Assembly (NCBI GenBank): GCA_024682255.1 | Contig: GCA_024682255.1_4716.1 | Strand: one strand, 5' to 3' | DNA from: a phage | Length of the DNA stretch: 64,000 nt | Shown: positions 1 through 64,000 of the stretch, in pieces | Layout of the letters: the number at the start of each line of letters is the position of its first letter | Numbering within the stretch: the stretch's first letter is position 1 | Made by a program: the position numbers and the translations under genes | The notes under the pieces: model-generated | Database searches by the model: none | Seen by the model: only the letters and a program-made list of their open reading frames with translations | Told to the model about the DNA's origin: nothing

Positions 1-1471
1 CATCCGCTTCCGGCATAACCTTTGCAGGCGCTAATTTCGCGGCTTTTGGTTTAACTTCAACATACTCGGCAAGTGTTAATCCAGAACCGTCGGGTGCTTC
101 GATTTCGTGAATGGCATCGGCGTTACGCATCGCTGCTTTATATTGGACACCGCTTAACTGACCCGCATCGGCCAGATCGCTCGCGCGTACCAACACCGCA
201 TCCGATAACGACTGAATATATTCACCATGTGTTTTTGGTAACGTTGTCGCATCAAAGACATCAACCTTTTCTTCTTCGGTATCGTCGGTAACGACTTCGA
301 AGAGATCGTCGGTAATGTCCTGATCTTCATCGGGTTGGAAATCCGGCTGTACTTCTACCCCGGGTACTTCACGGACATCTTCGAACGAGCGTTCTACAAT
401 GGCGTTCCACGCATCAGCGTCATCGTCTTCATCCGAACCACCGACCAACTCCGCTTCTAACTCATCGGGATCAAGAACGGTAGCCAGATCCTCACCGTTA
501 GGAAGCACGACGTCGCGATCATCGTACTCCGCATCCGGGCTGTCTGCAAGAATATCCCGCTCTTGACGAAGAACCTGTTCCTCTTCTTGTTTCTGTTCTT
601 CTTCATTCGCGCTCTGCGACCACAGACGTGTTACCGCCATCATCCAACGACGCTGGAAGGTTTCGAGTGTCGTTTTATCGAGTTCTTCCCCTTCCTTTAC
701 AAGTCCGGTACGCCATTCTTCCAGCAAGCCGAGATTCAGCGTAAAGAAGTACACACCGTCTGTAAATACAACGTTAAGCTTATCCAGCGTGGCCCTGTCT
801 AACGAAGCCATCGTGCTGTTCTCACGATCGGTTCCCAGCCAGCGGAAGAAGTCAAAGAACGACAGCTCCTCCGGTGTGGCGAAATTCATGAGGTTGTTAC
901 GGGTCGGTGCCTGTTGCGTGGTACGCATCAACGAAATCTTCGGCAATGTTGACGGTATACGGAACAACAAAAAGTGTTGACGATCGCTTTGCTGTGCGAT
1001 TTCGTTGGCTTTCGACCAAATTGTTTTACGTACGTTGAACCATTCATCATACCAACGGGTGAGCGTTGGACGATAAATGTACATGTGGTTAAGATGCGCG
1101 TAGTTAGCAACGATCTGAGCGTTGATGTTTTTCTCTACCGTGCTTAGATCGGTAACCAAACGAAAACGACGATGTGATGCACGATAATCCAATTTCGCTC
1201 GTGGGAGTTGGAATCGTTGATCGCGTCGAGGTGCGCCCTGTTTGGTTGCGAGATCATCAGCAAACGAAATCCATAGTTGAGCACTTTCTTTACTCAGCAT
1301 GTATTCGTTTTCTGGAGGACCTATCAACGATGGATCCGTTGCGGTGTAATGATAGACAGCATAACGCGGCAGCTGCAATAGCTGCACTAAACGTAATCTC
1401 GGTGATAGTAGCTCTTGGTAGCGTCTGACACCGAACTGTCGGTAGTAATCAAGGTATTTAAGTTTTGCCAT
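1..1471 (-). CDS. hypothetical protein, N-terminal part only (gene continues beyond window start)
   Basis: Open minus-strand frame from ATG at 1469-1471 to position 1 (starts MAKLKYLDYYRQFGVRRYQ); absent from ORF track because no stop in window. ATG lies 3 nt after the stop of beta-prime exon 2 with GGAG ~10 nt upstream. No recognisable motif. Confidence 0.5.
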   Translation of the reverse strand, partial: MAKLKYLDYYRQFGVRRYQELLSPRLRLVQLLQLPRYAVYHYTATDPSLIGPPENEYMLSKESAQLWISFADDLATKQGAPRRDQRFQLPRAKLDYRASHRRFRLVTDLSTVEKNINAQIVANYAHLNHMYIYRPTLTRWYDEWFNVRKTIWSKANEIAQQSDRQHFLLFRIPSTLPKISLMRTTQQAPTRNNLMNFATPEELSFFDFFRWLGTDRENSTMASLDRATLDKLNVVFTDGVYFFTLNLGLLEEWRTGLVKEGEELDKTTLETFQRRWMMAVTRLWSQSANEEEQKQEEEQVLRQERDILADSPDAEYDDRDVVLPNGEDLATVLDPDELEAELVGGSDEDDDADAWNAIVERSFEDVREVPGVEVQPDFQPDEDQDITDDLFEVVTDDTEEEKVDVFDATTLPKTHGEYIQSLSDAVLVRASDLADAGQLSGVQYKAAMRNADAIHEIEAPDGSGLTLAEYVEVKPKAAKLAPAKVMPEAD

Positions 1472-1474
1472 GGG

Positions 1475-1654
1475 TTAGGCTCCACGAGGTCCCGTTAAGT
1501 TGCGTAATAGGAACGCAACTGTATCGTAACCAATATCAATGTTGAATTTATTTTTACCGCTTACCCAAAAAGCACGCTTCTTGTGCGAGTTGGTAATTTC
1601 GTCAATGGCTTCCATGGAATAAAGAACGTTAACCGAGACCGTATCACCGTCGAA
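1475..1654 (-). CDS. RNA polymerase beta-prime-like subunit (N-terminal segment), exon 2 (59 codons + stop)
   Basis: Minus-strand translation FDGDTVSVNVLYSMEAIDEITNSHKKRAFWVSGKNKFNIDIGYDTVAFLLRNLTGPRGA* matches the bacterial beta-prime stretch [21 protein letters not shown]...; frame has no Met so it is absent from the ORF track; stop TAA at 1475-1477. Confidence 0.7.
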   Translation of the reverse strand, partial: FDGDTVSVNVLYSMEAIDEITNSHKKRAFWVSGKNKFNIDIGYDTVAFLLRNLTGPRGA

Positions 1655-2161
1655 CCTTTTCTTCGCCTCAGGTCGCTACGCTGAGACCGCCTGCGTGGAT
1701 ACGTACATCACAGGCTGCTTGCACTTTCATGCAAGAGGAGACTATATCAAACCGTCAGCTTCACCTTCTCGATCGTATCGAGAATGCGGTGCTGAAGTAT
1801 TCTTCAGCAGCACCTGCTACGGTAACCTACACTTCGAAGACGCTTGTCCTCTACAGGGTGGTAAATCCCTTAGTCGTTGAACCTGCGTTGTTTCACATTC
1901 TTGTTTGCAAGAATGCCGTATTGCTACGCAACAACCAGGCTGCTGATTGCCCATTATCACGCACCTTAGCACCGCTTACGCGGCTTTTCTTTCAGCCTAA
2001 GCCTCCGTGGGAGGTAATGTCTGATTAAATCAGACATCGCCAGGAGGTAGTGCATCTCAACTGTTGTTTCCGCCTTTCGGCACCTCATGGGTTGTTGAGC
2101 TTTAGGGGTTCCCAGCAATTCGTAGGTTTTTCAAGCACTCCCTTTCGGGAATACCGGACCA
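1655..2161 (-). ncRNA. group I intron ribozyme core (P3-P9 region)
   Basis: On the minus strand: P-like GAATTGCTGGGAACCCC (~2105-2121), Q-like AATCAGCAGCC (~1938-1948), R-like GGTTCAACGACTAAGGG (~1866-1883), S-like GATATAGTCTCC (~1737-1748). P4 pairing UGCUG/CAGCA and P7 pairing GACUA/UAGUC are present; GAAA tetraloop hairpins (~2070-2084, ~2139-2151). No long ORF. Confidence 0.7.
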
Positions 2162-3646
2162 TTACCCTTTAGCTAATTTATTTAAGTATCTGAAATCCCA
2201 CTTATCTTTGCGTCTATTTTCGCACTTAATAGCTTGGTTCTTTATTCTCCAAGCCACCTTTGTTTTAGGTAATTGGCTGTAATTGGCCGCTGACGCAGTA
2301 CCTAAAACAACGGTTACGGTACCATCGGGTTTAGTAATCTCTACAGCGCGATAATGCTTACGTAACACATTACGCCAATATTCACGGCGTTCTGGCTCAG
2401 CATACTCAAGCATATAACCGTTGGTATCGACCAGACCGTAACACTCGTTTAAACGAGAGGTAGCGGCCGGTCTACTAATACCGATTGCTTTAGCCGCGTC
2501 AACCACGGTTTTATACGGGGTTTCATTACCGTCTCTATCTACAACCACAATAAAATCTGGACGCGAATCGAGCAGCTGCTGTCTTCGTTCAAGGGCTTGT
2601 TGATGAAGCACCTTGTTAACATGTTCGAACCCGTAACCTTCTGGACCGCGCCACCCTGGATTGTTATTCGCTCGATAAAGTACCGTCGCTGATTTCACTC
2701 CAGTCTGACGTGACGCCTCGTTTGCACTATGAACAACCGTGGTAGAGCCGTCAGGGTGATATATCCGTATCTGGTTCATTATACCGGAACCAACAAAATT
2801 ACCATCAGCTGATTTAATATCCGGCCATGGTTGAGGATTATCCTTGAATTTAACCACCCAACGACTGTTAAACAATTTGACTTTCCGGGCATGTTTACCC
2901 ATTGTCGTATCCGTAACACCAGCTACAACAGAGGCTTGCGTGATACTCAGGTACTCAGTAACGGTATCGTCCCATGTATCCCAGAGCAGAACCGGTTTAT
3001 TGTCGTCGCGTAAACCGTGTTCGATAGCATGCAGGACATTACGACTTCTGGTTGCCCATTCAAGGTTGTCAAGAGAATAGTTCCACTTATCGGCATCAAG
3101 ATGGTTAACGTCCATCCTATCGACATCGGCTGGATACTCTCTCCACGCCAGCATTAGACAACGGTGTAATACCTTGCTACCGGCCTTCTGGCGACAATCA
3201 TGTTTCAAGCAGACAGTAACGTAACGGTTCGTTACGAAACACGGGCGACAAATGCTCCCGTCTTTTCTGTCCCTGATATCACCTACTTCGTTTATTACAT
3301 ATCTCGTCAGTCCTGGAATAACGCGATAGCCAGGATACTTAGCGATTTCATAAGCGGGCTCGAACCGATAGGATAAATTATCAACATCCCAGTTAGATTC
3401 GTCACCATCAACAAACATCGCTTTGACGTATTTCTGTGTTTCAATATCAACCAGGATGTTTTTGTGTGCGATACAAATCAATGCTGGGATATTGAATTCG
3501 CGACCGGCTAAGATAACCGTGTCGCCATCTCTCGGTACCTCGACGTGGGTATCGCGATACCGCAAGTTTCCATAGCCGTCTATTTCAATCCAGCTTAGAA
3601 ACGGAATAGATATAAATTCTTTTTCAGATACTCGCCATTTAAACAT
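2162..3646 (-). CDS. HNH homing endonuclease (intron-encoded)
   Basis: Track ORF, 494 aa; HNH_3-type motif VNHLDADKWNYSLDNLEWATRSRNVLHAIEHG; ATG with AGGGG SD; lies between the 5' splice site and the ribozyme core. Confidence 0.85.
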   Translation of the reverse strand: MFKWRVSEKEFISIPFLSWIEIDGYGNLRYRDTHVEVPRDGDTVILAGREFNIPALICIAHKNILVDIETQKYVKAMFVDGDESNWDVDNLSYRFEPAYEIAKYPGYRVIPGLTRYVINEVGDIRDRKDGSICRPCFVTNRYVTVCLKHDCRQKAGSKVLHRCLMLAWREYPADVDRMDVNHLDADKWNYSLDNLEWATRSRNVLHAIEHGLRDDNKPVLLWDTWDDTVTEYLSITQASVVAGVTDTTMGKHARKVKLFNSRWVVKFKDNPQPWPDIKSADGNFVGSGIMNQIRIYHPDGSTTVVHSANEASRQTGVKSATVLYRANNNPGWRGPEGYGFEHVNKVLHQQALERRQQLLDSRPDFIVVVDRDGNETPYKTVVDAAKAIGISRPAATSRLNECYGLVDTNGYMLEYAEPERREYWRNVLRKHYRAVEITKPDGTVTVVLGTASAANYSQLPKTKVAWRIKNQAIKCENRRKDKWDFRYLNKLAKG

Positions 3647-3731
3647 ATAAACCCCTGTATAACCTTACTGTCACACTAAGAGGTTTATCTGTAAATTCTT
3701 ACAGAATGGCGTAATTTTACTAAAAGGGCCG

Positions 3732-5198
3732 ATCACCGCCTAAACCGGCGAGGTATGGCGCAGGAACAATAGTCGTTTCTACGAACGAAGCATTAGGTAA
3801 CCAGTCGGGGTATTCCCATGCGATAAATCGTTCATCCGTTATTGGTTCCCAGTTACTATCCAGTTCGGTTTTCGGTTTTGCAGCGACGGTTGTACGCGCG
3901 TAACAGGTTAACGGGATAACGGATTGCATACCCGATACCGGATAACGTGTTACCATCGCAGCCAGGTTATTCCAGTACTTATATCCGGCGATATAGATAA
4001 GCTCGGTGTAAGTAATGGGGTGAACATCCGCACCAGGTTTATTCAACATCTCTGGGGGTAATTCACTCATACCACGGAATAACCGAAACGAATCGTTGTT
4101 CACATAGACGAGGCAAAGATAACGTCCATTGACCATGATAGGTTCATTACGCACACCAGGATCGCTTAAGGTGTTCAGTAAACGTTCGATACCGTCCCAG
4201 GTTGTAAAGTCATCGATGGTGTCTGGATCAAGCGTGACACGTTCACGTTCCATCGTTTCGGTATCGATAAGTTCAACTTCTGTAACATCACGGACAAATA
4301 TTTCCTGCAAAATCCCCGTACGTAACGCATGTTGCGTTACAGGGAGAGCAGCTTTACTCATCTGGTATAACCCTAACTGAACCGCGGTACAGGAAGGCTG
4401 GTTAGGCGACCCTAGTACCTCCGTTGTGGGGTTAATTGCCGAAATAACGTTACGGGTTGAGTTCCAAACGCGACGTGAACCGAACTTGCCTTGGAAGATC
4501 CCTTTCTTACCTTGGAACATATCCAACAACAAAGCGTAGATATCGTTAAATGTTCTCTGTAAGCTCCAGCGCTGGCCGTCGTAAACGGGATCAGAATAAT
4601 CTTTTAATCCATCAGGGACGGTGTTAGAAATTGCAAGGAAACGACGATACAACTCTGTGATTTCTTGCTCGCTTTCATACCCGCCTTCTTTTACTTCTAT
4701 TTCACGTAAGCCCGCAGGTAAAACCAGTAAGTGACGAGTCATCGCTTTGAACATGTTCTCTTCGACAACTTTAATTCGTAGCTCTCGTTGAGCTGAACCT
4801 GTTGAAACGAACTTGATATCCGCGACGTGTTGTGCAAAGAACCCATATCCTGTTTGTCCTGTTAACGCATCAGACGCAACGAAGTCGCGTTGTTCAGGAT
4901 CCCACCGAGCGTACGCCTTCCCCGACATGATATCGCCATAGAGGTGTTTTAGTCGAATGAGGCGATCGTAAATGACGGGATGCAGGATTTCAACCTTACA
5001 TTCAATCACCGCAAATCGACGGTCTCGATCTTCGCTACCCGCACTACCAAAGATGGTGTAAGAATAGAAACCATCATCGTGGAAATTACCGGTGCTTGGG
5101 TCACGGATGCTCATGCTCGTGATCTTGGGGAGAAAACGTAACTGCTGTTTATCGAGGTGTAAAATACTAATGTTAAACGGCTCTCTGACTTTAGCCAT
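3732..5198 (-). CDS. RNA polymerase beta-prime-like subunit (N-terminal segment), exon 1
   Basis: Track ORF 3720..5240. Start moved to ATG at 5196-5198 (M15, AGAGGAG SD). Beta-prime-like motifs: TIFGS (cf. RIFGP), LLVLPAGLRE (cf. LTVLPVLPPDLRP), ITELYRRFLAISN (cf. LNDLYRRVINRNN), GKKGIFQGKFGSRRVWNSTRNVI (cf. [23 protein letters not shown]), VTRYPV (cf. NRAPTLH). Ends ..PAPYLAGLGGD at the position of ..AAYNAD, so the last codons RPF plus the TAG/TAA stops are read as intronic. Confidence 0.75.
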
Positions 5199-5443
5199 GG
5201 AGACACTCCTCTTTACCACCACCGGCTGCGGCGGTATCATCTGAACACACGAGAGACGTAATGGGTGATGGCGTCACCCATCGCTTCCTTGCTTGAGGCG
5301 AGGAAGTTATTAGGTTACGTACCTGCCTGATTTTATCAGGTGGGCGATGTGTGAAGTTACGCTTCAACATTATCAATGCCGAAGGTAAACTTCGTGCATC
5401 ACGTTCCAACGTAACATGGGAACGTATCGAACTGGAGGTATAC
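5199..5443. promoter_or_regulatory. divergent intergenic region with palindromic hairpins
   Basis: Lies between divergent starts of beta-prime (5198, minus) and the giant virion protein (5444, plus). Inverted repeats GGGTGA-tggcg-TCACCC (~5263-5279), CTTCCT..AGGAAG (~5284-5306) and CGTTCC..GGAACG (~5400-5422). Confidence 0.35.
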
Positions 5444-8400
5444 ATGGTAGATAAAACCCGTGTTGAGGGTGATGATAATTGGGATAACTGGGATGAAGAC
5501 TTCTCCCTGGATCTCGATTTCAACGAACCCAAAGACGATCGTAAACCGATAACACGCTTTGCGGTAGGCGCGGTTAAAGGTGCCGCTGAGGATCTTACTT
5601 CCTACGAAAGAATGAAGGAGATCGCCAGAAACGCGTTGCCTAAGGGCTACAGCGACGGTATGGATCTTATCGATTCCGCCGTCGGATCCACGAAGGAACT
5701 ATACAATGAAGCCGTTCGTGACGTTCTTCCTAAGGTCCAAAGCTCAAAACGGTTAGCCGCACAACTAACCAAGAAATACCGTGCGAGCATGCCCGATTTC
5801 TCAAAGAAAATTCTCGAGCAATGGGAGCGAGAAGCCAAGGAAGAAGACGAACGTAAACAAGCTGAAGAAACCCTTCGTCAACGCATGGCGAGCGCTGGGG
5901 ACGATGAGATCGCCCGCAAGGTTGCCGAGGCATTAGGTGAATCAGCAAACCAAAGCGCGGATCAGTTCGCTGAACAGCAAGCAAAAGAAAGTATCCGTGA
6001 CGATATCGCTGACAAACGGTACGCTGTAACCAACAAACAAATGAGTGCGATGCAAGAAGGCGTCGCCAAGATGGTTGGTTTCAACAATGAATTCGCTGCA
6101 CGCTACATGCGTAAAAGCCTGGAACTGAAATATCGTTCCTTAGCGATTCAACGTGCGAGTTTTGATCAGCATAAAAAGTTAGCCGAAGTCTATATCGGTT
6201 TATTACAAAACATCCAGAAGAATACGGCTTTACCTGATGCGGCTAAAGCGAAAATGTCGGAAGAATTCCGTCGTAGCGCATACCAACGCTTCTTTGGTAA
6301 TGCGTTAGATGCGATGGGTTCTTTCGAGAACCGTTTCTTTGCCGATGTTAAGAAGAACCTTGCCACCAACGCATTAGGTGCTTTAAAAGGCGTCGTATCT
6401 GGCGCAAACGATGCGTTATACGGTTTAAACGAAGCGCGTGACTCGATGTCCATGATGGACGGGATGGGGTCAGAAGGCGATATTAAGGAAATGCAAGGAA
6501 AGATGTTGGGTCAGTTCATTGGCTCAACTGTCGCCCCATGGATGGCTAATAAAGGCAGGATGGCGTTACGCGATTTAGCAAAACGTCACCCCAATGCTAA
6601 ATTCGCTAGCGCGTTAAAAGCCGTGGATCAAGGTGGTGAGGCTGCCGCTTACACGACGCGTAATCTCGGTAAACTGCTCCAGGAAGATATTCGTAAAAAC
6701 GAATTCAATCTTAGCGATCCGTTTTACAAGCAATTAATACGTGGCGCAGGGCGTTGGGCGTTCAACATGGACAGCGGACGTAACTTCCGTGTGATGAACG
6801 ACACCGCTGAAACACTGGCGGAGCAAACGTCTTTCGACGGTTTAACTTACCGCAGCATCAACGAGGTTATTCCTGGCTTTCTTGCACGCATTCTGAAAAG
6901 CAGTGAAGGTATCCGCACCGGAAACAGCGATCCTGACTACGAGGTCTATGACGGCATCAGCGGGCAATTCGTGTCTCAGCGCACGCGTGAACAAAGCGTC
7001 AACGACACGCTGTTTAACAAACGTTCGTTTGGTTATTACGCAAGCCGTTTCAATGAGGTCATCTCGGTCATCGATCCTGATAAGCAATTATCGGAAAAAG
7101 CCAGAAAGGCGCTGGCTAAGCAGTTGGCACGAGATAGCGACGCAAATATCGCATTCGACCCGGCCCGTTTTACGGATGAAAGCAACTTCGATCGTAGTAT
7201 TGACCGCGACGCTATTAAGGAACTTTCCACGTACTTTCGTGACCGTTACGGTATTCGTGATGATGTCAACGATAAGGGCGAACGTCATCAGGTCATTGGA
7301 AACCGCGGGCAATATTACACGGAACGTAACCGAGCTGATCTTCGCTACGGAAATCTGAAATCGTTACAGCCGGATATCCAGCGTAACCTTAACCTACTGA
7401 AACGTACTGGCGACGTCCAATATCTGGAACGTATCGGTATTGTAACGAGAAATAGCGACGGAAGTTACTCGGTTAATCACGATCGGTATTTCTCTGAAAT
7501 CGATCGGTACATCGACCGACCGGAGTACGCTGAACGTAGTGATGTTAATACGCGATTAACCGCTCAGGAAACAAGAGCGCTGGCGCTAGGTTATCGTGAT
7601 GCAAAACCATCAGCTGGTGACGTCCAAAATGCGGGTCTGCCGAACATCGATCGTAAGGCTGTTGGCGCAGTAACCGTTGATGAAAACATCGGCTACGATA
7701 AATGGTGGAACGATACAGGTGTTATCACCACATCGCTTGAAGAACAGAATCGAGCATGGCAAGAGCTTTATCTCGAAGCGTTGTCTGAAGCATCCGAACA
7801 ACGTGTTGAAATGCTTACGTTACTGAAAGCCATTTCTGAGAAAGACTGGTCTAATAACGTTTCGCTGGATGGTGTAGATGTACCTGAAGGTGCGGCACCC
7901 ATTTCATTTATCGATCGTGCCAAACAAAAACTCGGTACACGCAACCTCTTTAAAGGTGGTCGTAATCTTCTCTGGAAAGGAATTAAAAATACCGCACGTT
8001 TGGGTGTTAAAGGCGCGCGCTGGGGTGCAGAACGCACGTTGGGTAGTTTGGTAAATTCTGGCCGACGCATTATCGATTTCAACCGCTTCGTGTTCGGCGC
8101 ATTATCCAAGGTTGATCAGGTTCCGTTTGACATTTACGTTAAAGGGGAATCCCAACCACGCATATTGGCGGCCAAACTTCGTCAGGGGTTATACTTCGAC
8201 GAAGCGACAGGAAAAGCCGTAAAACGGATGAAGGATATCAAAGGCCCACTCGTTGATGTGGATGGAAATATCGTAATCAGCAACGAGGATATCGAGAAAG
8301 GGTTGGTCACTCGCGCTGGTCGAGCCTTTGAGAATTCAGGACTTAAGGCGTGGGCACGTGAAGGTCTTAATGGAATCACGACGGTATTAAGTCTCCCACG

Positions 8401-11400
8401 GATGTTAAAACGCGGTGCGGTCGAGATCTACAAACAGCTCGACAAGACGCCCGACGTTTACGTCAAGGGAGAATCAACGCCTCGTCTGTTGTCCATGGTG
8501 TTAGCAGCGGGTGGGTATTTCCGTCGGTCGGATGGACAAGTCATCAAAAATCTTGAAGATATCGATGGTGATGTTGTTGATGCACAAGGTAACGTCGTAC
8601 TTACGCTTGCCGACATGCAGAAAGGACTTGTCGATAAATACGGTAAAGCGATTCGTCGCTTAAAAGAAAAGCTCATCAACTTCGGTGTAAAAGCTTTTAC
8701 GTTACCGTTAACGCTGCTACGTAAGACAAAGGACATCCTTAAAGCCCTTCCAGGTAAAACCGTTAACGGTCTACGACGGATGGGATTAAACTTCCAATCA
8801 CCTGACGCATTACTGGTGGGAACAACGTCGAGCATGGTAGATCGCCTCGATGCTATTTACCAGCTTCTTGACCAGCGTATGCCGGGAGGTGATAAGGATT
8901 ACCGCGATTGGAATGGTGATGGTGTTCGAGAAGGATCGTTGGAAGACCTGAAACGTAAGCGTGAAGCCAAGGAAAACGGTAAGGATGAATCAGGCAAAGA
9001 TTCCAATAAAGGAGAAGAAAAGGAGAAGAAACGAGGGTTACTCGGAAGCCTTTTCGATATGCTCGGCGATACCGCATTAGGCAAACGACTCATGGCGAGT
9101 CCGCTTGGAAAAATTCTGGGTGGTCTTGGGGCGGTGTTAAGCGGCGGAGCATCGTTAACCGGATTGTTAGGCAAGGGTCTCATTAGTGGAACCGGCGCGC
9201 TGGTCAAGGGAGGACTAAGTGCGGCAGGATGGTTAGGACGTGGTGCGTTAATGGCGGGCGGAGCCGCATTGAACGCTGTTGGTGGTTTATCGGGATTAGG
9301 CGCATTCCTTATATCACCTGTTGGGCTTGCTATTGCAGGTGGTGCATTGGCTGCTTATGCAGGATGGAAGATCTATCAGCATTTCGCCGAGAAGCCTGAC
9401 CCGATGCAGAAGCTCCGTCTTATTGCATACGGTGCAAAAGGGGACGATAAAGACTTCAATAAGAAGCTGCTTGCGACAGAAACATACCTCACCGATCACG
9501 TGGTTATGACCGGGGATACCATCGGATTCGATCCGAAAGCGGATTCTGAAAAGATTCTCGAAATCTGGGAATTGTCCCTGGAAGACTCCGACCGAATGAA
9601 CGAATGGAAACGCTGGTATCTGCATCGTTTTATTCCTGTTTTCGCTCGTGCGTACAAACTCTGGAAAGAGCATATGCCGGACGAGAAGAAATACATGGAA
9701 ATGGATAAATATCCGAACGGTGAGAACAAAGTGAAATGGTCGGAAGCGTTTATCTGGCCTTCCGATAGTCCTGACGGTCCGTATTACGTCGAAGCTAACC
9801 CGTTGGGTTCTTCTGGTGCGACGCGTTATATTGCTGGTCAAGACGTCAAAACCTTGATGCTGAAACAACTCGAAGCCATCAAGAAAGAGTACCAGAATCA
9901 GATCAAACAATACACTCATGATGAGGCTATTGCTGATTGGTCACGGATGTCTGACACACAACGTAAATCCGTTGCGCCTAACGCATTACGTGGTCAGAAA
10001 GCGTCGTTACGTTTTAACGATAAACGTTACAACAGCGCTGGCGCTAAAGGACGACAGAAGCTTGACGCGACCGCGGTTATTGAAAGCGTAGACCGTCGTG
10101 GTAGAAAATGGGTTGCCGGTGGATACATCGATGAACTCACCAGTCTCCGTGTTCGTGCGTACGGTATTAAGGTTCCGTTGTTAAGTCAGATAAAAGTGCT
10201 GATGGAACTCGAAGACGCTGTAGAACCCGGCGTTGTCGCTGAAGGTAAAGGTGTTAAATACGGTGGCGATCTTGTTGCGCTCTACAAGAAATTCGCGACG
10301 AAATTCGGAAGAGACGTTAACAGCAAGCGGGATCAGGATATCTGGTTCGCTTGGATGAATAACCGTTTCCTACCCGTCTTTTTAACCTATTACCAACAAG
10401 TTAGCGAAATGGGCGGTCAAGGGCTTCTGTCCGACGTGGTACAGAACCTGAAAGACAGCCAACGTTGGGAAATCGGTGAAGCACTTGTCGCAACGCAATA
10501 CCGTGATGAGAAAGGTACACTGCAGCCTGTATGGTCCTGGAATAGTTGTGGTTTCTCCGGTACTGAAGCTAACACCACCAGCAGTTCAACAAAGAGCCAG
10601 CTCGATCTGTTAAAAGAATATGCGGATAAAGAGAAGGTTCGTGAGAAGAACGCGGAAGCATCGCAAGAGGATGCCGATAAATTATCGAAGATCCAAGAGC
10701 TGATGATGAAGCAGGCTGGGTACGAGAAGAAAGACGGTGTCTGGCAGAAGAAATCTCGCATTACCGGTGGGATGAGTAACTCCGAAGCGAATTACAACCC
10801 CAATAGGAATAAGGTCGGTGAAAGCAGCTTTACGGCTTCGGCTACGTCCAATGCGGGATTGGGATCAACCGGCGATCTTACTGGATTGCCTAACATGGGC
10901 TTACAGAAACCTGCAATGGGACCAGGTCCTGAAGCTGGACGTCGTGCGCTTGTTAAATCCGCTGTAAAACGCGGCATTACCGATCCGATGGAAATGGCCA
11001 TGTTCCTTGCGAACATCGAACATGAATCGGGGAACTACACTCACGTACGTGAGGGGAACTATAAGACACCGGAGCGTCTTAAACAGGTCTTCCCTTACAA
11101 ATTCCGTGATGTGCAGGATGCCGCACAGACGATCAGCATGGGGCCGGAGGCGGTATTCGAACGTGTGTACGGTAATCGTAAAGATCTCGGAAACACACAG
11201 AAAGGAGACGGGGCGAAGTATTTAGGACGTGGCTTCATTCAGGTTACCGGTAAAGCTAACTACGCTCGTCTGTCTAAGACCTTGAATAAGGATCTTGTCA
11301 GCGATCCGACCTACCTGGAAACGCCGGAAGGTGCGGCGGAAGGTAGTGTCGCGTGGTGGCTCAACCGAGGTAATGTATTACGCGATCCCGCAAAACGGGG

Positions 11401-12109
11401 TGATGTGCGCCAAGTTCGTTATCTGGTTAACGGTGGTTTTAACGGATTACGTGATGTTGAACAGCGTTCAGCTTATTGGATTCAGGCGGCTAAGAATGGC
11501 ACCCTGAAGAAAATGATGGACGAGTTATCGGGGTCAACATCGGACGATCAAGTTGAAGGACCGACCACTGCCGAACAGGTGAAGAACGAAGCAGCCCAAG
11601 AGGCAAACGGAACACCTGCTGTAAGCAACGATCCGCAAGCCCCAGTATCTTCTACTACCCCTGAAGCTAAACCGTCTGCGGCTGCCGGTACTGCTCCAGC
11701 ACCTGGAGAAGCATCACCAACGCCTGGAAGTTTCGAAACAGCAAAAGCCGCGGCAGGACAACCGACATCAACACCAGCACCTAGCGATTTGCCGTCAAAC
11801 CCGGGTGCAAATCGAGGGATATCGGTTCCGAATACGCCTGCACAGGTTGCGCAGTCTGCGACACAAACATCGGTTGCGAGCGAGAACTTCTACGGCAGCG
11901 CAGGTGAAATTCTCCGACAGCAGCTGACCACACAGCAGAACATCGAGAAGAACACCGGTAGAACGAATGAACTTATTTCGGAATTAATCCAAGCCGTTAA
12001 GGGTTCTTCTATCGGTAAGGGTTCTGCAGGTCCTTCTCAACAACAGACGATGTCGCTACCTAATCGTCCGCAAGGAATCTCTCCAACACGGACAAGGTAC
12101 GCACAGTAG
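5444..12109 (+). CDS. giant virion-associated protein with C-terminal GH19 lysozyme-like domain (tape-measure/ejection-protein-like)
   Basis: Track ORF 5351..12109 (GTG start). Likely start is ATG 5444 with GGAGG SD. Coiled-coil-rich N-terminal half; Gly/Ala-rich hydrophobic segment (LGGLGAVLSGGASLTGLLGKGLISGTGALVKGGLSAAGWLG...); GH19 signature HESGNY ... YLGRGFIQVTGKANYARL (~nt 10970-11500); Pro/Ala/Ser/Thr-rich linker near the C-terminus. Confidence 0.85.
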   Translation: MVDKTRVEGDDNWDNWDEDFSLDLDFNEPKDDRKPITRFAVGAVKGAAEDLTSYERMKEIARNALPKGYSDGMDLIDSAVGSTKELYNEAVRDVLPKVQSSKRLAAQLTKKYRASMPDFSKKILEQWEREAKEEDERKQAEETLRQRMASAGDDEIARKVAEALGESANQSADQFAEQQAKESIRDDIADKRYAVTNKQMSAMQEGVAKMVGFNNEFAARYMRKSLELKYRSLAIQRASFDQHKKLAEVYIGLLQNIQKNTALPDAAKAKMSEEFRRSAYQRFFGNALDAMGSFENRFFADVKKNLATNALGALKGVVSGANDALYGLNEARDSMSMMDGMGSEGDIKEMQGKMLGQFIGSTVAPWMANKGRMALRDLAKRHPNAKFASALKAVDQGGEAAAYTTRNLGKLLQEDIRKNEFNLSDPFYKQLIRGAGRWAFNMDSGRNFRVMNDTAETLAEQTSFDGLTYRSINEVIPGFLARILKSSEGIRTGNSDPDYEVYDGISGQFVSQRTREQSVNDTLFNKRSFGYYASRFNEVISVIDPDKQLSEKARKALAKQLARDSDANIAFDPARFTDESNFDRSIDRDAIKELSTYFRDRYGIRDDVNDKGERHQVIGNRGQYYTERNRADLRYGNLKSLQPDIQRNLNLLKRTGDVQYLERIGIVTRNSDGSYSVNHDRYFSEIDRYIDRPEYAERSDVNTRLTAQETRALALGYRDAKPSAGDVQNAGLPNIDRKAVGAVTVDENIGYDKWWNDTGVITTSLEEQNRAWQELYLEALSEASEQRVEMLTLLKAISEKDWSNNVSLDGVDVPEGAAPISFIDRAKQKLGTRNLFKGGRNLLWKGIKNTARLGVKGARWGAERTLGSLVNSGRRIIDFNRFVFGALSKVDQVPFDIYVKGESQPRILAAKLRQGLYFDEATGKAVKRMKDIKGPLVDVDGNIVISNEDIEKGLVTRAGRAFENSGLKAWAREGLNGITTVLSLPRMLKRGAVEIYKQLDKTPDVYVKGESTPRLLSMVLAAGGYFRRSDGQVIKNLEDIDGDVVDAQGNVVLTLADMQKGLVDKYGKAIRRLKEKLINFGVKAFTLPLTLLRKTKDILKALPGKTVNGLRRMGLNFQSPDALLVGTTSSMVDRLDAIYQLLDQRMPGGDKDYRDWNGDGVREGSLEDLKRKREAKENGKDESGKDSNKGEEKEKKRGLLGSLFDMLGDTALGKRLMASPLGKILGGLGAVLSGGASLTGLLGKGLISGTGALVKGGLSAAGWLGRGALMAGGAALNAVGGLSGLGAFLISPVGLAIAGGALAAYAGWKIYQHFAEKPDPMQKLRLIAYGAKGDDKDFNKKLLATETYLTDHVVMTGDTIGFDPKADSEKILEIWELSLEDSDRMNEWKRWYLHRFIPVFARAYKLWKEHMPDEKKYMEMDKYPNGENKVKWSEAFIWPSDSPDGPYYVEANPLGSSGATRYIAGQDVKTLMLKQLEAIKKEYQNQIKQYTHDEAIADWSRMSDTQRKSVAPNALRGQKASLRFNDKRYNSAGAKGRQKLDATAVIESVDRRGRKWVAGGYIDELTSLRVRAYGIKVPLLSQIKVLMELEDAVEPGVVAEGKGVKYGGDLVALYKKFATKFGRDVNSKRDQDIWFAWMNNRFLPVFLTYYQQVSEMGGQGLLSDVVQNLKDSQRWEIGEALVATQYRDEKGTLQPVWSWNSCGFSGTEANTTSSSTKSQLDLLKEYADKEKVREKNAEASQEDADKLSKIQELMMKQAGYEKKDGVWQKKSRITGGMSNSEANYNPNRNKVGESSFTASATSNAGLGSTGDLTGLPNMGLQKPAMGPGPEAGRRALVKSAVKRGITDPMEMAMFLANIEHESGNYTHVREGNYKTPERLKQVFPYKFRDVQDAAQTISMGPEAVFERVYGNRKDLGNTQKGDGAKYLGRGFIQVTGKANYARLSKTLNKDLVSDPTYLETPEGAAEGSVAWWLNRGNVLRDPAKRGDVRQVRYLVNGGFNGLRDVEQRSAYWIQAAKNGTLKKMMDELSGSTSDDQVEGPTTAEQVKNEAAQEANGTPAVSNDPQAPVSSTTPEAKPSAAAGTAPAPGEASPTPGSFETAKAAAGQPTSTPAPSDLPSNPGANRGISVPNTPAQVAQSATQTSVASENFYGSAGEILRQQLTTQQNIEKNTGRTNELISELIQAVKGSSIGKGSAGPSQQQTMSLPNRPQGISPTRTRYAQ

Positions 12110-12120
12110 TCATTAGTTAA

Positions 12121-12139
12121 GGGCGGGAGATTCCCGCCC
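12121..12139 (+). terminator. stem-loop GGGCGGGA-gat-TCCCGCCC after the giant gene
   Basis: Perfect 8-bp GC-rich stem 12 nt after stop, followed by TCTTCTTG; next ATG at 12159. Confidence 0.55.
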
Positions 12140-12158
12140 TCTTCTTGAGGAATGTTAC

Positions 12159-14300
12159 ATGGGTATTCTTGTTCAAAACGCCCTAATAACCAAACAAGCG
12201 TTTTTATTACCTGGCGATAGCAGCACGCTTAGTGCTGACATGATTAAAGCGAGACATACACCGTATTCCTACGATAACGTCGATGATACCACCTTAGGTG
12301 GGAACTGGGTGCTTAACCCGCCACCGCAATATACTAAATTTGCCGACATCAAAGAACGCCGACGTGCGGTTATGCCGGGATCAACGGGCATGGGCCGAGG
12401 CTATAGTGAAAGCATTAACAGCTTTAAAGAAGTCGTTACGTTACGATTCGGTAAACCTCGCTTTACAGGCGCAAGTATCTTCTTTACCGATTTCTACGAC
12501 GCCGATGTTGCCGTAACGGTTAAAACCGGTCGCGATCCCGGTATTCTTTATTACGCAGCCAAAGCGTATACCACCGTTCTTTCTTACCTCACACCTCTAC
12601 CTTACCTGTATATGGTTGGACGTATTGGTCGATATTTCCTGGGTAAGCCTACCAGTCAATATTACTATCAAGTACCAACCATGCACGTGTATTGGGCGTC
12701 TTTCCAGACGCTGGTAAACCAAACAGCGATAAACATGGGTCTTATCGCCGGTGCCGGTAAAGATAAAGGCTATGTGGAAGAAGGGGGTACCGTACTCCAC
12801 CAATATTCAATCGGTGGTCAGAACGTTGAAGAATTCATCAACTACGCCTCTAAGACGCTACCGGGGATTTATAAGAAAGGTGGTGGGATCGATATCTATC
12901 AGATCGCAACACGCCGTCAGCGTATACAGAACGCATGGGTACGTCGTATTCAATCCATGATGGAAAACGATTACTCGTCTTACGAGGAGTTCTGGAACGA
13001 TCTTGATAAACGACTTGATAGCGGAGCATTTCCATCGGATGTAACCGGCCGTACGCTAACGCAGTATCTCGCCGATACGCAGAAGTCTGCTGTTTACAGT
13101 GCGACAGCCGGTGATAATAAACAAACGATGGACGACCTTTTATTTGGAAGAGCCTCGTACACCAATAAAGATGCCGATGCCAACTTCAATGTCTCGGCGG
13201 CTACCTCCGACGGCGGTACGTCAACACAGAGTCAGGGTACAACAGCCAATGTCGGTAATTCGACATCAGGGACAACGCAGGCTTCAACAGCAGCATCCAC
13301 GGCTGGAGGCGCGAACGTACAGAGCAAAGGAATCGGGCAAACGAACGCAGCCGAAGAAGCTACGTTTCTTGATCTGATGGATGCTGAACTGGCTGACGGT
13401 GCTCAGTTCATCAGTTTTCGAGTCGATTCTGTCACCAGTGTAACCGAAACGTTTTCAAACAGCGCTTCAGAAAGTTCAATCGCACAGACGATGAACAGCC
13501 GTGCACAAGCGAACATCGAACGTCGTTTCACCCTCTCCGGTGGTAATACAGGTTGGGCTGTACTAGACGAAGCCATCAAAGCCGGTTCCGATCTCGTCAA
13601 TGGTGCTATTTCCGGGATGGGTCTGGATGGTATTTTTGGTGCCTTCATGGGTTCCGGCTTCGCAGACATTCCGAAATTCTATTCTGGGTCGTCAGTAAGT
13701 CTACCGCGTGCCGATCTGACGATGGAATTGCGTTCCTGGAGTGGGGATCGCTGGTCGATCTTTACGAACCTCATGGTACCTCTTTTAGCCATTCTTGCGG
13801 GTGGTTTACCTCAGGCTACCGGTAAATCGTCCTACGGGATGCCGTTCATGTGTGAGTGTTATATTCCCGGTAAAGTCCAGATTAAAATGGGTCTTATCGA
13901 TAACATCACTGTGACGCGTCATGTTGGAAACGTGCCATCAACACGCGAGCGGTTACCGTTGGGTATCGATGTCAGCTTCAGTGTTTATGACCTGTCGTCC
14001 ATCGTCGCCATGCCGATCACAACGACAGCCGCATCGATCGCAAAACTGGATCCTCGTGGCTTCTTAAGTGATCTTCTTGCTGATGATACCCCACTCAACA
14101 ACTATCTTGCTGTATTATCGGCATTGACACTTACGGAACAAGTTTACATGATTCCGGATTTAAGTCGTCGCATGCATAAAACCATGGCCGATATCGATAG
14201 TTTCTGGAGCAAAGGTAATTTTGCTAGCTGGTTGTCTGACACCATGCCAGGCAGGATAGCATCAGGGCTGTTATGGAAACGCACAGAACGACCGTTCTGA
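12159..14300 (+). CDS. hypothetical protein (likely virion protein; co-oriented with giant gene)
   Basis: Track ORF, 713 aa, ATG start; Ser/Thr/Gly-rich low-complexity stretch mid-protein; no catalytic motif recognised. Confidence 0.7.
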   Translation: MGILVQNALITKQAFLLPGDSSTLSADMIKARHTPYSYDNVDDTTLGGNWVLNPPPQYTKFADIKERRRAVMPGSTGMGRGYSESINSFKEVVTLRFGKPRFTGASIFFTDFYDADVAVTVKTGRDPGILYYAAKAYTTVLSYLTPLPYLYMVGRIGRYFLGKPTSQYYYQVPTMHVYWASFQTLVNQTAINMGLIAGAGKDKGYVEEGGTVLHQYSIGGQNVEEFINYASKTLPGIYKKGGGIDIYQIATRRQRIQNAWVRRIQSMMENDYSSYEEFWNDLDKRLDSGAFPSDVTGRTLTQYLADTQKSAVYSATAGDNKQTMDDLLFGRASYTNKDADANFNVSAATSDGGTSTQSQGTTANVGNSTSGTTQASTAASTAGGANVQSKGIGQTNAAEEATFLDLMDAELADGAQFISFRVDSVTSVTETFSNSASESSIAQTMNSRAQANIERRFTLSGGNTGWAVLDEAIKAGSDLVNGAISGMGLDGIFGAFMGSGFADIPKFYSGSSVSLPRADLTMELRSWSGDRWSIFTNLMVPLLAILAGGLPQATGKSSYGMPFMCECYIPGKVQIKMGLIDNITVTRHVGNVPSTRERLPLGIDVSFSVYDLSSIVAMPITTTAASIAKLDPRGFLSDLLADDTPLNNYLAVLSALTLTEQVYMIPDLSRRMHKTMADIDSFWSKGNFASWLSDTMPGRIASGLLWKRTERPF

Positions 14301-14318
14301 TATTCACCGCATAAACCC

Positions 14319-14350
14319 CCCTCTCCCTTCCCTGATGGGTCGGGAGAGGG
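14319..14350. terminator. GGAGG-family hairpin CCCTCTCCC-TT-CCC-TGAT-GGG-TC-GGGAGAGGG between convergent genes
   Basis: Inverted repeat read directly; sits between stops at 14300 (+) and 14357 (-). Confidence 0.55.
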
Positions 14351-14356
14351 ATTATG

Positions 14357-15424
14357 TTAACCTAACGTCACTGTCGGTAAATCAGGATAAAGTTTCTTCA
14401 AGCCTGCCATCGTGGTGGTAGTCGTATAATTCTTACCCATCACAGCAAGAGATGCGTATTTCCTACTGCGGGAGAAAAGGGAATAAAACCCACTGGATGT
14501 TTCCATCCACATCGTGAGGAGTTCTGCATCCTTACCGTGATAGTTCGTTTTACCCCATCCGGGTTTAAACGCATCGGCAAAATCAATTAAACGCGAGGCT
14601 TCAGCGTCGTATTCTTTAAGGGTAAGGTACGATGGGATACGGTAGTTACGAAACAGCAACGTAATGAGTTCCGGAACAACGCTACGGGCACGTTCAGCTG
14701 TAATGAGTTCGGTGATCACAGCAGCTGTACGGAAATCGCCGTTAAGACCAACGCTGCTTAACGATTCCGCTAAAGTGGTTGCCATCGCCACTTTATCCTC
14801 CGCTGACCCGGAGTCATACAGACTACGTACATCGATATAGTTGCCTGCTAATGCGGCTTGACGAATCAACGACGTGACAACCGTTCGGTTCGTCTTATAG
14901 TCGTTGTAGTTGAATTCGGTTCGCGTTTTCCCTTGGTCGTCGAGATACCGATCAACGATTGTTGATAGTTTATAATACTCATCGCCCGACATCAGACTAT
15001 CGAGAAGCTTAACGTTTCCATCTTTATCGATAAGCTTCCCTAACGCACCATTGGATTGCTGGTTAATGGTGCTGTAAATCTGATCTTTTACTTGCGATAG
15101 AATGTTATCGGTTGACGATATATTCAGGCCGGTAACATCTTTGATCTTATTCATCAATGCGTTTTCATTCAGGGAGATTTTGCCTCCGCTGATATCGATG
15201 AACGAATTAAGATCGCTTATGGAAATCAGGTTTCCTGTTAACGCCGATAATGTACTATTGATACTGTTCGTGATACTGCTACGAAAACTGGTTAACGCAT
15301 CCGCCGCCGAAACAGCGGTACCGCTAACCGCTTTAAGGAGCGTATCACGCCCTGTCGAAAAATCGCTGGTGATGGTTTTGATCTTGGACGTATCTATACT
15401 CGGCAGTTTGTCGTAAAGACTCAT
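14357..15424 (-). CDS. hypothetical protein
   Basis: Track ORF 14357..15475 (GTG). Start moved to ATG 15422-15424 (MSLYDK..) with AGGAGG SD 5 nt upstream; the track N-terminus overlaps the upstream terminator. Confidence 0.65.
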   Translation of the reverse strand: MSLYDKLPSIDTSKIKTITSDFSTGRDTLLKAVSGTAVSAADALTSFRSSITNSINSTLSALTGNLISISDLNSFIDISGGKISLNENALMNKIKDVTGLNISSTDNILSQVKDQIYSTINQQSNGALGKLIDKDGNVKLLDSLMSGDEYYKLSTIVDRYLDDQGKTRTEFNYNDYKTNRTVVTSLIRQAALAGNYIDVRSLYDSGSAEDKVAMATTLAESLSSVGLNGDFRTAAVITELITAERARSVVPELITLLFRNYRIPSYLTLKEYDAEASRLIDFADAFKPGWGKTNYHGKDAELLTMWMETSSGFYSLFSRSRKYASLAVMGKNYTTTTTMAGLKKLYPDLPTVTLG

Positions 15425-15432
15425 CACGTCCT

Positions 15433-15490
15433 CCTGAAAAAGAAAAAAGAAATACGGCATAAAGCCTACCCACACAATGGTGGGTAGGCT
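15433..15490 (-). terminator. rho-independent-type terminator (11-bp stem AGCCTACCCAC/GTGGGTAGGCT followed by T-rich tract on minus strand)
   Basis: Hairpin ~15463-15490 followed on the minus strand by TTTATGCCGTATTTCTTTTTTCTTTTT; lies after the stop of 15507..16019. Confidence 0.6.
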
Positions 15491-15506
15491 AAGATTAACA
15501 TCGATG

Positions 15507-16019
15507 TTAAACTTCTTCGTTTTCTGAACCTAATGATTCAGCATCTGGATCGTCAACAGGAATTGTTGCGTCAAAATACCGTTTCGTATGCGTGGTTGTA
15601 TATCCTACGCTATCTGTGATAGAAATCGTAAACGTGACTTCCCTTGCACGGATTAAGCGTAGTTTATTCATGAAGTTACGGAACGGCATCGATCCCCGAT
15701 TCAACTCCTTAATGACGTTTCCCCGAATACTGGAAATGTCTTTATTCGTTTTATCAGGATGTCGTTTCTTCACATCACGCATGTGTCGGGTAATATACGA
15801 ATTGAGCTGATTTGCGCCGATCCCTCTCTCCGTATAAATCTGCAACAGGAACTCCGTAAGGAAATCCTGTCTACCCGTAGGCGTCCAGAAATTGTTACCG
15901 TGATTGTAGTTAGTCGCTCGTCCTCGATTGCTTTGAGGATTTTCATCATCGCTCTCGTCACGACGCTTAAGCGGATTAATGCGCGCGCGAAAAGAGACTT
16001 CATTATATTTATTTGTCAT
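15507..16019 (-). CDS. hypothetical protein
   Basis: Track ORF 15507..16064. Likely start is ATG 16017-16019, overlapping the upstream stop (ATGA coupling). Confidence 0.55.
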   Translation of the reverse strand: MTNKYNEVSFRARINPLKRRDESDDENPQSNRGRATNYNHGNNFWTPTGRQDFLTEFLLQIYTERGIGANQLNSYITRHMRDVKKRHPDKTNKDISSIRGNVIKELNRGSMPFRNFMNKLRLIRAREVTFTISITDSVGYTTTHTKRYFDATIPVDDPDAESLGSENEEV

Positions 16020-16531
16020 AATACACCAGTGTACTGACTGAGTGCGAAGGTTAGGAGTTCGCAACAGTCTCTCGCTAGTTTCCTTGTTTTGCGTAATCCA
16101 TAAGCCGCATCCAAATCGTCACGTTCCGCCAGCGCGTCTAACCACGTCGCAAGTATGCGTCCATACTCGATAACGTCACGCATGAGAACGTCGAACTGGA
16201 TAACACGACCATCGGCATCAGCAAGCCAACGATTGAATGTGATTTGTGGTGCTAGTATTGCATATGTTCTCTCCTCTAATGCTATTATGTTTATGTTGCC
16301 TTCGTTATCGAACGCTTGATGCCAACGGCGAAGGTCAAGCATCAACGACTCAGCGTCCATATACCACAACGGTAAATACGTTTTACGTGCAACGCGTATA
16401 TCGTAGATGTTGTGAACCCAGGACGTTGTTTTATAAAGCAACAAGAGTTCGTTTAACCGTTGCCTATCATCTTGAAACGTCTTCCTTTTATAACGTTGGA
16501 ACGCACGCCTCAAGAAAAAGCGATGTAACAT
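16016..16531 (-). CDS. hypothetical protein
   Basis: Track ORF, 171 aa; ATG with AGGTGA SD. Confidence 0.6.
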   Translation of the reverse strand: MLHRFFLRRAFQRYKRKTFQDDRQRLNELLLLYKTTSWVHNIYDIRVARKTYLPLWYMDAESLMLDLRRWHQAFDNEGNINIIALEERTYAILAPQITFNRWLADADGRVIQFDVLMRDVIEYGRILATWLDALAERDDLDAAYGLRKTRKLARDCCELLTFALSQYTGVL

Positions 16532-16580
16532 GGCATCACCTATGTATCATTCTTGCAGGCATCAATGAAGCCATCACAAG

Positions 16581-16635
16581 AAGGTAACGTTTACGTCACC
16601 TCCATGACAGTCATCATGAAGGTAATATAGTCCTG
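16581..16635. promoter_or_regulatory. promoter-like motif copy 1: AAGGTAACGTTTACG ... CATCATGAAGGTAATATAGTCC
   Basis: 19-mer CATCATGAAGGTAATATAG is identical to the copy at ~42285; lies in the divergent region between 16016..16531 (-) and 16664..17293 (+). Confidence 0.45.
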
Positions 16636-16663
16636 TTATTTTTTTCAATACGGAGAATGTAAA

Positions 16664-17293
16664 ATGAGCGAATATGGTGTTGCCCCCGTAGATGATGAAC
16701 CGCAAGAAGCACCTGATAAATTCGAGGTCCGTCTTGACGAAACCCGTAATATCCGTCAACGATTTATTCAACGTCTTGAAATGCTGTTAGATAGCGAATT
16801 CAAAGATTTCGAGCTTAATCCTGGCGCTGATAACAAAGCCATCGTCGACGTCGAAAACGTCGACCGAATAGGTAAGCTGTTGTTGAAATCGTTGGGTGAT
16901 AACGACAAAGTCGACTTAACATTGAAACGTATCAGTGCTGACCAGGCTATGAACGACAGCGCATTGAAAACAGCACAGGCCCTAACCGAAACCATGCTGC
17001 GCCGCTTAGGTCAGATGGATCAACATCCTCTCGCAGCAGGGGCTGTTTATGAAGGCGAAGTCGTGAAGCCAGTCACACCTGAAGAACGTGATCGTCGACT
17101 TGGTTTTGCGTCATTGGAAGAGTTCGATAGCAAGGAGTTTTCACCAGGCGTTCTCATCCAGGGACGTGTCGAAGAAACCAGTGATGCTTTCTACGCTAGA
17201 ATGGCTCAACTGACGGCGTCGGTTCGTGAGGAGGTATCTCAGAAGATGGCTGCAGATCATCAGTCTTCGGAGGCGTCACACGAGGAGGAATAA
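16664..17293 (+). CDS. hypothetical acidic protein
   Basis: Track ORF, 209 aa; ATG with GGAGA SD; 3' end overlaps convergent ORF 17196..17984 by ~98 nt. Confidence 0.6.
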   Translation: MSEYGVAPVDDEPQEAPDKFEVRLDETRNIRQRFIQRLEMLLDSEFKDFELNPGADNKAIVDVENVDRIGKLLLKSLGDNDKVDLTLKRISADQAMNDSALKTAQALTETMLRRLGQMDQHPLAAGAVYEGEVVKPVTPEERDRRLGFASLEEFDSKEFSPGVLIQGRVEETSDAFYARMAQLTASVREEVSQKMAADHQSSEASHEEE

Positions 17294-17984
17294 AATAACT
17301 GAACCATTTTATTCCAAAGAACCGCATGAACATCACAGGTGCGTTAGAAAGTTCGATTGCTTCGTAAAGTTTGTCATAAGCCAGATCGGAATCAGGGATG
17401 GTTTCGCTGATTCGTCTGGCTACAACCAGTACGTTACAAATCGGATTGTCTTCTAACAGCATCTGATTGGGGAGGTGCCAGCGTTTGAAATCGTAAAAGA
17501 ACATCGCATTATACGTCTTACGGATTTCTGACGGATGCAGTGTGGCCGGATGACGGTAAATAATTTCAACGCTATCTTGCGCACCGAGGTATTGCTGGAT
17601 GCCTTCTTTTAACGCCGTCGCTGCATCTCCCACAAATTCAAACGGGTACGTATTCACATGAACCGAAAAATCCGGTGCGGCAATCCCTGTCAAGCGGTCT
17701 TTCATGTAATCCGCGACCACGTAACATAATCGCCACATCAACTCCGTCGGAATGCATTTATCGAGAATGGTTTCATCGATATTTGCCAACGCACCCTTAA
17801 ACTCTTCGTAAGTGTAAGTAACACCCGCCTGCTTCTCCGGCTCCAGGTTATAGGGTCGGTAATGCCATTTCTTCCCCCACTTTCTGATAGCCTCCGGATC
17901 CAACGTTGTTGCTACCGCCATTTCGATATCAAGCAGCGCCTCGAGTTCTACGTACACCGTCACTAACGCCGCATTTCCAGTCAT
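17196..17984 (-). CDS. hypothetical protein
   Basis: Track ORF, 262 aa; ATGA overlap with upstream gene. Confidence 0.6.
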   Translation of the reverse strand: MTGNAALVTVYVELEALLDIEMAVATTLDPEAIRKWGKKWHYRPYNLEPEKQAGVTYTYEEFKGALANIDETILDKCIPTELMWRLCYVVADYMKDRLTGIAAPDFSVHVNTYPFEFVGDAATALKEGIQQYLGAQDSVEIIYRHPATLHPSEIRKTYNAMFFYDFKRWHLPNQMLLEDNPICNVLVVARRISETIPDSDLAYDKLYEAIELSNAPVMFMRFFGIKWFSYFIPPRVTPPKTDDLQPSSEIPPHEPTPSVEPF

Positions 17985-18688
17985 CGTTGCTCTCCAGCTT
18001 CACCGGTTAACATCTGCATATCGGGAGACGTTTTAATTTTCTTCTCGTACTCTTTTGTTTGTTTGAATACCAACTCACCGATTTCTTCCAATTCTTCAAC
18101 GGTGACGGTATGCAAATAAAGCAACGGAATAATCCAGGTATTCGCACGAAGCATATCCCGAATATCATCAACGGTGGGTAATTCCGTAAAGAACTGTTCA
18201 TCTACCGCGAATAAATCCCGGGCGATACCGTCCACCAGTTTATGATTGCTTTCATGGATCCATGCAAAACTTCCAGCAAGATGATCGATAAGCATATCGA
18301 TGTCCTCGTCCGTTGAGAACACTGTACGGCGAACATGCGTTGTGAGGTCCATCGTAAAACCCATTAACGAAGGGGTTTCCTCAGAACGAAGTTCACGCCA
18401 AAGACGGAGCATGTTTTCAGGGATAAACAAATCATGGATGAACGTCACACTGAATTTCGTAACCCAGTCACGAATTGTTGCACCTTTGGAATATTGTTGC
18501 GGTGGGGAATACAAATACACCCAACGTTTTGTGTACGCGATAACTTCCTTTCGCATCACCGCATCTAAAACAAGCACGTAACGATCGGAAGCAAGCTCTT
18601 CTAATAAAAGCTCGAACGCATCATCACTCTCTGGGGAGAACGATCGTTTTATTTCTGCGATACGTCGTGATAACCGACCACGTAACAT
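17981..18688 (-). CDS. hypothetical protein
   Basis: Track ORF, 235 aa; part of a tightly packed minus-strand operon. Confidence 0.6.
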   Translation of the reverse strand: MLRGRLSRRIAEIKRSFSPESDDAFELLLEELASDRYVLVLDAVMRKEVIAYTKRWVYLYSPPQQYSKGATIRDWVTKFSVTFIHDLFIPENMLRLWRELRSEETPSLMGFTMDLTTHVRRTVFSTDEDIDMLIDHLAGSFAWIHESNHKLVDGIARDLFAVDEQFFTELPTVDDIRDMLRANTWIIPLLYLHTVTVEELEEIGELVFKQTKEYEKKIKTSPDMQMLTGEAGEQR

Positions 18689-18690
18689 AA

Positions 18691-19365
18691 TTAGCCCTCA
18701 TCAAGGTTATTCTGGAGATGCATCGCGGTGAGGATAACACCAACCGCCGAAACCGATTTTGCCTTGCTGTCTTCAGGGAGCTGCTCCAAGCTTACGGTAC
18801 CTGTTTCTAACAGCATACGGTTCATCGCGTTGAACTTCTTATCGTCGCCACCACGAGCCTGCATCAACTCTCGGTTCACGTTCGGCATCGACCGTCCTAA
18901 CGTCGCCTGCATTTCCGGCTGGCTCCAAGTGGAACCTTTACTATCACCCGTCGGCTGATTGGTGAGCTGGTCCTTGGTGTTGTTGTTTTTCGGAATCGAT
19001 ATTTTAGCACTCAACGTTTCGGCTTGTCGGCGGTTTGGAATCAGGTACAATCGGGTTGGGCGGTCACGAAGCACCAACTGTCCTGTTTTCTGATCGGTAA
19101 GATAAATGCGCTGGAAGAAAGGGAAACCGTATTTCTTACCGACTTCCAACGCCCGTTTTATCGTCACCTCGTTTTTGTTCATGTTGGGTACCCAGATGGG
19201 TAGAATCTCTTTCTTATCCCGGCATAAACGCATATAGGCATCAAACGTCTCATCATCGATTTCGGCAAAACGTTTTTTGTAAATAGCGTAAGTTGGGCTC
19301 GATTCACCCACCAGGTCTTTGATATACCCAAGAATGAATTTTTCTGCTGCAGCGCGGTTGGACAT
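18691..19365 (-). CDS. hypothetical protein
   Basis: Track ORF, 224 aa. Confidence 0.6.
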   Translation of the reverse strand: MSNRAAAEKFILGYIKDLVGESSPTYAIYKKRFAEIDDETFDAYMRLCRDKKEILPIWVPNMNKNEVTIKRALEVGKKYGFPFFQRIYLTDQKTGQLVLRDRPTRLYLIPNRRQAETLSAKISIPKNNNTKDQLTNQPTGDSKGSTWSQPEMQATLGRSMPNVNRELMQARGGDDKKFNAMNRMLLETGTVSLEQLPEDSKAKSVSAVGVILTAMHLQNNLDEG

Positions 19366-19374
19366 AAACGTCTC

Positions 19375-19716
19375 CTATTGTCGTGTCTGTTGCGGAAATA
19401 CCCGAAACACCTGGACAATGATGTTCTTGTCCTCGCGGTTGGCGATGTCGATCATGTGTTTTGTTCCAGGACTTTTGAAATCCCAGAACGCAATTAGATG
19501 CGTAATGACATCACCCATCCACTCATTGCGTCTGAATCCAGCACCTTTACGATAAGGGCCATCCCAATCGGCAGGAAACGTGGTGTATTTAAACCCGTAA
19601 TCCTTCGCGTAGCGGCGCACATGCAAATCAGCGCCTGAATGCGCACCGCCAGCAATGAGATGAACTTTGTCGTGAGGAAGGTTGTGTAACATCTGGTTCA
19701 TACGCTTTTCGAACAA
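19375..19716 (-). CDS. hypothetical protein, possible Rossmann-like (SLOG/DprA-like) fold
   Basis: Track ORF, 113 aa; motif HLIAGGAHSGADLH ... FPADWD..GAGFRRN ... IAFWD; assignment is tentative. Confidence 0.4.
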   Translation of the reverse strand: MFEKRMNQMLHNLPHDKVHLIAGGAHSGADLHVRRYAKDYGFKYTTFPADWDGPYRKGAGFRRNEWMGDVITHLIAFWDFKSPGTKHMIDIANREDKNIIVQVFRVFPQQTRQ

Positions 19717-19769
19717 GGGATAATCATCCCAGTAGCGTGATCCTGATACCCCTACACGATAGGGTTCGC

Positions 19770-20090
19770 TTATCTTCCACCGCGCAATGACTTTACGTTG
19801 CGTGCAATAAAGGGCGCAACGTAATCACGGAAATTATGGATCCATCCTTTAATGGGTTGGTTGTCGAGTAAGCACTCACGTACCGAAAACGTACTTACTT
19901 CTAATACGCCGAACTGTAGTCGCCAATAGCGATTGATTTCAGCTTGGGTATGTTCTAATGTCATGTACTCAGGAACACGAGCCAATAGGTCGTGTTTAAA
20001 TTGCTCAGCAATTGCTGGTTGATGTGACGCAATTGTCTGCGTGATAACATCAATCAGTTCATGTGCATGCTTGATAGCAGGTGCGGTCAT
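19770..20090 (-). CDS. hypothetical protein
   Basis: Track ORF, 106 aa. Confidence 0.5.
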   Translation of the reverse strand: MTAPAIKHAHELIDVITQTIASHQPAIAEQFKHDLLARVPEYMTLEHTQAEINRYWRLQFGVLEVSTFSVRECLLDNQPIKGWIHNFRDYVAPFIARNVKSLRGGR

Positions 20091-20102
20091 TTATTTAGCC
20101 TT

Positions 20103-21593
20103 TTATTTTTTACTCGGACGATTTAATGCGGGTACCGGGTTCTTTGGTTGTTTTGTCTTTTCATCCATCCAGTACGGGAAGTACTCACCGGTACGCATAC
20201 GCAATAAGTCCATTGTAGACAAGAACGGCAGTGGGTTAGGATCGTCCAAATACGTCCAGTAACCACGCGTGTTTAACAATACATCCCAATCGAAACCTTT
20301 TGCTTTAAGATCGTCGTACAGTTCCTGTGGGGTGCAATACAGTTGTGGGTTTTCGTAAACCTCTTGACGCCAGAGATTATGCATCTGACACAGCTCCGAC
20401 GTGATTTCCAGAGCACGCTGTAAATACTCATCCTCTTCGCAGAGAGAACGAATGGTCGTACGCTGCAACGCAACATCCGGATAAATATCCAAGTATACCG
20501 TTGAAGCACCATCCGCTGATTTACCACCTGACGCATGCATACCCCAACCACGCATCCAATCTTTATCACGCAGGTAGTGGTATTCCGTTAATGATGGTTT
20601 AACCCCTTCGCTCTGACTAACCACAATCGGGAACGGTAAGCCGGTGGGTCCGTTTTTAGCGCGCATGTTAAAGACTTGGATCAACTGCAGATCGGTATCC
20701 CCGATAAGGTTGTCACCAGGCCCACGCGGATAAAGGACGCGTTTATCGGCGTTCTGAAGAATCGTCAGTTTATCGATTTTCCAGAGGTTATTCGTATAAA
20801 ACGTGAAGCGTTCCGGGACGTTCTTAAACTTCTCATCGCCCTTAAACCCTTTCAGTTTTCGTACCGGCTGCTGTCCCGGCATACCACCAACGTTTACACC
20901 ATCACCAAGGTGGGCGGTCATGGTAATGTAGATACCCGCCGACGCTGTGAGTACTGGCATCTGTGATAGAATCTGGCTTTTCGCTGCTGCTGAACGCATC
21001 GCTTCGGCATTCAGTTTTGCACCACCCGCGGTTTCTTTATCGAATAGTGCATCAACGGCATCGATTGGTAATCCAGAGAAACTGTCGATGAGCACAACGG
21101 TCGGCAACCACCAGGTATAGTTCTCACCATGTTTATTAATAAACGGAACGGCTTTGCGTTGAGATTTATCTTTGACCTTGTCGTCACGGAATTTCTTAAT
21201 CGCATCAAACCAAATGTTACCGCTCATCTGAACAGCATCGGTGATAAACACACGTTCTTCTTCGAAAAGATCGACACCTGCGATATTAGACATGTTCATC
21301 GCAAGCGTTAAGATACGTGTTGTCGTTAACGACATTTCTGTGTCGTAAACGCTACTATTGCTGTTTGCGTAACGATCGATAACGCGTAACAAGCGAAACA
21401 TTATGAACGTGGTTTTGTTCATGTTGCCGCGAGCGCCTGCGCCCTCAACAAGCATCATGCCGCCGTTACAAATGCTTTCACCGTGTTTACCGACATAGTA
21501 CCGACCACCAGATGTGGGAATATCCATTAAGCAACCAATGTTGAGATTAAAACGCATCTCTTCACCAGGAGAAAGGTACTTATTAAGATTCAT
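20103..21593 (-). CDS. RecA/UvsX-like recombinase-family ATPase
   Basis: Track ORF, 496 aa; deviant P-loop GAGARGNMNKTT; RecA-like Walker B VVLIDSFSGL (cf. IVVDSVAAL); following AEAMRSAAAKSQIL / IYITMTAHL segments align with RecA ARMMSQAMRKL / LIFINQIR. Confidence 0.5.
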   Translation of the reverse strand: MNLNKYLSPGEEMRFNLNIGCLMDIPTSGGRYYVGKHGESICNGGMMLVEGAGARGNMNKTTFIMFRLLRVIDRYANSNSSVYDTEMSLTTTRILTLAMNMSNIAGVDLFEEERVFITDAVQMSGNIWFDAIKKFRDDKVKDKSQRKAVPFINKHGENYTWWLPTVVLIDSFSGLPIDAVDALFDKETAGGAKLNAEAMRSAAAKSQILSQMPVLTASAGIYITMTAHLGDGVNVGGMPGQQPVRKLKGFKGDEKFKNVPERFTFYTNNLWKIDKLTILQNADKRVLYPRGPGDNLIGDTDLQLIQVFNMRAKNGPTGLPFPIVVSQSEGVKPSLTEYHYLRDKDWMRGWGMHASGGKSADGASTVYLDIYPDVALQRTTIRSLCEEDEYLQRALEITSELCQMHNLWRQEVYENPQLYCTPQELYDDLKAKGFDWDVLLNTRGYWTYLDDPNPLPFLSTMDLLRMRTGEYFPYWMDEKTKQPKNPVPALNRPSKK

Positions 21594-21691
21594 TGGGTAA
21601 AGACTCCTTCGATTCTTCGACTAATTCTTAGTGTTCAGAGAATAACTATTTTTAGTTAAGACTGACAACCGCTATTTCCACGAGGACAATC

Positions 21692-22534
21692 ATGCATAAA
21701 TTTACCATTCCTGAAGACCCGATTACACTGCAGACCCTTTGGGATTCACATCGTGCTTTATCAATGGAAGGCTTTGCGCAAGACTTCGCTTCACTTACCG
21801 CAGTAACGAATCTTCGCAGTATGTTTACCAATGGTAAGAAGTTTGTTACCGATTGGCTTAAGAAACGTGATGAGACGGTTTATCCTAAAGTTTTCGATGA
21901 CCTCGATACGATTTTTAGCAACAACGCTTACAGCGATCTCATTGGGTATCGTGCTTTTATTCCGAATGGTTTAAATGCGCCGATGTCAGATTATGTTGTT
22001 GCTTTAATCCAGAGTCTGGATAGCGTAATTGGCACCATCCTACCTGATTTGGATAAGTTGACCGTAACGTGCGCTAAAGCCGTCAACGACGTTAACTTCC
22101 GTCGCAGTAGTGGTATGGCTCAAACGCTACCTAAAAACGATCCAGAGAACGTTCTAGAGACGTTACGTGCGATGTTCAAACAAGGGACGGTAACACAGAC
22201 CACTGTAGGCCGTGCATATAAGAACGAAGATGATATTCGTCAGATCGGAAAAGATCTGGATGCTTCCCGTATCCGTGCGCTTGACGTTAATCCTAAAGAC
22301 GTGAAGAAGGCAATCGAACGTTTCATGGAAGTGGCTGACCGTTTAACCGAAATCCTGGTTCAAGACTACAATGAAGGTGCGGTGAGCAACGCGATGATTC
22401 GCGATATTAGCGACGCTATCTACCAAACAGCCAAGCAGGCTGAACTGTATGCGTTTCTCGTGAACGCTTTGGCTGAGGCGATCATCGCATATAACGACAC
22501 TTGGGACGCCGTTAAGAAGAACGCGAAAAAATAA
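21692..22534 (+). CDS. hypothetical protein
   Basis: Track ORF, 280 aa, ATG start; divergent from recA-like gene. Confidence 0.6.
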   Translation: MHKFTIPEDPITLQTLWDSHRALSMEGFAQDFASLTAVTNLRSMFTNGKKFVTDWLKKRDETVYPKVFDDLDTIFSNNAYSDLIGYRAFIPNGLNAPMSDYVVALIQSLDSVIGTILPDLDKLTVTCAKAVNDVNFRRSSGMAQTLPKNDPENVLETLRAMFKQGTVTQTTVGRAYKNEDDIRQIGKDLDASRIRALDVNPKDVKKAIERFMEVADRLTEILVQDYNEGAVSNAMIRDISDAIYQTAKQAELYAFLVNALAEAIIAYNDTWDAVKKNAKK

Positions 22535-22542
22535 CATAATAA

Positions 22543-22578
22543 CCCACCCTACTACCCCGTTAAGGGCGGTAGGGTGGG
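22543..22578. terminator. hairpin CCCACCCTAC ... GGGCGGTAGGGTGGG between convergent genes
   Basis: Imperfect ~12-bp GC-rich inverted repeat between stops at 22534 (+) and 22586 (-). Confidence 0.5.
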
Positions 22579-22585
22579 ATAAGGT

Positions 22586-23017
22586 TTATTTGCCGTATAG
22601 ATGTACCACTCGTTGTGTCGTAGGAACGCAGACTCTTACCAGAAGTTTCTTAATCTCCTGACGAATCGTTGCTTTATCGTCATAATAAAGCCACGGTGGA
22701 ACGCGCTGCATTATGCACTGCACGGCTTCATCGTAGTTCGCCGTCTCATTAAGTAACGTCTCACTATCCAGATCTTTCCATGCAGTAATACCAAGTCGCG
22801 CAGCAAACATCAACGCTGAAACCGACTCAGCTATCTCCAATCGCTCATTCATATCCGCAAGACCTTTTAGCATGATGTAATTATCATCATACTGATGTAA
22901 AGTGCCATACAAACTTCCGAAGAGAAGTATACGTTTAGCTTTTGCGGTTAAGAGGAACGACAGGAGAGCGTGTTTCAACGGTTGTTTCTCACGTTCTACC
23001 TGTTCGACCATCACCAT
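22586..23017 (-). CDS. hypothetical protein (weak nucleotidyltransferase-like GS..G..DD motif)
   Basis: Track ORF, 143 aa; LLFGSLYGTLHQYDDNY. Confidence 0.5.
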   Translation of the reverse strand: MVMVEQVEREKQPLKHALLSFLLTAKAKRILLFGSLYGTLHQYDDNYIMLKGLADMNERLEIAESVSALMFAARLGITAWKDLDSETLLNETANYDEAVQCIMQRVPPWLYYDDKATIRQEIKKLLVRVCVPTTQRVVHLYGK

Positions 23018-23020
23018 TGA

Positions 23021-24547
23021 TTACTCCAACACATAACGTGGGTTACTGTATATGTTAGCCCATATACCAACGTCGTCCCCCGACTCAATAATCACAGCGA
23101 AACGAAACGCAACATCAGACTCGCGATATGTTACCGCGTACGCTTTCGTTTCCGGTGATGCTAAATAGCTCAAGTTCAGGCGTTGAGGCAGGTCTAACCC
23201 CAAGGACATGGTACAAGACGTAACGCCCTGCTTATCAGGGTTCAGTCTGTAATTCACGTCCACCTTCAAGCTTTTCGTAACCTGCGTAATCGCACTATGC
23301 ACTTTGGTAACCGTTTTGCCTTTCTTATCCTTTTCTGTTTCGAAAAGAACGTCGGTAATTTCGGTTACGACCAGACGCGGTGTGGATTCGCGGTTAGCGT
23401 CAAGCCATTCATCCAGTAACGTCTTTAAGAAGTTCAAGGAATCAATCGCACGCCAAGCAAGGTTAGGCGGATTACATGCTTCCATTAAAATGGCTGTGTT
23501 CGATCCACCTAGCGGAAGATGCACGCTCTTACCGAGGCCTGTCGGACGCATCGTAAGATCGCACTCACCCTCAAGAATATCGCGATGATATTGACGATGA
23601 TGAAGGTTATCCGTGTATGCGATATACACTGACTCCGTTGTCCCATGCTCTAATACCCGAGATGCATGCGTACGCATAATCTCAACAGCATCATCCGGCT
23701 TGCTTAGATAGATAACACTGTACGCACTATCGCTAATCCTTTTCCCTAACTCAAGACGTCCCTTGTTGTCTTTATCGGTGTTACCACCGAAATAGATGTA
23801 GCGGCCATCTTTCGCACGCTCTTGCTGCTGGTTGGTGGTAAAGTAGCAGCGTGAGAACGTAAAGAACGGGCTTATTTCCGGTTCGGGGCTCCAATACCCC
23901 TTAGCCGGAAGTTCGCGGCGTATTTGGGTTCTTACAGCCCAGTCCTGGTTTTGTGACAGATATGTTCCACGCGTTGCCAGCATATCCGCACGTTCGTTAC
24001 CAACATTGCCCTCATGTCCAGGAACGTAGCGCAGCGAAATATCGATAGCGTCGCGCTTCGCATCCCTTATCGCGCTATCGAGTTTCCGCCACCGTTCCGC
24101 ATTCATTAACGGTTTATTGTCGGATTTAACCCAGTTGTTCTCTCGCCAGTTAGCAAGATGGTTGGTGGCACCTACAACAACATATTGGCTGTCCGACAAC
24201 AGCTGGATCCGTTTTGCCCCCTTTGCTTTTCCAAGTTCAATCGCACGTATTGCGGCATCCAACTCAGCCTGATTGTTCGTTACATTGAAACCCAAAGCCT
24301 CTAACTCATCCACGTATTCCTTGGGTTCGACCAGCACAGCGTCTTTAGGAAAGTCGAGTTTAGGGTCAACATAACCGTATTGCGTTGGTTTGGGCTTCCC
24401 ACTTTTTGAGGGTTCCAAGGTGCCTTTTATTTCTTTCACCATATCGTAGGTGTAGCCGTGCACGCCGTAACCACCATACCCACTCGATGTTGGACGGGAT
24501 CCTCCATCGCAGTAGAAAACGGCACCCAGCTCAGTATTTCCTGCCAT
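23021..24547 (-). CDS. RNase H (RNase HI-like) domain protein with ~300-aa C-terminal extension of unknown function
   Basis: Track ORF 23021..24559; likely start is the second ATG (24545-24547, GAGG SD). Motifs CDGG..GYG, TNNQAELDAAIRAIE, SDSQYVV, HEGNVGNERADMLA. Confidence 0.7.
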   Translation of the reverse strand: MAGNTELGAVFYCDGGSRPTSSGYGGYGVHGYTYDMVKEIKGTLEPSKSGKPKPTQYGYVDPKLDFPKDAVLVEPKEYVDELEALGFNVTNNQAELDAAIRAIELGKAKGAKRIQLLSDSQYVVVGATNHLANWRENNWVKSDNKPLMNAERWRKLDSAIRDAKRDAIDISLRYVPGHEGNVGNERADMLATRGTYLSQNQDWAVRTQIRRELPAKGYWSPEPEISPFFTFSRCYFTTNQQQERAKDGRYIYFGGNTDKDNKGRLELGKRISDSAYSVIYLSKPDDAVEIMRTHASRVLEHGTTESVYIAYTDNLHHRQYHRDILEGECDLTMRPTGLGKSVHLPLGGSNTAILMEACNPPNLAWRAIDSLNFLKTLLDEWLDANRESTPRLVVTEITDVLFETEKDKKGKTVTKVHSAITQVTKSLKVDVNYRLNPDKQGVTSCTMSLGLDLPQRLNLSYLASPETKAYAVTYRESDVAFRFAVIIESGDDVGIWANIYSNPRYVLE

Positions 24548-24597
24548 TGTAAACCTCATTAATCATTGTCCGTATGATAGCCCAAAGTTGTACGGTA

Positions 24598-25149
24598 TTA
24601 CCGATTACCGTCGGTTGACGTCGGTTGATCGCGATTGACTTTCATTGACTGCAGTTTTCCACCGTTAATTACGCATTGATTGCGTTGTTTGGCGGAGGTC
24701 AGACTATTACAGACGTAATAGGTATCGATAAAACGTTCAACGCGTTCTTGAAACTCCCTCTCGTCAACTTTCTCTTTTTCAAAAGTTCGTAACGCTCGAT
24801 CAACCTCACCCTGGAGAATCCGGTTCTGTTCAACCATACTGTCGATTAAACGGCCTCGTACTTCGTTCGATGTGTAGAGTTGACGAATCAGTTCTCGGTT
24901 GGTGTCTCGCGCATAACGCAATGTTGCATTTTCCTGACGTAAACTCGTCACGTCAGCCATCAAGGTAATGATTTTTTCGCCAGCGAATAACGTCACGATA
25001 CCCAATACGATGAAAAAGCCCGTAATCAAGAATATCGAGGACTGTCGGGCTCCATCTCGACGATAGCGTGTGGGCGGTCGCTTACTTCGCCGAAACAACT
25101 CGCGAAGAAAAGGGAAAAGCCAGGGCAACGCCTTGAGTGTAGTAAACAT
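24598..25149 (-). CDS. membrane protein with N-terminal TM helix and coiled-coil (spanin-like architecture)
   Basis: Track ORF 24598..25293 trimmed to ATG 25147-25149 (MFTTLKALPWLF..); TM segment SSIFLITGFFIVLGIVTLFAG followed by heptad-rich region. Confidence 0.45.
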   Translation of the reverse strand: MFTTLKALPWLFPFLRELFRRSKRPPTRYRRDGARQSSIFLITGFFIVLGIVTLFAGEKIITLMADVTSLRQENATLRYARDTNRELIRQLYTSNEVRGRLIDSMVEQNRILQGEVDRALRTFEKEKVDEREFQERVERFIDTYYVCNSLTSAKQRNQCVINGGKLQSMKVNRDQPTSTDGNR

Positions 25150-25203
25150 GCGTGTGTCCTTGATAGTATGAAATTTCCAATACAACTTAACCGAGGACGT
25201 CGA

Positions 25204-26544
25204 ATGATTAGTATTTTTGGTTTTTATACGTACAAAGGGTACGCTAATAACCACCCAAAAACCACGGCGAAATTCGGTGAGTTCAGTCAGCACAGTGCTA
25301 CGTTCAGTCGCGAAATCGGCATCTATACCAACACGGCGTACGCACGTACGACCTTATTAGTGTTGAATGCCGAAAACGAAGCTGGTGAAGCACAAACGCT
25401 GAATGACGACACCGCAGGCCGCATTCTTCAGGTTGGTCAATGGTTGCTGGAAAAAGCCGCATCGGGCGAAATCCAGGAAGACCGAGACCAAGTTATCAGT
25501 TACCTAAAAGACGACTTCACAACGTATCTGGATTCTATCGACATCCCAACACCCACCACCGATGGTACAGTCTATCTACCGGCGTGGATCAGTTTCAAGA
25601 TAACCGCCACCGGCGATGTTGTCAAGATTTGGTTGTCTGATAGCGTATTCCAAAGTCAATATCCAAAATACGAATATGAAGTCGTTCCCCCTGTTCCTAA
25701 GGATCAGTTAGACACCTTCTTCGAAGATCTGGCAACATTGAAGAAACTGGTTGACAGTCGAAGCAGCGAGAAACTGACCGAAGAAATCAACGAGGTGCGC
25801 GACCAATTCCCAGACACACAATTGTGGACGAAAACCTATAAAGCGTACGATTACACCGACGATTCGAAATACATTAATACCGATTGGACGGTGATTATCT
25901 ACGGTGCAGCAGGTAACAACATTGATAATATCAAGGAGTTCCTGCAAAACTGGATTCTTAGCAATAGCACACACGGACGTCCAGACTGGGAAATCGTTCT
26001 GCCGGATCTTTTTATTCCGACAGAACACATCTTCATCCCGATCTGGAACCGCCACAGTGCGCCAGAGATGACCAATCAGGCACGTATCTATAGTCCTATC
26101 TTCGATGATTCGTTGATGGATACCTACCTGAAAAACTTTGCTGACGGTTACGGTGAAACCGCCGAAGTCCGTAAATCGCTTCAAGCGGTGCCGACGTTGT
26201 GGCGTTCGATCGGTTTCTTAAGTGTTGGTAACTCACGTAACCGTGACGGTAAACTTAAGTTCTACGATCGTTGGCCGCAATACGCGCTCATCAGCACAAC
26301 CAGCATTGATATTAACCGTATCGACGACGCGACACGTGAATTCATCACGTTCACTTACGAAATGCTGAAACTGGCAGAATCGCTCACCGAAGACGACCCG
26401 GTACCGTTGGGTTATAGTCGTGTTACGCGTGGTAGCAATAGCTTCTTAGCGAAAAGCCACAACGATGTTCAGTATCTCTTCTTGACAAAAGAAGCGTTCC
26501 TGAAGAAAATGCCGGATGAAGCCGACACGCCTGTTGGAGGTTGA
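25204..26544 (+). CDS. hypothetical protein
   Basis: Track ORF 25168..26544; second ATG (25204) has GAGGA SD. Confidence 0.6.
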   Translation: MISIFGFYTYKGYANNHPKTTAKFGEFSQHSATFSREIGIYTNTAYARTTLLVLNAENEAGEAQTLNDDTAGRILQVGQWLLEKAASGEIQEDRDQVISYLKDDFTTYLDSIDIPTPTTDGTVYLPAWISFKITATGDVVKIWLSDSVFQSQYPKYEYEVVPPVPKDQLDTFFEDLATLKKLVDSRSSEKLTEEINEVRDQFPDTQLWTKTYKAYDYTDDSKYINTDWTVIIYGAAGNNIDNIKEFLQNWILSNSTHGRPDWEIVLPDLFIPTEHIFIPIWNRHSAPEMTNQARIYSPIFDDSLMDTYLKNFADGYGETAEVRKSLQAVPTLWRSIGFLSVGNSRNRDGKLKFYDRWPQYALISTTSIDINRIDDATREFITFTYEMLKLAESLTEDDPVPLGYSRVTRGSNSFLAKSHNDVQYLFLTKEAFLKKMPDEADTPVGG

Positions 26545-27173
26545 TTATGGCTGTAACACGCATGACGCCAAGTCCCGGTGCGGTCGGGGTATTCACAGTA
26601 TCAGCGCCGTTTACCGTTGGTGCGTCGACGCTATATACCGTTACAGCGTTGCGAAGATTTAGCGAAGTCATCGGTAGTGGAATCGACCTATTTACGGAAC
26701 TGTACGAACCGTTATCGATAGACAAATCCACTTTCGAAGCGCATCTCGAAGCGAATGCTTATCTCGTCACGTTGCAACCGGATTATGGTGCGCCCGTACT
26801 GGTACCCGACACGTATATCACGTCGTACCCAAAGAACGATTCCTTGCGGTATCGTCGCATTATTCTGGGTATCGATTTCGGGCCTCTTCCTCCCGGTCTT
26901 GACCTTTCGTATTTAACAACAATATTGAAAGGTAAGGCCAGTGATATTCTTGGTGTCGAACCTGAAGTTAAAACGATGGAAATCACTCTCGATGATACCG
27001 TTACTCAGGGACAACATCAGATAAACGAAGCCCGTCGTCAGGCTGCGATAAAAGAGCGGGATACCATTTACGCACGCTGTGAAACGCAAGAGAAGCAGAT
27101 AACGGCTTTACTTGCAACCCAAAAGCAACTTATCAAATTGCTTCAAGACGCCGGTATCAATCCGACACCTTAA
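26541..27173 (+). CDS. hypothetical protein
   Basis: Track ORF, 210 aa; start overlaps upstream stop. Confidence 0.55.
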   Translation: MIMAVTRMTPSPGAVGVFTVSAPFTVGASTLYTVTALRRFSEVIGSGIDLFTELYEPLSIDKSTFEAHLEANAYLVTLQPDYGAPVLVPDTYITSYPKNDSLRYRRIILGIDFGPLPPGLDLSYLTTILKGKASDILGVEPEVKTMEITLDDTVTQGQHQINEARRQAAIKERDTIYARCETQEKQITALLATQKQLIKLLQDAGINPTP

Positions 27174-27179
27174 CATATT

Positions 27180-27211
27180 CCCTCCTCCTTCCCTGTTGGG
27201 TTGGAGGAGGG
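27180..27211. repeat. GGAGG-family hairpin repeat (reverse orientation copy): CCCTCCTCC-TT-CCC-TGTT-GGG-TT-GGAGGAGGG
   Basis: Reverse complement is identical to the core of the copies at ~43048 and ~55009. Confidence 0.6.
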
Positions 27212-27225
27212 TTATGCCGTCAAGC

Positions 27226-27275
27226 AAAAAAAAAAAATGATAGTCACAGGCTCTCCAATGAAGGAGAGCCGTGAC
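27226..27275 (-). terminator. rho-independent-type terminator for gene 27283..27984 (13-bp stem GTCACGGCTCTCC + T12 on minus strand)
   Basis: Hairpin ~27243-27275 directly after the stop, followed on the minus strand by a 12-nt T run (A12 on plus strand, ~27226-27237). Confidence 0.6.
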
Positions 27276-27282
27276 CGTCAGT

Positions 27283-27984
27283 TTAGGATGCGGATAATCT
27301 CGCGTACTTCTGACGAACATGGTTCTTACGGCGAACTTCGTCGTCCTCGTCACGCCATTCGAGGTAAGCAACGAATCGACGTAACTGCGCCGCCGTCATC
27401 GTTGACGAGCGGTCTTCTACGTCCAGAACAACGTAACGAACATCACCAACATCATCGCAATCAACGTAACTGAATACCAAAAGACCATCACCATATTCAA
27501 CGATGGTAACTTCGAATCGTTTATCGAACAAATAAAACAGTTCCGATTCAATGATCATTGGAATGACGCATAAATCGGCACGATTGAGGATTTCCATCAT
27601 CACCCGTAACGCGCGAGGAGTATGACGAGCGAACTGGTCGTTAAAACGTTGTTTCATCGCTTGTTCCACGCCATCTGTTTTTGTTCCAAACCACGGACGT
27701 ACTACAGATTTCGGTGGTGTAAGACGAAAGCGATATGCTTGTATAAACAACAGAATATCAGCGACGTTGGGAAATTCTTCCTGGTCTTCGTATATCTTGC
27801 GGATAATATCCGGAATCGTAACCATCAAGTATTTCTTATCGCCTCCCACTTTCTCGAGATTAGCAATATGTCCTTCTACCACCGGCTGGTAAACGAAATT
27901 ATACCAATGACGGTATCTTTCGGTACGTTGGTAGTTTGGGATAAAATTAAGAATAATACTCACTGCGCGTTTTAACGGGTTCAT
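27283..27984 (-). CDS. hypothetical protein
   Basis: Track ORF, 233 aa. Confidence 0.6.
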   Translation of the reverse strand: MNPLKRAVSIILNFIPNYQRTERYRHWYNFVYQPVVEGHIANLEKVGGDKKYLMVTIPDIIRKIYEDQEEFPNVADILLFIQAYRFRLTPPKSVVRPWFGTKTDGVEQAMKQRFNDQFARHTPRALRVMMEILNRADLCVIPMIIESELFYLFDKRFEVTIVEYGDGLLVFSYVDCDDVGDVRYVVLDVEDRSSTMTAAQLRRFVAYLEWRDEDDEVRRKNHVRQKYARLSAS

Positions 27985-27998
27985 CGAAAGGATCCTTC

Positions 27999-28433
27999 TT
28001 ATGTTTTAATATGCACATCGTCAATCCCCTCGGTAATCCAGCCGATGGGAAGGACAATCGTTGTTATCGTGTTATGGGTGTAATGATTGAGAAAATGGAA
28101 ATAGTAATTTTTGTTAGACTGTTCAATCCGCAGGTCGAGGTGCGCGTCTTCAGGTAACCGTAACCATGCACCGTACAGTTCATTAAACTTACGCTGAATT
28201 TTACCGGGGTTCATTGGAACCCCACGACCACGACGATGTAGCTGACGTAATGATTCAATCAAACACTCAGAGATACCCGTTGTCGTTCCGTTATCGCTTG
28301 TATCAATAACGATGAACTCTCGTGACCCACGACCGAGATAAAAGCCAGCGACAAAAGCTGCAGCAACAAAAATTATCGTACCGATACCAATATACCAATA
28401 GTAAGTATCCATAACGACCTCACTTATACCCAA
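27999..28433 (-). CDS. membrane protein (N-terminal TM helix)
   Basis: Track ORF, 144 aa; YYWYIGIGTIIFVAAAFVAGFYLG. Confidence 0.5.
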   Translation of the reverse strand: MGISEVVMDTYYWYIGIGTIIFVAAAFVAGFYLGRGSREFIVIDTSDNGTTTGISECLIESLRQLHRRGRGVPMNPGKIQRKFNELYGAWLRLPEDAHLDLRIEQSNKNYYFHFLNHYTHNTITTIVLPIGWITEGIDDVHIKT

Positions 28434-28999
28434 TAATCGGCAAGCGGTTTTACCTTATTAATGGGCAACTGTACTTTACCGATGTTCTCTACACCCGCAT
28501 CCGCGTAGAGAACAATTTTATCGTCGTCTCTTTCCCAACGAATAATGAATCGACCAGGAAGAAGATTACTCTGTTCAAGAGACGCAGTAACCTGTTGTGT
28601 TAATACAGACAACCAAGCAGGCATCAGTGTTGCAATGTCTAAGTCATTTGACCATTCAGCACGTTGCTCCACTGGGCGTAACATACGTTCGACGGTGCGT
28701 TGAACCGTTGCGGTGATATAGCCTTTATCTTCGTCACTGATTGGATCAGGGCGAGACACGAAACGTTCAGCAGGTTTACGGGAAATATGCTCATGTAAAT
28801 CGATGAGTGGTGTTGTCATAGTACTCGCTCCATCAGAATGTAATTGGGTAACCCGTAGGGTTGTCTGCATGCTATTCAGAAGCGCAAAAGCGCCATAAAC
28901 AACAACGATACCAAGTATAGCCAAAACAGAAATCATTAACGTGTATTGCATTGTCATCTCCCCTACATACGCATCTTGAAGATCGGTTAAAAACAACAA
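28424..28999 (-). CDS. membrane protein (N-terminal TM helix)
   Basis: Track ORF, 191 aa; MQYTLMISVLAILGIVVVYGAFALL. Confidence 0.5.
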   Translation of the reverse strand: MLFLTDLQDAYVGEMTMQYTLMISVLAILGIVVVYGAFALLNSMQTTLRVTQLHSDGASTMTTPLIDLHEHISRKPAERFVSRPDPISDEDKGYITATVQRTVERMLRPVEQRAEWSNDLDIATLMPAWLSVLTQQVTASLEQSNLLPGRFIIRWERDDDKIVLYADAGVENIGKVQLPINKVKPLADYWV

Positions 29000-29052
29000 A
29001 AGAAAAAACGATATAAAGCAAGGTCCTCTGATATCAGAGGACCTTGGATCAA

Positions 29053-29709
29053 TCAGCTTGCAGCTTCTTCATTTGTATCAGGTTTGCTTCCCCCTAACAA
29101 ACCGTCAAATAGACCCGTATGTTTCAGGTAGAAGAGAGCGATAGCGCCCATTGCTGCTGCGCTCGTCGCCGTTAACGCAACCCCAGCACGATACTGCCAT
29201 TTACGGTCAGGCTTTTGATCAAGCGCCATACGTCGCATGTATTCAGCCTCTGCTTCATTCCGATGAATTTCGGATTCAGCCAAGCGGGCTAAGGTATCGC
29301 GGTCAAGGTTATCATAACGTACGTTCATGGTGGTTTCCTCTTGTTTGGAAGTTGATTGCTTAGTGGATTCTTGGTCAACAGTCGTTTCAGTTGGTTCAAA
29401 CGGCTGGTTGTTCATTTTCTGATCTTTATTGGTCATGATAGACTCCTTCGATTTTTGAGACGAAATTGATTTAAACCATCGTGGATGGCGGTATTCAGTT
29501 TTACATGTACAGTTAAGTTTCTCGTGCAGAAAAGCGTAAAAACGTTTTGCGCCTACACGTAAGGCTTTCAGCATTACCCATCCACGAGCACTCAAACGGT
29601 GTAGCTGTTGCGGTATGTCTAGTTTCCTAGCCAAGCGAAAGTATCTTTCAATCACTTCGATAGGAAACCATTGTTGTTCCACATCGGTGAGACTGAAAGT
29701 CTTATCCAT
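29053..29709 (-). CDS. hypothetical protein with C-terminal TM anchor
   Basis: Track ORF, 218 aa; C-terminal AGVALTATSAAAMGAIALFYL. Confidence 0.55.
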   Translation of the reverse strand: MDKTFSLTDVEQQWFPIEVIERYFRLARKLDIPQQLHRLSARGWVMLKALRVGAKRFYAFLHEKLNCTCKTEYRHPRWFKSISSQKSKESIMTNKDQKMNNQPFEPTETTVDQESTKQSTSKQEETTMNVRYDNLDRDTLARLAESEIHRNEAEAEYMRRMALDQKPDRKWQYRAGVALTATSAAAMGAIALFYLKHTGLFDGLLGGSKPDTNEEAAS

Positions 29710-29734
29710 GAATGAAATCTCGCTGGCTTACTTC

Positions 29735-29757
29735 ACTTAAGTAATATAGCCGTGAAA
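29735..29757. promoter_or_regulatory. promoter-like motif copy 2: CTTAAGTAATATAGCCGTGAAA
   Basis: Shares GTAATATAGCCGTGAAA with the copy at ~42294; 31 nt from the ATG of 29053..29709 (-) and ~110 nt from the ATG of 29860..30636 (+). Confidence 0.4.
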
Positions 29758-29859
29758 AATGATGGAATAAGTTAAATACCGCAACCGCCGCTAATTTTAT
29801 AGGCTTTTAGCCTAAACCAATCATCTTCGGAATCATCATCTTTGAAACAGGAACCTATC

Positions 29860-30636
29860 ATGGAAAAAGTATTTGTTTGTAAGTTGTTTACCAACGGCAA
29901 TAGCCAACCAATGTATCTGACCGATCCTGTTCTAGGTAATCGGAACAGTACCGTATTCAAAGAAGCTTTCGAATACGCTAAAAATAAAGCCGTGAGAACA
30001 CTGACGTCCGATGACTGTATCAATGGTATCACGTGGGCAGAGTTATTAGGTGATGCTGTTAGACACTTCGTTCGGGATGCAAGAAAACAGGAAATCGGTC
30101 TCACGACTATCGTTGTGCATGAAAACGCAGAAATTTTATCAAACGTTTTGGTTGATTTTAATGACGTTTGCGTGTTTAATCCAGAGAACACGTTTGAACA
30201 ATACCTTACTGCCCTGAACAACCAACTCGGTAAAGATATTCATCCCGAATTCGCCAAGTTAACGTATCAGGTACTTTTTGATAACGTCGATCCAAATACG
30301 AAGATCAATACCAGCACGTCACACCTGGTAAAGAAATACGGATCGGTTTTGGATAATCCATTAAAAGAACAAGAGCCTACTGGGGTTAGGGCGGTACATC
30401 ACAACCTCGTCGTTAAATCTGATGGATGCGATGAACATTACGCTATGATAAACGATGAAAACAATTACCGTTTAAGTCAAGCGATTGGTGTTCTACGCTA
30501 TACCGAACCCACTGTTGTAGACGATTATACATCGACAACAACACACACCACGTGTTTCATTTTCATCTATCCCAATGAAAGTGTATACATTACTGACTGC
30601 TATGGCAATACCGTAGATAGCTTACGTCGTTATTAA
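29860..30636 (+). CDS. hypothetical protein
   Basis: Track ORF 29842..30636 (TTG); in-frame ATG at 29860 preferred. Confidence 0.6.
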   Translation: MEKVFVCKLFTNGNSQPMYLTDPVLGNRNSTVFKEAFEYAKNKAVRTLTSDDCINGITWAELLGDAVRHFVRDARKQEIGLTTIVVHENAEILSNVLVDFNDVCVFNPENTFEQYLTALNNQLGKDIHPEFAKLTYQVLFDNVDPNTKINTSTSHLVKKYGSVLDNPLKEQEPTGVRAVHHNLVVKSDGCDEHYAMINDENNYRLSQAIGVLRYTEPTVVDDYTSTTTHTTCFIFIYPNESVYITDCYGNTVDSLRRY

Positions 30637-30642
30637 TCATCA

Positions 30643-30670
30643 AGCCTGTCCTTCGGGGCAGGCTTTTATG
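30643..30670 (+). terminator. rho-independent-type terminator AGCCTGTCC-TTCG-GGGCAGGCT + TTTTATG
   Basis: UUCG-tetraloop hairpin 7 nt after stop, followed by T-run. Confidence 0.65.
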
Positions 30671-30744
30671 CTGTTAAATATCAGGAATAAGAATTAACAA
30701 AATAGGAAAATGGTGTGAATATAACACAAAGGAGGGAGATGATT

Positions 30745-30861
30745 ATGTTACTCATTCTAATGGAGAGAGCGTTGCTGGCGGGTATCTGCGCATTCTCTGT
30801 TAAACACGCTGTTGCTATCATGGCTGAAGAAAGGCGTAATACGCATAATGTATTACGCTGA
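30745..30861 (+). CDS. small hydrophobic peptide (38 aa), not in ORF track
   Basis: Strong SD AAGGAGGGAG, then ATG 8 nt downstream; encodes MLLILMERALLAGICAFSVKHAVAIMAEERRNTHNVLR; single predicted TM helix. Confidence 0.35.
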   Translation: MLLILMERALLAGICAFSVKHAVAIMAEERRNTHNVLR

Positions 30862-30971
30862 AAACACTGTGTGCATTAGTGTATGACGAGAAATCGTCGA
30901 GGCCCCCGTCTTCACGAGGGCCAACACCTATGCATGATTATTCATCGTCTGTTAAACAAAAGGTTATAAAC

Positions 30972-31280
30972 ATGAGCAATTTGAACGTTGAATTTACTTC
31001 AACAACGCCTGTCATGAATGGTGTTGGCACTGAAACCAAAATCGTATTAGAACCCATTCCAGGGTTACGTGATCTCGGTGATTTTTATCCACTGATGCCG
31101 CGTATACGGAAGGCCTTAAACAGTATCGATCTTGATTCTAATAAAGATTTCCAACACGATACAGAAAATACCGATCATGTGTTGCTACCGTCAGGGATCG
31201 CAAAATTCACCTACACGCAAACATTGAAAGCCTCCGATGGTGAAATCCGTCGTTTTATCGTTGAAGTAGAAAGCGCATAA
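30972..31280 (+). CDS. hypothetical protein
   Basis: Track ORF 30879..31280 (GTG start overlapping a GC hairpin); internal ATG at 30972 chosen; start uncertain. Confidence 0.45.
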   Translation: MSNLNVEFTSTTPVMNGVGTETKIVLEPIPGLRDLGDFYPLMPRIRKALNSIDLDSNKDFQHDTENTDHVLLPSGIAKFTYTQTLKASDGEIRRFIVEVESA

Positions 31281-31284
31281 AAAC

Positions 31285-31316
31285 CATCCTCCCAACCCGT
31301 AAGGGAAGGGAGGATG
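31285..31316. terminator. GGAGG-family hairpin CATCCTCCC-AA-CCC-GTAA-GGG-AA-GGGAGGATG between convergent genes
   Basis: Inverted repeat between stops at 31280 (+) and 31334 (-). Confidence 0.55.
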
Positions 31317-31333
31317 AAATATGCCGTTAAACG

Positions 31334-31963
31334 TTATTCAACAAACCCCGCATTCAACAGATTGTCGTAAACACGATTAGCGACATCAACAGGAGAATGT
31401 GTGTTACTGGTATCTATACACAACGTTTTCGCGTCGCCGAGATAGTCCATAAAATCCATGTAACGATAACGTCGTTTATTGAATGTCGCTTCATCGATGT
31501 TATCAAACATCTGATGTTTAGCATGACGAACACGGAACCGTCTTAAATACGTAGGATAGTCAATATCCAGATAAACATAGTAAGACGGCATGATAATAGA
31601 CGGTAAGTTCGGCAACAACGCATCAAACAACTTAACGTTAGCATCATTAACCTGATAAACGTACGTCGAAGCAATCGAACGATCGCTAAGCACAGTCTTC
31701 CCTTCGTTAAGGGCTGGATGAATCACCTTGTTGAAGAGATGATTGCGTTGCGACATCATCGCCAATAGTTCGGTTTCTGGATCGAATCTGTTCGTTGGCG
31801 TCTGATCTTCCAGGATAAGTTTACGAATCGCTTCTCCGTAGAGTGTACCACCGGGTTCACGTACGACGCAGACGTTGTTTAAACGACTGTGTAAAGACGA
31901 GATAACCGAACTCTTTCCTGAATAATCCAGGCCTTCAATAACGATATATTTATTACGAGACAT
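31334..31963 (-). CDS. tmk: thymidylate kinase
   Basis: Track ORF 31334..31975 (TTG); start moved to ATG 31961-31963. KYIVIEGLDYSGKSS (cf. E. coli KYIVIEGLEGAGKTT), REPGGT, DR motif. Confidence 0.85.
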   Translation of the reverse strand: MSRNKYIVIEGLDYSGKSSVISSLHSRLNNVCVVREPGGTLYGEAIRKLILEDQTPTNRFDPETELLAMMSQRNHLFNKVIHPALNEGKTVLSDRSIASTYVYQVNDANVKLFDALLPNLPSIIMPSYYVYLDIDYPTYLRRFRVRHAKHQMFDNIDEATFNKRRYRYMDFMDYLGDAKTLCIDTSNTHSPVDVANRVYDNLLNAGFVE

Positions 31964-31979
31964 TCCCCGCTCCAATTAA

Positions 31980-33257
31980 CTATTTCGTTTTTGCCGTCAG
32001 CGGCTGCGATACCGTAATCTCCACCCGATCGACATCGGTACGTTTAACGATGATAAGGCTACGTTCATCACCGAATGGTTCTGAGACCTTACAAGCCTCT
32101 TTAAGATTTTCGAGAATCGTGCCATGGGGTTCAAACACCGCAAAACCGGAACTAGCATCGATTCTTATTAGACTTACACGCGTGCCGTTTACGGTGATGG
32201 TGTCATCCGTCTTGAATTCACAACAGGAGGGTAGGCGGAACTGACCATTAACGCAATTAGCTAAGTATGCCTCACCACCAAACATTTCTATTAATGTCAC
32301 CGGTTTGAATGTTTTCTCTGGGAAAGCATTATTAAGAATATCGTTTCCATTCACGAACCAGATCGTTACTTTATCTTCGGAATACGCTAGTCTGTACGGT
32401 TGGGTTGCGGACGCTTGCGCTTTATGCTGGTTAAATAACTTTGATTTTGTCGCAATCGCAGCACGACCTTCGGCGTCGAAGTACAGAACTTCATATCCTA
32501 CACATCCGATAAACACGCGACGGTTATTAAGTTCCGGAATTCTGACTAATAATGCTTCACCGTTGTATCCAGTAGGAACAATACCACGTAGGATGATAGA
32601 TTCATTGTTCAATACCGAATTTTTCATGGTGATGCTTCGCATTATCGCTGGCGTCACTATTTTATCTTCGACAGGTTCAAGCTGCTCTGCTGTTACAGTC
32701 ATGGATCTGTCTTCGTTTTCAACCGACCGATTAAAGACTATTTTATTAAGACAAACAATCGGTAGAATCCGGTCTACACACACGGTCTCATCGAAATGTG
32801 CAGGAAAGCGAAAAATATACGGAACAAAAACATCAATATCGTCGGTTGCTTTTTCAAGCATATTAGCATATTCAACTGCTTTAGAACGACCGTTGAGAAG
32901 AATAACCGCATAGATAACACTATCTTCCAACCATGCGCGGGTCGTACGCCCGATAATACGATTGGTGTCTATTTCAGCGCGCTGAGACTCCGGCGACCAC
33001 TTTACTGAGTTGACACCATCTACAACCACGTCGGCACCATCATCACACAAACTTCGTATGAACCGACTGACGGTCGCTGCATCGATCTGAATCCCAGCAA
33101 CCTCAATTTTCATCAATGGGATAACAAACTCATTATTACCGCACTTCTTTGCTCCGCGAATAATAGGAGTACTCTTCTTGTTTTCACCCGACCCCCAGAT
33201 AACTTTAGTCATTTTCTGTTTCCTTCTGAGTTTTGTACTAAGCTCTGACGACATCAT
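31980..33257 (-). CDS. hypothetical protein
   Basis: Track ORF, 425 aa; no recognisable motif. Confidence 0.6.
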   Translation of the reverse strand: MMSSELSTKLRRKQKMTKVIWGSGENKKSTPIIRGAKKCGNNEFVIPLMKIEVAGIQIDAATVSRFIRSLCDDGADVVVDGVNSVKWSPESQRAEIDTNRIIGRTTRAWLEDSVIYAVILLNGRSKAVEYANMLEKATDDIDVFVPYIFRFPAHFDETVCVDRILPIVCLNKIVFNRSVENEDRSMTVTAEQLEPVEDKIVTPAIMRSITMKNSVLNNESIILRGIVPTGYNGEALLVRIPELNNRRVFIGCVGYEVLYFDAEGRAAIATKSKLFNQHKAQASATQPYRLAYSEDKVTIWFVNGNDILNNAFPEKTFKPVTLIEMFGGEAYLANCVNGQFRLPSCCEFKTDDTITVNGTRVSLIRIDASSGFAVFEPHGTILENLKEACKVSEPFGDERSLIIVKRTDVDRVEITVSQPLTAKTK

Positions 33258-33868
33258 CGACGTTTCGTACCGACCTTCCCGTTTCGATGGTCATCAAGAA
33301 TACGCCATTCTTCGAACAGGAGTTCAGCAGCGAAATAACCTACGGCGATGCTGTCTATTGCATGCTCATCAAGATTCGCTAACACAACACCGTTCTTGGG
33401 TGTGATGTTCATGAGGTTCAATACTTTCTGGCGAACATCGTCCTTACCAACACGGGACGTCATAATCCCAACAGCGCGCTTTGCGCTTCGGTTATCAACC
33501 CCTAAGAAAGACACCGTAGGATCAAAATCGATAACCGTTGTCTGAATCGCTGAAAACAGCTCGCTGAGCGCCATACCGCTTTGCTTGAAACGACCGATGA
33601 ACGGTGTCTCACAAGCGACCGCTTGCGGCTGGTACTCTTGCAATAACGTTGTCAGCGAACGACGGTGTTCTTGGATACGTGCGGCACGATTACCGTATCC
33701 AAGCGCAATATCGCCATCGGGATCATATCGACGTGAAGCGTGCCATGTCCCCGCATACAGCAGTTCAATATCTTCGACACGCACGTCCAAACGTAGTAAC
33801 GACGCACCGAGCGTATCGGTGCCAGGGTCGATTGCCAGAATATCGTAAGCGTATTCTGGTGGGATCAT
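33254..33868 (-). CDS. RuvC-like Holliday junction resolvase
   Basis: Track ORF 33254..33895; likely start is ATG 33866-33868 (ATGA overlap). Motifs ILAIDPGTDTLGA, ACETPF, DEHAIDSIAVGY. Confidence 0.7.
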   Translation of the reverse strand: MIPPEYAYDILAIDPGTDTLGASLLRLDVRVEDIELLYAGTWHASRRYDPDGDIALGYGNRAARIQEHRRSLTTLLQEYQPQAVACETPFIGRFKQSGMALSELFSAIQTTVIDFDPTVSFLGVDNRSAKRAVGIMTSRVGKDDVRQKVLNLMNITPKNGVVLANLDEHAIDSIAVGYFAAELLFEEWRILDDHRNGKVGTKRR

Positions 33869-34680
33869 GGTGTTACAACAGCCTCTACTGACCATGGGAA
33901 GGTTTTCGCAATAACGCCTTCCAGGAAGCGTTCAACTTCGGCTTGCTCATACACCGAAAGCTTTTCAAACGGTGTTTGGTCTTCGGTTAAACCTACCGCA
34001 TGAATAGGACCCAGGTCTTTAACCAGGGTAACTTCGCCTTTAACGCCTTCGCGTTTAACGATGATCGCGTGGTCATTAACCTTAGGATCATACAACACAC
34101 GCATCATGGTTACCGCGTCATCCGGTTCATAACCGAAATCGATAGCGACACGAGCATTCGTCCCTTCATCGTCCAGAAGCTTGCTTAGCGCTTTACAACG
34201 GTCTTCAATCCAATCCAACGCAACCACGGTTTCTTGGCGTAGCTGAACCTCAACTTCTTTTCCTTGTTCGTCGATACGTTTCACGGTAACAAAATCGTGT
34301 AATAAACGGTCAGGGAGGAGGGAAGCGATAAGCTCAACGTTGGGTTCAGGTTTTTCGTTTTCCAGAATGATGGTCGCTTGTGCGTCCAAATGTTCTTTAA
34401 AACGGATGTAACGTGTTAATCGAAGAACTTCGTCTTGGGATTTTGCGTCTTCAGGAATAATCTCCGTCATGACGTTATAGATCTTTTCAGCGAACGTCGG
34501 AATGACGGTGATTGTAATTCGTGCTGGCGTACCACGCTCTTGGTACTCATCGGCTAACTTCTTCGCCATCCCGTTAAAATAAGTCTGGAGAAACGGTTGC
34601 TGTGTTAAAAACATTTTCTCCAGATCGGAATAGCGATGCTTGCGTGCGTGGCCTAGCTTCTTCATGGGCTTTTTCATCAA
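33865..34680 (-). CDS. hypothetical protein
   Basis: Track ORF, 271 aa; no Mre11/SbcD phosphoesterase motifs. Confidence 0.6.
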   Translation of the reverse strand: MMKKPMKKLGHARKHRYSDLEKMFLTQQPFLQTYFNGMAKKLADEYQERGTPARITITVIPTFAEKIYNVMTEIIPEDAKSQDEVLRLTRYIRFKEHLDAQATIILENEKPEPNVELIASLLPDRLLHDFVTVKRIDEQGKEVEVQLRQETVVALDWIEDRCKALSKLLDDEGTNARVAIDFGYEPDDAVTMMRVLYDPKVNDHAIIVKREGVKGEVTLVKDLGPIHAVGLTEDQTPFEKLSVYEQAEVERFLEGVIAKTFPWSVEAVVTP

Positions 34681-34698
34681 CAGAAATCCTTATTTGTC

Positions 34699-37155
34699 TT
34701 AAATAATCGTGACGTGTTCGTTATATGTTTCAGGGAGAATGATGTTCGTTTTATCAAGAACCATACACTCGGCTTTACGGAATGACGCATGGTTGATTAC
34801 ATAGTGGCTGATGAACCACACTTGGCTTACACGGTGACCATCAACCAGACGACGAACAAAATCCATGGCATTAGATTGGTGCTGAGGATCAAATGTTGAT
34901 GCAAATTCATCTAACATCAACGGATAATCCGTGAACCCTTTGTAGTGCATCATCGCGATGATGAACGCGATGTTGATAATTTCCTTTTGTCCCTTACTCC
35001 CACAAACAATATCTTTTCGCGGTGTCGGATACTTCTCAGTTAAAAGCGGAAAACGATAGTTCAATCCTTGCGCGTCGATAGCACACGGAAGTATCTGAAG
35101 TTGGTATTCCCAAATACTCGCAATGATACCGTTCATGTACTCAACGAACGCGTTGATGGGACCCGCAATTGTTTCGGCAATCAGTCCGTTAGATGGACTT
35201 AACTCATCCAGAACAAGTTGTGCATAACCGAGTTGTTCTTCCACCTCTTTTTGTGTCGTTTCCAGCTGAGCCAGAAGCTGTTGGTCGGTTTTAGCTTCTT
35301 GTAGTTGCTGTTCGACATGACTTATTCGACGAACCGTATCAGACATCGCAGCACGTAACGATTTCGTGTAGAGGTGTTGCAGATACTCTAACCACAGTTG
35401 GGTTAACGCTTTATCGCTGTTATCAGAACGCACTTGATCTTCCATAATCGCCGTAATGGTTTCCAATCTACCTTCCGTAGCTGTAATGGCTTGTGTTAAC
35501 CGCTCAACGGTTGTTAACAACTCTGTCCTGTTCTTATAAAGCAATTCCCGACGTTGCTGTAACGGTTCAACATCAACTGCTTGTACACGTTCGAGCATGC
35601 CTTGAAGATGCTTCCGTTCTTGCTCGGCTTGTGTGTAACGCGCAAGTTTCTCGAACGCAAGCAACCAATCGTTAATGATTCCAATACTGCGGAATCCTAA
35701 ACCGTTTTTACGTCCTTCTTCCAGCAGATTATCCCACATGGGTTTAATGGCGTAATAATCCTTCGTCCAACGCGTTAACTGACGATGCTGTTCCATCCAG
35801 AGCGTATAGCGCTGAACCTTCTCGCTAAGCTCAGCTAACGATTTTTCTTGCTCTTCAACCCAAGCACGGCCCTTCTGAATACGCTGTTCAATACCCGCTT
35901 TGCTGGTCTTTTCTGTTTCACCAACATGAAAGCGATAGTTGCATTTTGGACAGCTGGTCTGGGGTTGATGGTTAAGGTGGTCGAGATGCGCTTCCAAATC
36001 GGCTAACGCATGTTTCGCGTTACGCAAACGCATTCTTGCCGCCTCTTCCTCCTTGATGTAAGCTTCAGCATCGTAGACGTGATAGGTGTTGTCGGTATCA
36101 ATCCATTCTTGGAGTAATTCCGTTAATGGAGCCTGAACTTGCGTGAGCTGCTGTAAACAAACCGCAGCGTCCAGATTCATCGTTAAAAGCTCACCTGGAT
36201 GATCATGCTGGAGTTGTTCGTCCAAACGTGCAAGGCGGGCTTTAATCTGATCGATATCACCTTCTCCAGACTGTTTCAACTGGTCAAGGATATTATCGAT
36301 GCCCAACAGCTCGTCAACCTGACTTTCGAGTTTCGCGTTCGCATTCGCGAGTTGTTCTCTTAGTTCTGCCAGATTCTGCTGTTCTTGTTGCGATGTTCCT
36401 CCTTGGTAACGAACAACCGCACGAAGAAGCTCGCGATTAAAATGATGGGCACGTTGTGCGGATTCCAGAAGCTGTCGTTGATCAACATCGCTGTCAAATA
36501 ACGGCAATCCCATCATCGCTTCGAGCGCTGAGCGTTGCTGTTTTAACTCTGCTTCCAATCCCTGGTGGTCGGTGCCCGTGTATTTCGCTTCAATGCGTTG
36601 TGATGTTTCAACCAACTTATTCAGTGTATGTTCGTTCACCGCTTTCAGTGAACGTACTTGTTGCTTAACAACCTGAAACAACTCGAGCGCGTAATCGACG
36701 TTAACCGGACATATCTGCGTTAATCGTTCACGACGTTTCATCGGCCCCATTTCGGTGAACTGGTAAGCTGTTTCGTAACCTAACAACAAACGAATGGTAT
36801 CGTCATTAAGTTCGAAATGTTCTTCAATCAGTTTCCATTGGGCCGGTTGTGTGCCACCACCGTTCAGGTTCTCGCTGTCGTTAACGTAGAACTCATGCTT
36901 AAACCCTTTTTCTAAACGACTGATAAGACGGTATTGTTTATTACGGTGTTCACAGCGGTACTCGTAATACCCGTCTTTATCAAAATCGGCACGCTCAGGA
37001 ACGGTCGGATACAGCAAAGGCAATAGACTACTCTTACCGGAACCATTACTGCCTAAAATGAGTTGTACGGGATTATCTGGCCGGATGACCAGCTCCCGAA
37101 TCATCCCGGTATCAAAACGATTGAATCCACGTAAGTGGAGATAGGTGCATCGCAT
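34699..37155 (-). CDS. SbcC/Rad50-like SMC-family ATPase
   Basis: Track ORF 34699..37218; M22 (ATG 37153-37155) may be the true start because the first 21 codons overlap two hairpins. Walker A LGSNGSGKSSLL, long coiled coil, zinc-hook CPKCNY, C-terminal Walker B/D-loop LMLDEFASTFD. Confidence 0.8.
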   Translation of the reverse strand: MRCTYLHLRGFNRFDTGMIRELVIRPDNPVQLILGSNGSGKSSLLPLLYPTVPERADFDKDGYYEYRCEHRNKQYRLISRLEKGFKHEFYVNDSENLNGGGTQPAQWKLIEEHFELNDDTIRLLLGYETAYQFTEMGPMKRRERLTQICPVNVDYALELFQVVKQQVRSLKAVNEHTLNKLVETSQRIEAKYTGTDHQGLEAELKQQRSALEAMMGLPLFDSDVDQRQLLESAQRAHHFNRELLRAVVRYQGGTSQQEQQNLAELREQLANANAKLESQVDELLGIDNILDQLKQSGEGDIDQIKARLARLDEQLQHDHPGELLTMNLDAAVCLQQLTQVQAPLTELLQEWIDTDNTYHVYDAEAYIKEEEAARMRLRNAKHALADLEAHLDHLNHQPQTSCPKCNYRFHVGETEKTSKAGIEQRIQKGRAWVEEQEKSLAELSEKVQRYTLWMEQHRQLTRWTKDYYAIKPMWDNLLEEGRKNGLGFRSIGIINDWLLAFEKLARYTQAEQERKHLQGMLERVQAVDVEPLQQRRELLYKNRTELLTTVERLTQAITATEGRLETITAIMEDQVRSDNSDKALTQLWLEYLQHLYTKSLRAAMSDTVRRISHVEQQLQEAKTDQQLLAQLETTQKEVEEQLGYAQLVLDELSPSNGLIAETIAGPINAFVEYMNGIIASIWEYQLQILPCAIDAQGLNYRFPLLTEKYPTPRKDIVCGSKGQKEIINIAFIIAMMHYKGFTDYPLMLDEFASTFDPQHQSNAMDFVRRLVDGHRVSQVWFISHYVINHASFRKAECMVLDKTNIILPETYNEHVTII

Positions 37156-37269
37156 GCTATGATAATCCTTCTTCGATACCTTCTGAACCACGGGTTCAGA
37201 ATGCGAAGCTGAAGACATACTTCAGCGTTATTTTCTATATCGTTATTTAAATCAGTAGGAGATTACAGC

Positions 37270-38358
37270 ATGAGCGACCTGGCAACAGACAATCGCACAA
37301 AAGGGAGTCAGCTAGCTCCAGACAACAACGTAAGCGTTTTCCGTATCTATGCCTTGGGTACTGTTGCTGCCGACTTTTCCAATAAAAGTCTGGAGGAAGA
37401 TCCTAACCAAACGCTGGAGGTCTTTCTTGATGAGATGATGTCAGGCGCTGATGGGAAAGTTGAAGCGGCGGGAAGCGTTAAAGAAGTCAGTGCAACAGAC
37501 GCTCAAGGGAACAGCTATACGGCGAAAGCGGCAACAACAACCAGCGTACAGTGTTACTGGTTACCTTTCGGCAGTAACCGGATGACAGCACCTAACTTGA
37601 GGAAAGGTCAGCGTGTGGTGGTTTGGCGAACCGCGGATGAAGAACAACTCTACTGGCAACCCAAAGGTGGGGATAGTGAGCTGATGACCATGGAATCGGT
37701 TATCCTCACCGTCAGCGCACGTCCTAGCGCTAAGAAGGACCGTAAATCGATTTCAACGGAAGACTGCTATTACCTAATGGTTGATACCTTTCTTAAGAAA
37801 GCGGTTATCGGTACCAGCGCACAGCTTGGTGAAGTTACCCAAGTTTACATGGAACTTAATCTGGACGAGGGTTACCTACAGGTTGCGGACAGCGTTCATC
37901 AAAATCTGCTGTTACTCCATTTCGTTGAACATATGCTGCGTTATCAAAACCAGGACGACAGCATCATCGACGTGACAAAAAAGAACATCACATTCCAATG
38001 CGAGGATACGCTCAAAGCAATTGCTAAGAACGATATCCGAATGAAAGCAAAAAACATTTATACCGAATGTGAGAACTTCGAGCGTACCAGCAAAACAGAA
38101 AGCGTTACGAGTCAGAATGTTTCTTTGAAGTGTGATCGTTACACCGCGCAAGTATCAGGACAGACCACGTTTAAATGTCCGAATACGGTATTCACTGGAG
38201 CTGTAAGCTTCACAGGTGAAGACGGAAACACGATGACGTTGAATGGGAACTTCATACACATCGCAGGCTCTTGGCGTTCACCAACCGGAACAAACGTATA
38301 CACTCACGACCACGGTGGCGTTAAATCCGGTAGTAGTAGAACCGACCCGTTCCAATAA
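37270..38358 (+). CDS. hypothetical protein
   Basis: Track ORF, 362 aa; ATG with AGGAGA SD. Confidence 0.6.
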   Translation: MSDLATDNRTKGSQLAPDNNVSVFRIYALGTVAADFSNKSLEEDPNQTLEVFLDEMMSGADGKVEAAGSVKEVSATDAQGNSYTAKAATTTSVQCYWLPFGSNRMTAPNLRKGQRVVVWRTADEEQLYWQPKGGDSELMTMESVILTVSARPSAKKDRKSISTEDCYYLMVDTFLKKAVIGTSAQLGEVTQVYMELNLDEGYLQVADSVHQNLLLLHFVEHMLRYQNQDDSIIDVTKKNITFQCEDTLKAIAKNDIRMKAKNIYTECENFERTSKTESVTSQNVSLKCDRYTAQVSGQTTFKCPNTVFTGAVSFTGEDGNTMTLNGNFIHIAGSWRSPTGTNVYTHDHGGVKSGSSRTDPFQ

Positions 38359-38379
38359 AAAAAAAGAAATGCTATACAA

Positions 38380-38414
38380 CCTCCTTCCCTAGCCATCAAG
38401 GCCGGGGAAGGAGG
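38380..38414. terminator. GGAGG-family hairpin CCTCCTTCCC ... GGGAAGGAGG flanked by A-run and T-run
   Basis: 10-bp stem; A9 upstream and T-rich downstream; between convergent stops 38358 (+) and 38430 (-). Confidence 0.6.
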
Positions 38415-38429
38415 ATTATAGTTTATTTA

Positions 38430-38819
38430 TTAACGCGTTGCGTTCTGGATGATTTCTTTTCCGATCTTAACCAAAGCGGGTATCTGCACAGCGGTTGCGC
38501 CTCGATGACGAAACGCGGTCGTTAACGCAGTATCGATACTCACCGCACGTCCATGAAGACGATCGAAATAGACTTGAGTGATTGCGGTAGCGTAATCCTT
38601 TCGCTGTTTCTTGGTTTGGCTCAACAGCGCCGCACTACGACTAACGATGAAGTAAGCGATTAAGAAGAACGCCGCTGACCGCGAACCAGGTAGAAAACCT
38701 TGTCGCTTAGGAAGCATCTCACAATCGCGAACAGAATTATCGTTCGCGAGCTCTTCCATGTCAACACGGCATAATTTTGCATAGGTGTGGAGATAGTGGG
38801 TAAAAGTTGAATTTAACAT
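38430..38819 (-). CDS. hypothetical protein (one predicted TM segment)
   Basis: Track ORF, 129 aa. Confidence 0.5.
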   Translation of the reverse strand: MLNSTFTHYLHTYAKLCRVDMEELANDNSVRDCEMLPKRQGFLPGSRSAAFFLIAYFIVSRSAALLSQTKKQRKDYATAITQVYFDRLHGRAVSIDTALTTAFRHRGATAVQIPALVKIGKEIIQNATR

Positions 38820-38924
38820 TTTCTTTCCTCGATTACAATGAGTTCAATGTATAGCTTAAACGTCACAGAACGACGTATAACGGTTTGTTTTAATTTCTAA
38901 GGGGTTTCCTTATCTACGATTGAA

Positions 38925-39287
38925 TTAAAGCGTTCTGAAGAGTTCTGTAGCGTTCTCGTCACGTAAACAGGCTTCGTTCAACAATTCAGCTAACAGCTTC
39001 GACCGAACTTCAACAAATGTCCTGAGGCGATGCTCCCATTCTAAACGGATAGTGTAAGTATTATCCAGGTTTTTGTAGTCAACGACAGATACCGAGCAGC
39101 GGGGTTCACGTTTGTTCACAGCATCCCAAACATCACGGATAACCGTCACGCCTTTCTTGGTACACGTAAACGTTAAAATAAAGCGATTATTCGCTGCTTC
39201 TTCACGGACATGACTAAATTCACTTCGTAACGATGAGACTTTGATAAGTCGGTCAATAGCTAACGATAAACCGATACGTTGTTGCAT
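38925..39287 (-). CDS. hypothetical protein
   Basis: Track ORF, 120 aa. Confidence 0.5.
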   Translation of the reverse strand: MQQRIGLSLAIDRLIKVSSLRSEFSHVREEAANNRFILTFTCTKKGVTVIRDVWDAVNKREPRCSVSVVDYKNLDNTYTIRLEWEHRLRTFVEVRSKLLAELLNEACLRDENATELFRTL

Positions 39288-39288
39288 A

Positions 39289-39714
39289 TCAAATCCCCTC
39301 TTTCAGAATCTCATTAAGACCGTCAGTAATCCAGTCGAACTTCGTCTTAATCATGGCTGGGTTCAATCCATATACTTCCCACACAAGCTGGGGTTTATGT
39401 GTTCCATCGTCCAAACAAAGCACATCGATTGAGAGTACCATACCACCCGTCAATTTCATGTTCTCGCAACTACGAAGATATGCGGATTCTAGCAATACTT
39501 TCCCTAACGCAGTGCAAGCAAATGTTAACCGGGAAGAGTACAGGTACGATGACGTTTTACAGTAGGTTGCTGATATCGGTTGAATATGTTTGCGGAGTTT
39601 GGCGTCTTCACGTAAAAGCAATAACGTGTGATGTAACCGCGTATGCTCGGTAACCGATGAGCTATACTCACCGATACACTCTTCGGCGACTGATTTAGGC
39701 CATTTAATTTTCAT
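39289..39714 (-). CDS. hypothetical protein (paralog of 39730..40173)
   Basis: Track ORF; N-terminus MKIKWPKSVAEE vs MEIKFCKSIAIV in the neighbour. Confidence 0.5.
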   Translation of the reverse strand: MKIKWPKSVAEECIGEYSSSVTEHTRLHHTLLLLREDAKLRKHIQPISATYCKTSSYLYSSRLTFACTALGKVLLESAYLRSCENMKLTGGMVLSIDVLCLDDGTHKPQLVWEVYGLNPAMIKTKFDWITDGLNEILKEGI

Positions 39715-39729
39715 GTTCGATTCCTCGTA

Positions 39730-40173
39730 TTAACACTGTGTTCCATTCGATAAGCGGGTGGTATCAAAACGATCCAGTTGGTGTACAATGCTATCAGCAA
39801 CACGATGCAAATAGTGTATTTTGTCCATTCGTGAAATCGCAGAAATCGTCCAGCAAGCCTCTGACGTCCAATAGGTGCCGTCTTCACTAAGGCTAACGTT
39901 ATAAACTAACTTCGTCATCACATTTCTCGCCTTATGCTCAGCAGACCAGAATATGTTTTCTAACACATCCTTCCCCGTTTGTGAAAACACGAACCCAAGC
40001 TTCACGTCGAAGTCGGATGCTTCAAGATTAACGCAGTGAAGATGATTCTCTAACGGCGCAAAAGAGGCTAAACGTTCCAGCGTATGTTGCAGTGTGGGAT
40101 GATCGAGCTTTTCGAGATCATCCACAGGTCGTTCAGGTACAATCGCGATCGATTTACAGAATTTAATTTCCAT
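39730..40173 (-). CDS. hypothetical protein (paralog of 39289..39714)
   Basis: Track ORF, 147 aa. Confidence 0.5.
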   Translation of the reverse strand: MEIKFCKSIAIVPERPVDDLEKLDHPTLQHTLERLASFAPLENHLHCVNLEASDFDVKLGFVFSQTGKDVLENIFWSAEHKARNVMTKLVYNVSLSEDGTYWTSEACWTISAISRMDKIHYLHRVADSIVHQLDRFDTTRLSNGTQC

Positions 40174-40209
40174 GGTAGGTTCCTCTTGATAGTGGTTGAT
40201 GATAGTAAC

Positions 40210-40272
40210 GGGGACGGCGATGTCCCCTTGGTTTCTTATTGCCCCGCCCGAACCCGATGGGGTACAGGCGGG
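40210..40272 (-). terminator. pair of GC-rich hairpins (GGGGAC..GTCCCC; CCCGCC..GGCGGG)
   Basis: Inverted repeats read directly, between 40286..40693 stop and 39730..40173 start. Confidence 0.4.
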
Positions 40273-40285
40273 TGATGTTGATGCG

Positions 40286-40693
40286 TTATAGCGGCATCAG
40301 ACGTTCTTTAAGTTGGGTTAACTTATTCGCAACGATGGTCTCAACATCGATCATCTTGTTCATGTTGTCGAGGGTATCCTGCCAGATGAAAATATCCACG
40401 GAACCGGTTCCGACTAACGCGTTCTCAGGACGATGGTCGCGGGTCACGTAGCGTGGTCTCTGCGGGCAGGTTTGTAACTCGATCCAAAGCGCATCTAACG
40501 GACCGTGGTCCGTGACACCTAAGGCGAAGAATTCACCTCTTACGACCAGAACATCATCAGCCGTCCTGACACGGGTTGATCCTTCGTACACCAATTCCAT
40601 CTTTGCTCGGCAGGCCGGGTTCCCGTTCCACGCCTGGACGGCATCGGCAAGGGCTATTGACGTTGCGGTGGTGTTCGTTTGATCATGTTGCAT
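40286..40693 (-). CDS. hypothetical protein
   Basis: Track ORF, 135 aa. Confidence 0.5.
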   Translation of the reverse strand: MQHDQTNTTATSIALADAVQAWNGNPACRAKMELVYEGSTRVRTADDVLVVRGEFFALGVTDHGPLDALWIELQTCPQRPRYVTRDHRPENALVGTGSVDIFIWQDTLDNMNKMIDVETIVANKLTQLKERLMPL

Positions 40694-40771
40694 TCTAAGC
40701 TCCTCAATCGTTCTACAACGAACTTTTAATGGAAGGGAATATGTTTCCCTTCTTTGGATTCGTTTATTGCG

Positions 40772-41047
40772 TTATACGGCTTTTCTGTGCGCGTAGAACG
40801 CCTTCGTTCCGTTGTTGATTGCTTCAACCACATCCCGGGTTAACACAACGGCGTTATCGCTTCGAGACGACGGTGCGTAATACCCTTCACCGTTCTCGGT
40901 AATCAGGCGATAACGGACTAAGCCTATGCTCGGTTCAACACGTAGCACCTTTTCAAGTTTGTATTTGATGATCTTCGTCAGGCTGACTGTGTCTGACGCG
41001 TAGATTGCTTTATAAACCTTGTTCTTTGTTGTCGGTTTCATCAACAT
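40772..41047 (-). CDS. hypothetical protein
   Basis: Track ORF, 91 aa. Confidence 0.45.
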   Translation of the reverse strand: MLMKPTTKNKVYKAIYASDTVSLTKIIKYKLEKVLRVEPSIGLVRYRLITENGEGYYAPSSRSDNAVVLTRDVVEAINNGTKAFYAHRKAV

Positions 41048-41087
41048 GATTTCTGTTGTATTTTCCTTTTCGCTTGTTGGTGTTGGA

Positions 41088-41441
41088 TTAAGGTTTAGGT
41101 TCCGTTTTGTGTTGTGCGAGTAGTATGTTGATCTGCTCCCGTTGTTCTTTTAAGCATGCGGGAAGCTGGTCTTCCCGTACCGTTCCGATTTCCAACGTGA
41201 TGTACCAGCGTTGTTCGGAAGCCTGCCATTGAAAACTGCTCTGTAAACGAAGGATGCTAGGATCACGTACCTTGTTTGCGCTGTAGCGGTTGAACCAAAC
41301 CAGGTAAGCGGCTTTTCCTTCCTCGTCGGCAACGTAACGCTGCACGCTGTTCTTGCCTTTGTTCTCGTATCCTGTTGTACGTATCATGCGAACGTTTCTC
41401 CTGCAGCGTGTTGCGGATGGCGTAGCATGGTAGCATCCCAT
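41088..41441 (-). CDS. hypothetical protein
   Basis: Track ORF, 117 aa; N-terminus overlaps upstream gene, start uncertain. Confidence 0.4.
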   Translation of the reverse strand: MGCYHATPSATRCRRNVRMIRTTGYENKGKNSVQRYVADEEGKAAYLVWFNRYSANKVRDPSILRLQSSFQWQASEQRWYITLEIGTVREDQLPACLKEQREQINILLAQHKTEPKP

Positions 41442-42166
41442 TGTACGAACCGGCTCCGGCTTACCCGCATCATGATGGATTCATCGTCAAGCCCTGGTTG
41501 CACAACCGGTAACCAACGTTCGTTAAGCACCTTCGCTTCAACGCGTTTCTTGCGTGGGTTGTAACGCACCCCGCTAACCCAAGCGAATCCAAGTGGATGC
41601 ACAACCCGTGGATAATACATGCGAAGCAATTGATGCATCCGATCCGTTGCCTCCAAGCTCGCATCCGCCATGTAAGGTTTCACCATGGTAAGCTTTTTGG
41701 TATAATACGTACCAACGGTATGGTTACGCCAACTTGGCAAGGCATGATCCCCTTCTCTCAGTTTGCTATCCGGGTTCATCGGCCAGACCTGCTGTTTACC
41801 GGCCAGCATCGCGTACTGCCGATCAACGCAACGAACCTGATCGGCGAACAATGGATCCAGGATATCATCCACCGCACCCTTATTGCGATAACCGTGATGT
41901 ACCACCAACCTGCTTGCGCTCATCCGTTGCGGATGCTGGCTCTTATGCGCATACAGTCCTCCGTCACCGCGAGCGTCGTAAAGATAACCGCATGCGCCAC
42001 GCCATATCACCTTGCCTACGGTTCTCTCGTCTTCAAGCAGCATCGTCGGTCCATCAAGCAAATTGGTGAACCATTGCACCTTCACGCATTCCGCTTGAAC
42101 GCACTCAGGTAATGCCTGATACTCTTTTTGGGTGTATAAGGTATCAAAAATGATTTCATCGTTCAT
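41384..42166 (-). CDS. hypothetical protein
   Basis: Track ORF, 260 aa; ATG with GAGGAA SD. Confidence 0.6.
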   Translation of the reverse strand: MNDEIIFDTLYTQKEYQALPECVQAECVKVQWFTNLLDGPTMLLEDERTVGKVIWRGACGYLYDARGDGGLYAHKSQHPQRMSASRLVVHHGYRNKGAVDDILDPLFADQVRCVDRQYAMLAGKQQVWPMNPDSKLREGDHALPSWRNHTVGTYYTKKLTMVKPYMADASLEATDRMHQLLRMYYPRVVHPLGFAWVSGVRYNPRKKRVEAKVLNERWLPVVQPGLDDESIMMRVSRSRFVQWDATMLRHPQHAAGETFA

Positions 42167-43047
42167 CTAAAAAGTTCCTCTGTTTCACGTTAATTAAACA
42201 ACGTATTGATTTCTGGTAACGATAACAATCCTAGTGATGTTATCAAAAAGGTAACGCTTACGCGTCGCGTTCATGATGCCATGCATCATGAAGGTAATAT
42301 AGCCGTGAAAGGATTTGTGTTACAGAAAGGGTTTTGTTGTTTTTAAGAAGAGATGGATTTAGAAGAGGTGTTGCAAGCAAGGAAGGTAAACGAGGATAGG
42401 TATTTTGATTTAAGTAAGTAAGATGTTATCTGTATTCGTTAAAAATGTATTGTCTAAGTTATCTTGTTTATCTTAGGTTATGTCTTATTGTTTAATCGTT
42501 TAATATTTTTATCTAAGTAGGTTTAACTCTATCTTGTTTGTATATTTAAATTAATTTAAAGTAGATCAATAAGCTTATCTTCAAAACAATGGATAACATG
42601 TGTTTACTACCTTAACGGTAACACATGTCATCTGTGCATTCACTCCGTTATCACTTCGTTACATGCTTATCAACGTTTTGTCTTCACAAAACGTTCAACT
42701 CAAAAAACCATTTGTGATACTCTTCTTCACGTTGTTCATCAGAGTATCTCGTCTATACTCATTGCATTCGTATACGACATAACCGTTATACGCTAACGCT
42801 ACGCTTATAGCTTGATAACTCTAAGGATAAAAACATAAACTCGCTTCGCTCGTTTAGTTTTTCTTTTTCTTAGAGTTATCCTGTTGCTCGTCTCTAAAGG
42901 ACTTCGCTCCTCCCCCGTCCCCCGAAGGGGCCGAGGTCGTGGAAATTTTACTTTCCAAATACATTTACAACATCTGTAAACTTTTACTCCAGGTACTTAA
43001 TCTTATCATTAGAAATTATAAAAGAGAAGAATAAACACAAACATAAA
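42167..43047. other. AT-rich gene-free region (~0.9 kb) with TTATCTT-type repeats
   Basis: No ORF with SD. Repeated TTATCTT/TTATCTA units (~42459-42540); promoter-like motif copy 3 at ~42248-42310; hairpin AACGTTTTG-tcttca-CAAAACGTT (~42672-42695); CCCC-UUCG-GGGG hairpin on minus strand (~42915-42930). Confidence 0.5.
42248..42310. promoter_or_regulatory. promoter-like motif copy 3: AAGGTAACGCTTACG ... CATCATGAAGGTAATATAGCCGTGAAA
   Basis: Same bipartite motif as copy 1; ~127 nt from the ATG of 41384..42166 (-). Confidence 0.45.
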
Positions 43048-43082
43048 CCTTCCTCCAACCCAACAGGGAAGGAGGAAGGGGG
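43048..43082 (-). terminator. GGAGG-family hairpin (CCTTCCTCC-AA-CCC-AACA-GGG-AA-GGAGGAAGG) downstream of 43094..43993
   Basis: Near-identical to the copy at ~55009, including the AACATAA flank; followed on the minus strand by T-rich sequence. Confidence 0.6.
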
Positions 43083-43093
43083 ATTAATTAAAA

Positions 43094-43993
43094 TTATACG
43101 GGAGCGTTAACGTTATAACCGAATACTGCTTTACCGTAGGTGTGAGTACCGTCAGCTAACGACAGCACCAGCACATTGCCGTACGTAGCGTTAACGCCCT
43201 TGTCGGTAGACTCGAGGGTATCACCGTTATAGACAAAGGTAGCTGTTTGCAGATTGGCTTTCAGTTCATTGATGATCTCATCACTTACACCGGTCTGCTC
43301 TTTGATCAGGGTGGTCAGGTTACCTGCCAGGCTTTCATCGATCTTGGTTTCGTTACTGGTAATCGCCTGTAAACCTACGCCGTAGATGCTGAAGTCTAAC
43401 GGATAGGTTAACAGACGCGCTGACGTTTTGGTACCATCGCCTTCATCAACGTAGGTTAAGTTACCCAGGTTGGTAACCTTGATGATGTTAGCCAGATCCA
43501 GCGTGGTGTTATAAACTTTAACTTGAACCGAGCCATACCACGCCAACGAATCTTCTTTGGCTTCCAGGGTGATCGTCTGGATACCATGCTGGTCGAAGGT
43601 AACCGGCGTAGCTAACGTTTCGGCTTTGATGTCTTTCGCTTTATCCAGGAACTTCTCACCGGAAGGCGTGATCATACCGTAGCGTTGAGCTACAAGGTCA
43701 ACCACGTCACCAATAGTGGTGTTCGCATTAACGTTAACACGTACAGCGATTTTCTGGAACCACTTAGCCAGATCCAGACGATGGTAGGTAACATCGCGTT
43801 CATTGAAGTAAGGGGTACCTTCACCTGGGCTAAGCGTTAAAGTTGCTTCTGGAGCAGAAGGATTCTTTTCTTTAAGAACGTATTTAAGGTCGGTGTATTT
43901 GAAGCTGGCACCAGTGTCGGCGTTGAGTTTGTTAATCTCATCAACGATAAGTTGCCAAGGTGTTTTTAAAGTAAGCGATACTTGAGCTGTCAT
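43094..43993 (-). CDS. paralog-family protein (YxRLDL ... LAWYGSV motif family), function unknown
   Basis: Track ORF, 299 aa; shares TYHRLDLAKWF and LAWYGSVQV motifs with 44135..44677, 55050..55955, 56872..57723 and 57734..58681. Confidence 0.6.
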   Translation of the reverse strand: MTAQVSLTLKTPWQLIVDEINKLNADTGASFKYTDLKYVLKEKNPSAPEATLTLSPGEGTPYFNERDVTYHRLDLAKWFQKIAVRVNVNANTTIGDVVDLVAQRYGMITPSGEKFLDKAKDIKAETLATPVTFDQHGIQTITLEAKEDSLAWYGSVQVKVYNTTLDLANIIKVTNLGNLTYVDEGDGTKTSARLLTYPLDFSIYGVGLQAITSNETKIDESLAGNLTTLIKEQTGVSDEIINELKANLQTATFVYNGDTLESTDKGVNATYGNVLVLSLADGTHTYGKAVFGYNVNAPV

Positions 43994-44134
43994 TTTCTAC
44001 CTCTATGGTTGTTACATCACTCTCAAAAGATGTAAGTGTTTACAGAAATTAATATATTTTATATTAGTGTGAATAGTATGGAGAACGACTCCGAATCTCC
44101 TTTTCGACCATCAAAAATCAGAGGACACATAATC

Positions 44135-44677
44135 ATGGACTTAAACTTTAACAAAGCAGCGAAATCCCTTCTGCTTGATCTTATCAACACCAAAGCAACC
44201 CGCACACTGTCTGAAGAAGAACTGCAGTTCGGTACTCCGGCGACATCTTCCGAACATGGAAAGAACACCGTTATTCAGCTGGACGCTGCGCCTGAAGCAG
44301 CTAACCTGCAGGGTAGTCAGCAGTTCTACTACGATCGTCTGGCTCTGTCCGAAGTTTTCGCTGAAGTAACCGGCGATGTTACTTTCGAACTGCCGCACGG
44401 CACTGACAGCATTAAGGCTTCTGAACTGGTAAGCAAGCTGGTCACCAAATTCGGCCTGGCTTCCCTGACCGGTGAAATCAAAGAAGAAACCTTCCAGCTG
44501 TCTGCAGGTACTGTTGGTCGGGTAACCCTGACTGCGATCGAGGGTGGCCTGGTATATACCGGCACTCTGCAGGTTGCACTGACCTACGCAGCTGCACCGA
44601 AAGACCAACTGGCAACCGTTCTGGCGAATAACGTAGCTGATGGCTTCGTGAAACCGACCGTTAGCGCTGTTGGCTAA
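44135..44677 (+). CDS. paralog-family protein, function unknown
   Basis: Track ORF 44036..44677 (GTG); ATG 44135 with GAGGA SD preferred; motifs FYYDRLALSEVF and LVYTGTLQV. Confidence 0.55.
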   Translation: MDLNFNKAAKSLLLDLINTKATRTLSEEELQFGTPATSSEHGKNTVIQLDAAPEAANLQGSQQFYYDRLALSEVFAEVTGDVTFELPHGTDSIKASELVSKLVTKFGLASLTGEIKEETFQLSAGTVGRVTLTAIEGGLVYTGTLQVALTYAAAPKDQLATVLANNVADGFVKPTVSAVG

Positions 44678-44682
44678 TAAGC

Positions 44683-44733
44683 GTGTAGAGCAATAGTATG
44701 GGTTTTGTACAGCTCGGCTATTGCTCTTCTACA
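44683..44733 (+). terminator. long hairpin GTGTAGAGCAATAG ... CTATTGCTCTTCTACA
   Basis: ~13-bp inverted repeat starting 6 nt after stop of 44135..44677. Confidence 0.5.
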
Positions 44734-44876
44734 ATTTGGTTGTAACAATCTGCGTGGTTGCACGCTTATCTTTCTCATTGAGCGCTTCGTATGAAGCGTG
44801 GTGTTGAAAGGGTTGTGGATCTCCTCAAGCGGCCAGGGACCCAGACCAACCCGAATAAACACGAACACCTGTTAAG

Positions 44877-44908
44877 CCCCTCCTCATCCGTTATTGGGTG
44901 GGGAGGGG
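44877..44908. terminator. degenerate GGAGG-family hairpin CCCCTCCTCATCCG-TTAT-TGGGTGGGGAGGGG
   Basis: Imperfect inverted repeat in the 44678-44971 intergenic region. Confidence 0.4.
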
Positions 44909-44971
44909 TCTTATACGTCTTTATACGTTCCGTTCGTTCTGGAGCGTTTTAGGACGGTTTACGGCGGGGTT

Positions 44972-45607
44972 TTACTCAACACTGAACCCGTTCAAACGAA
45001 TAGCTTCATAACGCTTACGTTCACGACGTTTACGTGCCTGCCAACCGTAAATGAACTTCTCGTCTTTCTCACGACGTTCAGCTAATTCGATGTAGTAAGT
45101 GCTCTGCATATCCAGCATCGCGTCGATGAGATAATCTTTACCGGTTTCTCCGCGTTTAGCGATGTAAGCATCAATAGCTGCCAGTGATTTGGGACCCATT
45201 GCACCATCAGCGTCAATATCTTTCCAGTAAGTTTGACGGTTGTTCATGACGTTGAGATAACGCTGGAGGTTCTTAACCGCAACGGTTTTGCCTGCGTTGA
45301 TACCCAGGTCAAAGAGACGGTCAGCTAAAAACACAGAACGTTTCATGACTTCGTCAAGCTTCATCTTATCCCAGAAGTGGGTCTTGTAAATAAAGAACGC
45401 CATGTCGTAAGTAAGGTCACGCATGTTACCGTTCCAGCCGAATTTCGTTTTCAGCGTGGTTTTGTACTGATCGGCGAGTGCTTTCGTGATCCCCATCATG
45501 GTTTCATTTCCACTATCGTCAGGATCGTTAACATATCCTGCTTCGATACTGGTTTTGTCACGAATGATGAATTCGCAGGTAAAATCTTTTTCAGTAATCT
45601 TAGCCAT
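44972..45607 (-). CDS. GH108-family muramidase-like protein (candidate endolysin or virion-associated lysin)
   Basis: Track ORF, 211 aa; N-terminal EAGYVNDPDDSGNETMMGIT matches the GH108 signature EGGYxxDPxDxGGxTxxGIT; ATG with GAGGAG SD. Confidence 0.65.
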   Translation of the reverse strand: MAKITEKDFTCEFIIRDKTSIEAGYVNDPDDSGNETMMGITKALADQYKTTLKTKFGWNGNMRDLTYDMAFFIYKTHFWDKMKLDEVMKRSVFLADRLFDLGINAGKTVAVKNLQRYLNVMNNRQTYWKDIDADGAMGPKSLAAIDAYIAKRGETGKDYLIDAMLDMQSTYYIELAERREKDEKFIYGWQARKRRERKRYEAIRLNGFSVE

Positions 45608-45649
45608 TAGAACTCCTCGTTGGAATAACGATTTAGAGGAACAGGAAGG

Positions 45650-45727
45650 GTCTAGAACGCGATAAACGATTTAAACCAGGTAAACCCCAGGTTAAACTTT
45701 TCGAAGCGTTACAACGCGTTCTAGAAC
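45650..45727. promoter_or_regulatory. 11-bp inverted repeat TCTAGAACGCG ... CGCGTTCTAGA (54-nt spacer), 3' arm within 12-bp palindrome CGTTCTAGAACG
   Basis: Read directly; between the tail-fibre stop (45734) and the GH108 gene start (45607). Confidence 0.35.
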
Positions 45728-45733
45728 GTTGAA

Positions 45734-47782
45734 TTACATACCCTTGGTTCCTTTCACGTGATGTGCAATTTCTTCAACCATTGCACGCAGAGCACGAAGC
45801 TGTTGATCATGTTCGTACCAACCGCCTAACAGAACCCCACTATACACCATGGTGTCAAGACTTAACAGCCCTTTATCTGATACGTTGATCATTTCAGGGA
45901 ACTGTTCTTGAACACGCTGTGCAATAACACCGATCTTCTCGACATCAGGATCGTAGTTGTGACGGAAACGGGCAAGCCCGCTGCGCGCCATTTCACGTAA
46001 ACGTTCACTGAGAGATTCCGGATGGTCTTTCAGATAACGGATGTCGTGTTTACTACGCTCATCTGAACGGATGTATGCGTTAGGAACATCGATGTTGCTG
46101 TTGAAGTACAGCGCACTACCACCACCTGCAGAGTTCCCCCAATAGAAGCGTGTGATCTCACCGCCACCATTTTCCGTGATGATAACATGTTTACCTAAAC
46201 GTGTACCACCATTACCATCAACGAAGACCAGTTTGTTTCCGCTGTAAGAACCCCAGAACAAACGCGTATCGATGATGTGCGTTGCGGCGAGGCGGGCGTT
46301 ACGTGGTGTAGAATACACGGTGTTAACATCTTGCTGCGCATGCGCATCGGAAGCGATACCATAGTTCTGTACGTTACCCAACCCAACCTGCGCTTTCGTA
46401 ACAGCGTGAGGGTTGTCTCGACGGTTAGCGTGAGCGTTAACCAGATCACCCGCTAATTTCTGAATTGCCCAGTTGGTAGACTGTGGCGTCATGTAACGGT
46501 TAGTTGCAGAACCACCTTGCGCTTCAGCTTGGTTAGCGGTTGGGTAGTTCTCAACACTTCCTAACCCTACTTGTGCTTTAGACACTTGGTGCGGGTTATT
46601 CTTGTCGGCTTTATGCGCATTAAGCGGAACTAACGCAAAGGTCTCAATGGACGCTTTGGTTGTGTTCGGTGCCATTAATCGGTTAGCTGCAACACCGGCA
46701 CGCGCTTCTTCTTCAGAAGCCATCGGATAGTCTTGCACATTACCTAATCCCACCTGCGCCTTGGTCACTCTGTGTGGGTTGTTATAATCGGCTTTGTGCG
46801 CATTAAGTGGAATCAATGCGAATTGTTCAATCGCGGCAACGGTACGTAGCGGTGTCATGAAACGGTTGTTCGCTGTTCCGGCTTTCGCCTCATCATCCGA
46901 AGCGGTCGGGAAGTTATCAACGTTCCCAAGGTTAACCTGTGCTTTGGTGACGCTGTGTGGGTTATCCCGGCGGTTAGCGTGAGCATCGACTAGATCGCCC
47001 GCCAGTTTAGCAATTGCCCATCCAACCGTTTGTGCGGTCATGTATCGGTCAGGTGCGGTACCGGCTTCTGCCTCCGCCTTGTTTGCAGTAGGATAGTTCT
47101 GTACGTTACCTAGTCCGACTTGGGCTTTTGTTACTTCGTGCGGGTTATCGGTACGGTTAGCGTGTGCGTAATGCAGATCGGTCAGATCTTTATCCGCTGC
47201 TTGCATGTCTTTGCGTAGCTGATCGATTGCCGCCCAGAGACGGTTATCGGATGCAGCATCACCGATAAGTATTGCGGCTTTCAGTGAATAGATCGCTAAG
47301 CAAAGATGTTCGGTACCGTAAATAGCACTAACGTGGTGGATGTGTGGTTCAGGCGGATAAAGTTCCGGTTTGTTCTTGATGTCGTCCCAGTTGATCGGAC
47401 GATCGTCAAGTTTGAGTTCTTCGATAGCCTGATACAACGCGTCAATAAGACTTACGTAAACACCACCGATGATACGATAGTCGTTAACTAATGTCCCCTC
47501 GATATCATCGTTGATGATGGCGATGGCTGCACAGATTTCTTTACCTGCGTAAAGCGTCGCATCCTGATACAAGAAAATGGGTTTATAATCCACGCCTCGT
47601 ACCAGTGTCTTACCGGTAAGCTTTTCAGTGATGACCAGACTTTCGGTGAAGAACGGTCCGCCATCAAGGGCGTAACATTTATTCTCGGTTCGTGGAACGG
47701 TATGCTCTTCACCAACGATGTGGTTGCTGGCGAGTGTACCGGTCCAGTCCTCGGGGTACTTCAGGGTAATTGGTGTCGACAT
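45734..47782 (-). CDS. tail fibre protein with five NPHxVTKAQVGLGNV repeats and a C-terminal S74-type intramolecular chaperone domain
   Basis: Track ORF, 682 aa; five ~45-aa repeats of the Phage_fiber_2 type; C-terminus RSDERSKHDIRYL ... IGVIAQRVQEQFPEMI matches the endosialidase-chaperone autocleavage region (SDxRLK ... GFIAQEVEEVLPE). Confidence 0.8.
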   Translation of the reverse strand: MSTPITLKYPEDWTGTLASNHIVGEEHTVPRTENKCYALDGGPFFTESLVITEKLTGKTLVRGVDYKPIFLYQDATLYAGKEICAAIAIINDDIEGTLVNDYRIIGGVYVSLIDALYQAIEELKLDDRPINWDDIKNKPELYPPEPHIHHVSAIYGTEHLCLAIYSLKAAILIGDAASDNRLWAAIDQLRKDMQAADKDLTDLHYAHANRTDNPHEVTKAQVGLGNVQNYPTANKAEAEAGTAPDRYMTAQTVGWAIAKLAGDLVDAHANRRDNPHSVTKAQVNLGNVDNFPTASDDEAKAGTANNRFMTPLRTVAAIEQFALIPLNAHKADYNNPHRVTKAQVGLGNVQDYPMASEEEARAGVAANRLMAPNTTKASIETFALVPLNAHKADKNNPHQVSKAQVGLGSVENYPTANQAEAQGGSATNRYMTPQSTNWAIQKLAGDLVNAHANRRDNPHAVTKAQVGLGNVQNYGIASDAHAQQDVNTVYSTPRNARLAATHIIDTRLFWGSYSGNKLVFVDGNGGTRLGKHVIITENGGGEITRFYWGNSAGGGSALYFNSNIDVPNAYIRSDERSKHDIRYLKDHPESLSERLREMARSGLARFRHNYDPDVEKIGVIAQRVQEQFPEMINVSDKGLLSLDTMVYSGVLLGGWYEHDQQLRALRAMVEEIAHHVKGTKGM
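45737..46115 (-). other. S74-like intramolecular chaperone (autoproteolytic) domain of tail fibre
   Basis: C-terminal ~125 aa beginning at the SDERSK motif. Confidence 0.6.
46330..47200 (-). repeat. in-frame tandem coding repeats (~135 nt unit) encoding NPHxVTKAQVGLGNV modules
   Basis: Recurring DNA segments (e.g. ..gttacccaacccaacctgcgcttt.. on the plus strand) and five protein repeats. Confidence 0.7.
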
Positions 47783-47795
47783 AACCTGGAGGTCC

Positions 47796-50390
47796 TTATA
47801 ACGTGACTGTACCTAATTTGGTTGTCTTATTGAGATTAATGACAGAGATCTGGGTATCGCTGGTCGTAATCGTTCCGATATTAACGCGCTGTCCTTTATC
47901 ATCTTCTTGCTTGTAGATGGTTAACTCCAGTTCTAACTGGTCGCCATTAGGAACAACGGAAACGTACCATGTTTTATTACCTGGTGAGCTATTATAGTCT
48001 TTTAGGTTATAATGGCCTTTAGGTAAGGTCATGACCTTACCGGCAAACAAGCAAGTGATGTCTTCGTTGATGTAGATATCGTAACCGGAAGCAGCAACGA
48101 CCGTAGAAACCATGTAGACATGTTTGACGGTACCTGCGAGGTATTCGGCTACGCTTGGCCCATATGCTCTGAATACCTGTCCGCCATTGGATAAACGGTA
48201 CGCTTCCCCAAGGTCAACGTACCCCAGACCCCATACCGGATGGACGTTGTAACGACGTCCGCTGCTGGCCAAATACTCATAAAGCTCATCTACCGATAAC
48301 CCAACCCACGCACCACTGGCGTTCTTAGCACCACGGAATTGAAAATCGTTTGCGTTTCCTGGAGTAGCAACGCGCACGGACATCGCCCCGGCGATTAACC
48401 AGCCATCAGCGCATTTACGATACCCTAATGGTCCCCACGCCCCCAGAGTGTTATCAATGTTATTGATTTGGTCCCGAGGCGTGTAAGTTACCGTTGTGAC
48501 GACCCCCGTTACGGTAATGTTCCCTTCCCGAGCGCTAGTCGTTACTTCAGACGTCATGATAGCCGCCTTCCTGGAGACAGGATCGTACACCGATATGAAC
48601 ATCAAGCAGGGGGCCCCTGTGGACGCTGGAGGAACCACGATAGAGCCGCGTATAACGGAGTATCTCTCAAGCTTCGGCGACGTGTAGGTATCCCAACAAA
48701 GTTTGGCCGCTCTGTCGAGTTCTGCCTGCGTGATGCTTATCGATGCCCCCTTTAAGGCTAACGTATCAGGGTCGACCTCAACCCTGCTGCTTAATCTCCC
48801 TTCCTGTAACCAGCTACCAGTCACTATCGTCTGGTCGTCGCTCATGTGAATTGTCGCGAAACGTTCGCTCACTGAACCGCCTACGTGGACGCGACTGGTT
48901 GGCGGGAATCCCGTCACATCGACCACGCTGTTCTTATAGCGATAACTCAAATCCCAATCAGTGGTTATTAACCGCTTTTCGAAATTGCTCTGACCCCCTG
49001 GGATGCGGGATAAGACATAGACCTTGTTCTTCGCCGTGAAGCCAACGAAGCCGTGTGGACCACAGGACCCAACAACGCGGTCCATGATGTTAATCCAGTT
49101 CCCCACCTCGTACGCGGATATTGGGGTGAGTTTCGCAAGTTCGTCGAAGACATTACCAGCGTAGTCACCAATGCGATACGATCGAACCATCGGCGAGGCC
49201 AGGTTATCATTCACACAGCTGGTAACCAGACCGTCCTCGCGAATGACCATGTTCCCGGTAAGGTTGCCCCCACCCCATGCCCAGAATCCGTCTTTATAAT
49301 CACGGTCACGAGTTGACATCGTACAAGGGCCACGAAAGGACACCGAACCATCGGAGTTCACTTGTAATGACGGCGTTCCAGCATTGGGACTTAATGTCCA
49401 TTGCTTCGTATCCAGGTTCAAATCGACGTACCAGATCGTTGTCCCCTGGTCGGCGATATTCACGGTACTGTTAGTGTACCATGCCGTCGTGCAGTAGATT
49501 CGCGCAATGTTACCTCTTACAACAGCGTAATTTCGAACACCCGCACGAATAGGGATAAACGTCGTTAATTGACTAGGGTACGCTGTATGGTTTAACACTT
49601 CCCAGAAAAGAATGTGGTCGAGGTTGGTTTTCGTCGTTCCCTCAAAAATCTTTCCACTAAACCCGGTTTCTTTGGTGAACTGTACAGCCGCACCATTTTT
49701 AATGTCCGATAACATACAGGTATGTACATCGAGCCCGTGTTTCCCTTCATATTCCCACCAGACTAACAGGTACACTTTGTTTTTGTAGACGAACGTACTA
49801 CAGCGCGCCATGCTGTTGGTAATACCCTCTACCGACCCGGTACACATAGCGGCGACATGCATCTCTACGTTGAATGTGCCGTTAGTCAGAACGATGTAGG
49901 GCTGTGTGTTCTCGTCGTTTGCGTCCATCGCGATACCCATCATCACGCCGTGGTTATGACACCAGACCGATTGTGGGATTTTAGGTAGTGCTGTAGGGTT
50001 GTACTGGCGACTGGTACCTATGGCGGTATCGAGCAACCCTTCACCATTGTTTTTACAGATAGCGTAATACACCCCGTTTTTCATGCTGTTGGATGCAGAG
50101 CGAAGGATGGAAACACTCCCGTCTGCTTCCTGACAGATTCCGTAGGTACGACGTTCGGTCATGGCTATCGCGCCATCAGCTGACCCTTCGATGGCGAGAG
50201 GGAAGTAACTTTGATCGCCAATTTGTTCGATATCGGTTACGTCAATATCAATGTACTTTTCCATCTCGGTGTTGAACTCTGCAGTGCTGTACGCGCCGAG
50301 ATCGCCAGCCTTTAACCCTGTTGGATTGCTTCTGCTAGCGATGCGCTCGGTAACACTGGTCACCAGTTCGCTAAATTTTTTCATTGCCAT
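47796..50390 (-). CDS. large tail-associated protein (putative tail fibre/tailspike), function unknown
   Basis: Track ORF, 864 aa, ATG start; embedded in fibre operon; no catalytic motif recognised. Confidence 0.45.
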   Translation of the reverse strand: MAMKKFSELVTSVTERIASRSNPTGLKAGDLGAYSTAEFNTEMEKYIDIDVTDIEQIGDQSYFPLAIEGSADGAIAMTERRTYGICQEADGSVSILRSASNSMKNGVYYAICKNNGEGLLDTAIGTSRQYNPTALPKIPQSVWCHNHGVMMGIAMDANDENTQPYIVLTNGTFNVEMHVAAMCTGSVEGITNSMARCSTFVYKNKVYLLVWWEYEGKHGLDVHTCMLSDIKNGAAVQFTKETGFSGKIFEGTTKTNLDHILFWEVLNHTAYPSQLTTFIPIRAGVRNYAVVRGNIARIYCTTAWYTNSTVNIADQGTTIWYVDLNLDTKQWTLSPNAGTPSLQVNSDGSVSFRGPCTMSTRDRDYKDGFWAWGGGNLTGNMVIREDGLVTSCVNDNLASPMVRSYRIGDYAGNVFDELAKLTPISAYEVGNWINIMDRVVGSCGPHGFVGFTAKNKVYVLSRIPGGQSNFEKRLITTDWDLSYRYKNSVVDVTGFPPTSRVHVGGSVSERFATIHMSDDQTIVTGSWLQEGRLSSRVEVDPDTLALKGASISITQAELDRAAKLCWDTYTSPKLERYSVIRGSIVVPPASTGAPCLMFISVYDPVSRKAAIMTSEVTTSAREGNITVTGVVTTVTYTPRDQINNIDNTLGAWGPLGYRKCADGWLIAGAMSVRVATPGNANDFQFRGAKNASGAWVGLSVDELYEYLASSGRRYNVHPVWGLGYVDLGEAYRLSNGGQVFRAYGPSVAEYLAGTVKHVYMVSTVVAASGYDIYINEDITCLFAGKVMTLPKGHYNLKDYNSSPGNKTWYVSVVPNGDQLELELTIYKQEDDKGQRVNIGTITTSDTQISVINLNKTTKLGTVTL

Positions 50391-50402
50391 TATTCACCTC
50401 AG

Positions 50403-50888
50403 TTAAATCGGCGAATCAGGTAATTGACCATCGACAATCTCGATAGTGGCCACTTTACGTGTCGCAGCAAGATGTGCTGTGCCCTGAACTTTGTTCCAGG
50501 TACCGATACGCATCACGTTTTTATAGCTGCTGTTACTGTCGCTCAATGTGTAAACAAAACCGTTATCCGTGACAGCAAGATAGATCCAACCGGTTGATGC
50601 GCTAACACCAGAAACATCCAACGTGGTCGCGGGAACCGTTCCTGTTATCGTGTTGTATTCCGCTTCACCTTGGCCGATGCTGATCCTCCCGTTGTTGTAG
50701 CTGGCTGCTGGAATTATTTTATTTCGGCTGAAGAAAAGGAACGGAAGATAACGTTGTGTAACAAGAGGCGTAAGTTTAGGAGCCACTTCTGTCTTAGCGT
50801 ACACGTTTGTCTGTGTCGTTGTTACTGAATGAGGATTCTTCTTGGCCAGGTAGGCTCCCCATTCAGAAAGCAATGTCGATAACTTCAT
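50403..50888 (-). CDS. short fibre-associated protein with single NPxxVT motif
   Basis: Track ORF, 161 aa; N-terminus LSEWGAYLAKKNPHSVTTTQT resembles one fibre repeat. Confidence 0.5.
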   Translation of the reverse strand: MKLSTLLSEWGAYLAKKNPHSVTTTQTNVYAKTEVAPKLTPLVTQRYLPFLFFSRNKIIPAASYNNGRISIGQGEAEYNTITGTVPATTLDVSGVSASTGWIYLAVTDNGFVYTLSDSNSSYKNVMRIGTWNKVQGTAHLAATRKVATIEIVDGQLPDSPI

Positions 50889-50892
50889 ACGG

Positions 50893-51408
50893 CTACCCCA
50901 TGTAACGTTTTTGGCCGAGGATGAAGACCTTGTTAAGGACCACCGAGGTAATGCCTGACGCGTTGCAACTCACCTGCCCAACACGAATCGCTGTTGATGA
51001 ATCAGCCCCAGCACTACTGTTCCAACTCCAGCCGACCGACCCACCTTTCTGATGAATGAAAAGATAACCGGTTCTGTTCGCCCAGTCGGAAGTAAGATTT
51101 TTGATGTCTAGCGTTCCTTTCGCCAGAATATAGTCGGTACCGGAGATCATGACGGGGATTTCAGGATACGAGATTACCGTACCGCTAGCGGTAACGTTGC
51201 TGATGCGATCACTACGGATATCAGTGCAATCACCGAAATACGCTACAGGGAGTATCCCCTTAGGTAGCTTTTTGTCGATTTTTGTATCGACCGTGCTTTT
51301 ATCGGGTGCGTCGATTTGCGCTGCAGTGACTTGGTTAGGGTTATCCTTCCTTGTGTACCATGTCGTCATGCGAGCACCCAATTCACTCATTTTTGTGCCC
51401 ATTTTCAC
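50893..51408 (-). CDS. short fibre-associated protein with single NPxxVT motif
   Basis: Track ORF, 171 aa; N-terminus WYTRKDNPNQVTAAQI. Confidence 0.5.
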   Translation of the reverse strand: MKMGTKMSELGARMTTWYTRKDNPNQVTAAQIDAPDKSTVDTKIDKKLPKGILPVAYFGDCTDIRSDRISNVTASGTVISYPEIPVMISGTDYILAKGTLDIKNLTSDWANRTGYLFIHQKGGSVGWSWNSSAGADSSTAIRVGQVSCNASGITSVVLNKVFILGQKRYMG

Positions 51409-51417
51409 ATCCTATCG

Positions 51418-51453
51418 AAAAATAAAAAGAAGGAAAGGTGGGTAGAACCCACC
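51418..51453 (-). terminator. rho-independent-type terminator (GGTGGGT-aga-ACCCACC + U-rich tract on minus strand)
   Basis: 7-bp stem; followed on the minus strand by TTTCCTTCTTTTTATTTTT; directly after stop of 51460..53613. Confidence 0.65.
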
Positions 51454-51459
51454 CATCCG

Positions 51460-53613
51460 TTATAACGTTTCGAAGTCGGTTGCTTTGATAACCGCGTTGA
51501 AGTTAGCAAGGAATTCCTTAAGCAGTGCTTGGAAGACATCACGAAACGCTGTGTTCGTCTGCAAGCTGGTTAAATAATCGTTCTTAAGGTAATCGCTCAG
51601 CTTACCGATCTTCTGCATCTTCTCGCCGTCTTGGTTCTCTCCAGGTTCTTGGCTGTTGATGTTAACCCATTTGATCCCTTCGAGATCGCCATCGGCAAGG
51701 AAGTTAGCAGGTGTCTCATCGTCGTTCAGGATTTTAATTGTGTCGCTGGATTCAATGCCACCGTAAGCTTCCAGAAGCTGGTTGATGGTCAACTTATTGA
51801 CGTTGATTGAACCATTGACACCATCAATACCGATGCCTGCACCTGTGATGGATGTCGCCGAAAGATCGATCGGTCCGGTTAACTTACCACCGTTGATCGG
51901 TAACGCACCAACTTGCTCAGCGGTGTGTGTATGGTCGGCTAACGCCGCAAACGCCACGATAGACTTATACGTCGAATACGGCGTCATATACGCTGAATGG
52001 TTGGTGTTGTCAACCGCTTCGGTATCGGTAGCGACATTAAAGTTCTGCACGTTGCTGAGACCGACCTGCACCTTCGTTACTTCATGCGGGTTGCTCTTAT
52101 TGACAACGTGTGCTGCAAAACCGTCACCAGCTAAAGCAGTGATTGCCGCTTTTGTCGCAGCCGGTGTCATATAGCGGTTGGTTGCTTCACCCGTTTGCGC
52201 CTCTTCGTCGGAAGCAACAGGATAGTTCTCAACGCTCCCCAAACCGACCTGAGATTTTGTTACTTGGTGTGGGTTTTCGGTATTCGCGATGTGACTACTG
52301 AACCCTTGACCAGCCAGTTGCTCGATTGCGTAACGAACAAGTATTGGTGTCATGTACTTGTTGTTAACTTGACCATCGATAGCTTCTTGGGTGGTAGCAA
52401 CCCCGAAGTTTTGCACGCTCCCCAACCCAACCTGCGCTTTCGTAACGGCGTGAGGGTTATTGGTGTTACCGATGTGATCGGTAACCGTTGGCGTGATTAA
52501 TGCTGCGATAGCGGCTGCCGTGGTCGCAGGGGTCATGTATTTATCGTTAGCAACACCCGCACCAGCTTCTACGTTAGATGCTACACTGTAGTTCGATACA
52601 TTTCCCAACCCAACTTGAGCTTTGGTTACCCCATGAGGGTTATTGGTGTTACCGGTATGGGTTGTCAACGTAGCGTCGACATGATCGATACGCGTGCTTA
52701 AGCCATCGGTGATCGCTCTGATTGCGGCTCGTACACCCGCTGGAGTCGTGTACAGATTTGTGGCCGTACCGGTAATGGTTGCATTACTATCGGCTGTACC
52801 GTAGTTCTCAACGTTTCCGAGTCCCACCTGGGCTTTAGTTACCTTGTGTGGGTTGTTGCGGTTACTGATGTGTGCAGCGGCACTATCACCACTAAGGTTA
52901 GCGATCATCTTACGTGTCATCGCCAACGTCATGTACAGATTTTCACCGACAGTTTCCAGATCGCTCTCGGTCGCTGTTGTGAAGTTCTGCACATTCCCCA
53001 ACCCAACCTGCGCTTTCGTAACGCCATGGGGATTATCGCGACGATTCTCGTGCTGCAGCAATGCGGTCATTGCTTTATTGAACCCTTCTTCAAGCGGTTC
53101 TTTCAATGATTCGATTGCCGCCACCACATCGTCCCACGTCATTGTGTCGGTTTCGACATTATGTTGGTGGTTGATTGGCGGGAATACGGAAGGAACGTCG
53201 GCAACCTTTTCCCAGAACGTAACGCGAGGATCGTAAAGGTTGTTGGCTAAAACGTTAAGAATTTGTTGTTGATCAAGTGTAAACTCACCCCCCAGTGAAT
53301 AGTAGTTCAGTTGCAACTGTCCACTGAATGCGGTGTCCAACAGCATGATGGAACCGTATAATTCCAGGCCGGTCAGCGCAGCCATGGCACGGAAGGGGTG
53401 AGTGCATAAAAAGTCAACGCCTTCTTCCAGATACGCGTTTGTTTCAGGGTTGTAGATCTTTAACCCATTACGAAAATATGGCGCGTATTTAGGAACGAGA
53501 AAGTTAAATCCGGTCCCCGTGGAAGGACGGACAGTGACGAGTTCTTCTGGAACCCATGCGCCATCCAAATTCCCCTGCGGGTTATACGGAAGGCGTTTAA
53601 TTTCATCTGTCAT
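51460..53613 (-). CDS. tail fibre protein with six NPHxVTKAQVGLGNV repeats
   Basis: Track ORF, 717 aa; six ~46-aa repeats; N-terminal domain related to that of 45734..47782. Confidence 0.8.
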   Translation of the reverse strand: MTDEIKRLPYNPQGNLDGAWVPEELVTVRPSTGTGFNFLVPKYAPYFRNGLKIYNPETNAYLEEGVDFLCTHPFRAMAALTGLELYGSIMLLDTAFSGQLQLNYYSLGGEFTLDQQQILNVLANNLYDPRVTFWEKVADVPSVFPPINHQHNVETDTMTWDDVVAAIESLKEPLEEGFNKAMTALLQHENRRDNPHGVTKAQVGLGNVQNFTTATESDLETVGENLYMTLAMTRKMIANLSGDSAAAHISNRNNPHKVTKAQVGLGNVENYGTADSNATITGTATNLYTTPAGVRAAIRAITDGLSTRIDHVDATLTTHTGNTNNPHGVTKAQVGLGNVSNYSVASNVEAGAGVANDKYMTPATTAAAIAALITPTVTDHIGNTNNPHAVTKAQVGLGSVQNFGVATTQEAIDGQVNNKYMTPILVRYAIEQLAGQGFSSHIANTENPHQVTKSQVGLGSVENYPVASDEEAQTGEATNRYMTPAATKAAITALAGDGFAAHVVNKSNPHEVTKVQVGLSNVQNFNVATDTEAVDNTNHSAYMTPYSTYKSIVAFAALADHTHTAEQVGALPINGGKLTGPIDLSATSITGAGIGIDGVNGSINVNKLTINQLLEAYGGIESSDTIKILNDDETPANFLADGDLEGIKWVNINSQEPGENQDGEKMQKIGKLSDYLKNDYLTSLQTNTAFRDVFQALLKEFLANFNAVIKATDFETL
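52050..53040 (-). repeat. in-frame tandem coding repeats encoding NPHxVTKAQVGLGNV modules
   Basis: Six protein repeats; recurring DNA segments. Confidence 0.7.
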
Positions 53614-53645
53614 GATGCGCCCTTTACAAGTTGTTAGTAAGTATG

Positions 53646-53663
53646 GGATACCCTGGGGTATCC
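53646..53663. promoter_or_regulatory. 18-bp palindrome GGATACCC-TG-GGGTATCC in divergent promoter region
   Basis: Perfect 8-bp inverted arms with 2-nt spacer, between 51460..53613 (-) start and 53718 (+) start; followed by AAATATTACTG resembling the TATATTAC core. Confidence 0.4.
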
Positions 53664-53717
53664 TGTGTTAACAGCGGTAAAATATTACTGTAACTATAAA
53701 ATAAGGGGGCCTCTCCC

Positions 53718-54998
53718 ATGTATACATTGGTAAAAACTTACGGGTTACCCGTAGGTTCTGGCACGGCCTGGACAGCGCTTGAGGCGGGTGAAAGTGTCCT
53801 GAGTACGTTGTTCTCAACGTATCAAAAACTCAAGATCCAGGTCCATGAAAGCTACGCTGACCAGCAACAAGTTATTGATCTGTACACATTTCAATCCGAG
53901 CTTCAAAACAGCAGTGATACGCTCAATGCGTGGTTGAAAGCGAAATCGGATGCACATACCAACCTTCGAGGACAGCCTGGTGAGCTGTCGATTAAAACCC
54001 ACAAGCTTTATTGTCATGACGCTATTACGGTAGGCTTTCTCCCTAAAGTCGGTAATAGCGGTTATCATCCGAGCAATGCGATCCCTGAGTCGGAACGCAC
54101 TGATATCCTGTTGACGAAAGCGAATACGAATTACGAAAATATCGGCAAACACTGCTTGTTCACCGTAGGCGGTTATGTTCATCCTCACGTCTACGGTAAA
54201 GACGTTGGTGTCTATATCCTGGGTGGGTTCGAGACAGCACAGCGTAGCCAAGAAAACGATATCGGCATGATTGATTTTAGCCGTATCGGGAGTTTGGAAA
54301 TTCATGCTATCACAGAAGAGATGATTGCTGATTCCACGAAGCTCTTGCCGTATAAGGACGAGATGTACTTGCGGTTACCGCGCAAGGTCGCCGAAGATGA
54401 AACCGTTGCGCTGGTGTTCGGGGGATATTTACATCTTCTTGACGATTGTTACACGATCGTTAGCGACACGACAGCAAAAATAAACTGCATTAACATGTTT
54501 CTCTATGAAAGATACTTCCGTTCCCGCAAATACCTTGATCTAACATCTCTTGGTATTCTGTTGAACGAAGAAGACCCACAGTCCGACATTGTTGCCAATC
54601 GTTTATTGTCGGATAAAGCATTAAAAGCGTGGGTGACGCATCCTTGCAGTTTCTGGGTGTATATCAAAGCAACATCGATTCGGGTTACGCAAGAACCTTT
54701 ACCACGAAGTGGTGTACCAGGACAGTATTTCTTAGGTAAGAAACCGGAAGGATTGATTCGGGCCGATCTTGGTGAGTTACCGGCTTACGTGCAGACCTAT
54801 GAAAAACCGTTATGGGTACTTCACTCGCGCTGGGGACTTCGTAAGAACATGTTGTTTGAAAATACGTTGTACAAACATACCCGCGTTAAGCGGCTTAACG
54901 ATACGCCTTATCTTCACCAGGTCTGGTTGGAAACGCATGCGACGTTGCAGACAGTACACAAGCTCGAATTGATCGATTCCAGTCAGAAAAACAAATAA
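53718..54998 (+). CDS. hypothetical protein
   Basis: Track ORF, 426 aa, ATG start. Confidence 0.6.
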   Translation: MYTLVKTYGLPVGSGTAWTALEAGESVLSTLFSTYQKLKIQVHESYADQQQVIDLYTFQSELQNSSDTLNAWLKAKSDAHTNLRGQPGELSIKTHKLYCHDAITVGFLPKVGNSGYHPSNAIPESERTDILLTKANTNYENIGKHCLFTVGGYVHPHVYGKDVGVYILGGFETAQRSQENDIGMIDFSRIGSLEIHAITEEMIADSTKLLPYKDEMYLRLPRKVAEDETVALVFGGYLHLLDDCYTIVSDTTAKINCINMFLYERYFRSRKYLDLTSLGILLNEEDPQSDIVANRLLSDKALKAWVTHPCSFWVYIKATSIRVTQEPLPRSGVPGQYFLGKKPEGLIRADLGELPAYVQTYEKPLWVLHSRWGLRKNMLFENTLYKHTRVKRLNDTPYLHQVWLETHATLQTVHKLELIDSSQKNK

Positions 54999-55008
54999 CC
55001 AAACATAA

Positions 55009-55040
55009 CCCTCCTCCAACCCAACAGGGAAGGAGGAGGG
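55009..55040. terminator. GGAGG-family hairpin CCCTCCTCC-AA-CCC-AACA-GGG-AA-GGAGGAGGG between convergent genes
   Basis: Perfect 9-bp outer and 3-bp inner stems; near-identical to the copies at ~43048 and ~27180 (reverse complement). Confidence 0.6.
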
Positions 55041-55049
55041 AATATGCTG

Positions 55050-55955
55050 TTATGCTACATATAGCGTTAGATAACCATCGATGAGCGTATTCATCACACT
55101 GAGTTGGAGTACGACAGCTTTACTAACATCTGTGCGTACACCGAACGGTAGTGTTTTGAATTGCTCTGGATCGGCTATTACTCTCGCATTCTGCAAGTTG
55201 AGTGGTCCAGGCATTGCTGACAGTACCCAGCGATCGTTGACCGTAAGACCGTCGATCTCTTCAGAGAGACCCAATTGCAGCATGTTCATTTCTGCAATTA
55301 GTGCCTCCGATTGCGTATCACCTGAGGTTAACGTATACCCATCGGTAAGTGATGCCAGAACACCAGCAGATACGAACCAGTTGTACGAAACAATAGCGCC
55401 AGGGAGTTTATCACTATCTCGATCGATGAGATAATTCAACCCAGCCAACATATTGTTGCGAATGAGGTTGTTGAGGTCATTATGTCCTGAGGTTAACTCA
55501 ATGAGTAATTGACCAACCCATACTTGGTTACCGGGTTTAGGTGTTATCACAACCTGTATCGGTGACTTGGACTTATCCAGATCCGCGTCGACAATCTCGG
55601 TTTTGTTGAGAAGGATACCGTACGTCGATGCTAAGACAGGTAGGATCTCAGAGACCTTGGTTAGCGCATCTAAGGTTTCGATCTCGATGGGCCAGTGGTG
55701 CTGTCCGCCAGACCAAGTACCTAGTTTACCAAGATCGATACGGTTATAATAGATGTCGACAGAGTTCACCAGCCCTGAACCCGGTTGGGGATGCACGGTT
55801 AACTTGCTGTTACGCTTGTACCCGGTGCTTTCAGAAGCCTCACCGATAACCAGTTTATCCAGCGTTACGCCTCGAGCATCGAAATCGCTATGCTTTCGAA
55901 TCAGCCGAAAGAGGATTTCTTTCGATTCTAACCCCAGGATTTCACTGTACTCCAT
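55050..55955 (-). CDS. paralog-family protein, function unknown
   Basis: Track ORF, 301 aa; motifs YKRNSK, IYYNRIDLGKL, STYGIL. Confidence 0.6.
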   Translation of the reverse strand: MEYSEILGLESKEILFRLIRKHSDFDARGVTLDKLVIGEASESTGYKRNSKLTVHPQPGSGLVNSVDIYYNRIDLGKLGTWSGGQHHWPIEIETLDALTKVSEILPVLASTYGILLNKTEIVDADLDKSKSPIQVVITPKPGNQVWVGQLLIELTSGHNDLNNLIRNNMLAGLNYLIDRDSDKLPGAIVSYNWFVSAGVLASLTDGYTLTSGDTQSEALIAEMNMLQLGLSEEIDGLTVNDRWVLSAMPGPLNLQNARVIADPEQFKTLPFGVRTDVSKAVVLQLSVMNTLIDGYLTLYVA

Positions 55956-55970
55956 TTAACACCCCTTAGG

Positions 55971-56855
55971 TTACGGTAGGATTTCTGCGCCCGTCGGGCC
56001 TGCCTTACGAGCTTCCAACGCACCAAGGTCGTATTTCAGTGTCAGCGTATCGTTGGTAGTATAAAGGTTGTGGTAAGTCGAAATCAGATCGGTAACCTGC
56101 GCGCCGACGATTTCGTTCATGTCGAAGGTAGAACCTTGACCATCATCAGCACGAACGATTTTGTCACCAGCAGAGACCATCCCAATTTCAGAAATAACCG
56201 CGTACTCTTCACCACCTTCGGTGAGTTTAGCCACATTGAGATATTCGTTAATATCCCACGGCGTCCAAACCAAAGAGACTTTACAGCTATAGTCGTAGTA
56301 CTCCCCGGTCGCTACCAGAATTCCGGTTGTTGGAATATCTGGTCGGGTGGGGTTGAGGTTCGCGTCGGTTGGATGCCATTCGATGGTCTGAGCGACGCCG
56401 TCGACGTATTTGGTATAACGCATGGAGCGGACAACGTTATCGAAATCGATGCGACGACCGTAATAACAGATATACTTTTTACCGCTTTCCAGTGTCTCAA
56501 TACGACGTAACCCAAATCTAGCGCGTTCGTCCGTGGTCAAATCGTTACCAACTTCACGCATCACGAAAGGCTTGATTTTCCACGGTGATAGATCGCTTGC
56601 TTCGTGAGCGATCGGCATCGAGGAAGGGATACCGTTAGCGTTGCGGATGAATTCATGACCTTGGTTGCCGATACAGAAGTAACGTACAGCAGGATTACCC
56701 TCGGGGTAAACCTTTGATTGAATCTGAAGCTTTTCATTCAAGGTGCTGTGTTCTTCCCACGCATGAGGAAGACCGAGCGTAAGATTAGTTTGTACTTGAC
56801 CGCCGATAATCGTACGGACGATACGATCGGTAGCACGGATTTGTGTAGAAGCCAT
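55971..56855 (-). CDS. hypothetical protein (not of the paralog family)
   Basis: Track ORF, 294 aa, ATG start. Confidence 0.6.
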   Translation of the reverse strand: MASTQIRATDRIVRTIIGGQVQTNLTLGLPHAWEEHSTLNEKLQIQSKVYPEGNPAVRYFCIGNQGHEFIRNANGIPSSMPIAHEASDLSPWKIKPFVMREVGNDLTTDERARFGLRRIETLESGKKYICYYGRRIDFDNVVRSMRYTKYVDGVAQTIEWHPTDANLNPTRPDIPTTGILVATGEYYDYSCKVSLVWTPWDINEYLNVAKLTEGGEEYAVISEIGMVSAGDKIVRADDGQGSTFDMNEIVGAQVTDLISTYHNLYTTNDTLTLKYDLGALEARKAGPTGAEILP

Positions 56856-56871
56856 GTCTTTTCCTATTTAA

Positions 56872-57723
56872 TCAGTTATATTGCATCAACAGGATACCGC
56901 CGTAGTTCGTGCAGTAATCTTGGCTAAGCGTAACGATAACAGCGTTAGCGAACGCTGGGTTAACAGGATAACCCTGTGCGATAAGTTCTGTTGTTTTACC
57001 GGTCGCGAGCACGGTGGCTCCGTAAAGGTTGTTTTCATCTTCACGGCCGTTATACACCCACGGGGTTGGCGCAACGTTGTTGAATAAGCTAACCAATGCG
57101 CTTAAGTTACCACCAACTTTTAACCCAGCAAGATCGGAACGGATCGCTGTACAGTCTATAGCGTAACTGTAGACCAGTGCTTGGATACGATTTGCGGTGT
57201 AGTACGGGAAATTGAGACCGGTCATCACCGTGGTCTTCATCATCCCCGCAATATCGTGGGCGCTATCGAGGAGATAGAACGTAACACTTCCTGTCCAAGC
57301 CAATCCGGTTGTTTTCAATTCTACGGTGTGAGGGAACGGATATTCATCACCTCGTACAATCGGAGAATCGACGCAGCTATCCTGATCGATAACGATACCG
57401 TACGTTGATTGGATCAGAGGGATAAGATCGTGCGTCGTTTTAACCCCGGCATCGATAGCAAGCTTCGGTTCCATTCCCAAGAAGAAGTCTTGAATAGGGA
57501 TACGATCGTACCACACGTAGCTGCTTTCACGGTATTGTGCTGGTGTTACTGTTGCCGAAGGCGATACTTTCGCGCGCGTGTTCCGTTTATACGCGTGGTT
57601 TCCGTTTTCAGCAACATCCGTGATATCAATTGCATCGAAGTTAAAGTCGAAGTCAGGATTGGCTGCCTGAATAAGTTCAGCGACCAGTACTTTAGGACTT
57701 TTGTTTAACAATTTCTGACTCAT
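56872..57723 (-). CDS. paralog-family protein, function unknown
   Basis: Track ORF, 283 aa; motifs YKRNTR, VWYDRIPI, STYGIV, LAWTGSV, DYCTNYGG. Confidence 0.6.
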   Translation of the reverse strand: MSQKLLNKSPKVLVAELIQAANPDFDFNFDAIDITDVAENGNHAYKRNTRAKVSPSATVTPAQYRESSYVWYDRIPIQDFFLGMEPKLAIDAGVKTTHDLIPLIQSTYGIVIDQDSCVDSPIVRGDEYPFPHTVELKTTGLAWTGSVTFYLLDSAHDIAGMMKTTVMTGLNFPYYTANRIQALVYSYAIDCTAIRSDLAGLKVGGNLSALVSLFNNVAPTPWVYNGREDENNLYGATVLATGKTTELIAQGYPVNPAFANAVIVTLSQDYCTNYGGILLMQYN

Positions 57724-57733
57724 TGTTTATTCC

Positions 57734-58681
57734 TTAGCCTTGTTCTTCTGGAGAACGACCCTGGAGGCTTGCGGTATGTCCGTCGACATTGTAATAGAAA
57801 ATCAATGGACCGCCAACGGCAGTACAGTAGTTTTCATCCAGACTGATCTCGATACCGTATTGGTAACCTGCTCTTGCTGGAATACGTCCGCCTAACTCAC
57901 CGTTGAAAGCCACTTTAGCATTATACAGGTTATACGGTGCGGCGTTGTCGTCTAATACCCAACGATCGGTAGTCATTTCAGCCAGAAGATCGGCGACCAC
58001 CACATCGCTAATAACGGTACCTGTTACCAGCGAAGCCAGCAGTTCACCGTAATCAGAAGTATCACGACTGTAACTGTAGATCTCGCCGCTAGCGCGTACG
58101 CCTTGACCGAAGAACTTAAGACCATCCAGCTCTTTGATCGCGATAATATCATCAAGATTCGGTACACGCGACTTCATCAAGATACGAACGCTCCCCGTCC
58201 AAGCCAGGCAGCTAGATGAAACACGAAGCAATTGTCCGTTAACGGTATCCCAGCTAAGTTCGTCGTTGACGATTTCTTCCGCGGTAAGGCCAAGACCGAA
58301 ACGTTCTTTGATGATAGGCCAGATATCACGCATCTTGGTAGCGTCTGGCGCATCGATAAGAATAGGCGCTACGTTACGCAGATACGCACCGATGTTAATA
58401 CGATCGTAATACAGCGTCGTCGAACCTTCATAATCGTCTAACTCGGTAAGCTTAGCGGTTGCCGTTGCCGTAATCTGGGTGTCGCGCTCATAGGCGCTTT
58501 GGTTGGTGGTTGGTGTTCCTAAAACCAATAATTCAGGGGTTAGAACATGCTCTCCGTTCTGAGGTGGGTTATCGTGGTTGATAAGACCATACACGAGATC
58601 GGATGAGGGTAAAGAGACGTCGACCGGGTAAAGTTCGGTGTCGTCAATAATTGTTACCGTATCACTCACGGTGACCTCCAC
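57734..58681 (-). CDS. paralog-family protein, function unknown
   Basis: Track ORF, 315 aa; motifs YERDTQ, LYYDRINI, LAWTGSV, ENYCTAVGG. Confidence 0.6.
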   Translation of the reverse strand: MEVTVSDTVTIIDDTELYPVDVSLPSSDLVYGLINHDNPPQNGEHVLTPELLVLGTPTTNQSAYERDTQITATATAKLTELDDYEGSTTLYYDRINIGAYLRNVAPILIDAPDATKMRDIWPIIKERFGLGLTAEEIVNDELSWDTVNGQLLRVSSSCLAWTGSVRILMKSRVPNLDDIIAIKELDGLKFFGQGVRASGEIYSYSRDTSDYGELLASLVTGTVISDVVVADLLAEMTTDRWVLDDNAAPYNLYNAKVAFNGELGGRIPARAGYQYGIEISLDENYCTAVGGPLIFYYNVDGHTASLQGRSPEEQG

Positions 58682-58728
58682 GCCAGGAATTAATTAAAAA
58701 AGACTTTACGATTTGCTGCACTATCACG

Positions 58729-61209
58729 TTAAGCGTCCTCGATAGGCAAAGGTTTAACAATCAAACGATTGAGCGGATTCGATAGACGCATACTGACAGG
58801 CTTATACGCAACATGATTCGTCTCACTTAGAGCCACCGATCTGAAACGACCGTTCAACTGTTTGTAGATTGGTTCTATCCAAAGACCTCGAAGGTCGTGT
58901 TTGCGGAAACGTTGTTCGAACGGTTTGATCGGGTTTATAGTCAGCCCATGCAACGACTCCGACAGTAAACGCTCACGAAGGTCGCGCGGTGCCCGACCTG
59001 GGAATGGTGCAAGCCACAAACCATCAAGTGGGTTTTTACGGAAACGTAACGAGATAGGATCACTGATGACTTGTACCCAATATTGCGTACTGAATCGAAC
59101 GGTTTGAGTATTCTCGTAACCGCTACAATCACACCAGGTTGGTTTCGGAGGCGCTTCCAAACTTTCAACCGCCGATTCACGCCAGTTCGTCATCGGGTTG
59201 TTATCATGCACGAATTTGATAACTTCCGTAGCCTGGTTATCCGTATCATGAACGTTTGCCTGTGCCCAGTCTTCCCACAGTTCTTCACTACCGCTTACTA
59301 AACTCGAACCGAGACGAACGGCGATTTTGTTTAGTGGTTTGATTGGATCGCTGTTGATTGTCTGGATAAAATGGATGGTGTAACTGCTCAATGTCTTAAG
59401 CAGCTGCAACATTCCGTATTGAATATCCTTAAGACTGGTGACATCTTCCAAATCTTGGCCGGTGGCCTTTGTGAAGATATCGAGAGCCAGAATTCCCGCC
59501 TCTTCTTGACTGATTGCGTCAAGCTCCCAATCCATCGCTAAGAACCATTCCTTGTAAAGCTGCCCAATACCGAAGTCGACGCCAACATCCATGTAGAAGT
59601 TTTCAACGATTGCTTCAGCCATACCTCGAGCTTGATAATGCTCTTGGAGCTGGTACATGAACTGATGACGACGCCAACCCTGGTAAATCTCGGTAACGGC
59701 GGTCAGAAACTCTTCAGTACTGACGACAGCACGCAGCGTCACTTGCTTATCCAAACACCACCAGATCAGTTTATCGGGAATGATAGCCGGATCGGTAATG
59801 CTACGGAGATGGTCGAATGTCGGTAGCGTTAACACCCTGACGTGGTTAGCATGGATCTTAGGTACTTCAATCAGCGTCATACCCATCGAATAGTTCAGCA
59901 AGTACAAGAACAGCTTGTATGCATCTTTCATCGACATCGTCATGGTATCACCCGTCACCGGGTTGGTTGTCGTTAACCGTGACTGATACATGCCTATTGC
60001 GCTAAGATGAATCCATTCGTTCAGCAGGAAATCATACTTAGGATACAATTCACTGTCTGTAAGGTCTTCGGCTTCACTTTCCAACACCTTGGTCGTTAAG
60101 GTATTGTTGTCGTGCATTGACATCTTCTCTATCGTGCGGTTAAGCTCGGTATAATACTCCGCTTCGTTATCCCGCGCTAGAGGGAACTGTTGCTGCATCA
60201 CGGTAGTGACCTTACGTCTTACCGTGCCATTACCGACGATCTCTTGAAGGTTAAGCGGTTTACGCTCCATGTAAACTGCGGGTTTTAACGTCTGGGGTAT
60301 CTCGGAAGCGTCTTGTTTGATCGAGAACGCCCCGATTGGAATTCCACGATCGGTTAATACCTTTTGAATGAGCTTATCGTAGTTTTCCGTTCTGCCCATG
60401 TTTCTTTCAACGTAAGCGATGTTACGATAGAACCAGAGCATTTGGGATTCGGTCATGTACCGCTTGAATCGATCAAGGCCTTGATGGCTTGCCAGATAAC
60501 TCCAGATATGGAAGCTATGGGCATAATGGGTATGACAGTTTTCCCAACGAATACCTTTTATCATCTCAGGTATTTGTGTGAATAGGATGGCGTATAGCGC
60601 AGGCCAATGAAGCATATCGACGCTCTCATATGCCGGATGTTCCCAGCGTCTGAAGTAATCGTCGATTTCTTGCTGTAAACGCGGAATAAGATTGGCCTCG
60701 CGTGACTCAACCTCTTGTGTATCGTACCAGAGAATCTCATGATTGCGTGCCGCAATTGCTTTCTCGATATCGATGGGGTTAAGGATACCCAAGATCAACA
60801 TACGTTGTTCCGGGTACCGCGCAATTAAACGATTGAAATAATCTCCACCATACGCGTATTCCCTTGCTGTCATGCGATGCCGTAACATGTTTTCCTTGGT
60901 GAACTCGATCTCTTCGAGCGTATCCAGGGAATTTACGGTCATCATTGTCTGACAAGGATGATACTCGCCAGCGAGATTCATGTAGTATAACCACGTGCGT
61001 GGGTCGTCCCCGACGGCCATCTGGTAGACTTCGGAAACCTTGAGGTTTAACCGTTCTGCCGTGATGTCGCTTTTAATAATCAGGGTGTCCGTTAGACGCT
61101 GCACGCTTTCCGAATAAAGCTGATAGTCAGTGTTGGACACGATCGGTCCTCCAAGGAGCCAGTGTAAATGAACGATATAAATAAAGGGCGCGTCGCCCTC
61201 GAACGTCAA
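58729..61209 (-). CDS. large hypothetical protein with C-terminal internal repeat
   Basis: Track ORF, 826 aa, TTG start as listed (true start uncertain); C-terminal repeats LRFRKNPLDGLWLAP / QRFRKHDLRGLWIEP. Confidence 0.6.
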   Translation of the reverse strand: MTFEGDAPFIYIVHLHWLLGGPIVSNTDYQLYSESVQRLTDTLIIKSDITAERLNLKVSEVYQMAVGDDPRTWLYYMNLAGEYHPCQTMMTVNSLDTLEEIEFTKENMLRHRMTAREYAYGGDYFNRLIARYPEQRMLILGILNPIDIEKAIAARNHEILWYDTQEVESREANLIPRLQQEIDDYFRRWEHPAYESVDMLHWPALYAILFTQIPEMIKGIRWENCHTHYAHSFHIWSYLASHQGLDRFKRYMTESQMLWFYRNIAYVERNMGRTENYDKLIQKVLTDRGIPIGAFSIKQDASEIPQTLKPAVYMERKPLNLQEIVGNGTVRRKVTTVMQQQFPLARDNEAEYYTELNRTIEKMSMHDNNTLTTKVLESEAEDLTDSELYPKYDFLLNEWIHLSAIGMYQSRLTTTNPVTGDTMTMSMKDAYKLFLYLLNYSMGMTLIEVPKIHANHVRVLTLPTFDHLRSITDPAIIPDKLIWWCLDKQVTLRAVVSTEEFLTAVTEIYQGWRRHQFMYQLQEHYQARGMAEAIVENFYMDVGVDFGIGQLYKEWFLAMDWELDAISQEEAGILALDIFTKATGQDLEDVTSLKDIQYGMLQLLKTLSSYTIHFIQTINSDPIKPLNKIAVRLGSSLVSGSEELWEDWAQANVHDTDNQATEVIKFVHDNNPMTNWRESAVESLEAPPKPTWCDCSGYENTQTVRFSTQYWVQVISDPISLRFRKNPLDGLWLAPFPGRAPRDLRERLLSESLHGLTINPIKPFEQRFRKHDLRGLWIEPIYKQLNGRFRSVALSETNHVAYKPVSMRLSNPLNRLIVKPLPIEDA

Positions 61210-64000
61210 ATGAGCAATAATGACGTTGCGAAGGCACTCATGAACAAATTTGTCGCTCCTGCTCCGCAGTCACGTCTTTATAACACACGTGATGCGGAAG
61301 GAGCGAGCGGTCGTTTCGGGTTAGTTGTTCCCGACCAAATGACGATGAACACGGTTACGCGTGCGACCGCGACAAACATCGAGGATAATAAAAACATCCT
61401 CGAGCTGTTCCCTGAACTTAAACGCGTGATGCAGATCTATGTTGCCGCGTTGACGAACCCTAACGATCTTAAGACGGTCGAGATGTTTATCGACAGCGAA
61501 GATTTCCCCGGCAGAGTCGCAGAAATCGTTCAGCCGATGATCGATACCATCGACACGCATTTTAAGAATATCTATAAAATAAAGACGCTTATCCCTCGTA
61601 TCATCGAAGACGTCTTCTTTATCAAGGGCAGTTATAACTTCGTTGTTCTGCCAGAAAGCACACTCGACCGCGCGATTAATGGTAACGGTCAACTGAAACT
61701 TGAAGAATACGGATTTAAAGACAACCATTTTGCAAGTTGGGGGCTTCTAGGTAACGACAGTCGCAAACGCCACGAAAATCAATTACCTGCGACGGTTTCG
61801 ATGGAAGATTATTTCTCAGGCGTTAATGAAACCATACCGTACGATCCTGTTGTTCGCATAGACAGTATCAAGTTTACCAATACCCTGCTTCGCGATAAGG
61901 ACGGTAAATTCATTGAAGCGAAGATCGATATTCCGGATATGGTTACGGTGGTCGATAACCCAGATATCCTCCGCATGCCCATTCTGCATCAGCGTCGAGC
62001 GGCGACAGCGGTACAACGTGCGTTACGTGCAAACACGTTAGGTGGTAGTGGTTTGGTAACACTGTCAGGTGACCCAACCCTAACCGCTAACCGACGTGAG
62101 CTGACGCAAGAACAGGTTAACGAGATCTGGAATAAGCTCAACATCCAGCGCCACACCAAGGTATCTCCCGTTTACGCGCTGGCAACCCCAGATACGCTCG
62201 ATCGTCAAAGCGTCGGTCATCCTGGCGTGATGCACGTACCACCTGAGGCATTAGAACCCGTACATGCGCCTGGTGATCCGGAGAACCATATCGGATATTT
62301 GGTTCAGTTGGATGAGTTTGGTTATCCGGTACGTTTGGTTGAAGATGCAGCGTATTACAAGCAGTTGGAAGGTCGGTTGTCGAAGATCACCGCAGATATC
62401 GCAGGTACGTCAAGCAACGGCATGGCGAGCGAGATGATCGGCGCGGCCAAGAACATGATCCAAGGTACGTCATGTAATCAGGTAGACATGTCGGCCTTCG
62501 TATCGTCGTACGAATCGCTGATGCAACGTTACATCGTTGAACGTATCGTTAACGGTTATCTCGGCAGTGCTGTGGAAATCGGCGCGACATCATCGTTTTA
62601 TCTGTCGATGCTTGCCCGTAGCCTCGCTCACAAGCAGACCCGTGTTTTGTTTATTCCTCGAGAGATGGTGACTTACATCGCCTATGAATACAACAAATAC
62701 GGTATCGGTCGTTCGCTGCTTGAAAGTACGAAGATGATCTCGTCGCAACGAGCCATGCTCATGGTTCAAGAACTGATGGCGAAAATCAAAAGTTCGTTGA
62801 ACTATACGACGCTAAGCGTAATGCTTGAAGACACCGACAGAAACCCGGTCGATACCGTCGAACAAGCACTGCATAGTTTCGCTCGTGTCTACCAGTCTGG
62901 TTTCCCGTTGGGTGAAACTAACCCGATGGATATCATCAATGCGTACGAACGAAGCTCGATTCGATTGAAGGTCGAGGGGAATAACCCACGCTTCCCGAAA
63001 TTGAACACAGACGTCAGTGTTGAGCAGCGTAACTATCAGTCTCCTGATAATGAGCTGATGGATCGTTACCGTCGTGACCATTTCATGGGCTTGGGCGTTT
63101 CTCCGGAGATTATCGATACTTCCTACCAATCTGAATTCGCAGCTTCTGTGATTACAGCTAACGCGATGCAAGAGAAACAGTTCACGGTTTGTCGTGAGGT
63201 GATCACGAATGGATTAACCGATCACATCAAGAAGTACACGGCATACAGTCCTGTGTTGTTGACGTCGTTACGAAACACGGTTCGTGCGAACATGTCTAAG
63301 CTCTCCCAAGCGCAATTGAAGCAACTTTTTGGTAGCGATTTCGAAAACGGTGTTATCCGTAACGTTAACGCTTATCAGGAGATTGACGATCAATCAGCAA
63401 CAATGGATCTGGATTACACTAAACCAGAAGTCCAGGAAGTTATTGCCGATGCTTATGTGTCCATGTTCTTAAACAGCCTGTGTGTGCGTTTACCGGATAG
63501 CAATGCTCGTCGCCTTGAAGATCAGGTACGTGAATATAATCAGTACAAGGAAGCGATTACTGCGCAACTTGATGATTATTTAACGCCTGATTACGTCATG
63601 GGTCTGGGTGGGGTTGATGAAACAACGCTGCAGATGATCCGCGCATGCATTATTGGTACCGCGATGCGTACGTGGGCAAAAGAGAACAACTTCAATCAGG
63701 AGCTGGCTGATCTCTTCAGTCTTGACGATAAGAAGAATGCCGTGCAAGATTGGAAACGTATGTCCATGGAACATATTGAAGTCATGGGTAAATGCATGGG
63801 TGATTTTGCATTGTATATTCAGAATCTGACGAAGAAGATTGAAGAGAAGATGGGAGCTCAAGCACAGGACGGCAGCGTTTCATCTGACGGTTCGTGGTCA
63901 TCCGATTCAAGTAGCGATACCGGTTCTTCTGATGACTTCGGTGGCGGTGACGATTTCGGAGATACCGATTTCGATACCGAAACGATGGAGGAAACCTCAA
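61210..64000 (+). CDS. large hypothetical protein, N-terminal 930 aa (continues beyond window end); acidic Ser/Asp-rich tail region
   Basis: Open plus-strand frame from ATG 61210 (MSNNDVAKALMNKF..) to window end; not in track because no stop; divergent from 58729..61209. Confidence 0.6.
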   Translation, partial: MSNNDVAKALMNKFVAPAPQSRLYNTRDAEGASGRFGLVVPDQMTMNTVTRATATNIEDNKNILELFPELKRVMQIYVAALTNPNDLKTVEMFIDSEDFPGRVAEIVQPMIDTIDTHFKNIYKIKTLIPRIIEDVFFIKGSYNFVVLPESTLDRAINGNGQLKLEEYGFKDNHFASWGLLGNDSRKRHENQLPATVSMEDYFSGVNETIPYDPVVRIDSIKFTNTLLRDKDGKFIEAKIDIPDMVTVVDNPDILRMPILHQRRAATAVQRALRANTLGGSGLVTLSGDPTLTANRRELTQEQVNEIWNKLNIQRHTKVSPVYALATPDTLDRQSVGHPGVMHVPPEALEPVHAPGDPENHIGYLVQLDEFGYPVRLVEDAAYYKQLEGRLSKITADIAGTSSNGMASEMIGAAKNMIQGTSCNQVDMSAFVSSYESLMQRYIVERIVNGYLGSAVEIGATSSFYLSMLARSLAHKQTRVLFIPREMVTYIAYEYNKYGIGRSLLESTKMISSQRAMLMVQELMAKIKSSLNYTTLSVMLEDTDRNPVDTVEQALHSFARVYQSGFPLGETNPMDIINAYERSSIRLKVEGNNPRFPKLNTDVSVEQRNYQSPDNELMDRYRRDHFMGLGVSPEIIDTSYQSEFAASVITANAMQEKQFTVCREVITNGLTDHIKKYTAYSPVLLTSLRNTVRANMSKLSQAQLKQLFGSDFENGVIRNVNAYQEIDDQSATMDLDYTKPEVQEVIADAYVSMFLNSLCVRLPDSNARRLEDQVREYNQYKEAITAQLDDYLTPDYVMGLGGVDETTLQMIRACIIGTAMRTWAKENNFNQELADLFSLDDKKNAVQDWKRMSMEHIEVMGKCMGDFALYIQNLTKKIEEKMGAQAQDGSVSSDGSWSSDSSSDTGSSDDFGGGDDFGDTDFDTETMEETS

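Follow-up and report, generated by a model that had tools for sequence, protein, structure and literature searches.

Split RNA polymerases (RNAPs) of the virions of phiKZ- and Goslar-type giant phages are well described, and the whole picture presented here is already published biology. In phiKZ, gp180 has been reported to be packaged in the virion and linked to early transcription (PMC10612078), and gp178 is the beta homologue (PMC11620839). Its counterpart in SPN3US, gp241, has an N-terminal domain of about 400 residues without beta homology (Thomas et al. 2016, PMC5105663). It has been noted that the split site of beta-prime coincides with that in cyanobacteria and plastids, and that the phage enzyme has no alpha and omega subunits (PMC7598289). 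Mass spectrometry of Goslar virions yielded five subunits of the virion RNAP (vRNAP), gp78, gp196, gp205, gp207, and gp210, and the C-terminal pieces of beta-prime were reported as gp78 and gp210 (bioRxiv 10.64898/2026.04.21.720040). Introns are also part of this picture. The intron-encoded endonucleases gp56, gp72, and gp179 of phiKZ were predicted in 2002, as cited in PMC10914365, and long-read (ONT) transcriptomics gave no evidence of splicing of the gp179 intron under the conditions used (PMC10914365).

The stretch of phage DNA analyzed in this study (64,000 nucleotides, hereafter the window) shares 94% nucleotide identity with Escherichia phage Goslar over positions 1-5300, and judged by its sequence it comes from a close relative of Goslar, that is, a Goslar-type nucleus-forming jumbo phage. 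The locus is very probably a split vRNAP gene for the N-terminal part of beta-prime (beta-prime-N) that is interrupted by a group I intron and followed by a beta-like gene, and the region would thereby encode part of the virion-packaged multisubunit RNAP (Table 1). Three of the five vRNAP subunit genes fall within the window. The same locus is found in Goslar (gp205/gp206/Intron_gpI/gp207; NC_048170, MK327938), where the exons are 95.5% identical in nucleotides, the intron occupies the identical insertion site, and the downstream gene is the same gene as in the window. The gene order also follows the phiKZ synteny gp181-gp180-gp179-gp178 in the same orientation. The phiKZ orthologue of beta-prime-N, gp180, is about 38% identical, and here, too, a group I intron interrupts the gene at exactly this codon boundary (GAD|FDGD); it contains the HNH gene gp179, and an unannotated, short exon 2 follows ahead of the beta-like gene. 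However, the intron of phiKZ measures 1443 nt rather than 2077 nt, its endonuclease has only 357 aa, and many phiKZ-like phages have no intron at GAD|FDGD.

Table 1. Features of the vRNAP locus in the window
Feature	Position	Strand	Basis and remarks
Beta-like large subunit gene, 5′ part (codons 1-490)	1..1471	-	PHROG 3148; complete protein 1448 aa
Exon 2 of beta-prime-N gene	1475..1654	-	FDGDTVSVNV...GPRGA, 59 codons + TAA; absent from Goslar record annotation
Predicted group I intron, 2077 nt	1655..3731	-	Boundaries from intron-less alleles L005-L010 and breakdown of Goslar identity
Group I ribozyme core	1718..2180	-	Rfam RF00028, cmscan, model positions 1-253
HNH homing endonuclease (predicted), 494 aa	2162..3646	-	Pfam HNH_3, PHROG 59
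Intron 5′ leader	3647..3731	-	MFE folds and pairwise alignment
Exon 1 of beta-prime-N gene	3732..5198	-	Codons 1-489, ending ...GLGGD; translation
Third vRNAP subunit, small beta-like C-terminal fragment (phiKZ gp149 / Goslar gp196), 224 aa	18691..19365	-	PHROG 3233

The preliminary description had given a spliced product of about 548 aa that stops about 55 residues past DFDGD, and all of its elements proved correct on the minus strand. The ATG at 5198 is preceded by a Shine-Dalgarno-like AAGAGGAG at 5213-5206. Exon 1 closes with ...GGC GGT GAT; this GAT encodes the first Asp of the catalytic DFDGD, and the intron separates it from the TTC codon for Phe. Without splicing, the frame continues for RPF and then stops, giving a product of 492 aa without two of the three catalytic aspartates. 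Exon 2 opens with TTC GAC GGT GAT and ends with a TAA at 1477-1475, and there is no in-frame start codon ahead of FDGD. Joining of the exons gives 548 aa with the motif D489-F-D-G-D493 and 55 residues beyond it. The same protein is encoded by intron-less alleles: on the Goslar-like contigs L005-L010 a single ORF of 1647 nt yields the spliced sequence with 100% identity, as seen in the 548-aa single-ORF proteins P0001 and P0003 from intron-less Goslar-like contigs with the same neighbors. Because these alleles encode exactly the same 548 aa as one ORF, the junction is not a chance reading, and the exon boundary is established by comparison. The flanks read GAT|TTC in the intron-plus alleles versus GAC|TTT in the intron-less alleles, and exon 2 differs from the latter by 5-6 synonymous and no non-synonymous changes (dN = 0) in 177 nt. 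An uninterrupted homologue spanning residues 1-544 is encoded in 285 of 296 phage records. We infer that the transcript is spliced, which would be required for an active beta-prime-N subunit. Peptides that could arise only from spliced mRNA are AFWVSGK, FNIDIGYDTVAFLLR, and NLTGPR, all in exon 2; the tryptic peptide across the junction has 57 residues.

The spliced product is a stand-alone N-terminal subunit of virion-RNAP beta-prime, homologous to phiKZ gp180, SPN3US gp240, and Goslar gp205; its exon 1 part is 99.8% identical to gp205 over residues 1-489. Residues 3-543 match positions 3-538 of the 539 in the PHROG 2986 profile (E 2e-179), and phmmer found the beta-prime-N of the AR9 non-virion RNAP (nvRNAP), plastid beta-prime, and cyanobacterial gamma, although no Pfam model recognizes the protein. 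The AlphaFold2 (AF2) model of the product has a pLDDT of 84.5. The 50 Foldseek matches listed from the PDB are all RNAP beta-prime, gamma, or RpoC1 chains (E from 3.5e-15 to about 6e-12, probability 1.00), with AR9 nvRNAP beta-prime-N, cyanobacterial gamma, plastid RpoC1, and bacterial beta-prime among the top ones; their TM-scores are low (0.31-0.37), as is expected for a multi-domain chain modeled alone. Profile, sequence, and structure searches thus agree with the main reading of the preliminary description, in which a jumbo-phage multisubunit RNAP has this product as its beta-prime N-terminal segment, and among the matches listed the model finds RNAP beta-prime chains only. The outcome that the preliminary description had named as refuting, sensitive searches that show no RNAP double-psi beta-barrel fold, was therefore not obtained.

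The aspartates D489, D491, and D493 are invariant across 61 aligned sequences, and this triad exists only once the exons are joined. The subunit carries the clamp and the part of the double-psi beta-barrel (DPBB) with the Mg-binding DxDxD triad, and ends about 55 residues past the triad, at the same split place as beta-prime of cyanobacteria and plastids. In 108 homologue clusters, the tail after an intact DxDGD has a median of 53 residues. Cyanobacterial gamma (RpoC1) and plastid RpoC1, which rank with the best matches in both structure and sequence at about 13% identity, are N-terminal fragments that likewise end soon after the DPBB/NADFDGD region. The absence of zinc-finger cysteines near the N-terminus, remarked on earlier, was borne out: the product has only four cysteines (C67, C270, C362, and C432), none of which is conserved across the 61 aligned homologues, in whose alignment Cys reaches 30% in no column. 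Therefore, unlike gamma/RpoC1, the phage beta-prime-N has no N-terminal zinc ribbon.

The intervening sequence is predicted to be a group I intron of the self-splicing type. Its splice sites read ...GAU|C... and ...AGG|UUC, with U as the last base of the 5′ exon and G as the last base of the intron, and ligation restores the ORF. The ribozyme core scores 57.9 bits against RF00028 (gathering score 50, E 4e-13), while the copies of Goslar (67.7 bits) and phiKZ (92.2 bits) also lie above the gathering score. Between the window and Goslar the core is 90-99% conserved, apart from a 33-nt insertion without a counterpart in Goslar, with a perfect hairpin at 2037-2017. The 85-nt leader contains a candidate P1/internal guide sequence (IGS), AUUACGCC at 3715-3708, and two hairpins at 3704-3689 and 3688-3647, the second of which adjoins the endonuclease ATG and buries AGGGG. 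The Goslar leader is unrelated in sequence, yet it also folds into two hairpins. When the window, Goslar, and phiKZ were scanned for complements of the six terminal exon bases that begin with G, a canonical P1 with the splice-site U paired with a guide G was not found; there were many chance matches and no position common to the three. In the MFE folds, the leaders of the window (3715-3708) and phiKZ, but not that of Goslar, form a P1-like hairpin in which the splice-site U pairs with A. Another candidate guide, GUUACC preceded by UCGAA (about 1842-1818), is complementary to both exon ends; it was rejected because Rfam places it in P3′/P8 and the hairpins preceding P3′.

The intron carries a gene for a putative HNH homing endonuclease. 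HNH_3 matches residues 176-204 with 34.4 bits (cut-off 24.8), PHROG 59 ‘HNH endonuclease’ matches with E 2e-24, and PHROG 959 and 1492, also ‘HNH endonuclease’, match as well. Two candidate C-terminal DNA-binding modules of the NUMOD/HTH type, NUMOD1 (15.1 bits) and an I-HmuI NUMOD-like module (13.2 bits), score under their own cut-offs. The protein shares 84.5% identity with Goslar gp206 and, over 45% of the length, 29% with phiKZ gp179. Compared with Goslar, its dN/dS is 0.17 and the divergence is mosaic: two blocks of the gene are saturated at synonymous sites, which together with the overall identity to gp206 indicates a recombinant endonuclease allele. The enzyme may be active, and its candidate homing target in the intron-less alleles is GGTGGGGAC|TTTGA(C/T)GGTGAT, which can also be written GGTGGGGAC|TTTGACGGTGAT.

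The downstream gene begins with an ATG at 1471-1469, 3 nt past the beta-prime-N stop, and leaves the window at position 1 after 490 codons, just as had been described. It encodes the beta-like large vRNAP subunit (phiKZ gp178 / SPN3US gp241 / Goslar gp207). The product is 99% identical to Goslar gp207 and to the protein P0121. PHROG 3148 matches the full-length Goslar protein with E = 0 and residues 1-275 of the window with E 9e-66, and a profile of the full-length family (four sequences) matches residues 394-880 of Thermus beta (E 8e-7). The protein has the beta-type motifs GGRS..., DRDD..., and GDKG...K. Residues 1-275 (1471-647) form a conserved alpha/beta domain that is not of RNAP type, and residues of about 285-410 (619-242) form an acidic linker. 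In an exhaustive HMMER search, the domain was always N-terminal in 682 representatives; no PDB relative was found for its AF2 model (pLDDT 94.7). The N-terminal 430 residues or so of the subunit are a phage-specific extension; a role in head targeting, as proposed in the literature, may apply here. For the full beta-like protein, Pfam gave no meaningful match and phmmer against PDB sequences gave one chance match only. A word-indexed homologue search with the full length, which was probably swamped by the acidic low-complexity linker, returned three proteins; with residues 1-275 it returned none.

The preliminary description had seen no bridge-helix or trigger-loop motif in the first 490 residues or so of this protein, which is correct because these motifs belong to the C-terminal part of beta-prime (beta-prime-C) and the stretch belongs to the phage-specific extension. 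Its suggestion that the gene might be the following RNAP segment holds in that the gene encodes an RNAP subunit, but not in that the segment would be beta-prime-C, because the family profile matches beta. Among the ten of 14 ORFs of at least 330 aa in the window that were scanned against PHROGs, none was an RNAP subunit, and the remainder of beta-prime would be encoded in another part of the genome, beyond the window, as Goslar gp78 and gp210. The third vRNAP subunit gene in the window is that of the small beta-like fragment, whose product matches PHROG 3233 (E 1e-65), shares 39% identity with phiKZ gp149 (E 1e-47), and has homologues in 290 jumbo-phage records.

It could be argued that the interrupted gene is a decaying, inactive copy in which the intron no longer splices and only the 492-aa exon 1 protein is made. 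This hypothesis would agree with the failure to find a canonical P1/IGS, with the lack of splicing of the equivalent phiKZ intron in the long-read data (PMC10914365), and with the GenBank and RefSeq records, which annotate the exon 1 ORF alone. However, the protein sequence of exon 2 is 100% conserved relative to the intron-less alleles despite the synonymous changes, exon 2 has no start codon for independent translation, and the ribozyme core is conserved relative to Goslar, with scores above the Rfam gathering threshold for the copy in the window as well as those of Goslar and phiKZ. Moreover, the genome has no second copy of a vRNAP-type beta-prime-N gene, with PHROG 2987 matching weakly, and the vRNAP is essential for early transcription in such phages. 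We therefore consider an inactive copy very unlikely. A spliced, functional beta-prime-N could still belong to the nvRNAP (phiKZ gp55 type), considering that the best matches among solved structures are AR9 non-virion beta-prime-N chains. However, the searches of the PDB copy returned no vRNAP structure, so the top ranking of AR9 carries no information. Over its full length the protein matches PHROG 2986, and PHROG 2987 ‘RNA polymerase beta subunit’, presumably the non-virion paralogue, reaches only E 1.4e-5 over residues 137-255. By identity and synteny the orthologue is phiKZ gp180, which is annotated ‘structural head protein’, and Goslar gp205 is listed among the virion vRNAP subunits (bioRxiv 10.64898/2026.04.21.720040). 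These facts make a non-virion assignment extremely improbable. As the closest solved structure is non-virion, the virion assignment rests on orthology, synteny, and the published Goslar proteomics, from which we infer that the protein is packaged in virions of the present phage.

The 3-nt gap between the two genes is a tight coupling that would suit a downstream gene encoding the missing beta-prime-C. Against this, the family profile aligns to RNAP beta rather than beta-prime, the beta-type motifs are present, the orthologues phiKZ gp178 and SPN3US gp241 have been described as beta fragments (PMC5105663, PMC11620839), and the Goslar beta-prime-C pieces are reported as other genes, gp78 and gp210. 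We give this possibility almost no credence, and retain the reading of a beta-prime-N gene followed by a beta-like gene.

The present results add little beyond correct annotation. They do call for a database correction: the beta-prime-N CDSs of Goslar and phiKZ are annotated as ending inside the intron, and in the Goslar records exon 1 appears as a complete CDS running into the intron, while exon 2 is omitted. Two of the three catalytic aspartates are encoded in the missing second exon (59 codons in Goslar, about 62 in phiKZ). The 548-aa spliced sequence is the one to use in structural, proteomic, and knock-down studies of the vRNAP.

A comparable intron is known from the vRNAP beta gene of PhiPA3 (gp211/209), which is also of group I with an HNH nicking endonuclease, gp210 (Birkholz et al. 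2024, PMC11620839). In this chimallivirus vRNAP gene, too, the insertion directly follows the codon of a conserved Asp, and intron-plus and intron-minus alleles coexist among relatives, but the gene (beta, after the DD motif) and the endonuclease differ from those in the window (PMC11620839). PhiPA3 gp210 nicks the gp178 gene of phiKZ (PMC11620839). The PhiPA3-type beta site is empty in the lineage of the window, and one relative (L006) has a group I intron without an endonuclease there. By analogy, the intron and its endonuclease at the DFDGD codon may, as we propose only tentatively, be more than a selfish element: they could serve as a weapon against co-circulating Goslar-like phages without the intron, whose vRNAP beta-prime-N gene would be nicked. 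Truncated ORFs in metagenomic relatives repeatedly end at three vRNAP Asp codons, and the Asp-codon sites GAD|FDGD (beta-prime), RKQRGD| and DRDD| (beta) may be recurrent battlegrounds across Chimalliviridae. Considering that intron-plus and intron-minus alleles only 3-5% apart coexist in public data, they would provide a natural E. coli/Salmonella system for this idea, and these alleles, together with the repeated truncations at Asp codons, offer follow-up material for the concept of the intron endonuclease as a weapon.

The gene for the N-terminal beta-prime subunit of the virion RNAP (vRNAP) is interrupted at its DFDGD motif. The frame of exon 1 reads ...APYLAGLGGD and then RPF-stop, and exon 2 (FDGDTVSVNV..., 59 codons) lies in another frame about 2.1 kb downstream. 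Joining the two exons gives a 548-aa protein in which D489-F-D-G-D493 is followed by 55 residues, and the length and end point in the preliminary description are thereby confirmed. The unspliced message encodes a 492-aa protein without D491 and D493. Because no in-frame start codon was found ahead of FDGD in exon 2, splicing is the sole route to an intact active site.

Features of the beta-prime-N locus and other features of the window
Feature	Position	Strand	Remarks
Beta-prime-N ORF start ATG	5198	-	AAGAGGAG precedes at 5213-5206
Exon 1	5198..3732	-	
Intervening sequence, 2077 nt	3731..1655	-	
Intron leader, 85 nt	3647-3731	-	Splice site to endonuclease ATG
HNH endonuclease ORF, 494 aa	3646..2162	-	Upstream of ribozyme core; Pfam HNH_3 above threshold; PHROG 59 'HNH endonuclease'
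Group I ribozyme core	2180..1718	-	Rfam group I model, full length, 57.9 bits vs gathering score 50
Perfect 21-nt palindromic hairpin ATGTCTGATTTAATCAGACAT	2017-2037	-	Inside 33-nt insertion (~2007-2040), peripheral loop of core
Exon 2	1654..1475	-	TAA at 1477-1475
Beta-like large subunit gene, 490 codons in window	ATG 1471, runs off at position 1	-	3 nt after exon 2 stop; PHROG 3148
N-terminal domain of beta-like subunit, residues 1-275	647-1471	-	
Divergently transcribed 2252-aa gene, other side of beta-prime-N gene	5351-12109	+	C-terminal lysozyme/chitinase-like region; PHROG 3201 'tail fiber protein' match
Small beta-like C-terminal fragment, 224 aa (Goslar gp196)	18691..19365	-	PHROG 3233; 39% identity to phiKZ gp149, E 1e-47

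The homologue search returned two representative proteins (P0001 and P0003), each of 548 aa, that cover the whole spliced product at 100% identity. Both are encoded by one uninterrupted ORF of 1647 nt, on Goslar-like contigs (longest per cluster 236 and 238 kb), with the neighbours seen in the window: upstream a 2252-aa gene on the opposite strand, and 3 nt downstream a 1448-aa gene. Compared with the window, these intron-less alleles have 48-84 differences per 1647 nt, all of them synonymous since the encoded proteins are identical, and concentrated at CDS positions 1455-1473, near where the intron is inserted. The intron-less alleles read GG(T/C) GGG GAC|TTT GA(C/T) there, and both intron-bearing alleles (window and Goslar) read GGC GGT GAT|TTC GAC, so that U is the last exon base in the intron-bearing alleles only; the last base of the intron is G. 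A U ending the 5' exon and a G ending the intron are hallmarks of group I introns. Identity between the window and Goslar is lost exactly at the base following GAT. At the sequence level, the exon junction is demonstrated by comparison with the intron-less alleles. Exon 2 differs from these alleles by 5-6 synonymous and no non-synonymous changes, which speaks for its translation.

Over bases 1-5300 the window shares 94% identity and its gene order with the nucleus-forming jumbo phage vB_EcoM_Goslar of Escherichia (Goslarvirus). The matching stretch of the Goslar records carries two genes labelled 'RNA polymerase beta subunit', gp205 (502 aa) and gp207 (1448 aa), and between them the hypothetical gp206, noted as 'weakly similar to ORF179 of phiKZ', and an ncRNA feature named Intron_gpI; a divergently transcribed 2252-aa tail-lysozyme gene is on the other flank. 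The position of the 2252-aa gene beside the beta-prime-N gene is that of phiKZ gp181, an annotated tail-associated endolysin, and the gp181-gp180-gp178 neighbourhood is kept from phiKZ to Goslar-like phages. The 238,276-nt contig of P0003 (NCBI name 'hypothetical protein BZQ24_08735 [Salmonella enterica serovar Enteritidis]') is an intron-less, near-complete Goslar-like phage genome inside a Salmonella Enteritidis assembly, which hints that the group is also found with Salmonella or contaminates such assemblies.

The ribozyme core shares 90-99% identity with its Goslar counterpart outside the 33-nt insertion; the Goslar intron lacks this insertion and the hairpin within it. The leaders of the two introns have almost no common sequence, and two hairpins are predicted in each. 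The second buries a purine-rich stretch just ahead of the endonuclease ATG and may restrict endonuclease translation. No convincing P1 or internal guide sequence was identified for the intron, which is the weakest point of the intron assignment. In the endonuclease, NUMOD-like Pfam matches are weak. Compared with Goslar gp206, codons 1-100 and 251-400 have dS values of 0.07-0.37, close to that of the flanking exons (about 0.2), whereas synonymous sites are saturated (dS >1) in codons 101-250, the block with the HNH motif, and in codons 401-494. This mosaic divergence, together with an overall dN/dS of 0.17, indicates that the gene is functional and has undergone recombination with a divergent allele.

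The same site is occupied in phiKZ. The annotated gp180 (490 aa) ends ...LGAD-stop, and downstream come gp179 (HNH), a group I core scoring 92.2 bits with Rfam, and then FDGDTVSFNAVY..., which carries no annotation and ends just before gp178. The insertion point is thus identical in phiKZ and the window, although the host genes are only ~38% identical. In phiKZ (NC_004629, L011:6100-7789, about 186100-187790) and Goslar (L001:9614-9793), the beta-prime-N CDS is annotated as ending inside the intron and exon 2, from FDGD to the stop, is omitted; only one of the three catalytic aspartates is thus left in the deposited proteins. When phiKZ was sequenced, gp56, gp72 and gp179 were predicted to be intron-encoded endonucleases, and one long-read study of phiKZ saw no splicing (PMC10914365). 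Introns and a homing nuclease are marked in these vRNAP genes in Figure 7 of Thomas et al. 2016 (PMC5105663).

The full motif is absent in 12 of the 120 best homologue clusters. In eleven, the sequence ends at G[AG]D or soon after it, and that of P0005 ends GGDRPF exactly as in the window; in the twelfth (P0068) the break is one codon earlier. In a Goslar-like contig that is intron-less at DFDGD (L006:7651-12458, logan:SRR7721869_3372), it is the beta-like gene that is split, into ORFs of 1069 and 366 aa. Between them, just after DRDD, lies a group I intron of ~500 nt that has no endonuclease gene (54 bits, Rfam match L006:10856-11222). The PhiPA3 gp210 intron, the subject of Birkholz et al. 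2024 (PMC11620839), is inserted at this same site. Among 150 representatives of the beta-like homologues (P0124-P0273), 58 are 1000-1199 aa long, most stopping at or just after ...DRDD (25 exactly on DD), and 46 are 500-699 aa long, 27 of which stop at or just after RKQRGD. These sequences suggest three recurrent interruption sites in vRNAP genes (GAD|FDGD in beta-prime, DRDD and RKQRGD in beta), each right after an Asp codon, although contig truncation may explain some.

The spliced product had been proposed to be the N-terminal beta-prime segment of a phage multisubunit RNAP, and homology and structure searches support this. It matches PHROG 2986 end to end (residues 3-543 vs 3-538 of 539, E 2e-179) and only weakly PHROG 2987, which has the same label ('RNA polymerase beta subunit') and which we take to be the non-virion paralogue. 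Against PDB sequences, phmmer found AR9 non-virion beta-prime-N chains (E 4e-4), plastid beta-prime and cyanobacterial gamma. The AlphaFold2 model (61 sequences) has a mean pLDDT of 84.5. The absence of an RNAP fold, named beforehand as evidence against the proposal, was not what Foldseek returned: each of the best 50 of 584 PDB matches at E ≤0.001 is a beta-prime, gamma or RpoC1 chain of an RNAP, with AR9 7S00_d (E 3.5e-15) and cyanobacterial gamma 8SYI_D at the top. By tblastn, 285 of 296 jumbo-phage records carry a colinear uninterrupted homologue over residues 1-544, including RAY ('putative vRNAP beta' subunit 1'), PhiPA3, 201phi2-1 and phiKZ-like phages. The tail after the motif has a median of 53 residues in the 108 clusters (of the best 120) with D[FYH]DGD, so the short C-terminus is the family norm and not a truncation. 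The split of jumbo-phage beta-prime-like subunits just after the DPBB domain is at the same place as in cyanobacteria (Sokolova et al., PMC7598289). The reported lack of an N-terminal zinc ribbon also stands: the protein has four cysteines, all of them unconserved in an alignment of 61 homologues, where Cys stays below 30% in every column.

The leading structural match is to a non-virion enzyme. This means little, because no vRNAP structure was found in any search of the PDB copy used. We assign the gene to the virion RNAP because its orthologue by identity and gene order, phiKZ gp180, which adjoins gp178, gp179 and gp181, is annotated as a structural head protein, and because mass spectrometry of Goslar virions lists five vRNAP subunits, gp78, gp196, gp205, gp207 and gp210 (2026 preprint, bioRxiv 10.64898/2026.04.21.720040).

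The next gene does begin directly after the exon 2 stop and leave the window, its 490 codons being the start of a 1448-aa protein (gp207 in Goslar). The preliminary description suggested that it might be the following RNAP segment; it is indeed another RNAP subunit, but not beta-prime-C. A profile built from four full-length members of the family (a Goslar-like protein, two metagenomic relatives and phiKZ gp178) matches residues 394-880 of Thermus RNAP beta (E 8e-7), spanning a GPGG-type loop, the HDDANR-like DRDD motif and a GDK...K motif. We therefore rejected beta-prime-C in favour of a beta-like subunit, the orthologue of phiKZ gp178 and SPN3US gp241. The first ~490 residues were rightly said to show no bridge-helix or trigger-loop motif, because they comprise a phage-specific N-terminal extension and an acidic, low-complexity linker (residues ~285-410). 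An exhaustive HMMER search with residues 1-275 found 682 cluster representatives, and in all 150 listed the match begins at or before residue 41. AlphaFold predicts a compact alpha/beta domain (pLDDT 94.7, pTM 0.92), of which no specific PDB relative was found; head targeting has been proposed for the N-terminal domain of SPN3US gp241.

The search of the window for further beta and beta-prime C-terminal segments yielded the small beta-like fragment, but a PHROG scan of ten of the 14 ORFs of at least 330 aa found no RNAP subunit, beta-prime-C included. The two C-terminal pieces of beta-prime, gp78 and gp210 in Goslar, fall outside the window; gp210 is located just beyond position 1 and matches PHROG 2926, 'virion structural protein'.

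The original observation is thus confirmed and its interpretation supported, with one correction on the downstream gene. The kind of system is already known, as it fits the published vRNAPs of phiKZ-like phages and Goslar and the mobile group I introns in their genes. To this, the present analysis adds comparative proof, at the sequence level, of the exon junction, an exon 2 missing from two reference annotations, an apparently recombinant endonuclease allele, and side observations that suggest intron hot spots.

Follow-up and report, generated by a model that had tools for sequence, protein, structure and literature searches.

The DFDGD codons of a virion RNA polymerase subunit are interrupted, in a 64,000-nt stretch of phage DNA (herein referred to as the window), by a group I intron that carries an open reading frame (ORF) for an HNH-family endonuclease and that we predict with high confidence to be self-splicing. 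The source is a Goslar-like, nucleus-forming jumbo phage related to Escherichia coli phage Goslar, in a group whose virion RNA polymerase is split; as judged by homology, the interrupted gene encodes the N-terminal beta-prime-like subunit of that enzyme. Within the Mg-binding motif, the insertion follows the codon of the first Asp and precedes that of Phe (written D/FDGD below, the slash marking the junction).

Comparison of the joined exon product with known polymerases supports this assignment. A near-identical relative of the joined product (query P0001) matches PHROG 2986 "RNA polymerase beta subunit" with an E value of 2.6e-179, and a profile of 25 homologues of the joined product matches AR9 beta-prime at 6e-16 and, at 1e-7 to 1e-5, 78 distinct bacterial or plastid chains deposited as beta-prime (a few of which are labelled gamma or beta). 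The profile stretch "LaglgaDfDGDtvsvnv" aligns over the beta-prime metal-binding loop (NADFDGD, double-psi beta-barrel) with DFDGD in register and with D489, D491, G492 and D493 invariant. A first-pass annotation of this DNA had called the gene beta-prime; the alignment of DFDGD to the bacterial, plastid and AR9 proteins upholds the family, but the homology indicates a counterpart of phiKZ gp180 and Goslar gp205, that is, only an N-terminal subunit and not a full beta-prime. The gene that follows encodes the large beta-like subunit, a homologue of phiKZ gp178 and Goslar gp207 by synteny with Goslar, phiKZ and KTN4, and the order of the interrupted gene with this other virion RNA polymerase subunit and a gp181-like lysin is kept in the window, Goslar, phiKZ, KTN4, pEa_SNUABM_37 and metagenomic contigs.

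Features of the interrupted locus (window coordinates)
Feature	Coordinates	Strand	Description
Exon 1	3732..5198	-	489 codons, MAKV... to ...LAGLGGD; from ORF list, sequence and intron-less alleles L007-L012
Group I intron	1655..3731 (2,077 nt)	-	Starts CGGCCC, ends ...AAAAGG; missing from six uninterrupted alleles; contains Rfam Intron_gpI
P1 5' strand	3731..3734	-	Exon G(-3) A(-2) U(-1) and intron C(+1)
P1-extension helix, 5' strand	3720..3728	-	CCCUUUUAG; pairs with 2172..2165
In-frame UAG UAA	3717..3722	-	Ends exon-1 frame three codons into intron (...GGD-RPF-stop-stop)
Intron ORF, HNH-family endonuclease	2162..3646	-	494 aa; motif ...LHRC...DVNHLDADKWNYSLDNLEWATRSRN...
P1-extension helix, 3' strand	2165..2172	-	CUAAAGGG; overlaps last codons of ORF
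Internal guide GGUC	2157..2160	-	G 2159 makes U.G wobble with U 3732
P2 hairpin	2135..2154	-	GUAUUCCC GAAA GGGAGUGC, GAAA tetraloop
Ribozyme core P2-P9	1718..2180	-	Rfam RF00028 alignment
3' terminal region	1655..1717	-	Two further putative hairpins: GCCUGUG...CGCAGGC; GUCUCAG...CUGAGGC
Exon 2	1475..1654	-	FDGDTVSV...LTGPRGA, 59 codons and TAA stop; collinear with intron-less alleles
Next gene, large beta-like virion RNA polymerase subunit	1..1471	-	ATG at 1471, runs off window; PHROG 3148, E 1.5e-84

The boundaries of the intron are given by nature. Six independent contigs of close relatives carry an uninterrupted 1,647-nt gene with 95-97% nucleotide identity to exon 1 plus exon 2, and their 548-aa proteins lie one or two residues from the spliced product (about 99.6-99.8% amino acid identity); because these natural alleles align gap-free to the joined exons, the junction is fixed to the nucleotide. 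Exon 1 ends ...GGC GGT GAU, its last base (U 3732) marking the 5' splice site, and exon 2 opens UUC GAC GGU GAU, the DNA from 1654 (TTC GAC GGT GAT ACG GTC...) translating as FDGDTVSVNVLYSMEAIDEI; counted from the MAKV start at 5198, the exons together make 1,647 nt and 548 aa, and the peptide spanning the junction reads ...LAGLGGDFDGDTVSV.... The intron's last base, directly ahead of exon 2, is G 1655, and such a terminal G (omega G) also closes the introns of Goslar, phiKZ, fMGyn-Pae01, L013, L014 and L016. The first-pass annotation had described an ORF (3720..5240, minus strand) ending ...PAPYLAGLGGD-RPF-stop-stop (TAG-TAA in the sequence) whose Asp codon (GAT) closes at T 3732, an in-frame join of 3732 to 1654 that restores GGD/FDGD, a 5' exon ending in U and an intron ending in G, all of which the sequence and the uninterrupted relatives bear out. 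In a tblastn search, 244 phage records pass through the junction in one piece.

These boundaries also bear on the proposal that the gene is simply split, the products of exon 1 and exon 2 being translated separately and assembling without RNA splicing, which we regard as highly improbable. Chimallivirus RNA polymerases are indeed built of several beta/beta-prime fragments (PMC8287921), the pieces are annotated as separate CDSs in database records, and a long-read transcriptome study of phiKZ reported no spliced reads for the sister intron under its conditions (PMC10914365); phiKZ gp180 is nevertheless treated in the literature as containing DFDGD (PMC10612078). However, a split would place the break inside a five-residue metal-binding loop of a protein that close relatives encode uninterrupted, with a canonical group I core exactly between the pieces, U at -1 and a terminal G, and translation of exon 2 could not start by itself ahead of FDGD, the first in-frame ATG lying 14 codons on (ORF 1475..1615).

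The group I core proposed at first pass is recovered by the Rfam covariance model Intron_gpI, the only Rfam match in the 64-kb window. The match scores 57.9 bits (gathering score 50; E 4.2e-12, computed over the entire window) and spans the full model, positions 1-253. The score is just 8 bits over the threshold because of large peripheral insertions; the orthologous intron of Goslar reaches 67.7 bits on the same model. Core elements comprise J3/4-P4 AAUUGCUGG, J6/7-P7 GUUCAACGACUA, J8/7-P7 GAUAUAGUC and P9 UUGCAUGAAAGUGCAA, and three pairs of P3 are fully compensated when Goslar-type introns are compared with those of phiKZ type. The 3' terminal region, whose hairpins were read by eye, is 96% identical to that of Goslar.

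At the other end of the ribozyme, P1 is short (three exon base pairs and one or two intron base pairs), and its G-3/C, A-2/U and U-1.G pairs are present in each of the six distinct introns of Goslar type, with covariation at +1 (C-G in four introns, U-A in two). P2 comprises 8 bp that are paired in 100% of cells across the six introns, with one compensated pair (CCC/GGG vs CUC/GAG); taken together, P1 and P2 have 96% of cells paired versus at most 53% with partners slid, in a structure that was itself derived from the same sequences. P10 would be weak, with one pair or at most two: U+1' could pair with G or A and, in some variants, U+2' could pair as well, with A or G. A long-range helix joins the start of the intron to the end of the ORF, and the corresponding segments of Goslar, L019 and L021 have other sequences, yet each pairs with its own partner: with own partners, the helix has -12.1 kcal/mol in the window and -12.5 kcal/mol in Goslar, and with crossed partners -2.5 and -6.3 kcal/mol. 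Because this helix extends P1, the 1.5-kb ORF sits inside the P1 loop. The first-pass annotation had placed an HNH_3 ORF 5' of the core; the more exact placement predicted here, in the loop that a compensated long-range helix closes by extending P1, refines that statement and is a new detail from this work.

The orthologous locus of Goslar (NC_048170, MK327938; gp205/gp206/Intron_gpI) contains the same intron at the same site, with 93% nucleotide identity over 1300-5400, and its record already holds an Rfam-derived "Intron_gpI" feature, with the exons left unjoined, exon 2 unannotated and the ORF called hypothetical. The 3' half of the ribozyme is 96% identical between the two, but at the protein level the ORF is just 84.5% identical, compared with 99% for the exons. 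The initial ~85 nt of the intron, like the segment past the ORF stop, are unrelated in sequence, although the two still pair.

The D/FDGD site was already known as occupied in phiKZ, and the intron described here adds to a known kind. The phiKZ gp180/gp179 locus shares with the window the host gene, its synteny (gp181-like lysin, gp180, HNH, gp178-like beta), the identical codon boundary (GAU/UUC, between D and F of DFDGD) and an HNH ORF that likewise precedes P2, its loop being closed by a long-range helix; in phiKZ-type introns, the guide (AAGUCC or AAG(G)UCC) stands just 5' of a GAAA-capped P2 and pairs with exon GGAU. Except for short core motifs, however, no nucleotide similarity is detectable between the two introns, which differ in length (2,077 nt in the window vs 1,443 nt in phiKZ), in ORF size (494 vs 357 aa), in 3' end (...AAAGG vs ...AUAACG), in their P5 and P8/P9 peripheral insertions (larger in the window) and in their hosts (an enterobacterial Goslar-like phage vs a Pseudomonas phage). 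Group I introns at this boundary reach Rfam scores of 92 bits in phiKZ, 88 in fMGyn-Pae01, 82 in L013 and 75 in L014, and those of the last three (481, 375 and 401 nt, respectively) have no ORF. Among the best 120 homologue clusters, the boundary is interrupted in about 9%. Introns thus recur at D/FDGD in nucleus-forming phages that are only distantly related, and the occupation of the site in many lineages is another new detail from this work.

Related arrangements occur at other sites. For PhiPA3 gp210, the HNH nicking endonuclease of a group I intron, activity, target and competitive benefit have been shown experimentally (Birkholz et al. 2024, Science; PMC11620839); PhiPA3 is likewise a nucleus-forming jumbo phage, and the intron interrupts one of its virion RNA polymerase genes at conserved aspartates of the catalytic region (PMC11620839), but at a different site and in a different gene (the beta-like gp211/209, homologous to phiKZ gp178, the next gene downstream in the window). 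L008, a relative of the window's phage, also has a group I intron in its beta gene. The introns of I-HmuI and I-BasI (Bacillus phages SPO1, SP82 and Bastille) similarly combine group I structure, an HNH ORF and an essential polymerase gene, in that case DNA polymerase rather than RNA polymerase. The window ORF, which is nearly three times longer, aligns weakly to I-HmuI (1U3E; E 0.28) near the catalytic His/Asn motif and in a helix-turn-helix-like segment at the C-terminal end.

Residues 176-204 of the intron ORF match Pfam HNH_3 (PF13392; E 1.6e-8, 34.4 bits vs a cut-off of 24.8), and the protein matches two PHROG families named "HNH endonuclease", 59 (E 2e-24) and 959 (E 2.7e-15). Its similarity to phiKZ gp179 is distant (29% over aa 51-274, 224 aa; E 3e-19), and the DNA-binding modules NUMOD1 (15.1 bits) and I-HmuI_NUMOD-like (13.2 bits) both fall under the Pfam cut-offs. 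Codon comparison with the Goslar copy indicates that the ORF is under purifying selection with an intact HNH motif: dN/dS is 0.17, far under 1, the His and Asn of the motif are the same in both copies, and all six distinct Goslar-type copies found are full length. These observations, together with the co-occurrence of intron-plus and intron-minus alleles among near-identical phages, as expected if the intron is moving or has recently moved, argue against an intron that splices yet is no longer mobile, with the ORF a decaying or domesticated remnant (for example, one hard to lose or a maturase-like helper). We consider such a state unlikely, although dN/dS is tenfold lower in the host gene (0.016) than in the ORF, the segment around aa 113-170 is strongly diverged between the window and Goslar copies, phiKZ orf179 deletion mutants are viable (PMC12676376), and the ORF-less derivatives of the sister intron at this site in fMGyn-Pae01, L013 and L014 show that the intron can do without its ORF.

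Following established group I biology, we propose that the pre-mRNA folds and that exogenous guanosine attacks after U 3732, whereupon the freed 3'-OH of exon 1 would attack after G 1655 and ligate GAU to UUC; the ligated mRNA would encode the 548-aa subunit with a complete DFDGD. Left unspliced, the transcript would halt translation three codons into the intron and yield a product without four of the five motif residues, and since this product would be truncated in DFDGD, the essential enzyme presumably relies on splicing. The endonuclease, as expected from HNH biology, would nick or cut close to the DFDGD codons where a co-infecting relative has an intron-less allele, and repair would then copy the intron and a few flanking exon bases into the cut allele.

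The two kinds of allele differ at the junction itself, a further new detail from this work. The base at -1 is U in 7/7 intron-plus Goslar-type alleles and C in 6/6 intron-minus alleles, and the fixed synonymous states are GGT GAT/TTC in all intron-plus and GGG GAC/TTT in all intron-minus alleles (target flanks GGCGGTGAT/TTCGAC vs GGTGGGGAC/TTTGAC). Positions -4, -1 and +3 make up three of the six fixed plus/minus differences in 1,647 nt, a clustering with a permutation P of about 3e-5 for the near-fixed set of differences. The endonuclease might be selected mainly for interference rather than for homing as such: relatives without the intron that infect the same cell would suffer damage to their virion RNA polymerase gene. 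We take this possibility seriously but do not favor it. It has a precedent in the same phage family and in the neighboring RNA polymerase gene, where PhiPA3 gp210 acts against phiKZ (PMC11620839); the clustered synonymous differences are compatible with recoded, resistant targets in intron-less phages, and the intron-plus states at -4 and +3 bring no gain in P1 or P10 pairing. A short co-conversion tract, combined with the need of splicing for U at -1, predicts the same pattern, however, and in the phiKZ lineage the flanks of intron-less KTN4 exactly match those of intron-containing phiKZ. That the three junction-hugging differences record an ongoing conflict, with the intron-less Goslar-like phages being survivors with a recoded, endonuclease-resistant target, is a tentative and rather doubtful suggestion from allele comparison.

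The records of Goslar, phiKZ and many related phages annotate the catalytic subunit as a truncated protein without four of the five DFDGD residues, leave exon 2 wholly unannotated and often label the endonuclease "hypothetical". If the CDSs were joined, structural and proteomic work would have the correct protein. T4 introns are described as undergoing translation-coupled splicing; in contrast, splicing here must take place in a phage whose transcription is kept apart from translation. Because D/FDGD is cut in about 9% of the best 120 clusters, the site is a good natural system for homing and intron loss, and the near-identical intron-plus and intron-minus Goslar-like phages on tractable enterobacteria offer an experimental system in which the junction-linked synonymous differences pose a directly testable hypothesis of target recognition, co-conversion or resistance. 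If those differences do reflect conflict, the endonuclease would be a weapon against rival phages, striking their virion RNA polymerase gene at its catalytic centre, and natural allele pairs of the Goslar-like phages would directly reveal the PhiPA3 gp210 phenomenon a second time and independently.

Natural intron-less alleles prove the boundaries of the intron to the nucleotide. A protein search with the in-silico spliced 548-aa product as query returned three intron-less proteins of 548 aa (P0001-P0003) that differ from it by one to two residues, and their genes lie on six contigs (L007-L012) with the gene order of the window. The two exons of the window align to these six 1,647-nt genes with zero gaps and 95-97% nucleotide identity, and the extra DNA is therefore exactly 3731..1655. 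A further 244 more distant phage records, among them the uninterrupted single ORFs KTN4_220 and pEa_SNUABM_37_169, cross the junction in a single tblastn piece.

The sequence at these boundaries bears out the first-pass annotation, which had joined the U of an Asp codon at 3732 in frame to the nucleotide following a terminal G at 1655 (both minus strand). The ORF at 3720..5240 (minus strand) ends ...PAPYLAGLGGD-RPF-UAG-UAA; the final Asp codon of exon 1 is GAU, with its U at 3732; base 1655 is G; and from 1654 the strand reads UUC GAC GGU GAU ACG GUC... (FDGDTVSVNVLYSMEAIDEI...) as far as the UAA stop at 1477..1475. Joining 3732 to 1654 keeps the frame and gives 548 aa counted from the MAKV start at 5198, which AAAGAGGAG precedes. 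The ligated-exon junction in the predicted RNA or cDNA is ...GGCGGTGAT^TTCGACGGT... (joined-exon DNA GGCGGTGAT^TTCGACGGTGAT; carets mark splice junctions throughout), and the predicted junction-spanning peptide of the spliced product is ...LAGLGGDFDGDTVSV....

Between the exons, Rfam places a group I ribozyme (Intron_gpI, 57.9 bits against a gathering score of 50, E 4.2e-12, full model spanned) that is the sole Rfam match in the 64-kb window and lies downstream of the 494-aa ORF; Rfam holds one model for all group I introns, and P1 lies outside it. An intein reading is rejected because in-frame stops and a ribozyme are present, and a free-standing endonuclease because the ORF lies inside the intron limits. 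Three P3 pairs are fully compensated between Goslar-type and phiKZ-type introns, and the P8 and P9 helices are built from unlike sequences in the two lineages. When the Goslar-type and phiKZ-type cores were aligned (MAFFT/RNAalifold), the 3' half was misaligned because the GAUAUAGUC motif is offset, and only the P3-P5 counts were used.

Features of the interrupted gene, its intron and the flanking genes (core elements as in the Rfam alignment)
Feature	Position	Strand	Sequence or remark
Exon 1	5198..3732	-	
Intron	3731..1655	-	2,077 nt
Exon 2	1654..1475	-	
HNH_3 ORF	3646..2162	-	494 aa
Closing helix, 5' strand	3728..3720	-	CCCUUUUAG; intron nt 4-12, directly inside P1
Closing helix, 3' strand	2172..2165	-	CUAAAGGG; overlaps ORF end
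P1 guide	2160..2157	-	directly 5' of P2; wobble G at 2159
P2	2154..2135	-	8 bp, GAAA loop, one compensated pair
Intron_gpI match	2180..1718	-	
P3		-	AACCUAC / GUAGGUU
J3/4-P4		-	AAUUGCUGG
P6		-	
J6/7-P7		-	GUUCAACGACUA
P8		-	
J8/7-P7		-	GAUAUAGUC
P9		-	UUGCAUGAAAGUGCAA
Large beta-like virion RNAP subunit (phiKZ gp178 homologue)	ATG at 1471	-	three bases past the host-gene stop
gp181-like protein (phiKZ gp181 / Goslar gp204 counterpart)	5351-12109	+	2,252 aa; divergent from the RNAP gene

Five more Goslar-type introns (L017-L021) were found via relatives of the ORF, and the intron 5' ends fall into four sequence types (A-D). In all six distinct Goslar-type introns, exon G-3, A-2 and U-1 pair with C, U and G of the guide (G/A)GUC, and the P1 +1 pair covaries (C-G in four sequences, U-A in two). 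Across the six introns 96% of P1/P2 cells are paired, as against at most 53% with slid partners, a control that is lenient because the structure was drawn from the same sequences. The P1 assignment is based on position, on homology to phiKZ and on the one covarying pair; MFE co-folding of the window and Goslar introns did not recover the 4-bp P1, and P10 is weak (at most 2 bp). Two P1 candidates chosen by eye, a 5'-proximal hairpin of GGCG-G-UGAU with AUUACGCC that would pair U-1 with A and a CCGGU register found in the window only, were dropped because neither is kept in Goslar. Brute-force guide enumeration yielded mostly chance matches inside the ORF or core helices, excluded by topology.

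Intron nt 4-12 pair with a segment overlapping the end of the ORF; P1 is thereby extended by a compensated closing helix and holds the ORF in its terminal loop, the design also seen in the phiKZ intron. The corresponding Goslar strands are GGAAAGGCUA and UAGCUUUUCU, and L019 and L021 have still other sequences; with their own partners the helices reach -12.1 (window) and -12.5 kcal/mol (Goslar), as against -2.5 and -6.3 kcal/mol when crossed. The test of cognate against non-cognate strands is clean for types A and B and less clear-cut for types C and D, where a UUUUCUG motif is common to both, and the cognate assignment ranks second of 24. A stable hairpin also lies 15-45 nt upstream of the endonuclease start codon in every intron type (window 3650-3715; L001, L019, L020, L021 and L006), as in Goslar (CCUAUUAAU...AUUAAUAGG) and phiKZ (GUUAUCCUAU...AUAGGAUAAC), and in phiKZ-type introns the start codon itself is within a long-range helix (AUAACCAUGUU / AACAUGGUUAU). 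Such structures near the start codon may control translation of the ORF.

The exon sequences flanking the insertion differ between alleles with and without the intron. All seven intron-plus Goslar-type alleles (L017-L021 among them) read GG(C/T) GGT GAT^TTC (window 3728-3740 and 1648-1654), whereas all six intron-minus alleles read GG(T/C) GGG GAC^TTT (junction DNA GGTGGGGAC^TTTGAC(G/T)GGTGAT). In the set defined on the window, Goslar and the six intron-minus alleles, just six of the 1,647 nt differ in a fixed way between the two classes, and three of these fall at -4, -1 and +3; in the near-fixed set, 4 of 26 sites lie inside a 16-nt junction window (permutation P about 3e-5). The U at -1 is the requirement of the U.G wobble, and the intron-plus states at -4 and +3 bring no gain in P1 or P10 pairing; for these two, the best readings are a minimal co-conversion tract or differences in the target site. 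Taken together, the junction differences fit co-conversion plus the U-1 requirement or a recoding of the endonuclease target.

The ORF within the intron matches Pfam HNH_3 (E 1.6e-8, 34.4 bits, cut-off 24.8) and the PHROG HNH families (2e-24), with NUMOD-type modules below the Pfam threshold, and it retains the LHRC...DVNHLD...DNLEWATRSRN motif shared with Goslar gp206. phiKZ gp179 is a distant relative of this ORF (29% over aa 51-274, E 3e-19), and the match to I-HmuI is very weak. Relative to gp206 the ORF has a dN/dS of 0.17, as against 0.016 for the host gene, and a dS of 0.64, threefold the host-gene value of 0.22; residues ~113-170 (window 3136-3310), just N-terminal to the catalytic motif, are far more diverged than the remainder. 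This diverged segment and the high dS suggest module exchange, or a history of the ORF unlike that of the exons. We infer splicing, endonuclease activity and any competitive role of the element.

The identity of the host gene was drawn from PDB and PHROG searches and a homologue profile because a Pfam scan of the spliced protein as a single sequence matched no RNA polymerase family. Searched by itself, the spliced protein matches two kinds of target, weakly but specifically: the N-terminal beta-prime subunit of the phage AR9 RNA polymerase, and beta-prime from bacteria and plastids. The profile, built from 25 full-length homologues, matches AR9 beta-prime at 6e-16 and also 78 distinct chains deposited as beta-prime (a few labelled gamma or beta); its segment ivHssrLaglgaDfDGDtvsvnvvysdeaie aligns onto plastid beta-prime, and D489, D491, G492 and D493 are invariant in the profile alignment. 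Synteny and PHROG 2986 identify the gene as homologous to phiKZ gp180, which is the virion RNA polymerase subunit that carries DFDGD (DFDGD content stated in PMC10612078). The split gene is real, and its first-pass interpretation as a group I intron with an HNH gene in a beta-prime gene at DFDGD is supported by the Rfam, Pfam/PHROG and beta-prime profile matches and by the intron-less alleles.

These phages transcribe with their own polymerases. In the phage collection, only the nucleus-forming jumbo phage vB_EcoM_Goslar of Escherichia matches the region at the level of 93% identity. The Goslar records list gp205 ('RNA polymerase beta subunit'), gp206 (hypothetical, 'weakly similar to ORF179 [phiKZ]'), an ncRNA 'Intron_gpI' and gp207 at this locus, with the exons unjoined and exon 2 unannotated. 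The gp181-gp180-gp178 order is kept from phiKZ to the window's phage; the gp181 counterpart is annotated as a tail fiber, putative chitinase or lysozyme-domain protein, and there are no tRNA genes anywhere in the 64-kb window. The P0003 allele lies on a 238-kb contig from an NCBI assembly labelled Salmonella enterica serovar Enteritidis, a hint that Goslar-like phages are also found with Salmonella or infect it. A relative without the intron at D^FDGD (L008, Logan SRR7721869 contig) carries a different group I intron (10856-11222, Rfam 54 bits) in the downstream beta-like virion RNAP gene, splitting a 1,448-aa gene into 1,069 aa and 366 aa near the PhiPA3 gp210 intron site (phiKZ gp178 D1072); L007 and L012 are without it, and the window stops short of that position.

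The D^FDGD site is occupied well beyond the Goslar lineage. phiKZ reads ...GGG GCG GAU^ before a 1,443-nt intron (gp179; Rfam 92 bits) ending ...AACG^UUC GAC GGG GAC, and the intron-less KTN4 reads ...GCG GAU UUC GAC... at that site. In fMGyn-Pae01 and OMKO1 the intron is only 481 nt long and has no ORF; the fMGyn-Pae01 copy (L003 2798-3278) keeps the first ~95 nt and last ~380 nt of the phiKZ type with complementary deletion flanks, as if the endonuclease gene had been cleanly removed from within. It preserves the start codon of gp179 plus some 40 nt beyond, followed by ~380 nt to the 3' end; the fMGyn-Pae01 GenBank record has a truncated gp180 and no annotated intron. Among the 120 best homologue clusters, homology ends exactly after ...GL(G/N/D/S)AD in 11, and contigs were fetched for four of these (L013-L016). 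L013 (375 nt, 82 bits) and L014 (401 nt, 75 bits) contain ORF-less group I introns by Rfam (GAU^...G^UUC). In L016 (5459-6870, JGI 3300041434 contig), 1,412 nt are inserted exactly at D^FDGD and include an HNH_3/NUMOD1 ORF; the insert has no Rfam match at the gathering score and is probably a diverged group I core. In L015 (1711-2196, Logan SRR24994208 contig), a homologue at greater distance with the motif DYDGD, the interruption falls one codon upstream, GGU^~482 nt ...UUG^GAU UAU GAU GGG GAC, and the insert has no Rfam match at the gathering score and no ORF called.

PMC11512511 cites phiKZ introns associated with gp56, gp72 and gp179, and with the RNA polymerase genes gp55 and gp180, as predictions that go back to the genome paper. 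PMC12676376 describes gp179 as a homing endonuclease encoded by an intron and finds phages without it viable, and a long-read study of phiKZ saw no spliced reads (PMC10914365). The experimentally characterised PhiPA3 gp210 intron occupies a different site in the neighbouring beta-like gene (PMC11620839). Our literature search found nothing on the Goslar-type intron or linking a group I intron to DFDGD. The window intron, of a type that the Goslar record already marks as Intron_gpI, is what corresponds in the Goslar lineage to the gp180/gp179 intron of phiKZ; to this the present analysis adds nucleotide-exact boundaries, the P1-loop placement of the ORF with its compensated closing helix, the junction-linked synonymous differences and the breadth of D^FDGD occupancy.

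Follow-up and report, generated by a model that had tools for sequence, protein, structure and literature searches.

GGAGG-stem hairpins at gene ends of a Goslar-like jumbo phage as probable counterparts of the phiKZ transcription terminators

What role could be played by a family of near-identical hairpins, built from GGAGG-type arms, that recurs between the genes of a single phage? The window, by which we mean the whole stretch of 64,000 nucleotides analysed here, is 91.7% identical to Goslar, a jumbo phage of E. coli and a chimallivirus, which encodes phiKZ-type RNA polymerase subunits, and it most likely belongs to a Goslar-like, nucleus-forming jumbo phage. The original prediction had placed seven GGAGG-stem hairpins in it and had read them as terminators or RNA 3'-end elements. 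All seven exist where it put them, and an eighth, absent from its list, lies at 22543-22578. We argue below that these hairpins are probably the signals by which a Goslar-like chimallivirus terminates transcription and forms RNA 3' ends, that they most likely serve the phage's own RNA polymerases, and that they most likely represent the E. coli-phage counterpart of the terminator motif mapped experimentally in phiKZ and 201phi2-1. Curated Rfam families, applied at gathering score to the whole window, gave no match at the hairpins, and a motif scan for sigma-70-like promoters returned matches at or below chance level. The one Rfam match, to a group I intron, falls at 1718-2180 of the window.

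None of the eight hairpins overlaps a coding sequence (0/8). They had been said to sit mostly between convergent genes or directly after a stop, and indeed seven have convergent neighbours, while the remaining one, in a tandem arrangement, comes just past a minus-strand gene; every convergent gap in the window contains a hairpin of the GGAGG type. In all eight, the 5' arm consists of pyrimidines (CCYCC) and the 3' arm of purines (GGRGG), and since the arms form an inverted repeat, the same kind of hairpin arises from both strands. The pattern CCTCC-N8-24-GGAGG occurs seven times in the window, at five sites, versus 0.36 expected, a count reached in 0 of 100 shuffles. The sequences also fold as proposed, with dG between -23.5 and -30.9 kcal/mol (the unit of all dG values below) and z between -3.9 and -7.2. 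In an alignment of hairpin copies (A2), 100% of the cells are paired, and the swaps, at 5 of 12 pairs, are exclusively C-G to U-A, with the pyrimidine staying in the 5' arm. Because the stems were not brought into register when 17 phiKZ copies were aligned with MAFFT (A1), and that alignment yielded no consensus structure, the covariance model from which the E values below derive (R1) was trained on window and Goslar copies only.

Five sites share the exact architecture of 9 bp, a 2x2 internal loop, CCC-N4-GGG and 9 bp. At 14319-14350, between 12159-14300(+) and 14357-15475(-), the bidirectional hairpin CCCTCTCCC-TT-CCC-TGAT-GGG-TC-GGGAGAGGG (both strands; E 1e-17 on plus and 3e-15 on minus, dG -26.4, z -4.0) is flanked by the boxes ATTATGTTAAC on the plus side, with TATG at 14353-14356, and GGGTTTATGCGGT on the minus side, with TATG at 14313-14310. 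At 27180-27211, between 26541-27173(+) and 27283-27984(-), the bidirectional hairpin CCCTCCTCC-TT-CCC-TGTT-GGG-TT-GGAGGAGGG (both strands; dG -29.3, z -6.3) is followed on the plus side by TTATGCCGT (27212-27220), an exact fit to the TTATKYYGT of phiKZ, and on the minus side by AATATGTTAAGG. Its reverse-complement twin at 55009-55040, CCCTCCTCC-AA-CCC-AACA-GGG-AA-GGAGGAGGG, is likewise bidirectional (both strands; E 1e-18, dG -26.0 on plus and -30.9 on minus), lies between 53718-54998(+) and 55050-55955(-) with flanks AATATGCTGTTA (plus) and TTATGTTTGG (minus), and has a Goslar orthologue, at 27746-27777, that is annotated as a putative terminator. At 31285-31316, between 30879-31280(+) and 31334-31975(-), we find the bidirectional hairpin CATCCTCCC-AA-CCC-GTAA-GGG-AA-GGGAGGATG (both strands; dG -23.5, z -6.8) with flanks AAATATGCCGTT (plus) and GTTTTTATGCGCT (minus). 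The unidirectional, minus-strand hairpin CCTTCCTCC-AA-CCC-AACA-GGG-AA-GGAGGAAGG at 43048-43079 (E 1e-17 on minus, 3e-11 on plus; dG -24.5) lies 15 nt beyond the point where the minus-strand gene 43094-43993 stops and carries a box on its minus side only, TTTATGTTTGTG, with TATG at 43045-43042.

The additional hairpin at 22543-22578, CCCACCCTAC-TA-CCC-CGTTAA-GGG-CG-GTAGGGTGGG, lies between the convergent genes 21692-22534(+) and 22586-23017(-); it lies outside the training set and was matched on the minus strand with E 3e-5 (dG -27.3), its flanks being TTATTATGTTATT on the minus side and the variant TTTATTTGCCGT on the plus side. The variant at 38380-38414, CCTCCTTCCC-TA-GCC-ATCAA-GGC-CG-GGGAAGGAGG (both strands, between 37270-38358(+) and 38430-38819(-)), combines a 10-bp stem with a TA/CG interruption and a GCC-N5-GGC module, with weaker boxes, ATTATAG (plus) and TTGTATAG (minus); it too is outside the training set (E 2e-4; dG -29.6, z -6.6). 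The plus-strand variant at 44877-44908, CCCCTCCTCATCC-GTTATT-GGGTGGGGAGGGG, between 44036-44677(+) and 44972-45607(-), forms a continuous 13-bp stem with G.U pairs that is more stable as plus-strand than as minus-strand RNA (-29.1 vs -20.5 kcal/mol), and it has TCTTATACGT on the plus side and no box on the minus side. The Goslar orthologues of these three hairpins, at 232609-232644, 11186-11220 and 17603-17637, respectively, are all annotated as putative terminators.

The second constituent of the sites is a directional box, (T)TATG-YYGT, found within a few bases of the stem on the strand where the upstream gene ends; written more generally as (T)TAT(G/A)YYGT, it starts 1-4 nt past the stem. 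The suggestion that the AACATAA flank carries specific information thus held up, since AACATAA is the reverse complement of a directional TTATG(T/C)YGT box, which stands past the stem only in the direction of a gene end. The window flanks TTATGCCGT, AATATGCTGT, ATATGCCGT, TTTATGCGGT and TTTATGTTTG match TTAT-KYYGT, and a weak TTATA-type box alone is present at two window copies, 38380 and 44877. In Goslar, TATG occurs within 10 nt past the stem at 39 of 51 terminating flanks versus 2 of 17 non-terminating ones (Fisher p = 3e-6), against a background of 2.8%. The same box is also encountered behind other stems. The minus-strand hairpin AGCCTACCCAC...GTGGGTAGGCT at 15458-15490, past a minus-strand gene, is followed by TTATGCCGT (dG -20.7, z -5.5); its stem is unrelated, which shows that the common element is the box and not the GGAGG stem. 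Past the gene 29842-30636(+), the plus-strand hairpin AAGCCTGTCC-TTCG-GGGCAGGCTT at 30642-30675 precedes TTATGCTGTTA, again the same box behind a different stem, and in Goslar the orthologous 3508-3527 bears a terminator annotation. On the minus strand at 29006-29046, the hairpin CAAGGTCCTCTGATATCAGAGGACCTTG precedes CTTTATATCGTTTT, which contains the box variant TTATATCGT, present in phiKZ too.

Canonical Rho-independent terminators are GC-rich hairpins just past a stop codon, and at convergent junctions one palindrome can serve both strands. The elements described here differ from them in having no run of at least five U, as 2-3 T are followed by the conserved ATGYYGT, and the polymerase concerned is presumably a phage enzyme rather than that of the host. 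A scan for hairpins followed by T-runs picked 0 of the 8 loci, U-tracts being absent past the stems and the flanks having 2-3 T. This, like the weak boxes at 38380 and 44877, counts against the terminator reading.

The genome-wide count called for by the original prediction gives 34 hairpins in the whole Goslar genome, and all 34 are intergenic, even though non-coding DNA makes up 7.4% of it. ARNold marked 5 of the 34, leaving the others without terminator annotation. Could the palindromes act at the level of DNA, as a binding site, an origin, a packaging signal or part of a late promoter? The late-promoter version arises because TATG is the late-promoter consensus of the phiKZ nvRNAP, with +1 at the G (PMC4666361), and a beta-like subunit reads TATG in the non-template strand (PMC12809450); the arms are, moreover, near-perfect inverted repeats. 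However, G.U pairs and the choice of loop favour the RNA of the terminating strand, which is the more stable one at 14 of 15 unidirectional Goslar sites, and this is a signature of function in RNA. At a convergent site, a promoter would send antisense transcripts into the gene opposite, and the G of the box can be replaced by A or T. In P119L, the late promoter known in most detail, TATG comes without an upstream hairpin, and an overlap of terminator and late promoter was downgraded on that ground. We regard a DNA-level role as barely credible.

Support for the terminator reading comes from phiKZ, whose terminator consensus, derived from ONT-cappable-seq 3' ends, is BCCYCCCC-HWWD-GGGRRGG-BY-TTAT-KYYGT, six of the terminators being bidirectional and situated between convergent genes (Putzeys et al. 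2024, microLife, PMC10914365). Direct reading of the phiKZ sequence, at instances chosen by pattern, gives CATAA-GCCCTCCC-loop-GGGAGGGC-TTATGCTGTTAA. The window shares with it the CCYCC and GGRGG arms, the TTAT-KYYGT box directly past the stem, CATAA on the 5' side of bidirectional sites, the location at the ends of genes and in convergent gaps, and the setting, a chimallivirus that has RNA polymerases of its own. The covariance model agrees: over positions 1-50 kb of phiKZ it produced 17 strand matches with E<0.01, all at gene ends. In T4 it found one match locus, which is AT-rich, and in the first 50 kb each of SPN3US and Ea35-70, two other chimalliviruses, nothing below E 0.05, so that the signal does not occur throughout the family. 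The two versions also differ. The phiKZ stems are simple helices of 7-9 bp with loops of 4-6 nt, whereas those of the window and Goslar have 9-10 bp, a conserved 2x2 interruption (AA/AA, UU/UU or UA/CG), a 3-bp clamp and a tetraloop, are about 10 kcal/mol more stable, and are followed by TTAT with a more constant G; owing to the longer stems, neither the published 30-nt consensus nor its 17-nt 3' half has an exact match in the window. Furthermore, the 3' ends are mapped ones in phiKZ and predicted ones in the window and Goslar.

In 201phi2-1, motif A and the elongated A/B hairpins resemble the phiKZ motif according to the authors, and eight terminators were active in a terminator trap with two reporters in uninfected cells (PMC11512511). 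By description, this is likewise a sequence-conserved chimallivirus terminator family, with 15 bidirectional members and elongated stems, albeit from a different phage genus and host genus. When we searched the literature for previous accounts of TTAT terminators, only the phiKZ and 201phi2-1 papers came up.

These experiments also bear on the idea that the hairpins stabilise or process RNA 3' ends, with an exonuclease trimming back to the stem or an endonuclease cutting at the UUAUG box, and the mRNA being protected as a result. The extreme stability (-23 to -31 kcal/mol), the lack of a U-tract and a conserved single-stranded box past the stem, which could serve a nuclease or another protein, would all suit such a role, and the 3' ends mapped in phiKZ do not on their own tell release from trimming (PMC10914365); some of those that ONT-cappable-seq detected there may be stable products of processing and not sites of release. 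Nevertheless, phiKZ sites were called only where read coverage falls by at least 20% from one side to the other on 5'-enriched primary transcripts (PMC10914365), the eight 201phi2-1 terminators did stop transcription in the trap (PMC11512511), and presence at each convergent junction suits avoidance of collisions. We deem stabilisation or processing an unlikely explanation.

Comparison with related genomes (two to four per locus) shows all eight loci occupied in each. Stems are kept and loops drift, with compensatory changes at 44877. Conservation of the loop had been put forward as the mark of a specific recognition element; this part of the original prediction did not stand, as orthologous loops vary in four related genomes (AACA, GTAA, AATA in one copy, TGAT). 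A separate candidate for a hairpin reader, the nucleus-associated RNA-binding protein ChmC, was rejected: its eCLIP binding lies near start codons and shows no motif.

Multi-copy, near-identical intergenic palindromes with apparent exchange between copies also occur in the form of T4-type promoter-stem-loop (PeSL) cassettes and bacterial REP elements, and the hairpins might be conceived as mobile or recombinogenic repeats of that kind, or of the MITE kind, which would spread and become homogenised through recombination and whose transcriptional effect would be secondary. Near-identity had been claimed for three copies. Those at 27180 (as reverse complement) and 55009, which lie 28 kb apart in opposite orientation, do share an identical ~42-43 nt, CATAACCCTCCTCCAACCCAACAGGGAAGGAGGAGGGAATATG, and 43048 differs from this pair through compensated stem changes. 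An identical inner module, AACCCGTAAGGGAA, is common to nine Goslar copies, the whole module is flipped at orthologous sites, and the one at 14319 is closer to the module of another locus than to its own orthologue. All of this would fit exchange between repeats. On the other hand, the eight loci show no presence/absence polymorphism in the related genomes, no target-site duplications were noticed, conservation ends at the box, and there is no promoter part; strict gene-end placement, with the side of the box tracking gene direction, would be unexpected of a selfish repeat. Nor does the composite core form a family elsewhere: 185,579 bacterial and archaeal genomes hold 7 scattered single matches, several of them ordinary A-tract/T-tract terminators, on which basis an origin in host genomes was rejected, and three unrelated viral contigs hold one look-alike copy apiece. 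A mobile nature is thus very unlikely to explain the family.

Finally, the stems had been described as resembling Shine-Dalgarno sequences, which is true but applies equally to phiKZ terminators. The purine arm and the ATG of the box (GGAGG-N5-7-ATG) could conceivably serve ribosomes as a binding site with its start codon, and the hairpin would then mask the Shine-Dalgarno sequence of a gene or mini-ORF that follows. As a Shine-Dalgarno sequence the 3' arm is indeed perfect, with the ATG 5-9 nt downstream. Among the 15 tandem sites in Goslar there are 4 (49776, 84366, 117670, 166927) where arm and ATG fall on the ribosome-binding site and start of the next annotated gene, opening ORFs of 62-278 codons, at least three of which match that gene. 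Gene callers, however, favour GGAGG plus ATG, and these annotated starts may therefore be artefacts. At convergent sites the ATG opens short antisense ORFs only (median 17 codons), the box also reads TTATA or TTATT, in phiKZ as in the window, and it follows hairpins without an SD-like arm. We hold a translational function to be highly improbable.

The terminator reading, to which arms, flank box and placement all point, may be put into mechanistic terms as follows. Goslar-like phages transcribe with their own multisubunit RNA polymerases inside the phage nucleus. The signal has two parts. One is an RNA hairpin of great stability, CCYCC in its 5' arm and GGRGG in its 3' arm, with a stem that in the Goslar-like lineage is lengthened to 9-10 bp plus a 2x2 interruption, a CCC/GGG clamp and a tetraloop. 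The other is the directional box (T)TAT(G/A)YYGT, which stands in for the classical U-tract and would slow or destabilise the elongating polymerase: the UUAU hybrid would be weak, and a Y-G step would follow some 7-10 nt past the stem, which is the geometry of hairpin-dependent pausing. With a box on both sides, a convergent-gene site would stop transcription from either direction, and with a box on one side only, a tandem-gene site would act in one. RNA 3' ends would accordingly be expected to form at these hairpins in this phage. As a bolder and rather doubtful extension, the box might be more than a weak U-rich hybrid and act as a DNA signal for the phage polymerase itself: the pocket of the beta-like subunit that reads TATG in the non-template strand, and with which phiKZ nvRNAP recognises late promoters, might capture TATG during elongation as well, pausing the enzyme once the hairpin emerges; one four-base signal would then both start and stop a sigma-less multisubunit RNA polymerase, and the strict polarity of the arms, pyrimidine 5' and purine 3', would be part of a polymerase-specific code.

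Taken together, the hairpins do not reveal a new kind of element; they most likely belong to a known kind of terminator, as a member with a longer, interrupted stem. They extend the phiKZ/201phi2-1 signal to an E. coli-infecting chimallivirus lineage with almost no nucleotide similarity to either phage, a signal apparently missing from the tested SPN3US and Ea35-70 segments. They could act as strong bidirectional insulators in synthetic biology, and they supply about 34 candidate terminators, 5 of the 34 being annotated today, for Goslar, a main E. coli model of phage-nucleus biology. A signal this compact, a hairpin plus TTATGYYGT without a U-tract, could offer a handle on how the non-canonical RNA polymerases of jumbo phages terminate.

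The seven intergenic hairpins that the original prediction placed at window positions 14319, 27180, 31285, 38380, 43048, 44877 and 55009 are all found there on inspection of the sequence, and an eighth member, absent from that list, occupies positions 22543-22578. Five follow one exact plan, in which a 9-bp pyrimidine arm, two unpaired nucleotides, CCC, a 4-nt loop, GGG and two further unpaired nucleotides lead into a 9-bp purine arm; two variants, 38380 and 44877, depart from it. The stem interruption is conserved and non-palindromic (either UA/CG or AA/AA, the latter becoming UU/UU when the complementary strand is read). The family is real and well above chance: CCTCC-N8-24-GGAGG occurs seven times at five sites in the window against an expectation of 0.36, and the RNA folds of the hairpins lie between -23.5 and -30.9 kcal/mol (z-scores -3.9 to -7.2). 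The predicted near-identity of copies is borne out by 27180 (as its reverse complement) and 55009, which share an identical stretch of ~42-43 nt, and so is the predicted position at gene ends, seven of the eight lying between convergent genes and the eighth directly after a minus-strand gene. Not one convergent gap in the window lacks such a hairpin. No Rfam family matched the hairpins, and a classical terminator scan of the window flagged none of the eight because they lack a T-run.

When a 4-kb stretch of the window was used as query, Escherichia phage vB_EcoM_Goslar, a 237-kb nucleus-forming jumbo phage (chimallivirus), was the sole matching phage in the collection searched (91.7% identity over 96% of the stretch). 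Window positions equal Goslar positions plus approximately 27,263, which places the window's initial 27 kb at the end of the Goslar record; the GenBank record was linearised within the gap that holds the 27180 hairpin. Local identities of the window to Goslar and two IMG/VR contigs are 92-99%, which makes it a fourth, distinct genome of the Goslar lineage. The motif was counted over the whole Goslar genome, requiring a pure pyrimidine 5' arm and a purine 3' arm, and 34 such hairpins were obtained, the opposite polarity (purine 5', pyrimidine 3') being rare. All 34 are intergenic in a genome with a non-coding share of 7.4%; 17 or 18 lie in convergent, ~15 in tandem minus-strand and one in divergent gaps. 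The Goslar record labels five of the 34, plus the 22543 orthologue, as "putative transcriptional terminator" (ARNold).

The flank proved the most informative part of the hairpins, ahead of both stem and loop. On whichever strand the upstream gene ends, (T)TATG follows the stem after 1-4 nt and usually continues as C/T-Y-G-T (for example TTATGCTGT, TTATGCCGT and TATGGCGT). Of the 51 terminating flanks, 39 have this box, as do 2 of the 17 non-terminating ones, and at random positions its frequency is 2.8% (Fisher p = 3e-6). It lies on one side only at tandem sites and on both sides at convergent ones. Because the box tracks the terminating strand, the AACATAA flank, originally proposed to belong to a recognition element, is real as a sequence but represents the box of the opposite strand. 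The two boxes of a convergent site are able to pair with each other; since tandem sites are one-sided, such pairing is not the cause of box conservation. The same box follows unrelated stems at many annotated Goslar terminators, a TTATATCGT variant also exists, and in the window the box follows hairpins with different stems at 15463-15490 (minus strand) and 30642-30665 (plus strand). The box ATG and the purine arm could conceivably be a start codon with its ribosome-binding site, which fits 4 of the 15 tandem Goslar sites and no more; at convergent sites this ATG opens ORFs of a median 17 codons, and we hold such a role to be very improbable. At those four tandem sites (Goslar 49776, 84366, 117670 and 166927; loci L007, L008 and L009) the ATG opens an ORF of 62-278 codons, and in at least three the following gene is annotated as starting at this ATG, which lies 3 nt from the stem; the purine arm would then be its Shine-Dalgarno sequence. 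This overlap may be either real stop/restart coupling or a gene-caller artefact.

That the hairpins act purely at the DNA level is scarcely credible, as it is contradicted by a strand asymmetry in RNA stability: the terminating-strand RNA is the more stable one at 14 of 15 one-directional Goslar sites, and window hairpin 44877, with its G.U pairs, folds at -29.1 kcal/mol on the plus strand, where its only box lies, versus -20.5 on the minus strand. Stems of paralogues show double changes at 5 of 12 pairs, all C-G to U-A with the 5' arm remaining pyrimidine, a count that is partly circular in that copies were selected for pairing. For each locus, orthologues from two to four related genomes were compared; stems are conserved, with compensatory changes at 44877. 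The loops differ (AACA, GTAA, TGAT and, in one copy, AATA), and two loci have their entire 14-nt inner module (AA-CCC-loop-GGG-AA) inverted between genomes, with outer arms and flanks unchanged (window 14328-14341 versus Goslar 224393-224406, and comparison sequence L024 8907-8920 versus Goslar 48116-48129). The loop is therefore not the conserved recognition feature it was suggested to be. On the Goslar plus strand, 13 of 15 inner modules share one orientation (binomial p = 0.007). Candidate causes of the flipping are selection, gene conversion among copies and inversion inside the palindrome; copies seem to swap sequence or invert inside the palindrome. An origin as mobile repeats is nevertheless quite improbable, given that every locus is occupied in all related genomes compared, with no insertion polymorphism among them, and that the gene-direction rule of the box contradicts it.

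In phiKZ, ONT-cappable-seq mapped 133 termination sites, 61 of which share the motif 5'-BCCYCCCCHWWDGGGRRGGBYTTATKYYGT-3' (a stem-loop with TTAT after it); six bidirectional terminator regions lie between convergent genes (PMC10914365). For 201phi2-1, 132 termination sites were reported, 15 of them bidirectional; its motif A (n=59) is similar to the phiKZ motif, and eight terminators were functional in a reporter trap (PMC11512511). Read directly, phiKZ DNA contains parts alike to the window hairpins, such as GACATAATGCCCTCCCGCAATGGGAGGGCTTATGCTGTTAA, and 50 kb of it holds 24 occurrences of the purine arm plus TTAT pattern versus 1.25 expected. A covariance model trained solely on window and Goslar copies recovered window members 22543 and 38380, both outside the training set, and produced 17 strand hits at E below 0.01 in phiKZ 1-50 kb; all those compared with the annotation are at gene ends. 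Run on a 50-kb segment from each of two other chimalliviruses, SPN3US and Ea35-70, the model had no hit below E 0.05, and in T4 it picked up a single AT-rich locus. Unlike those of phiKZ, the window and Goslar stems are longer and interrupted. In SPN3US (L041, 46627-46664) a CCCTCTCC...GGAGAGGG hairpin without a TTATG box lies between convergent genes gp219 and gp218, which suggests that the pyrimidine/purine stem may be broader among chimalliviruses than the box. Three mutually related IMG/VR viral contigs of 30-49 kb outside the Goslar group (L014 9651-9674, L025 519-542 and L029 3248-3271) carry one hairpin each, GG-CCTCC-AA-CCC-N4-GGG-AA-GGAGG-CC, with TTTTTATGCTGC on one side; with a single copy per contig, these do not form a family.

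The best-supported reading of our analysis is that hairpin and box would together constitute a two-part terminator for phage polymerases. RNA polymerase subunits are annotated in Goslar, and sigma-70-type promoter matches in window 14000-56000 are at or below chance (30 vs 34.2 and 23 vs 27.4 in shuffled sequence), a scarcity consistent with transcription by phage-encoded polymerases, independent of the host enzyme. In the box, the polymerase would meet a weak UUAU segment and, 7-10 nt beyond the stem, a Y-G step; general knowledge of multisubunit polymerases suggests that this geometry may favour pausing. It is conceivable that the polymerase pocket that reads TATG at phiKZ late promoters also reads the terminator box, but the probability is low: P119L, the model late promoter, lacks a hairpin, and A or T can replace the G of the box. 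The hairpins might alternatively serve as 3'-end stabilisation or processing sites, the latter already raised by the original prediction, and this we consider unlikely.

Several neighbouring features deserve mention. Beside the 27180 hairpin, at window 27224-27275, another hairpin (GTCACAGGCTCTCC-AATGAA-GGAGAGCCGTGAC) accompanies an A12 run. Taken on the minus strand, the two have the form of a classical intrinsic terminator, hairpin plus T12, that would serve gene 27283-27984; this gene would thus have two serial terminators of different types. A stretch of ~880 nt (42167-43047; 854 nt in the Goslar counterpart), bounded by the 43048 terminator and the start of minus-strand gene 41384-42166, has no convincing ORF and contains several stable hairpins (~42247, 42589 and 42895); small genes, a small RNA or a long leader could reside there. 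A group I intron (Rfam RF00028, 57.9 bits, E 4e-12) occupies window 1718-2180 on the minus strand, between long minus-strand ORFs 1-1471 and 2162-3646. Its Goslar orthologue, Intron_gpI (211817-212245), adjoins a gene similar to phiKZ ORF179, and a second Goslar group I intron (169269-169645) is located inside an RNA polymerase beta-prime-like gene region.

The terminator reading was hence right in outline, and by our comparison the hairpins are the Goslar-lineage member of the published chimallivirus terminator family. What is distinctive in this lineage is the long interrupted stem and the clear directional box, rather than a new kind of element, and the finding is useful for annotation and for the study of termination by jumbo-phage polymerases.
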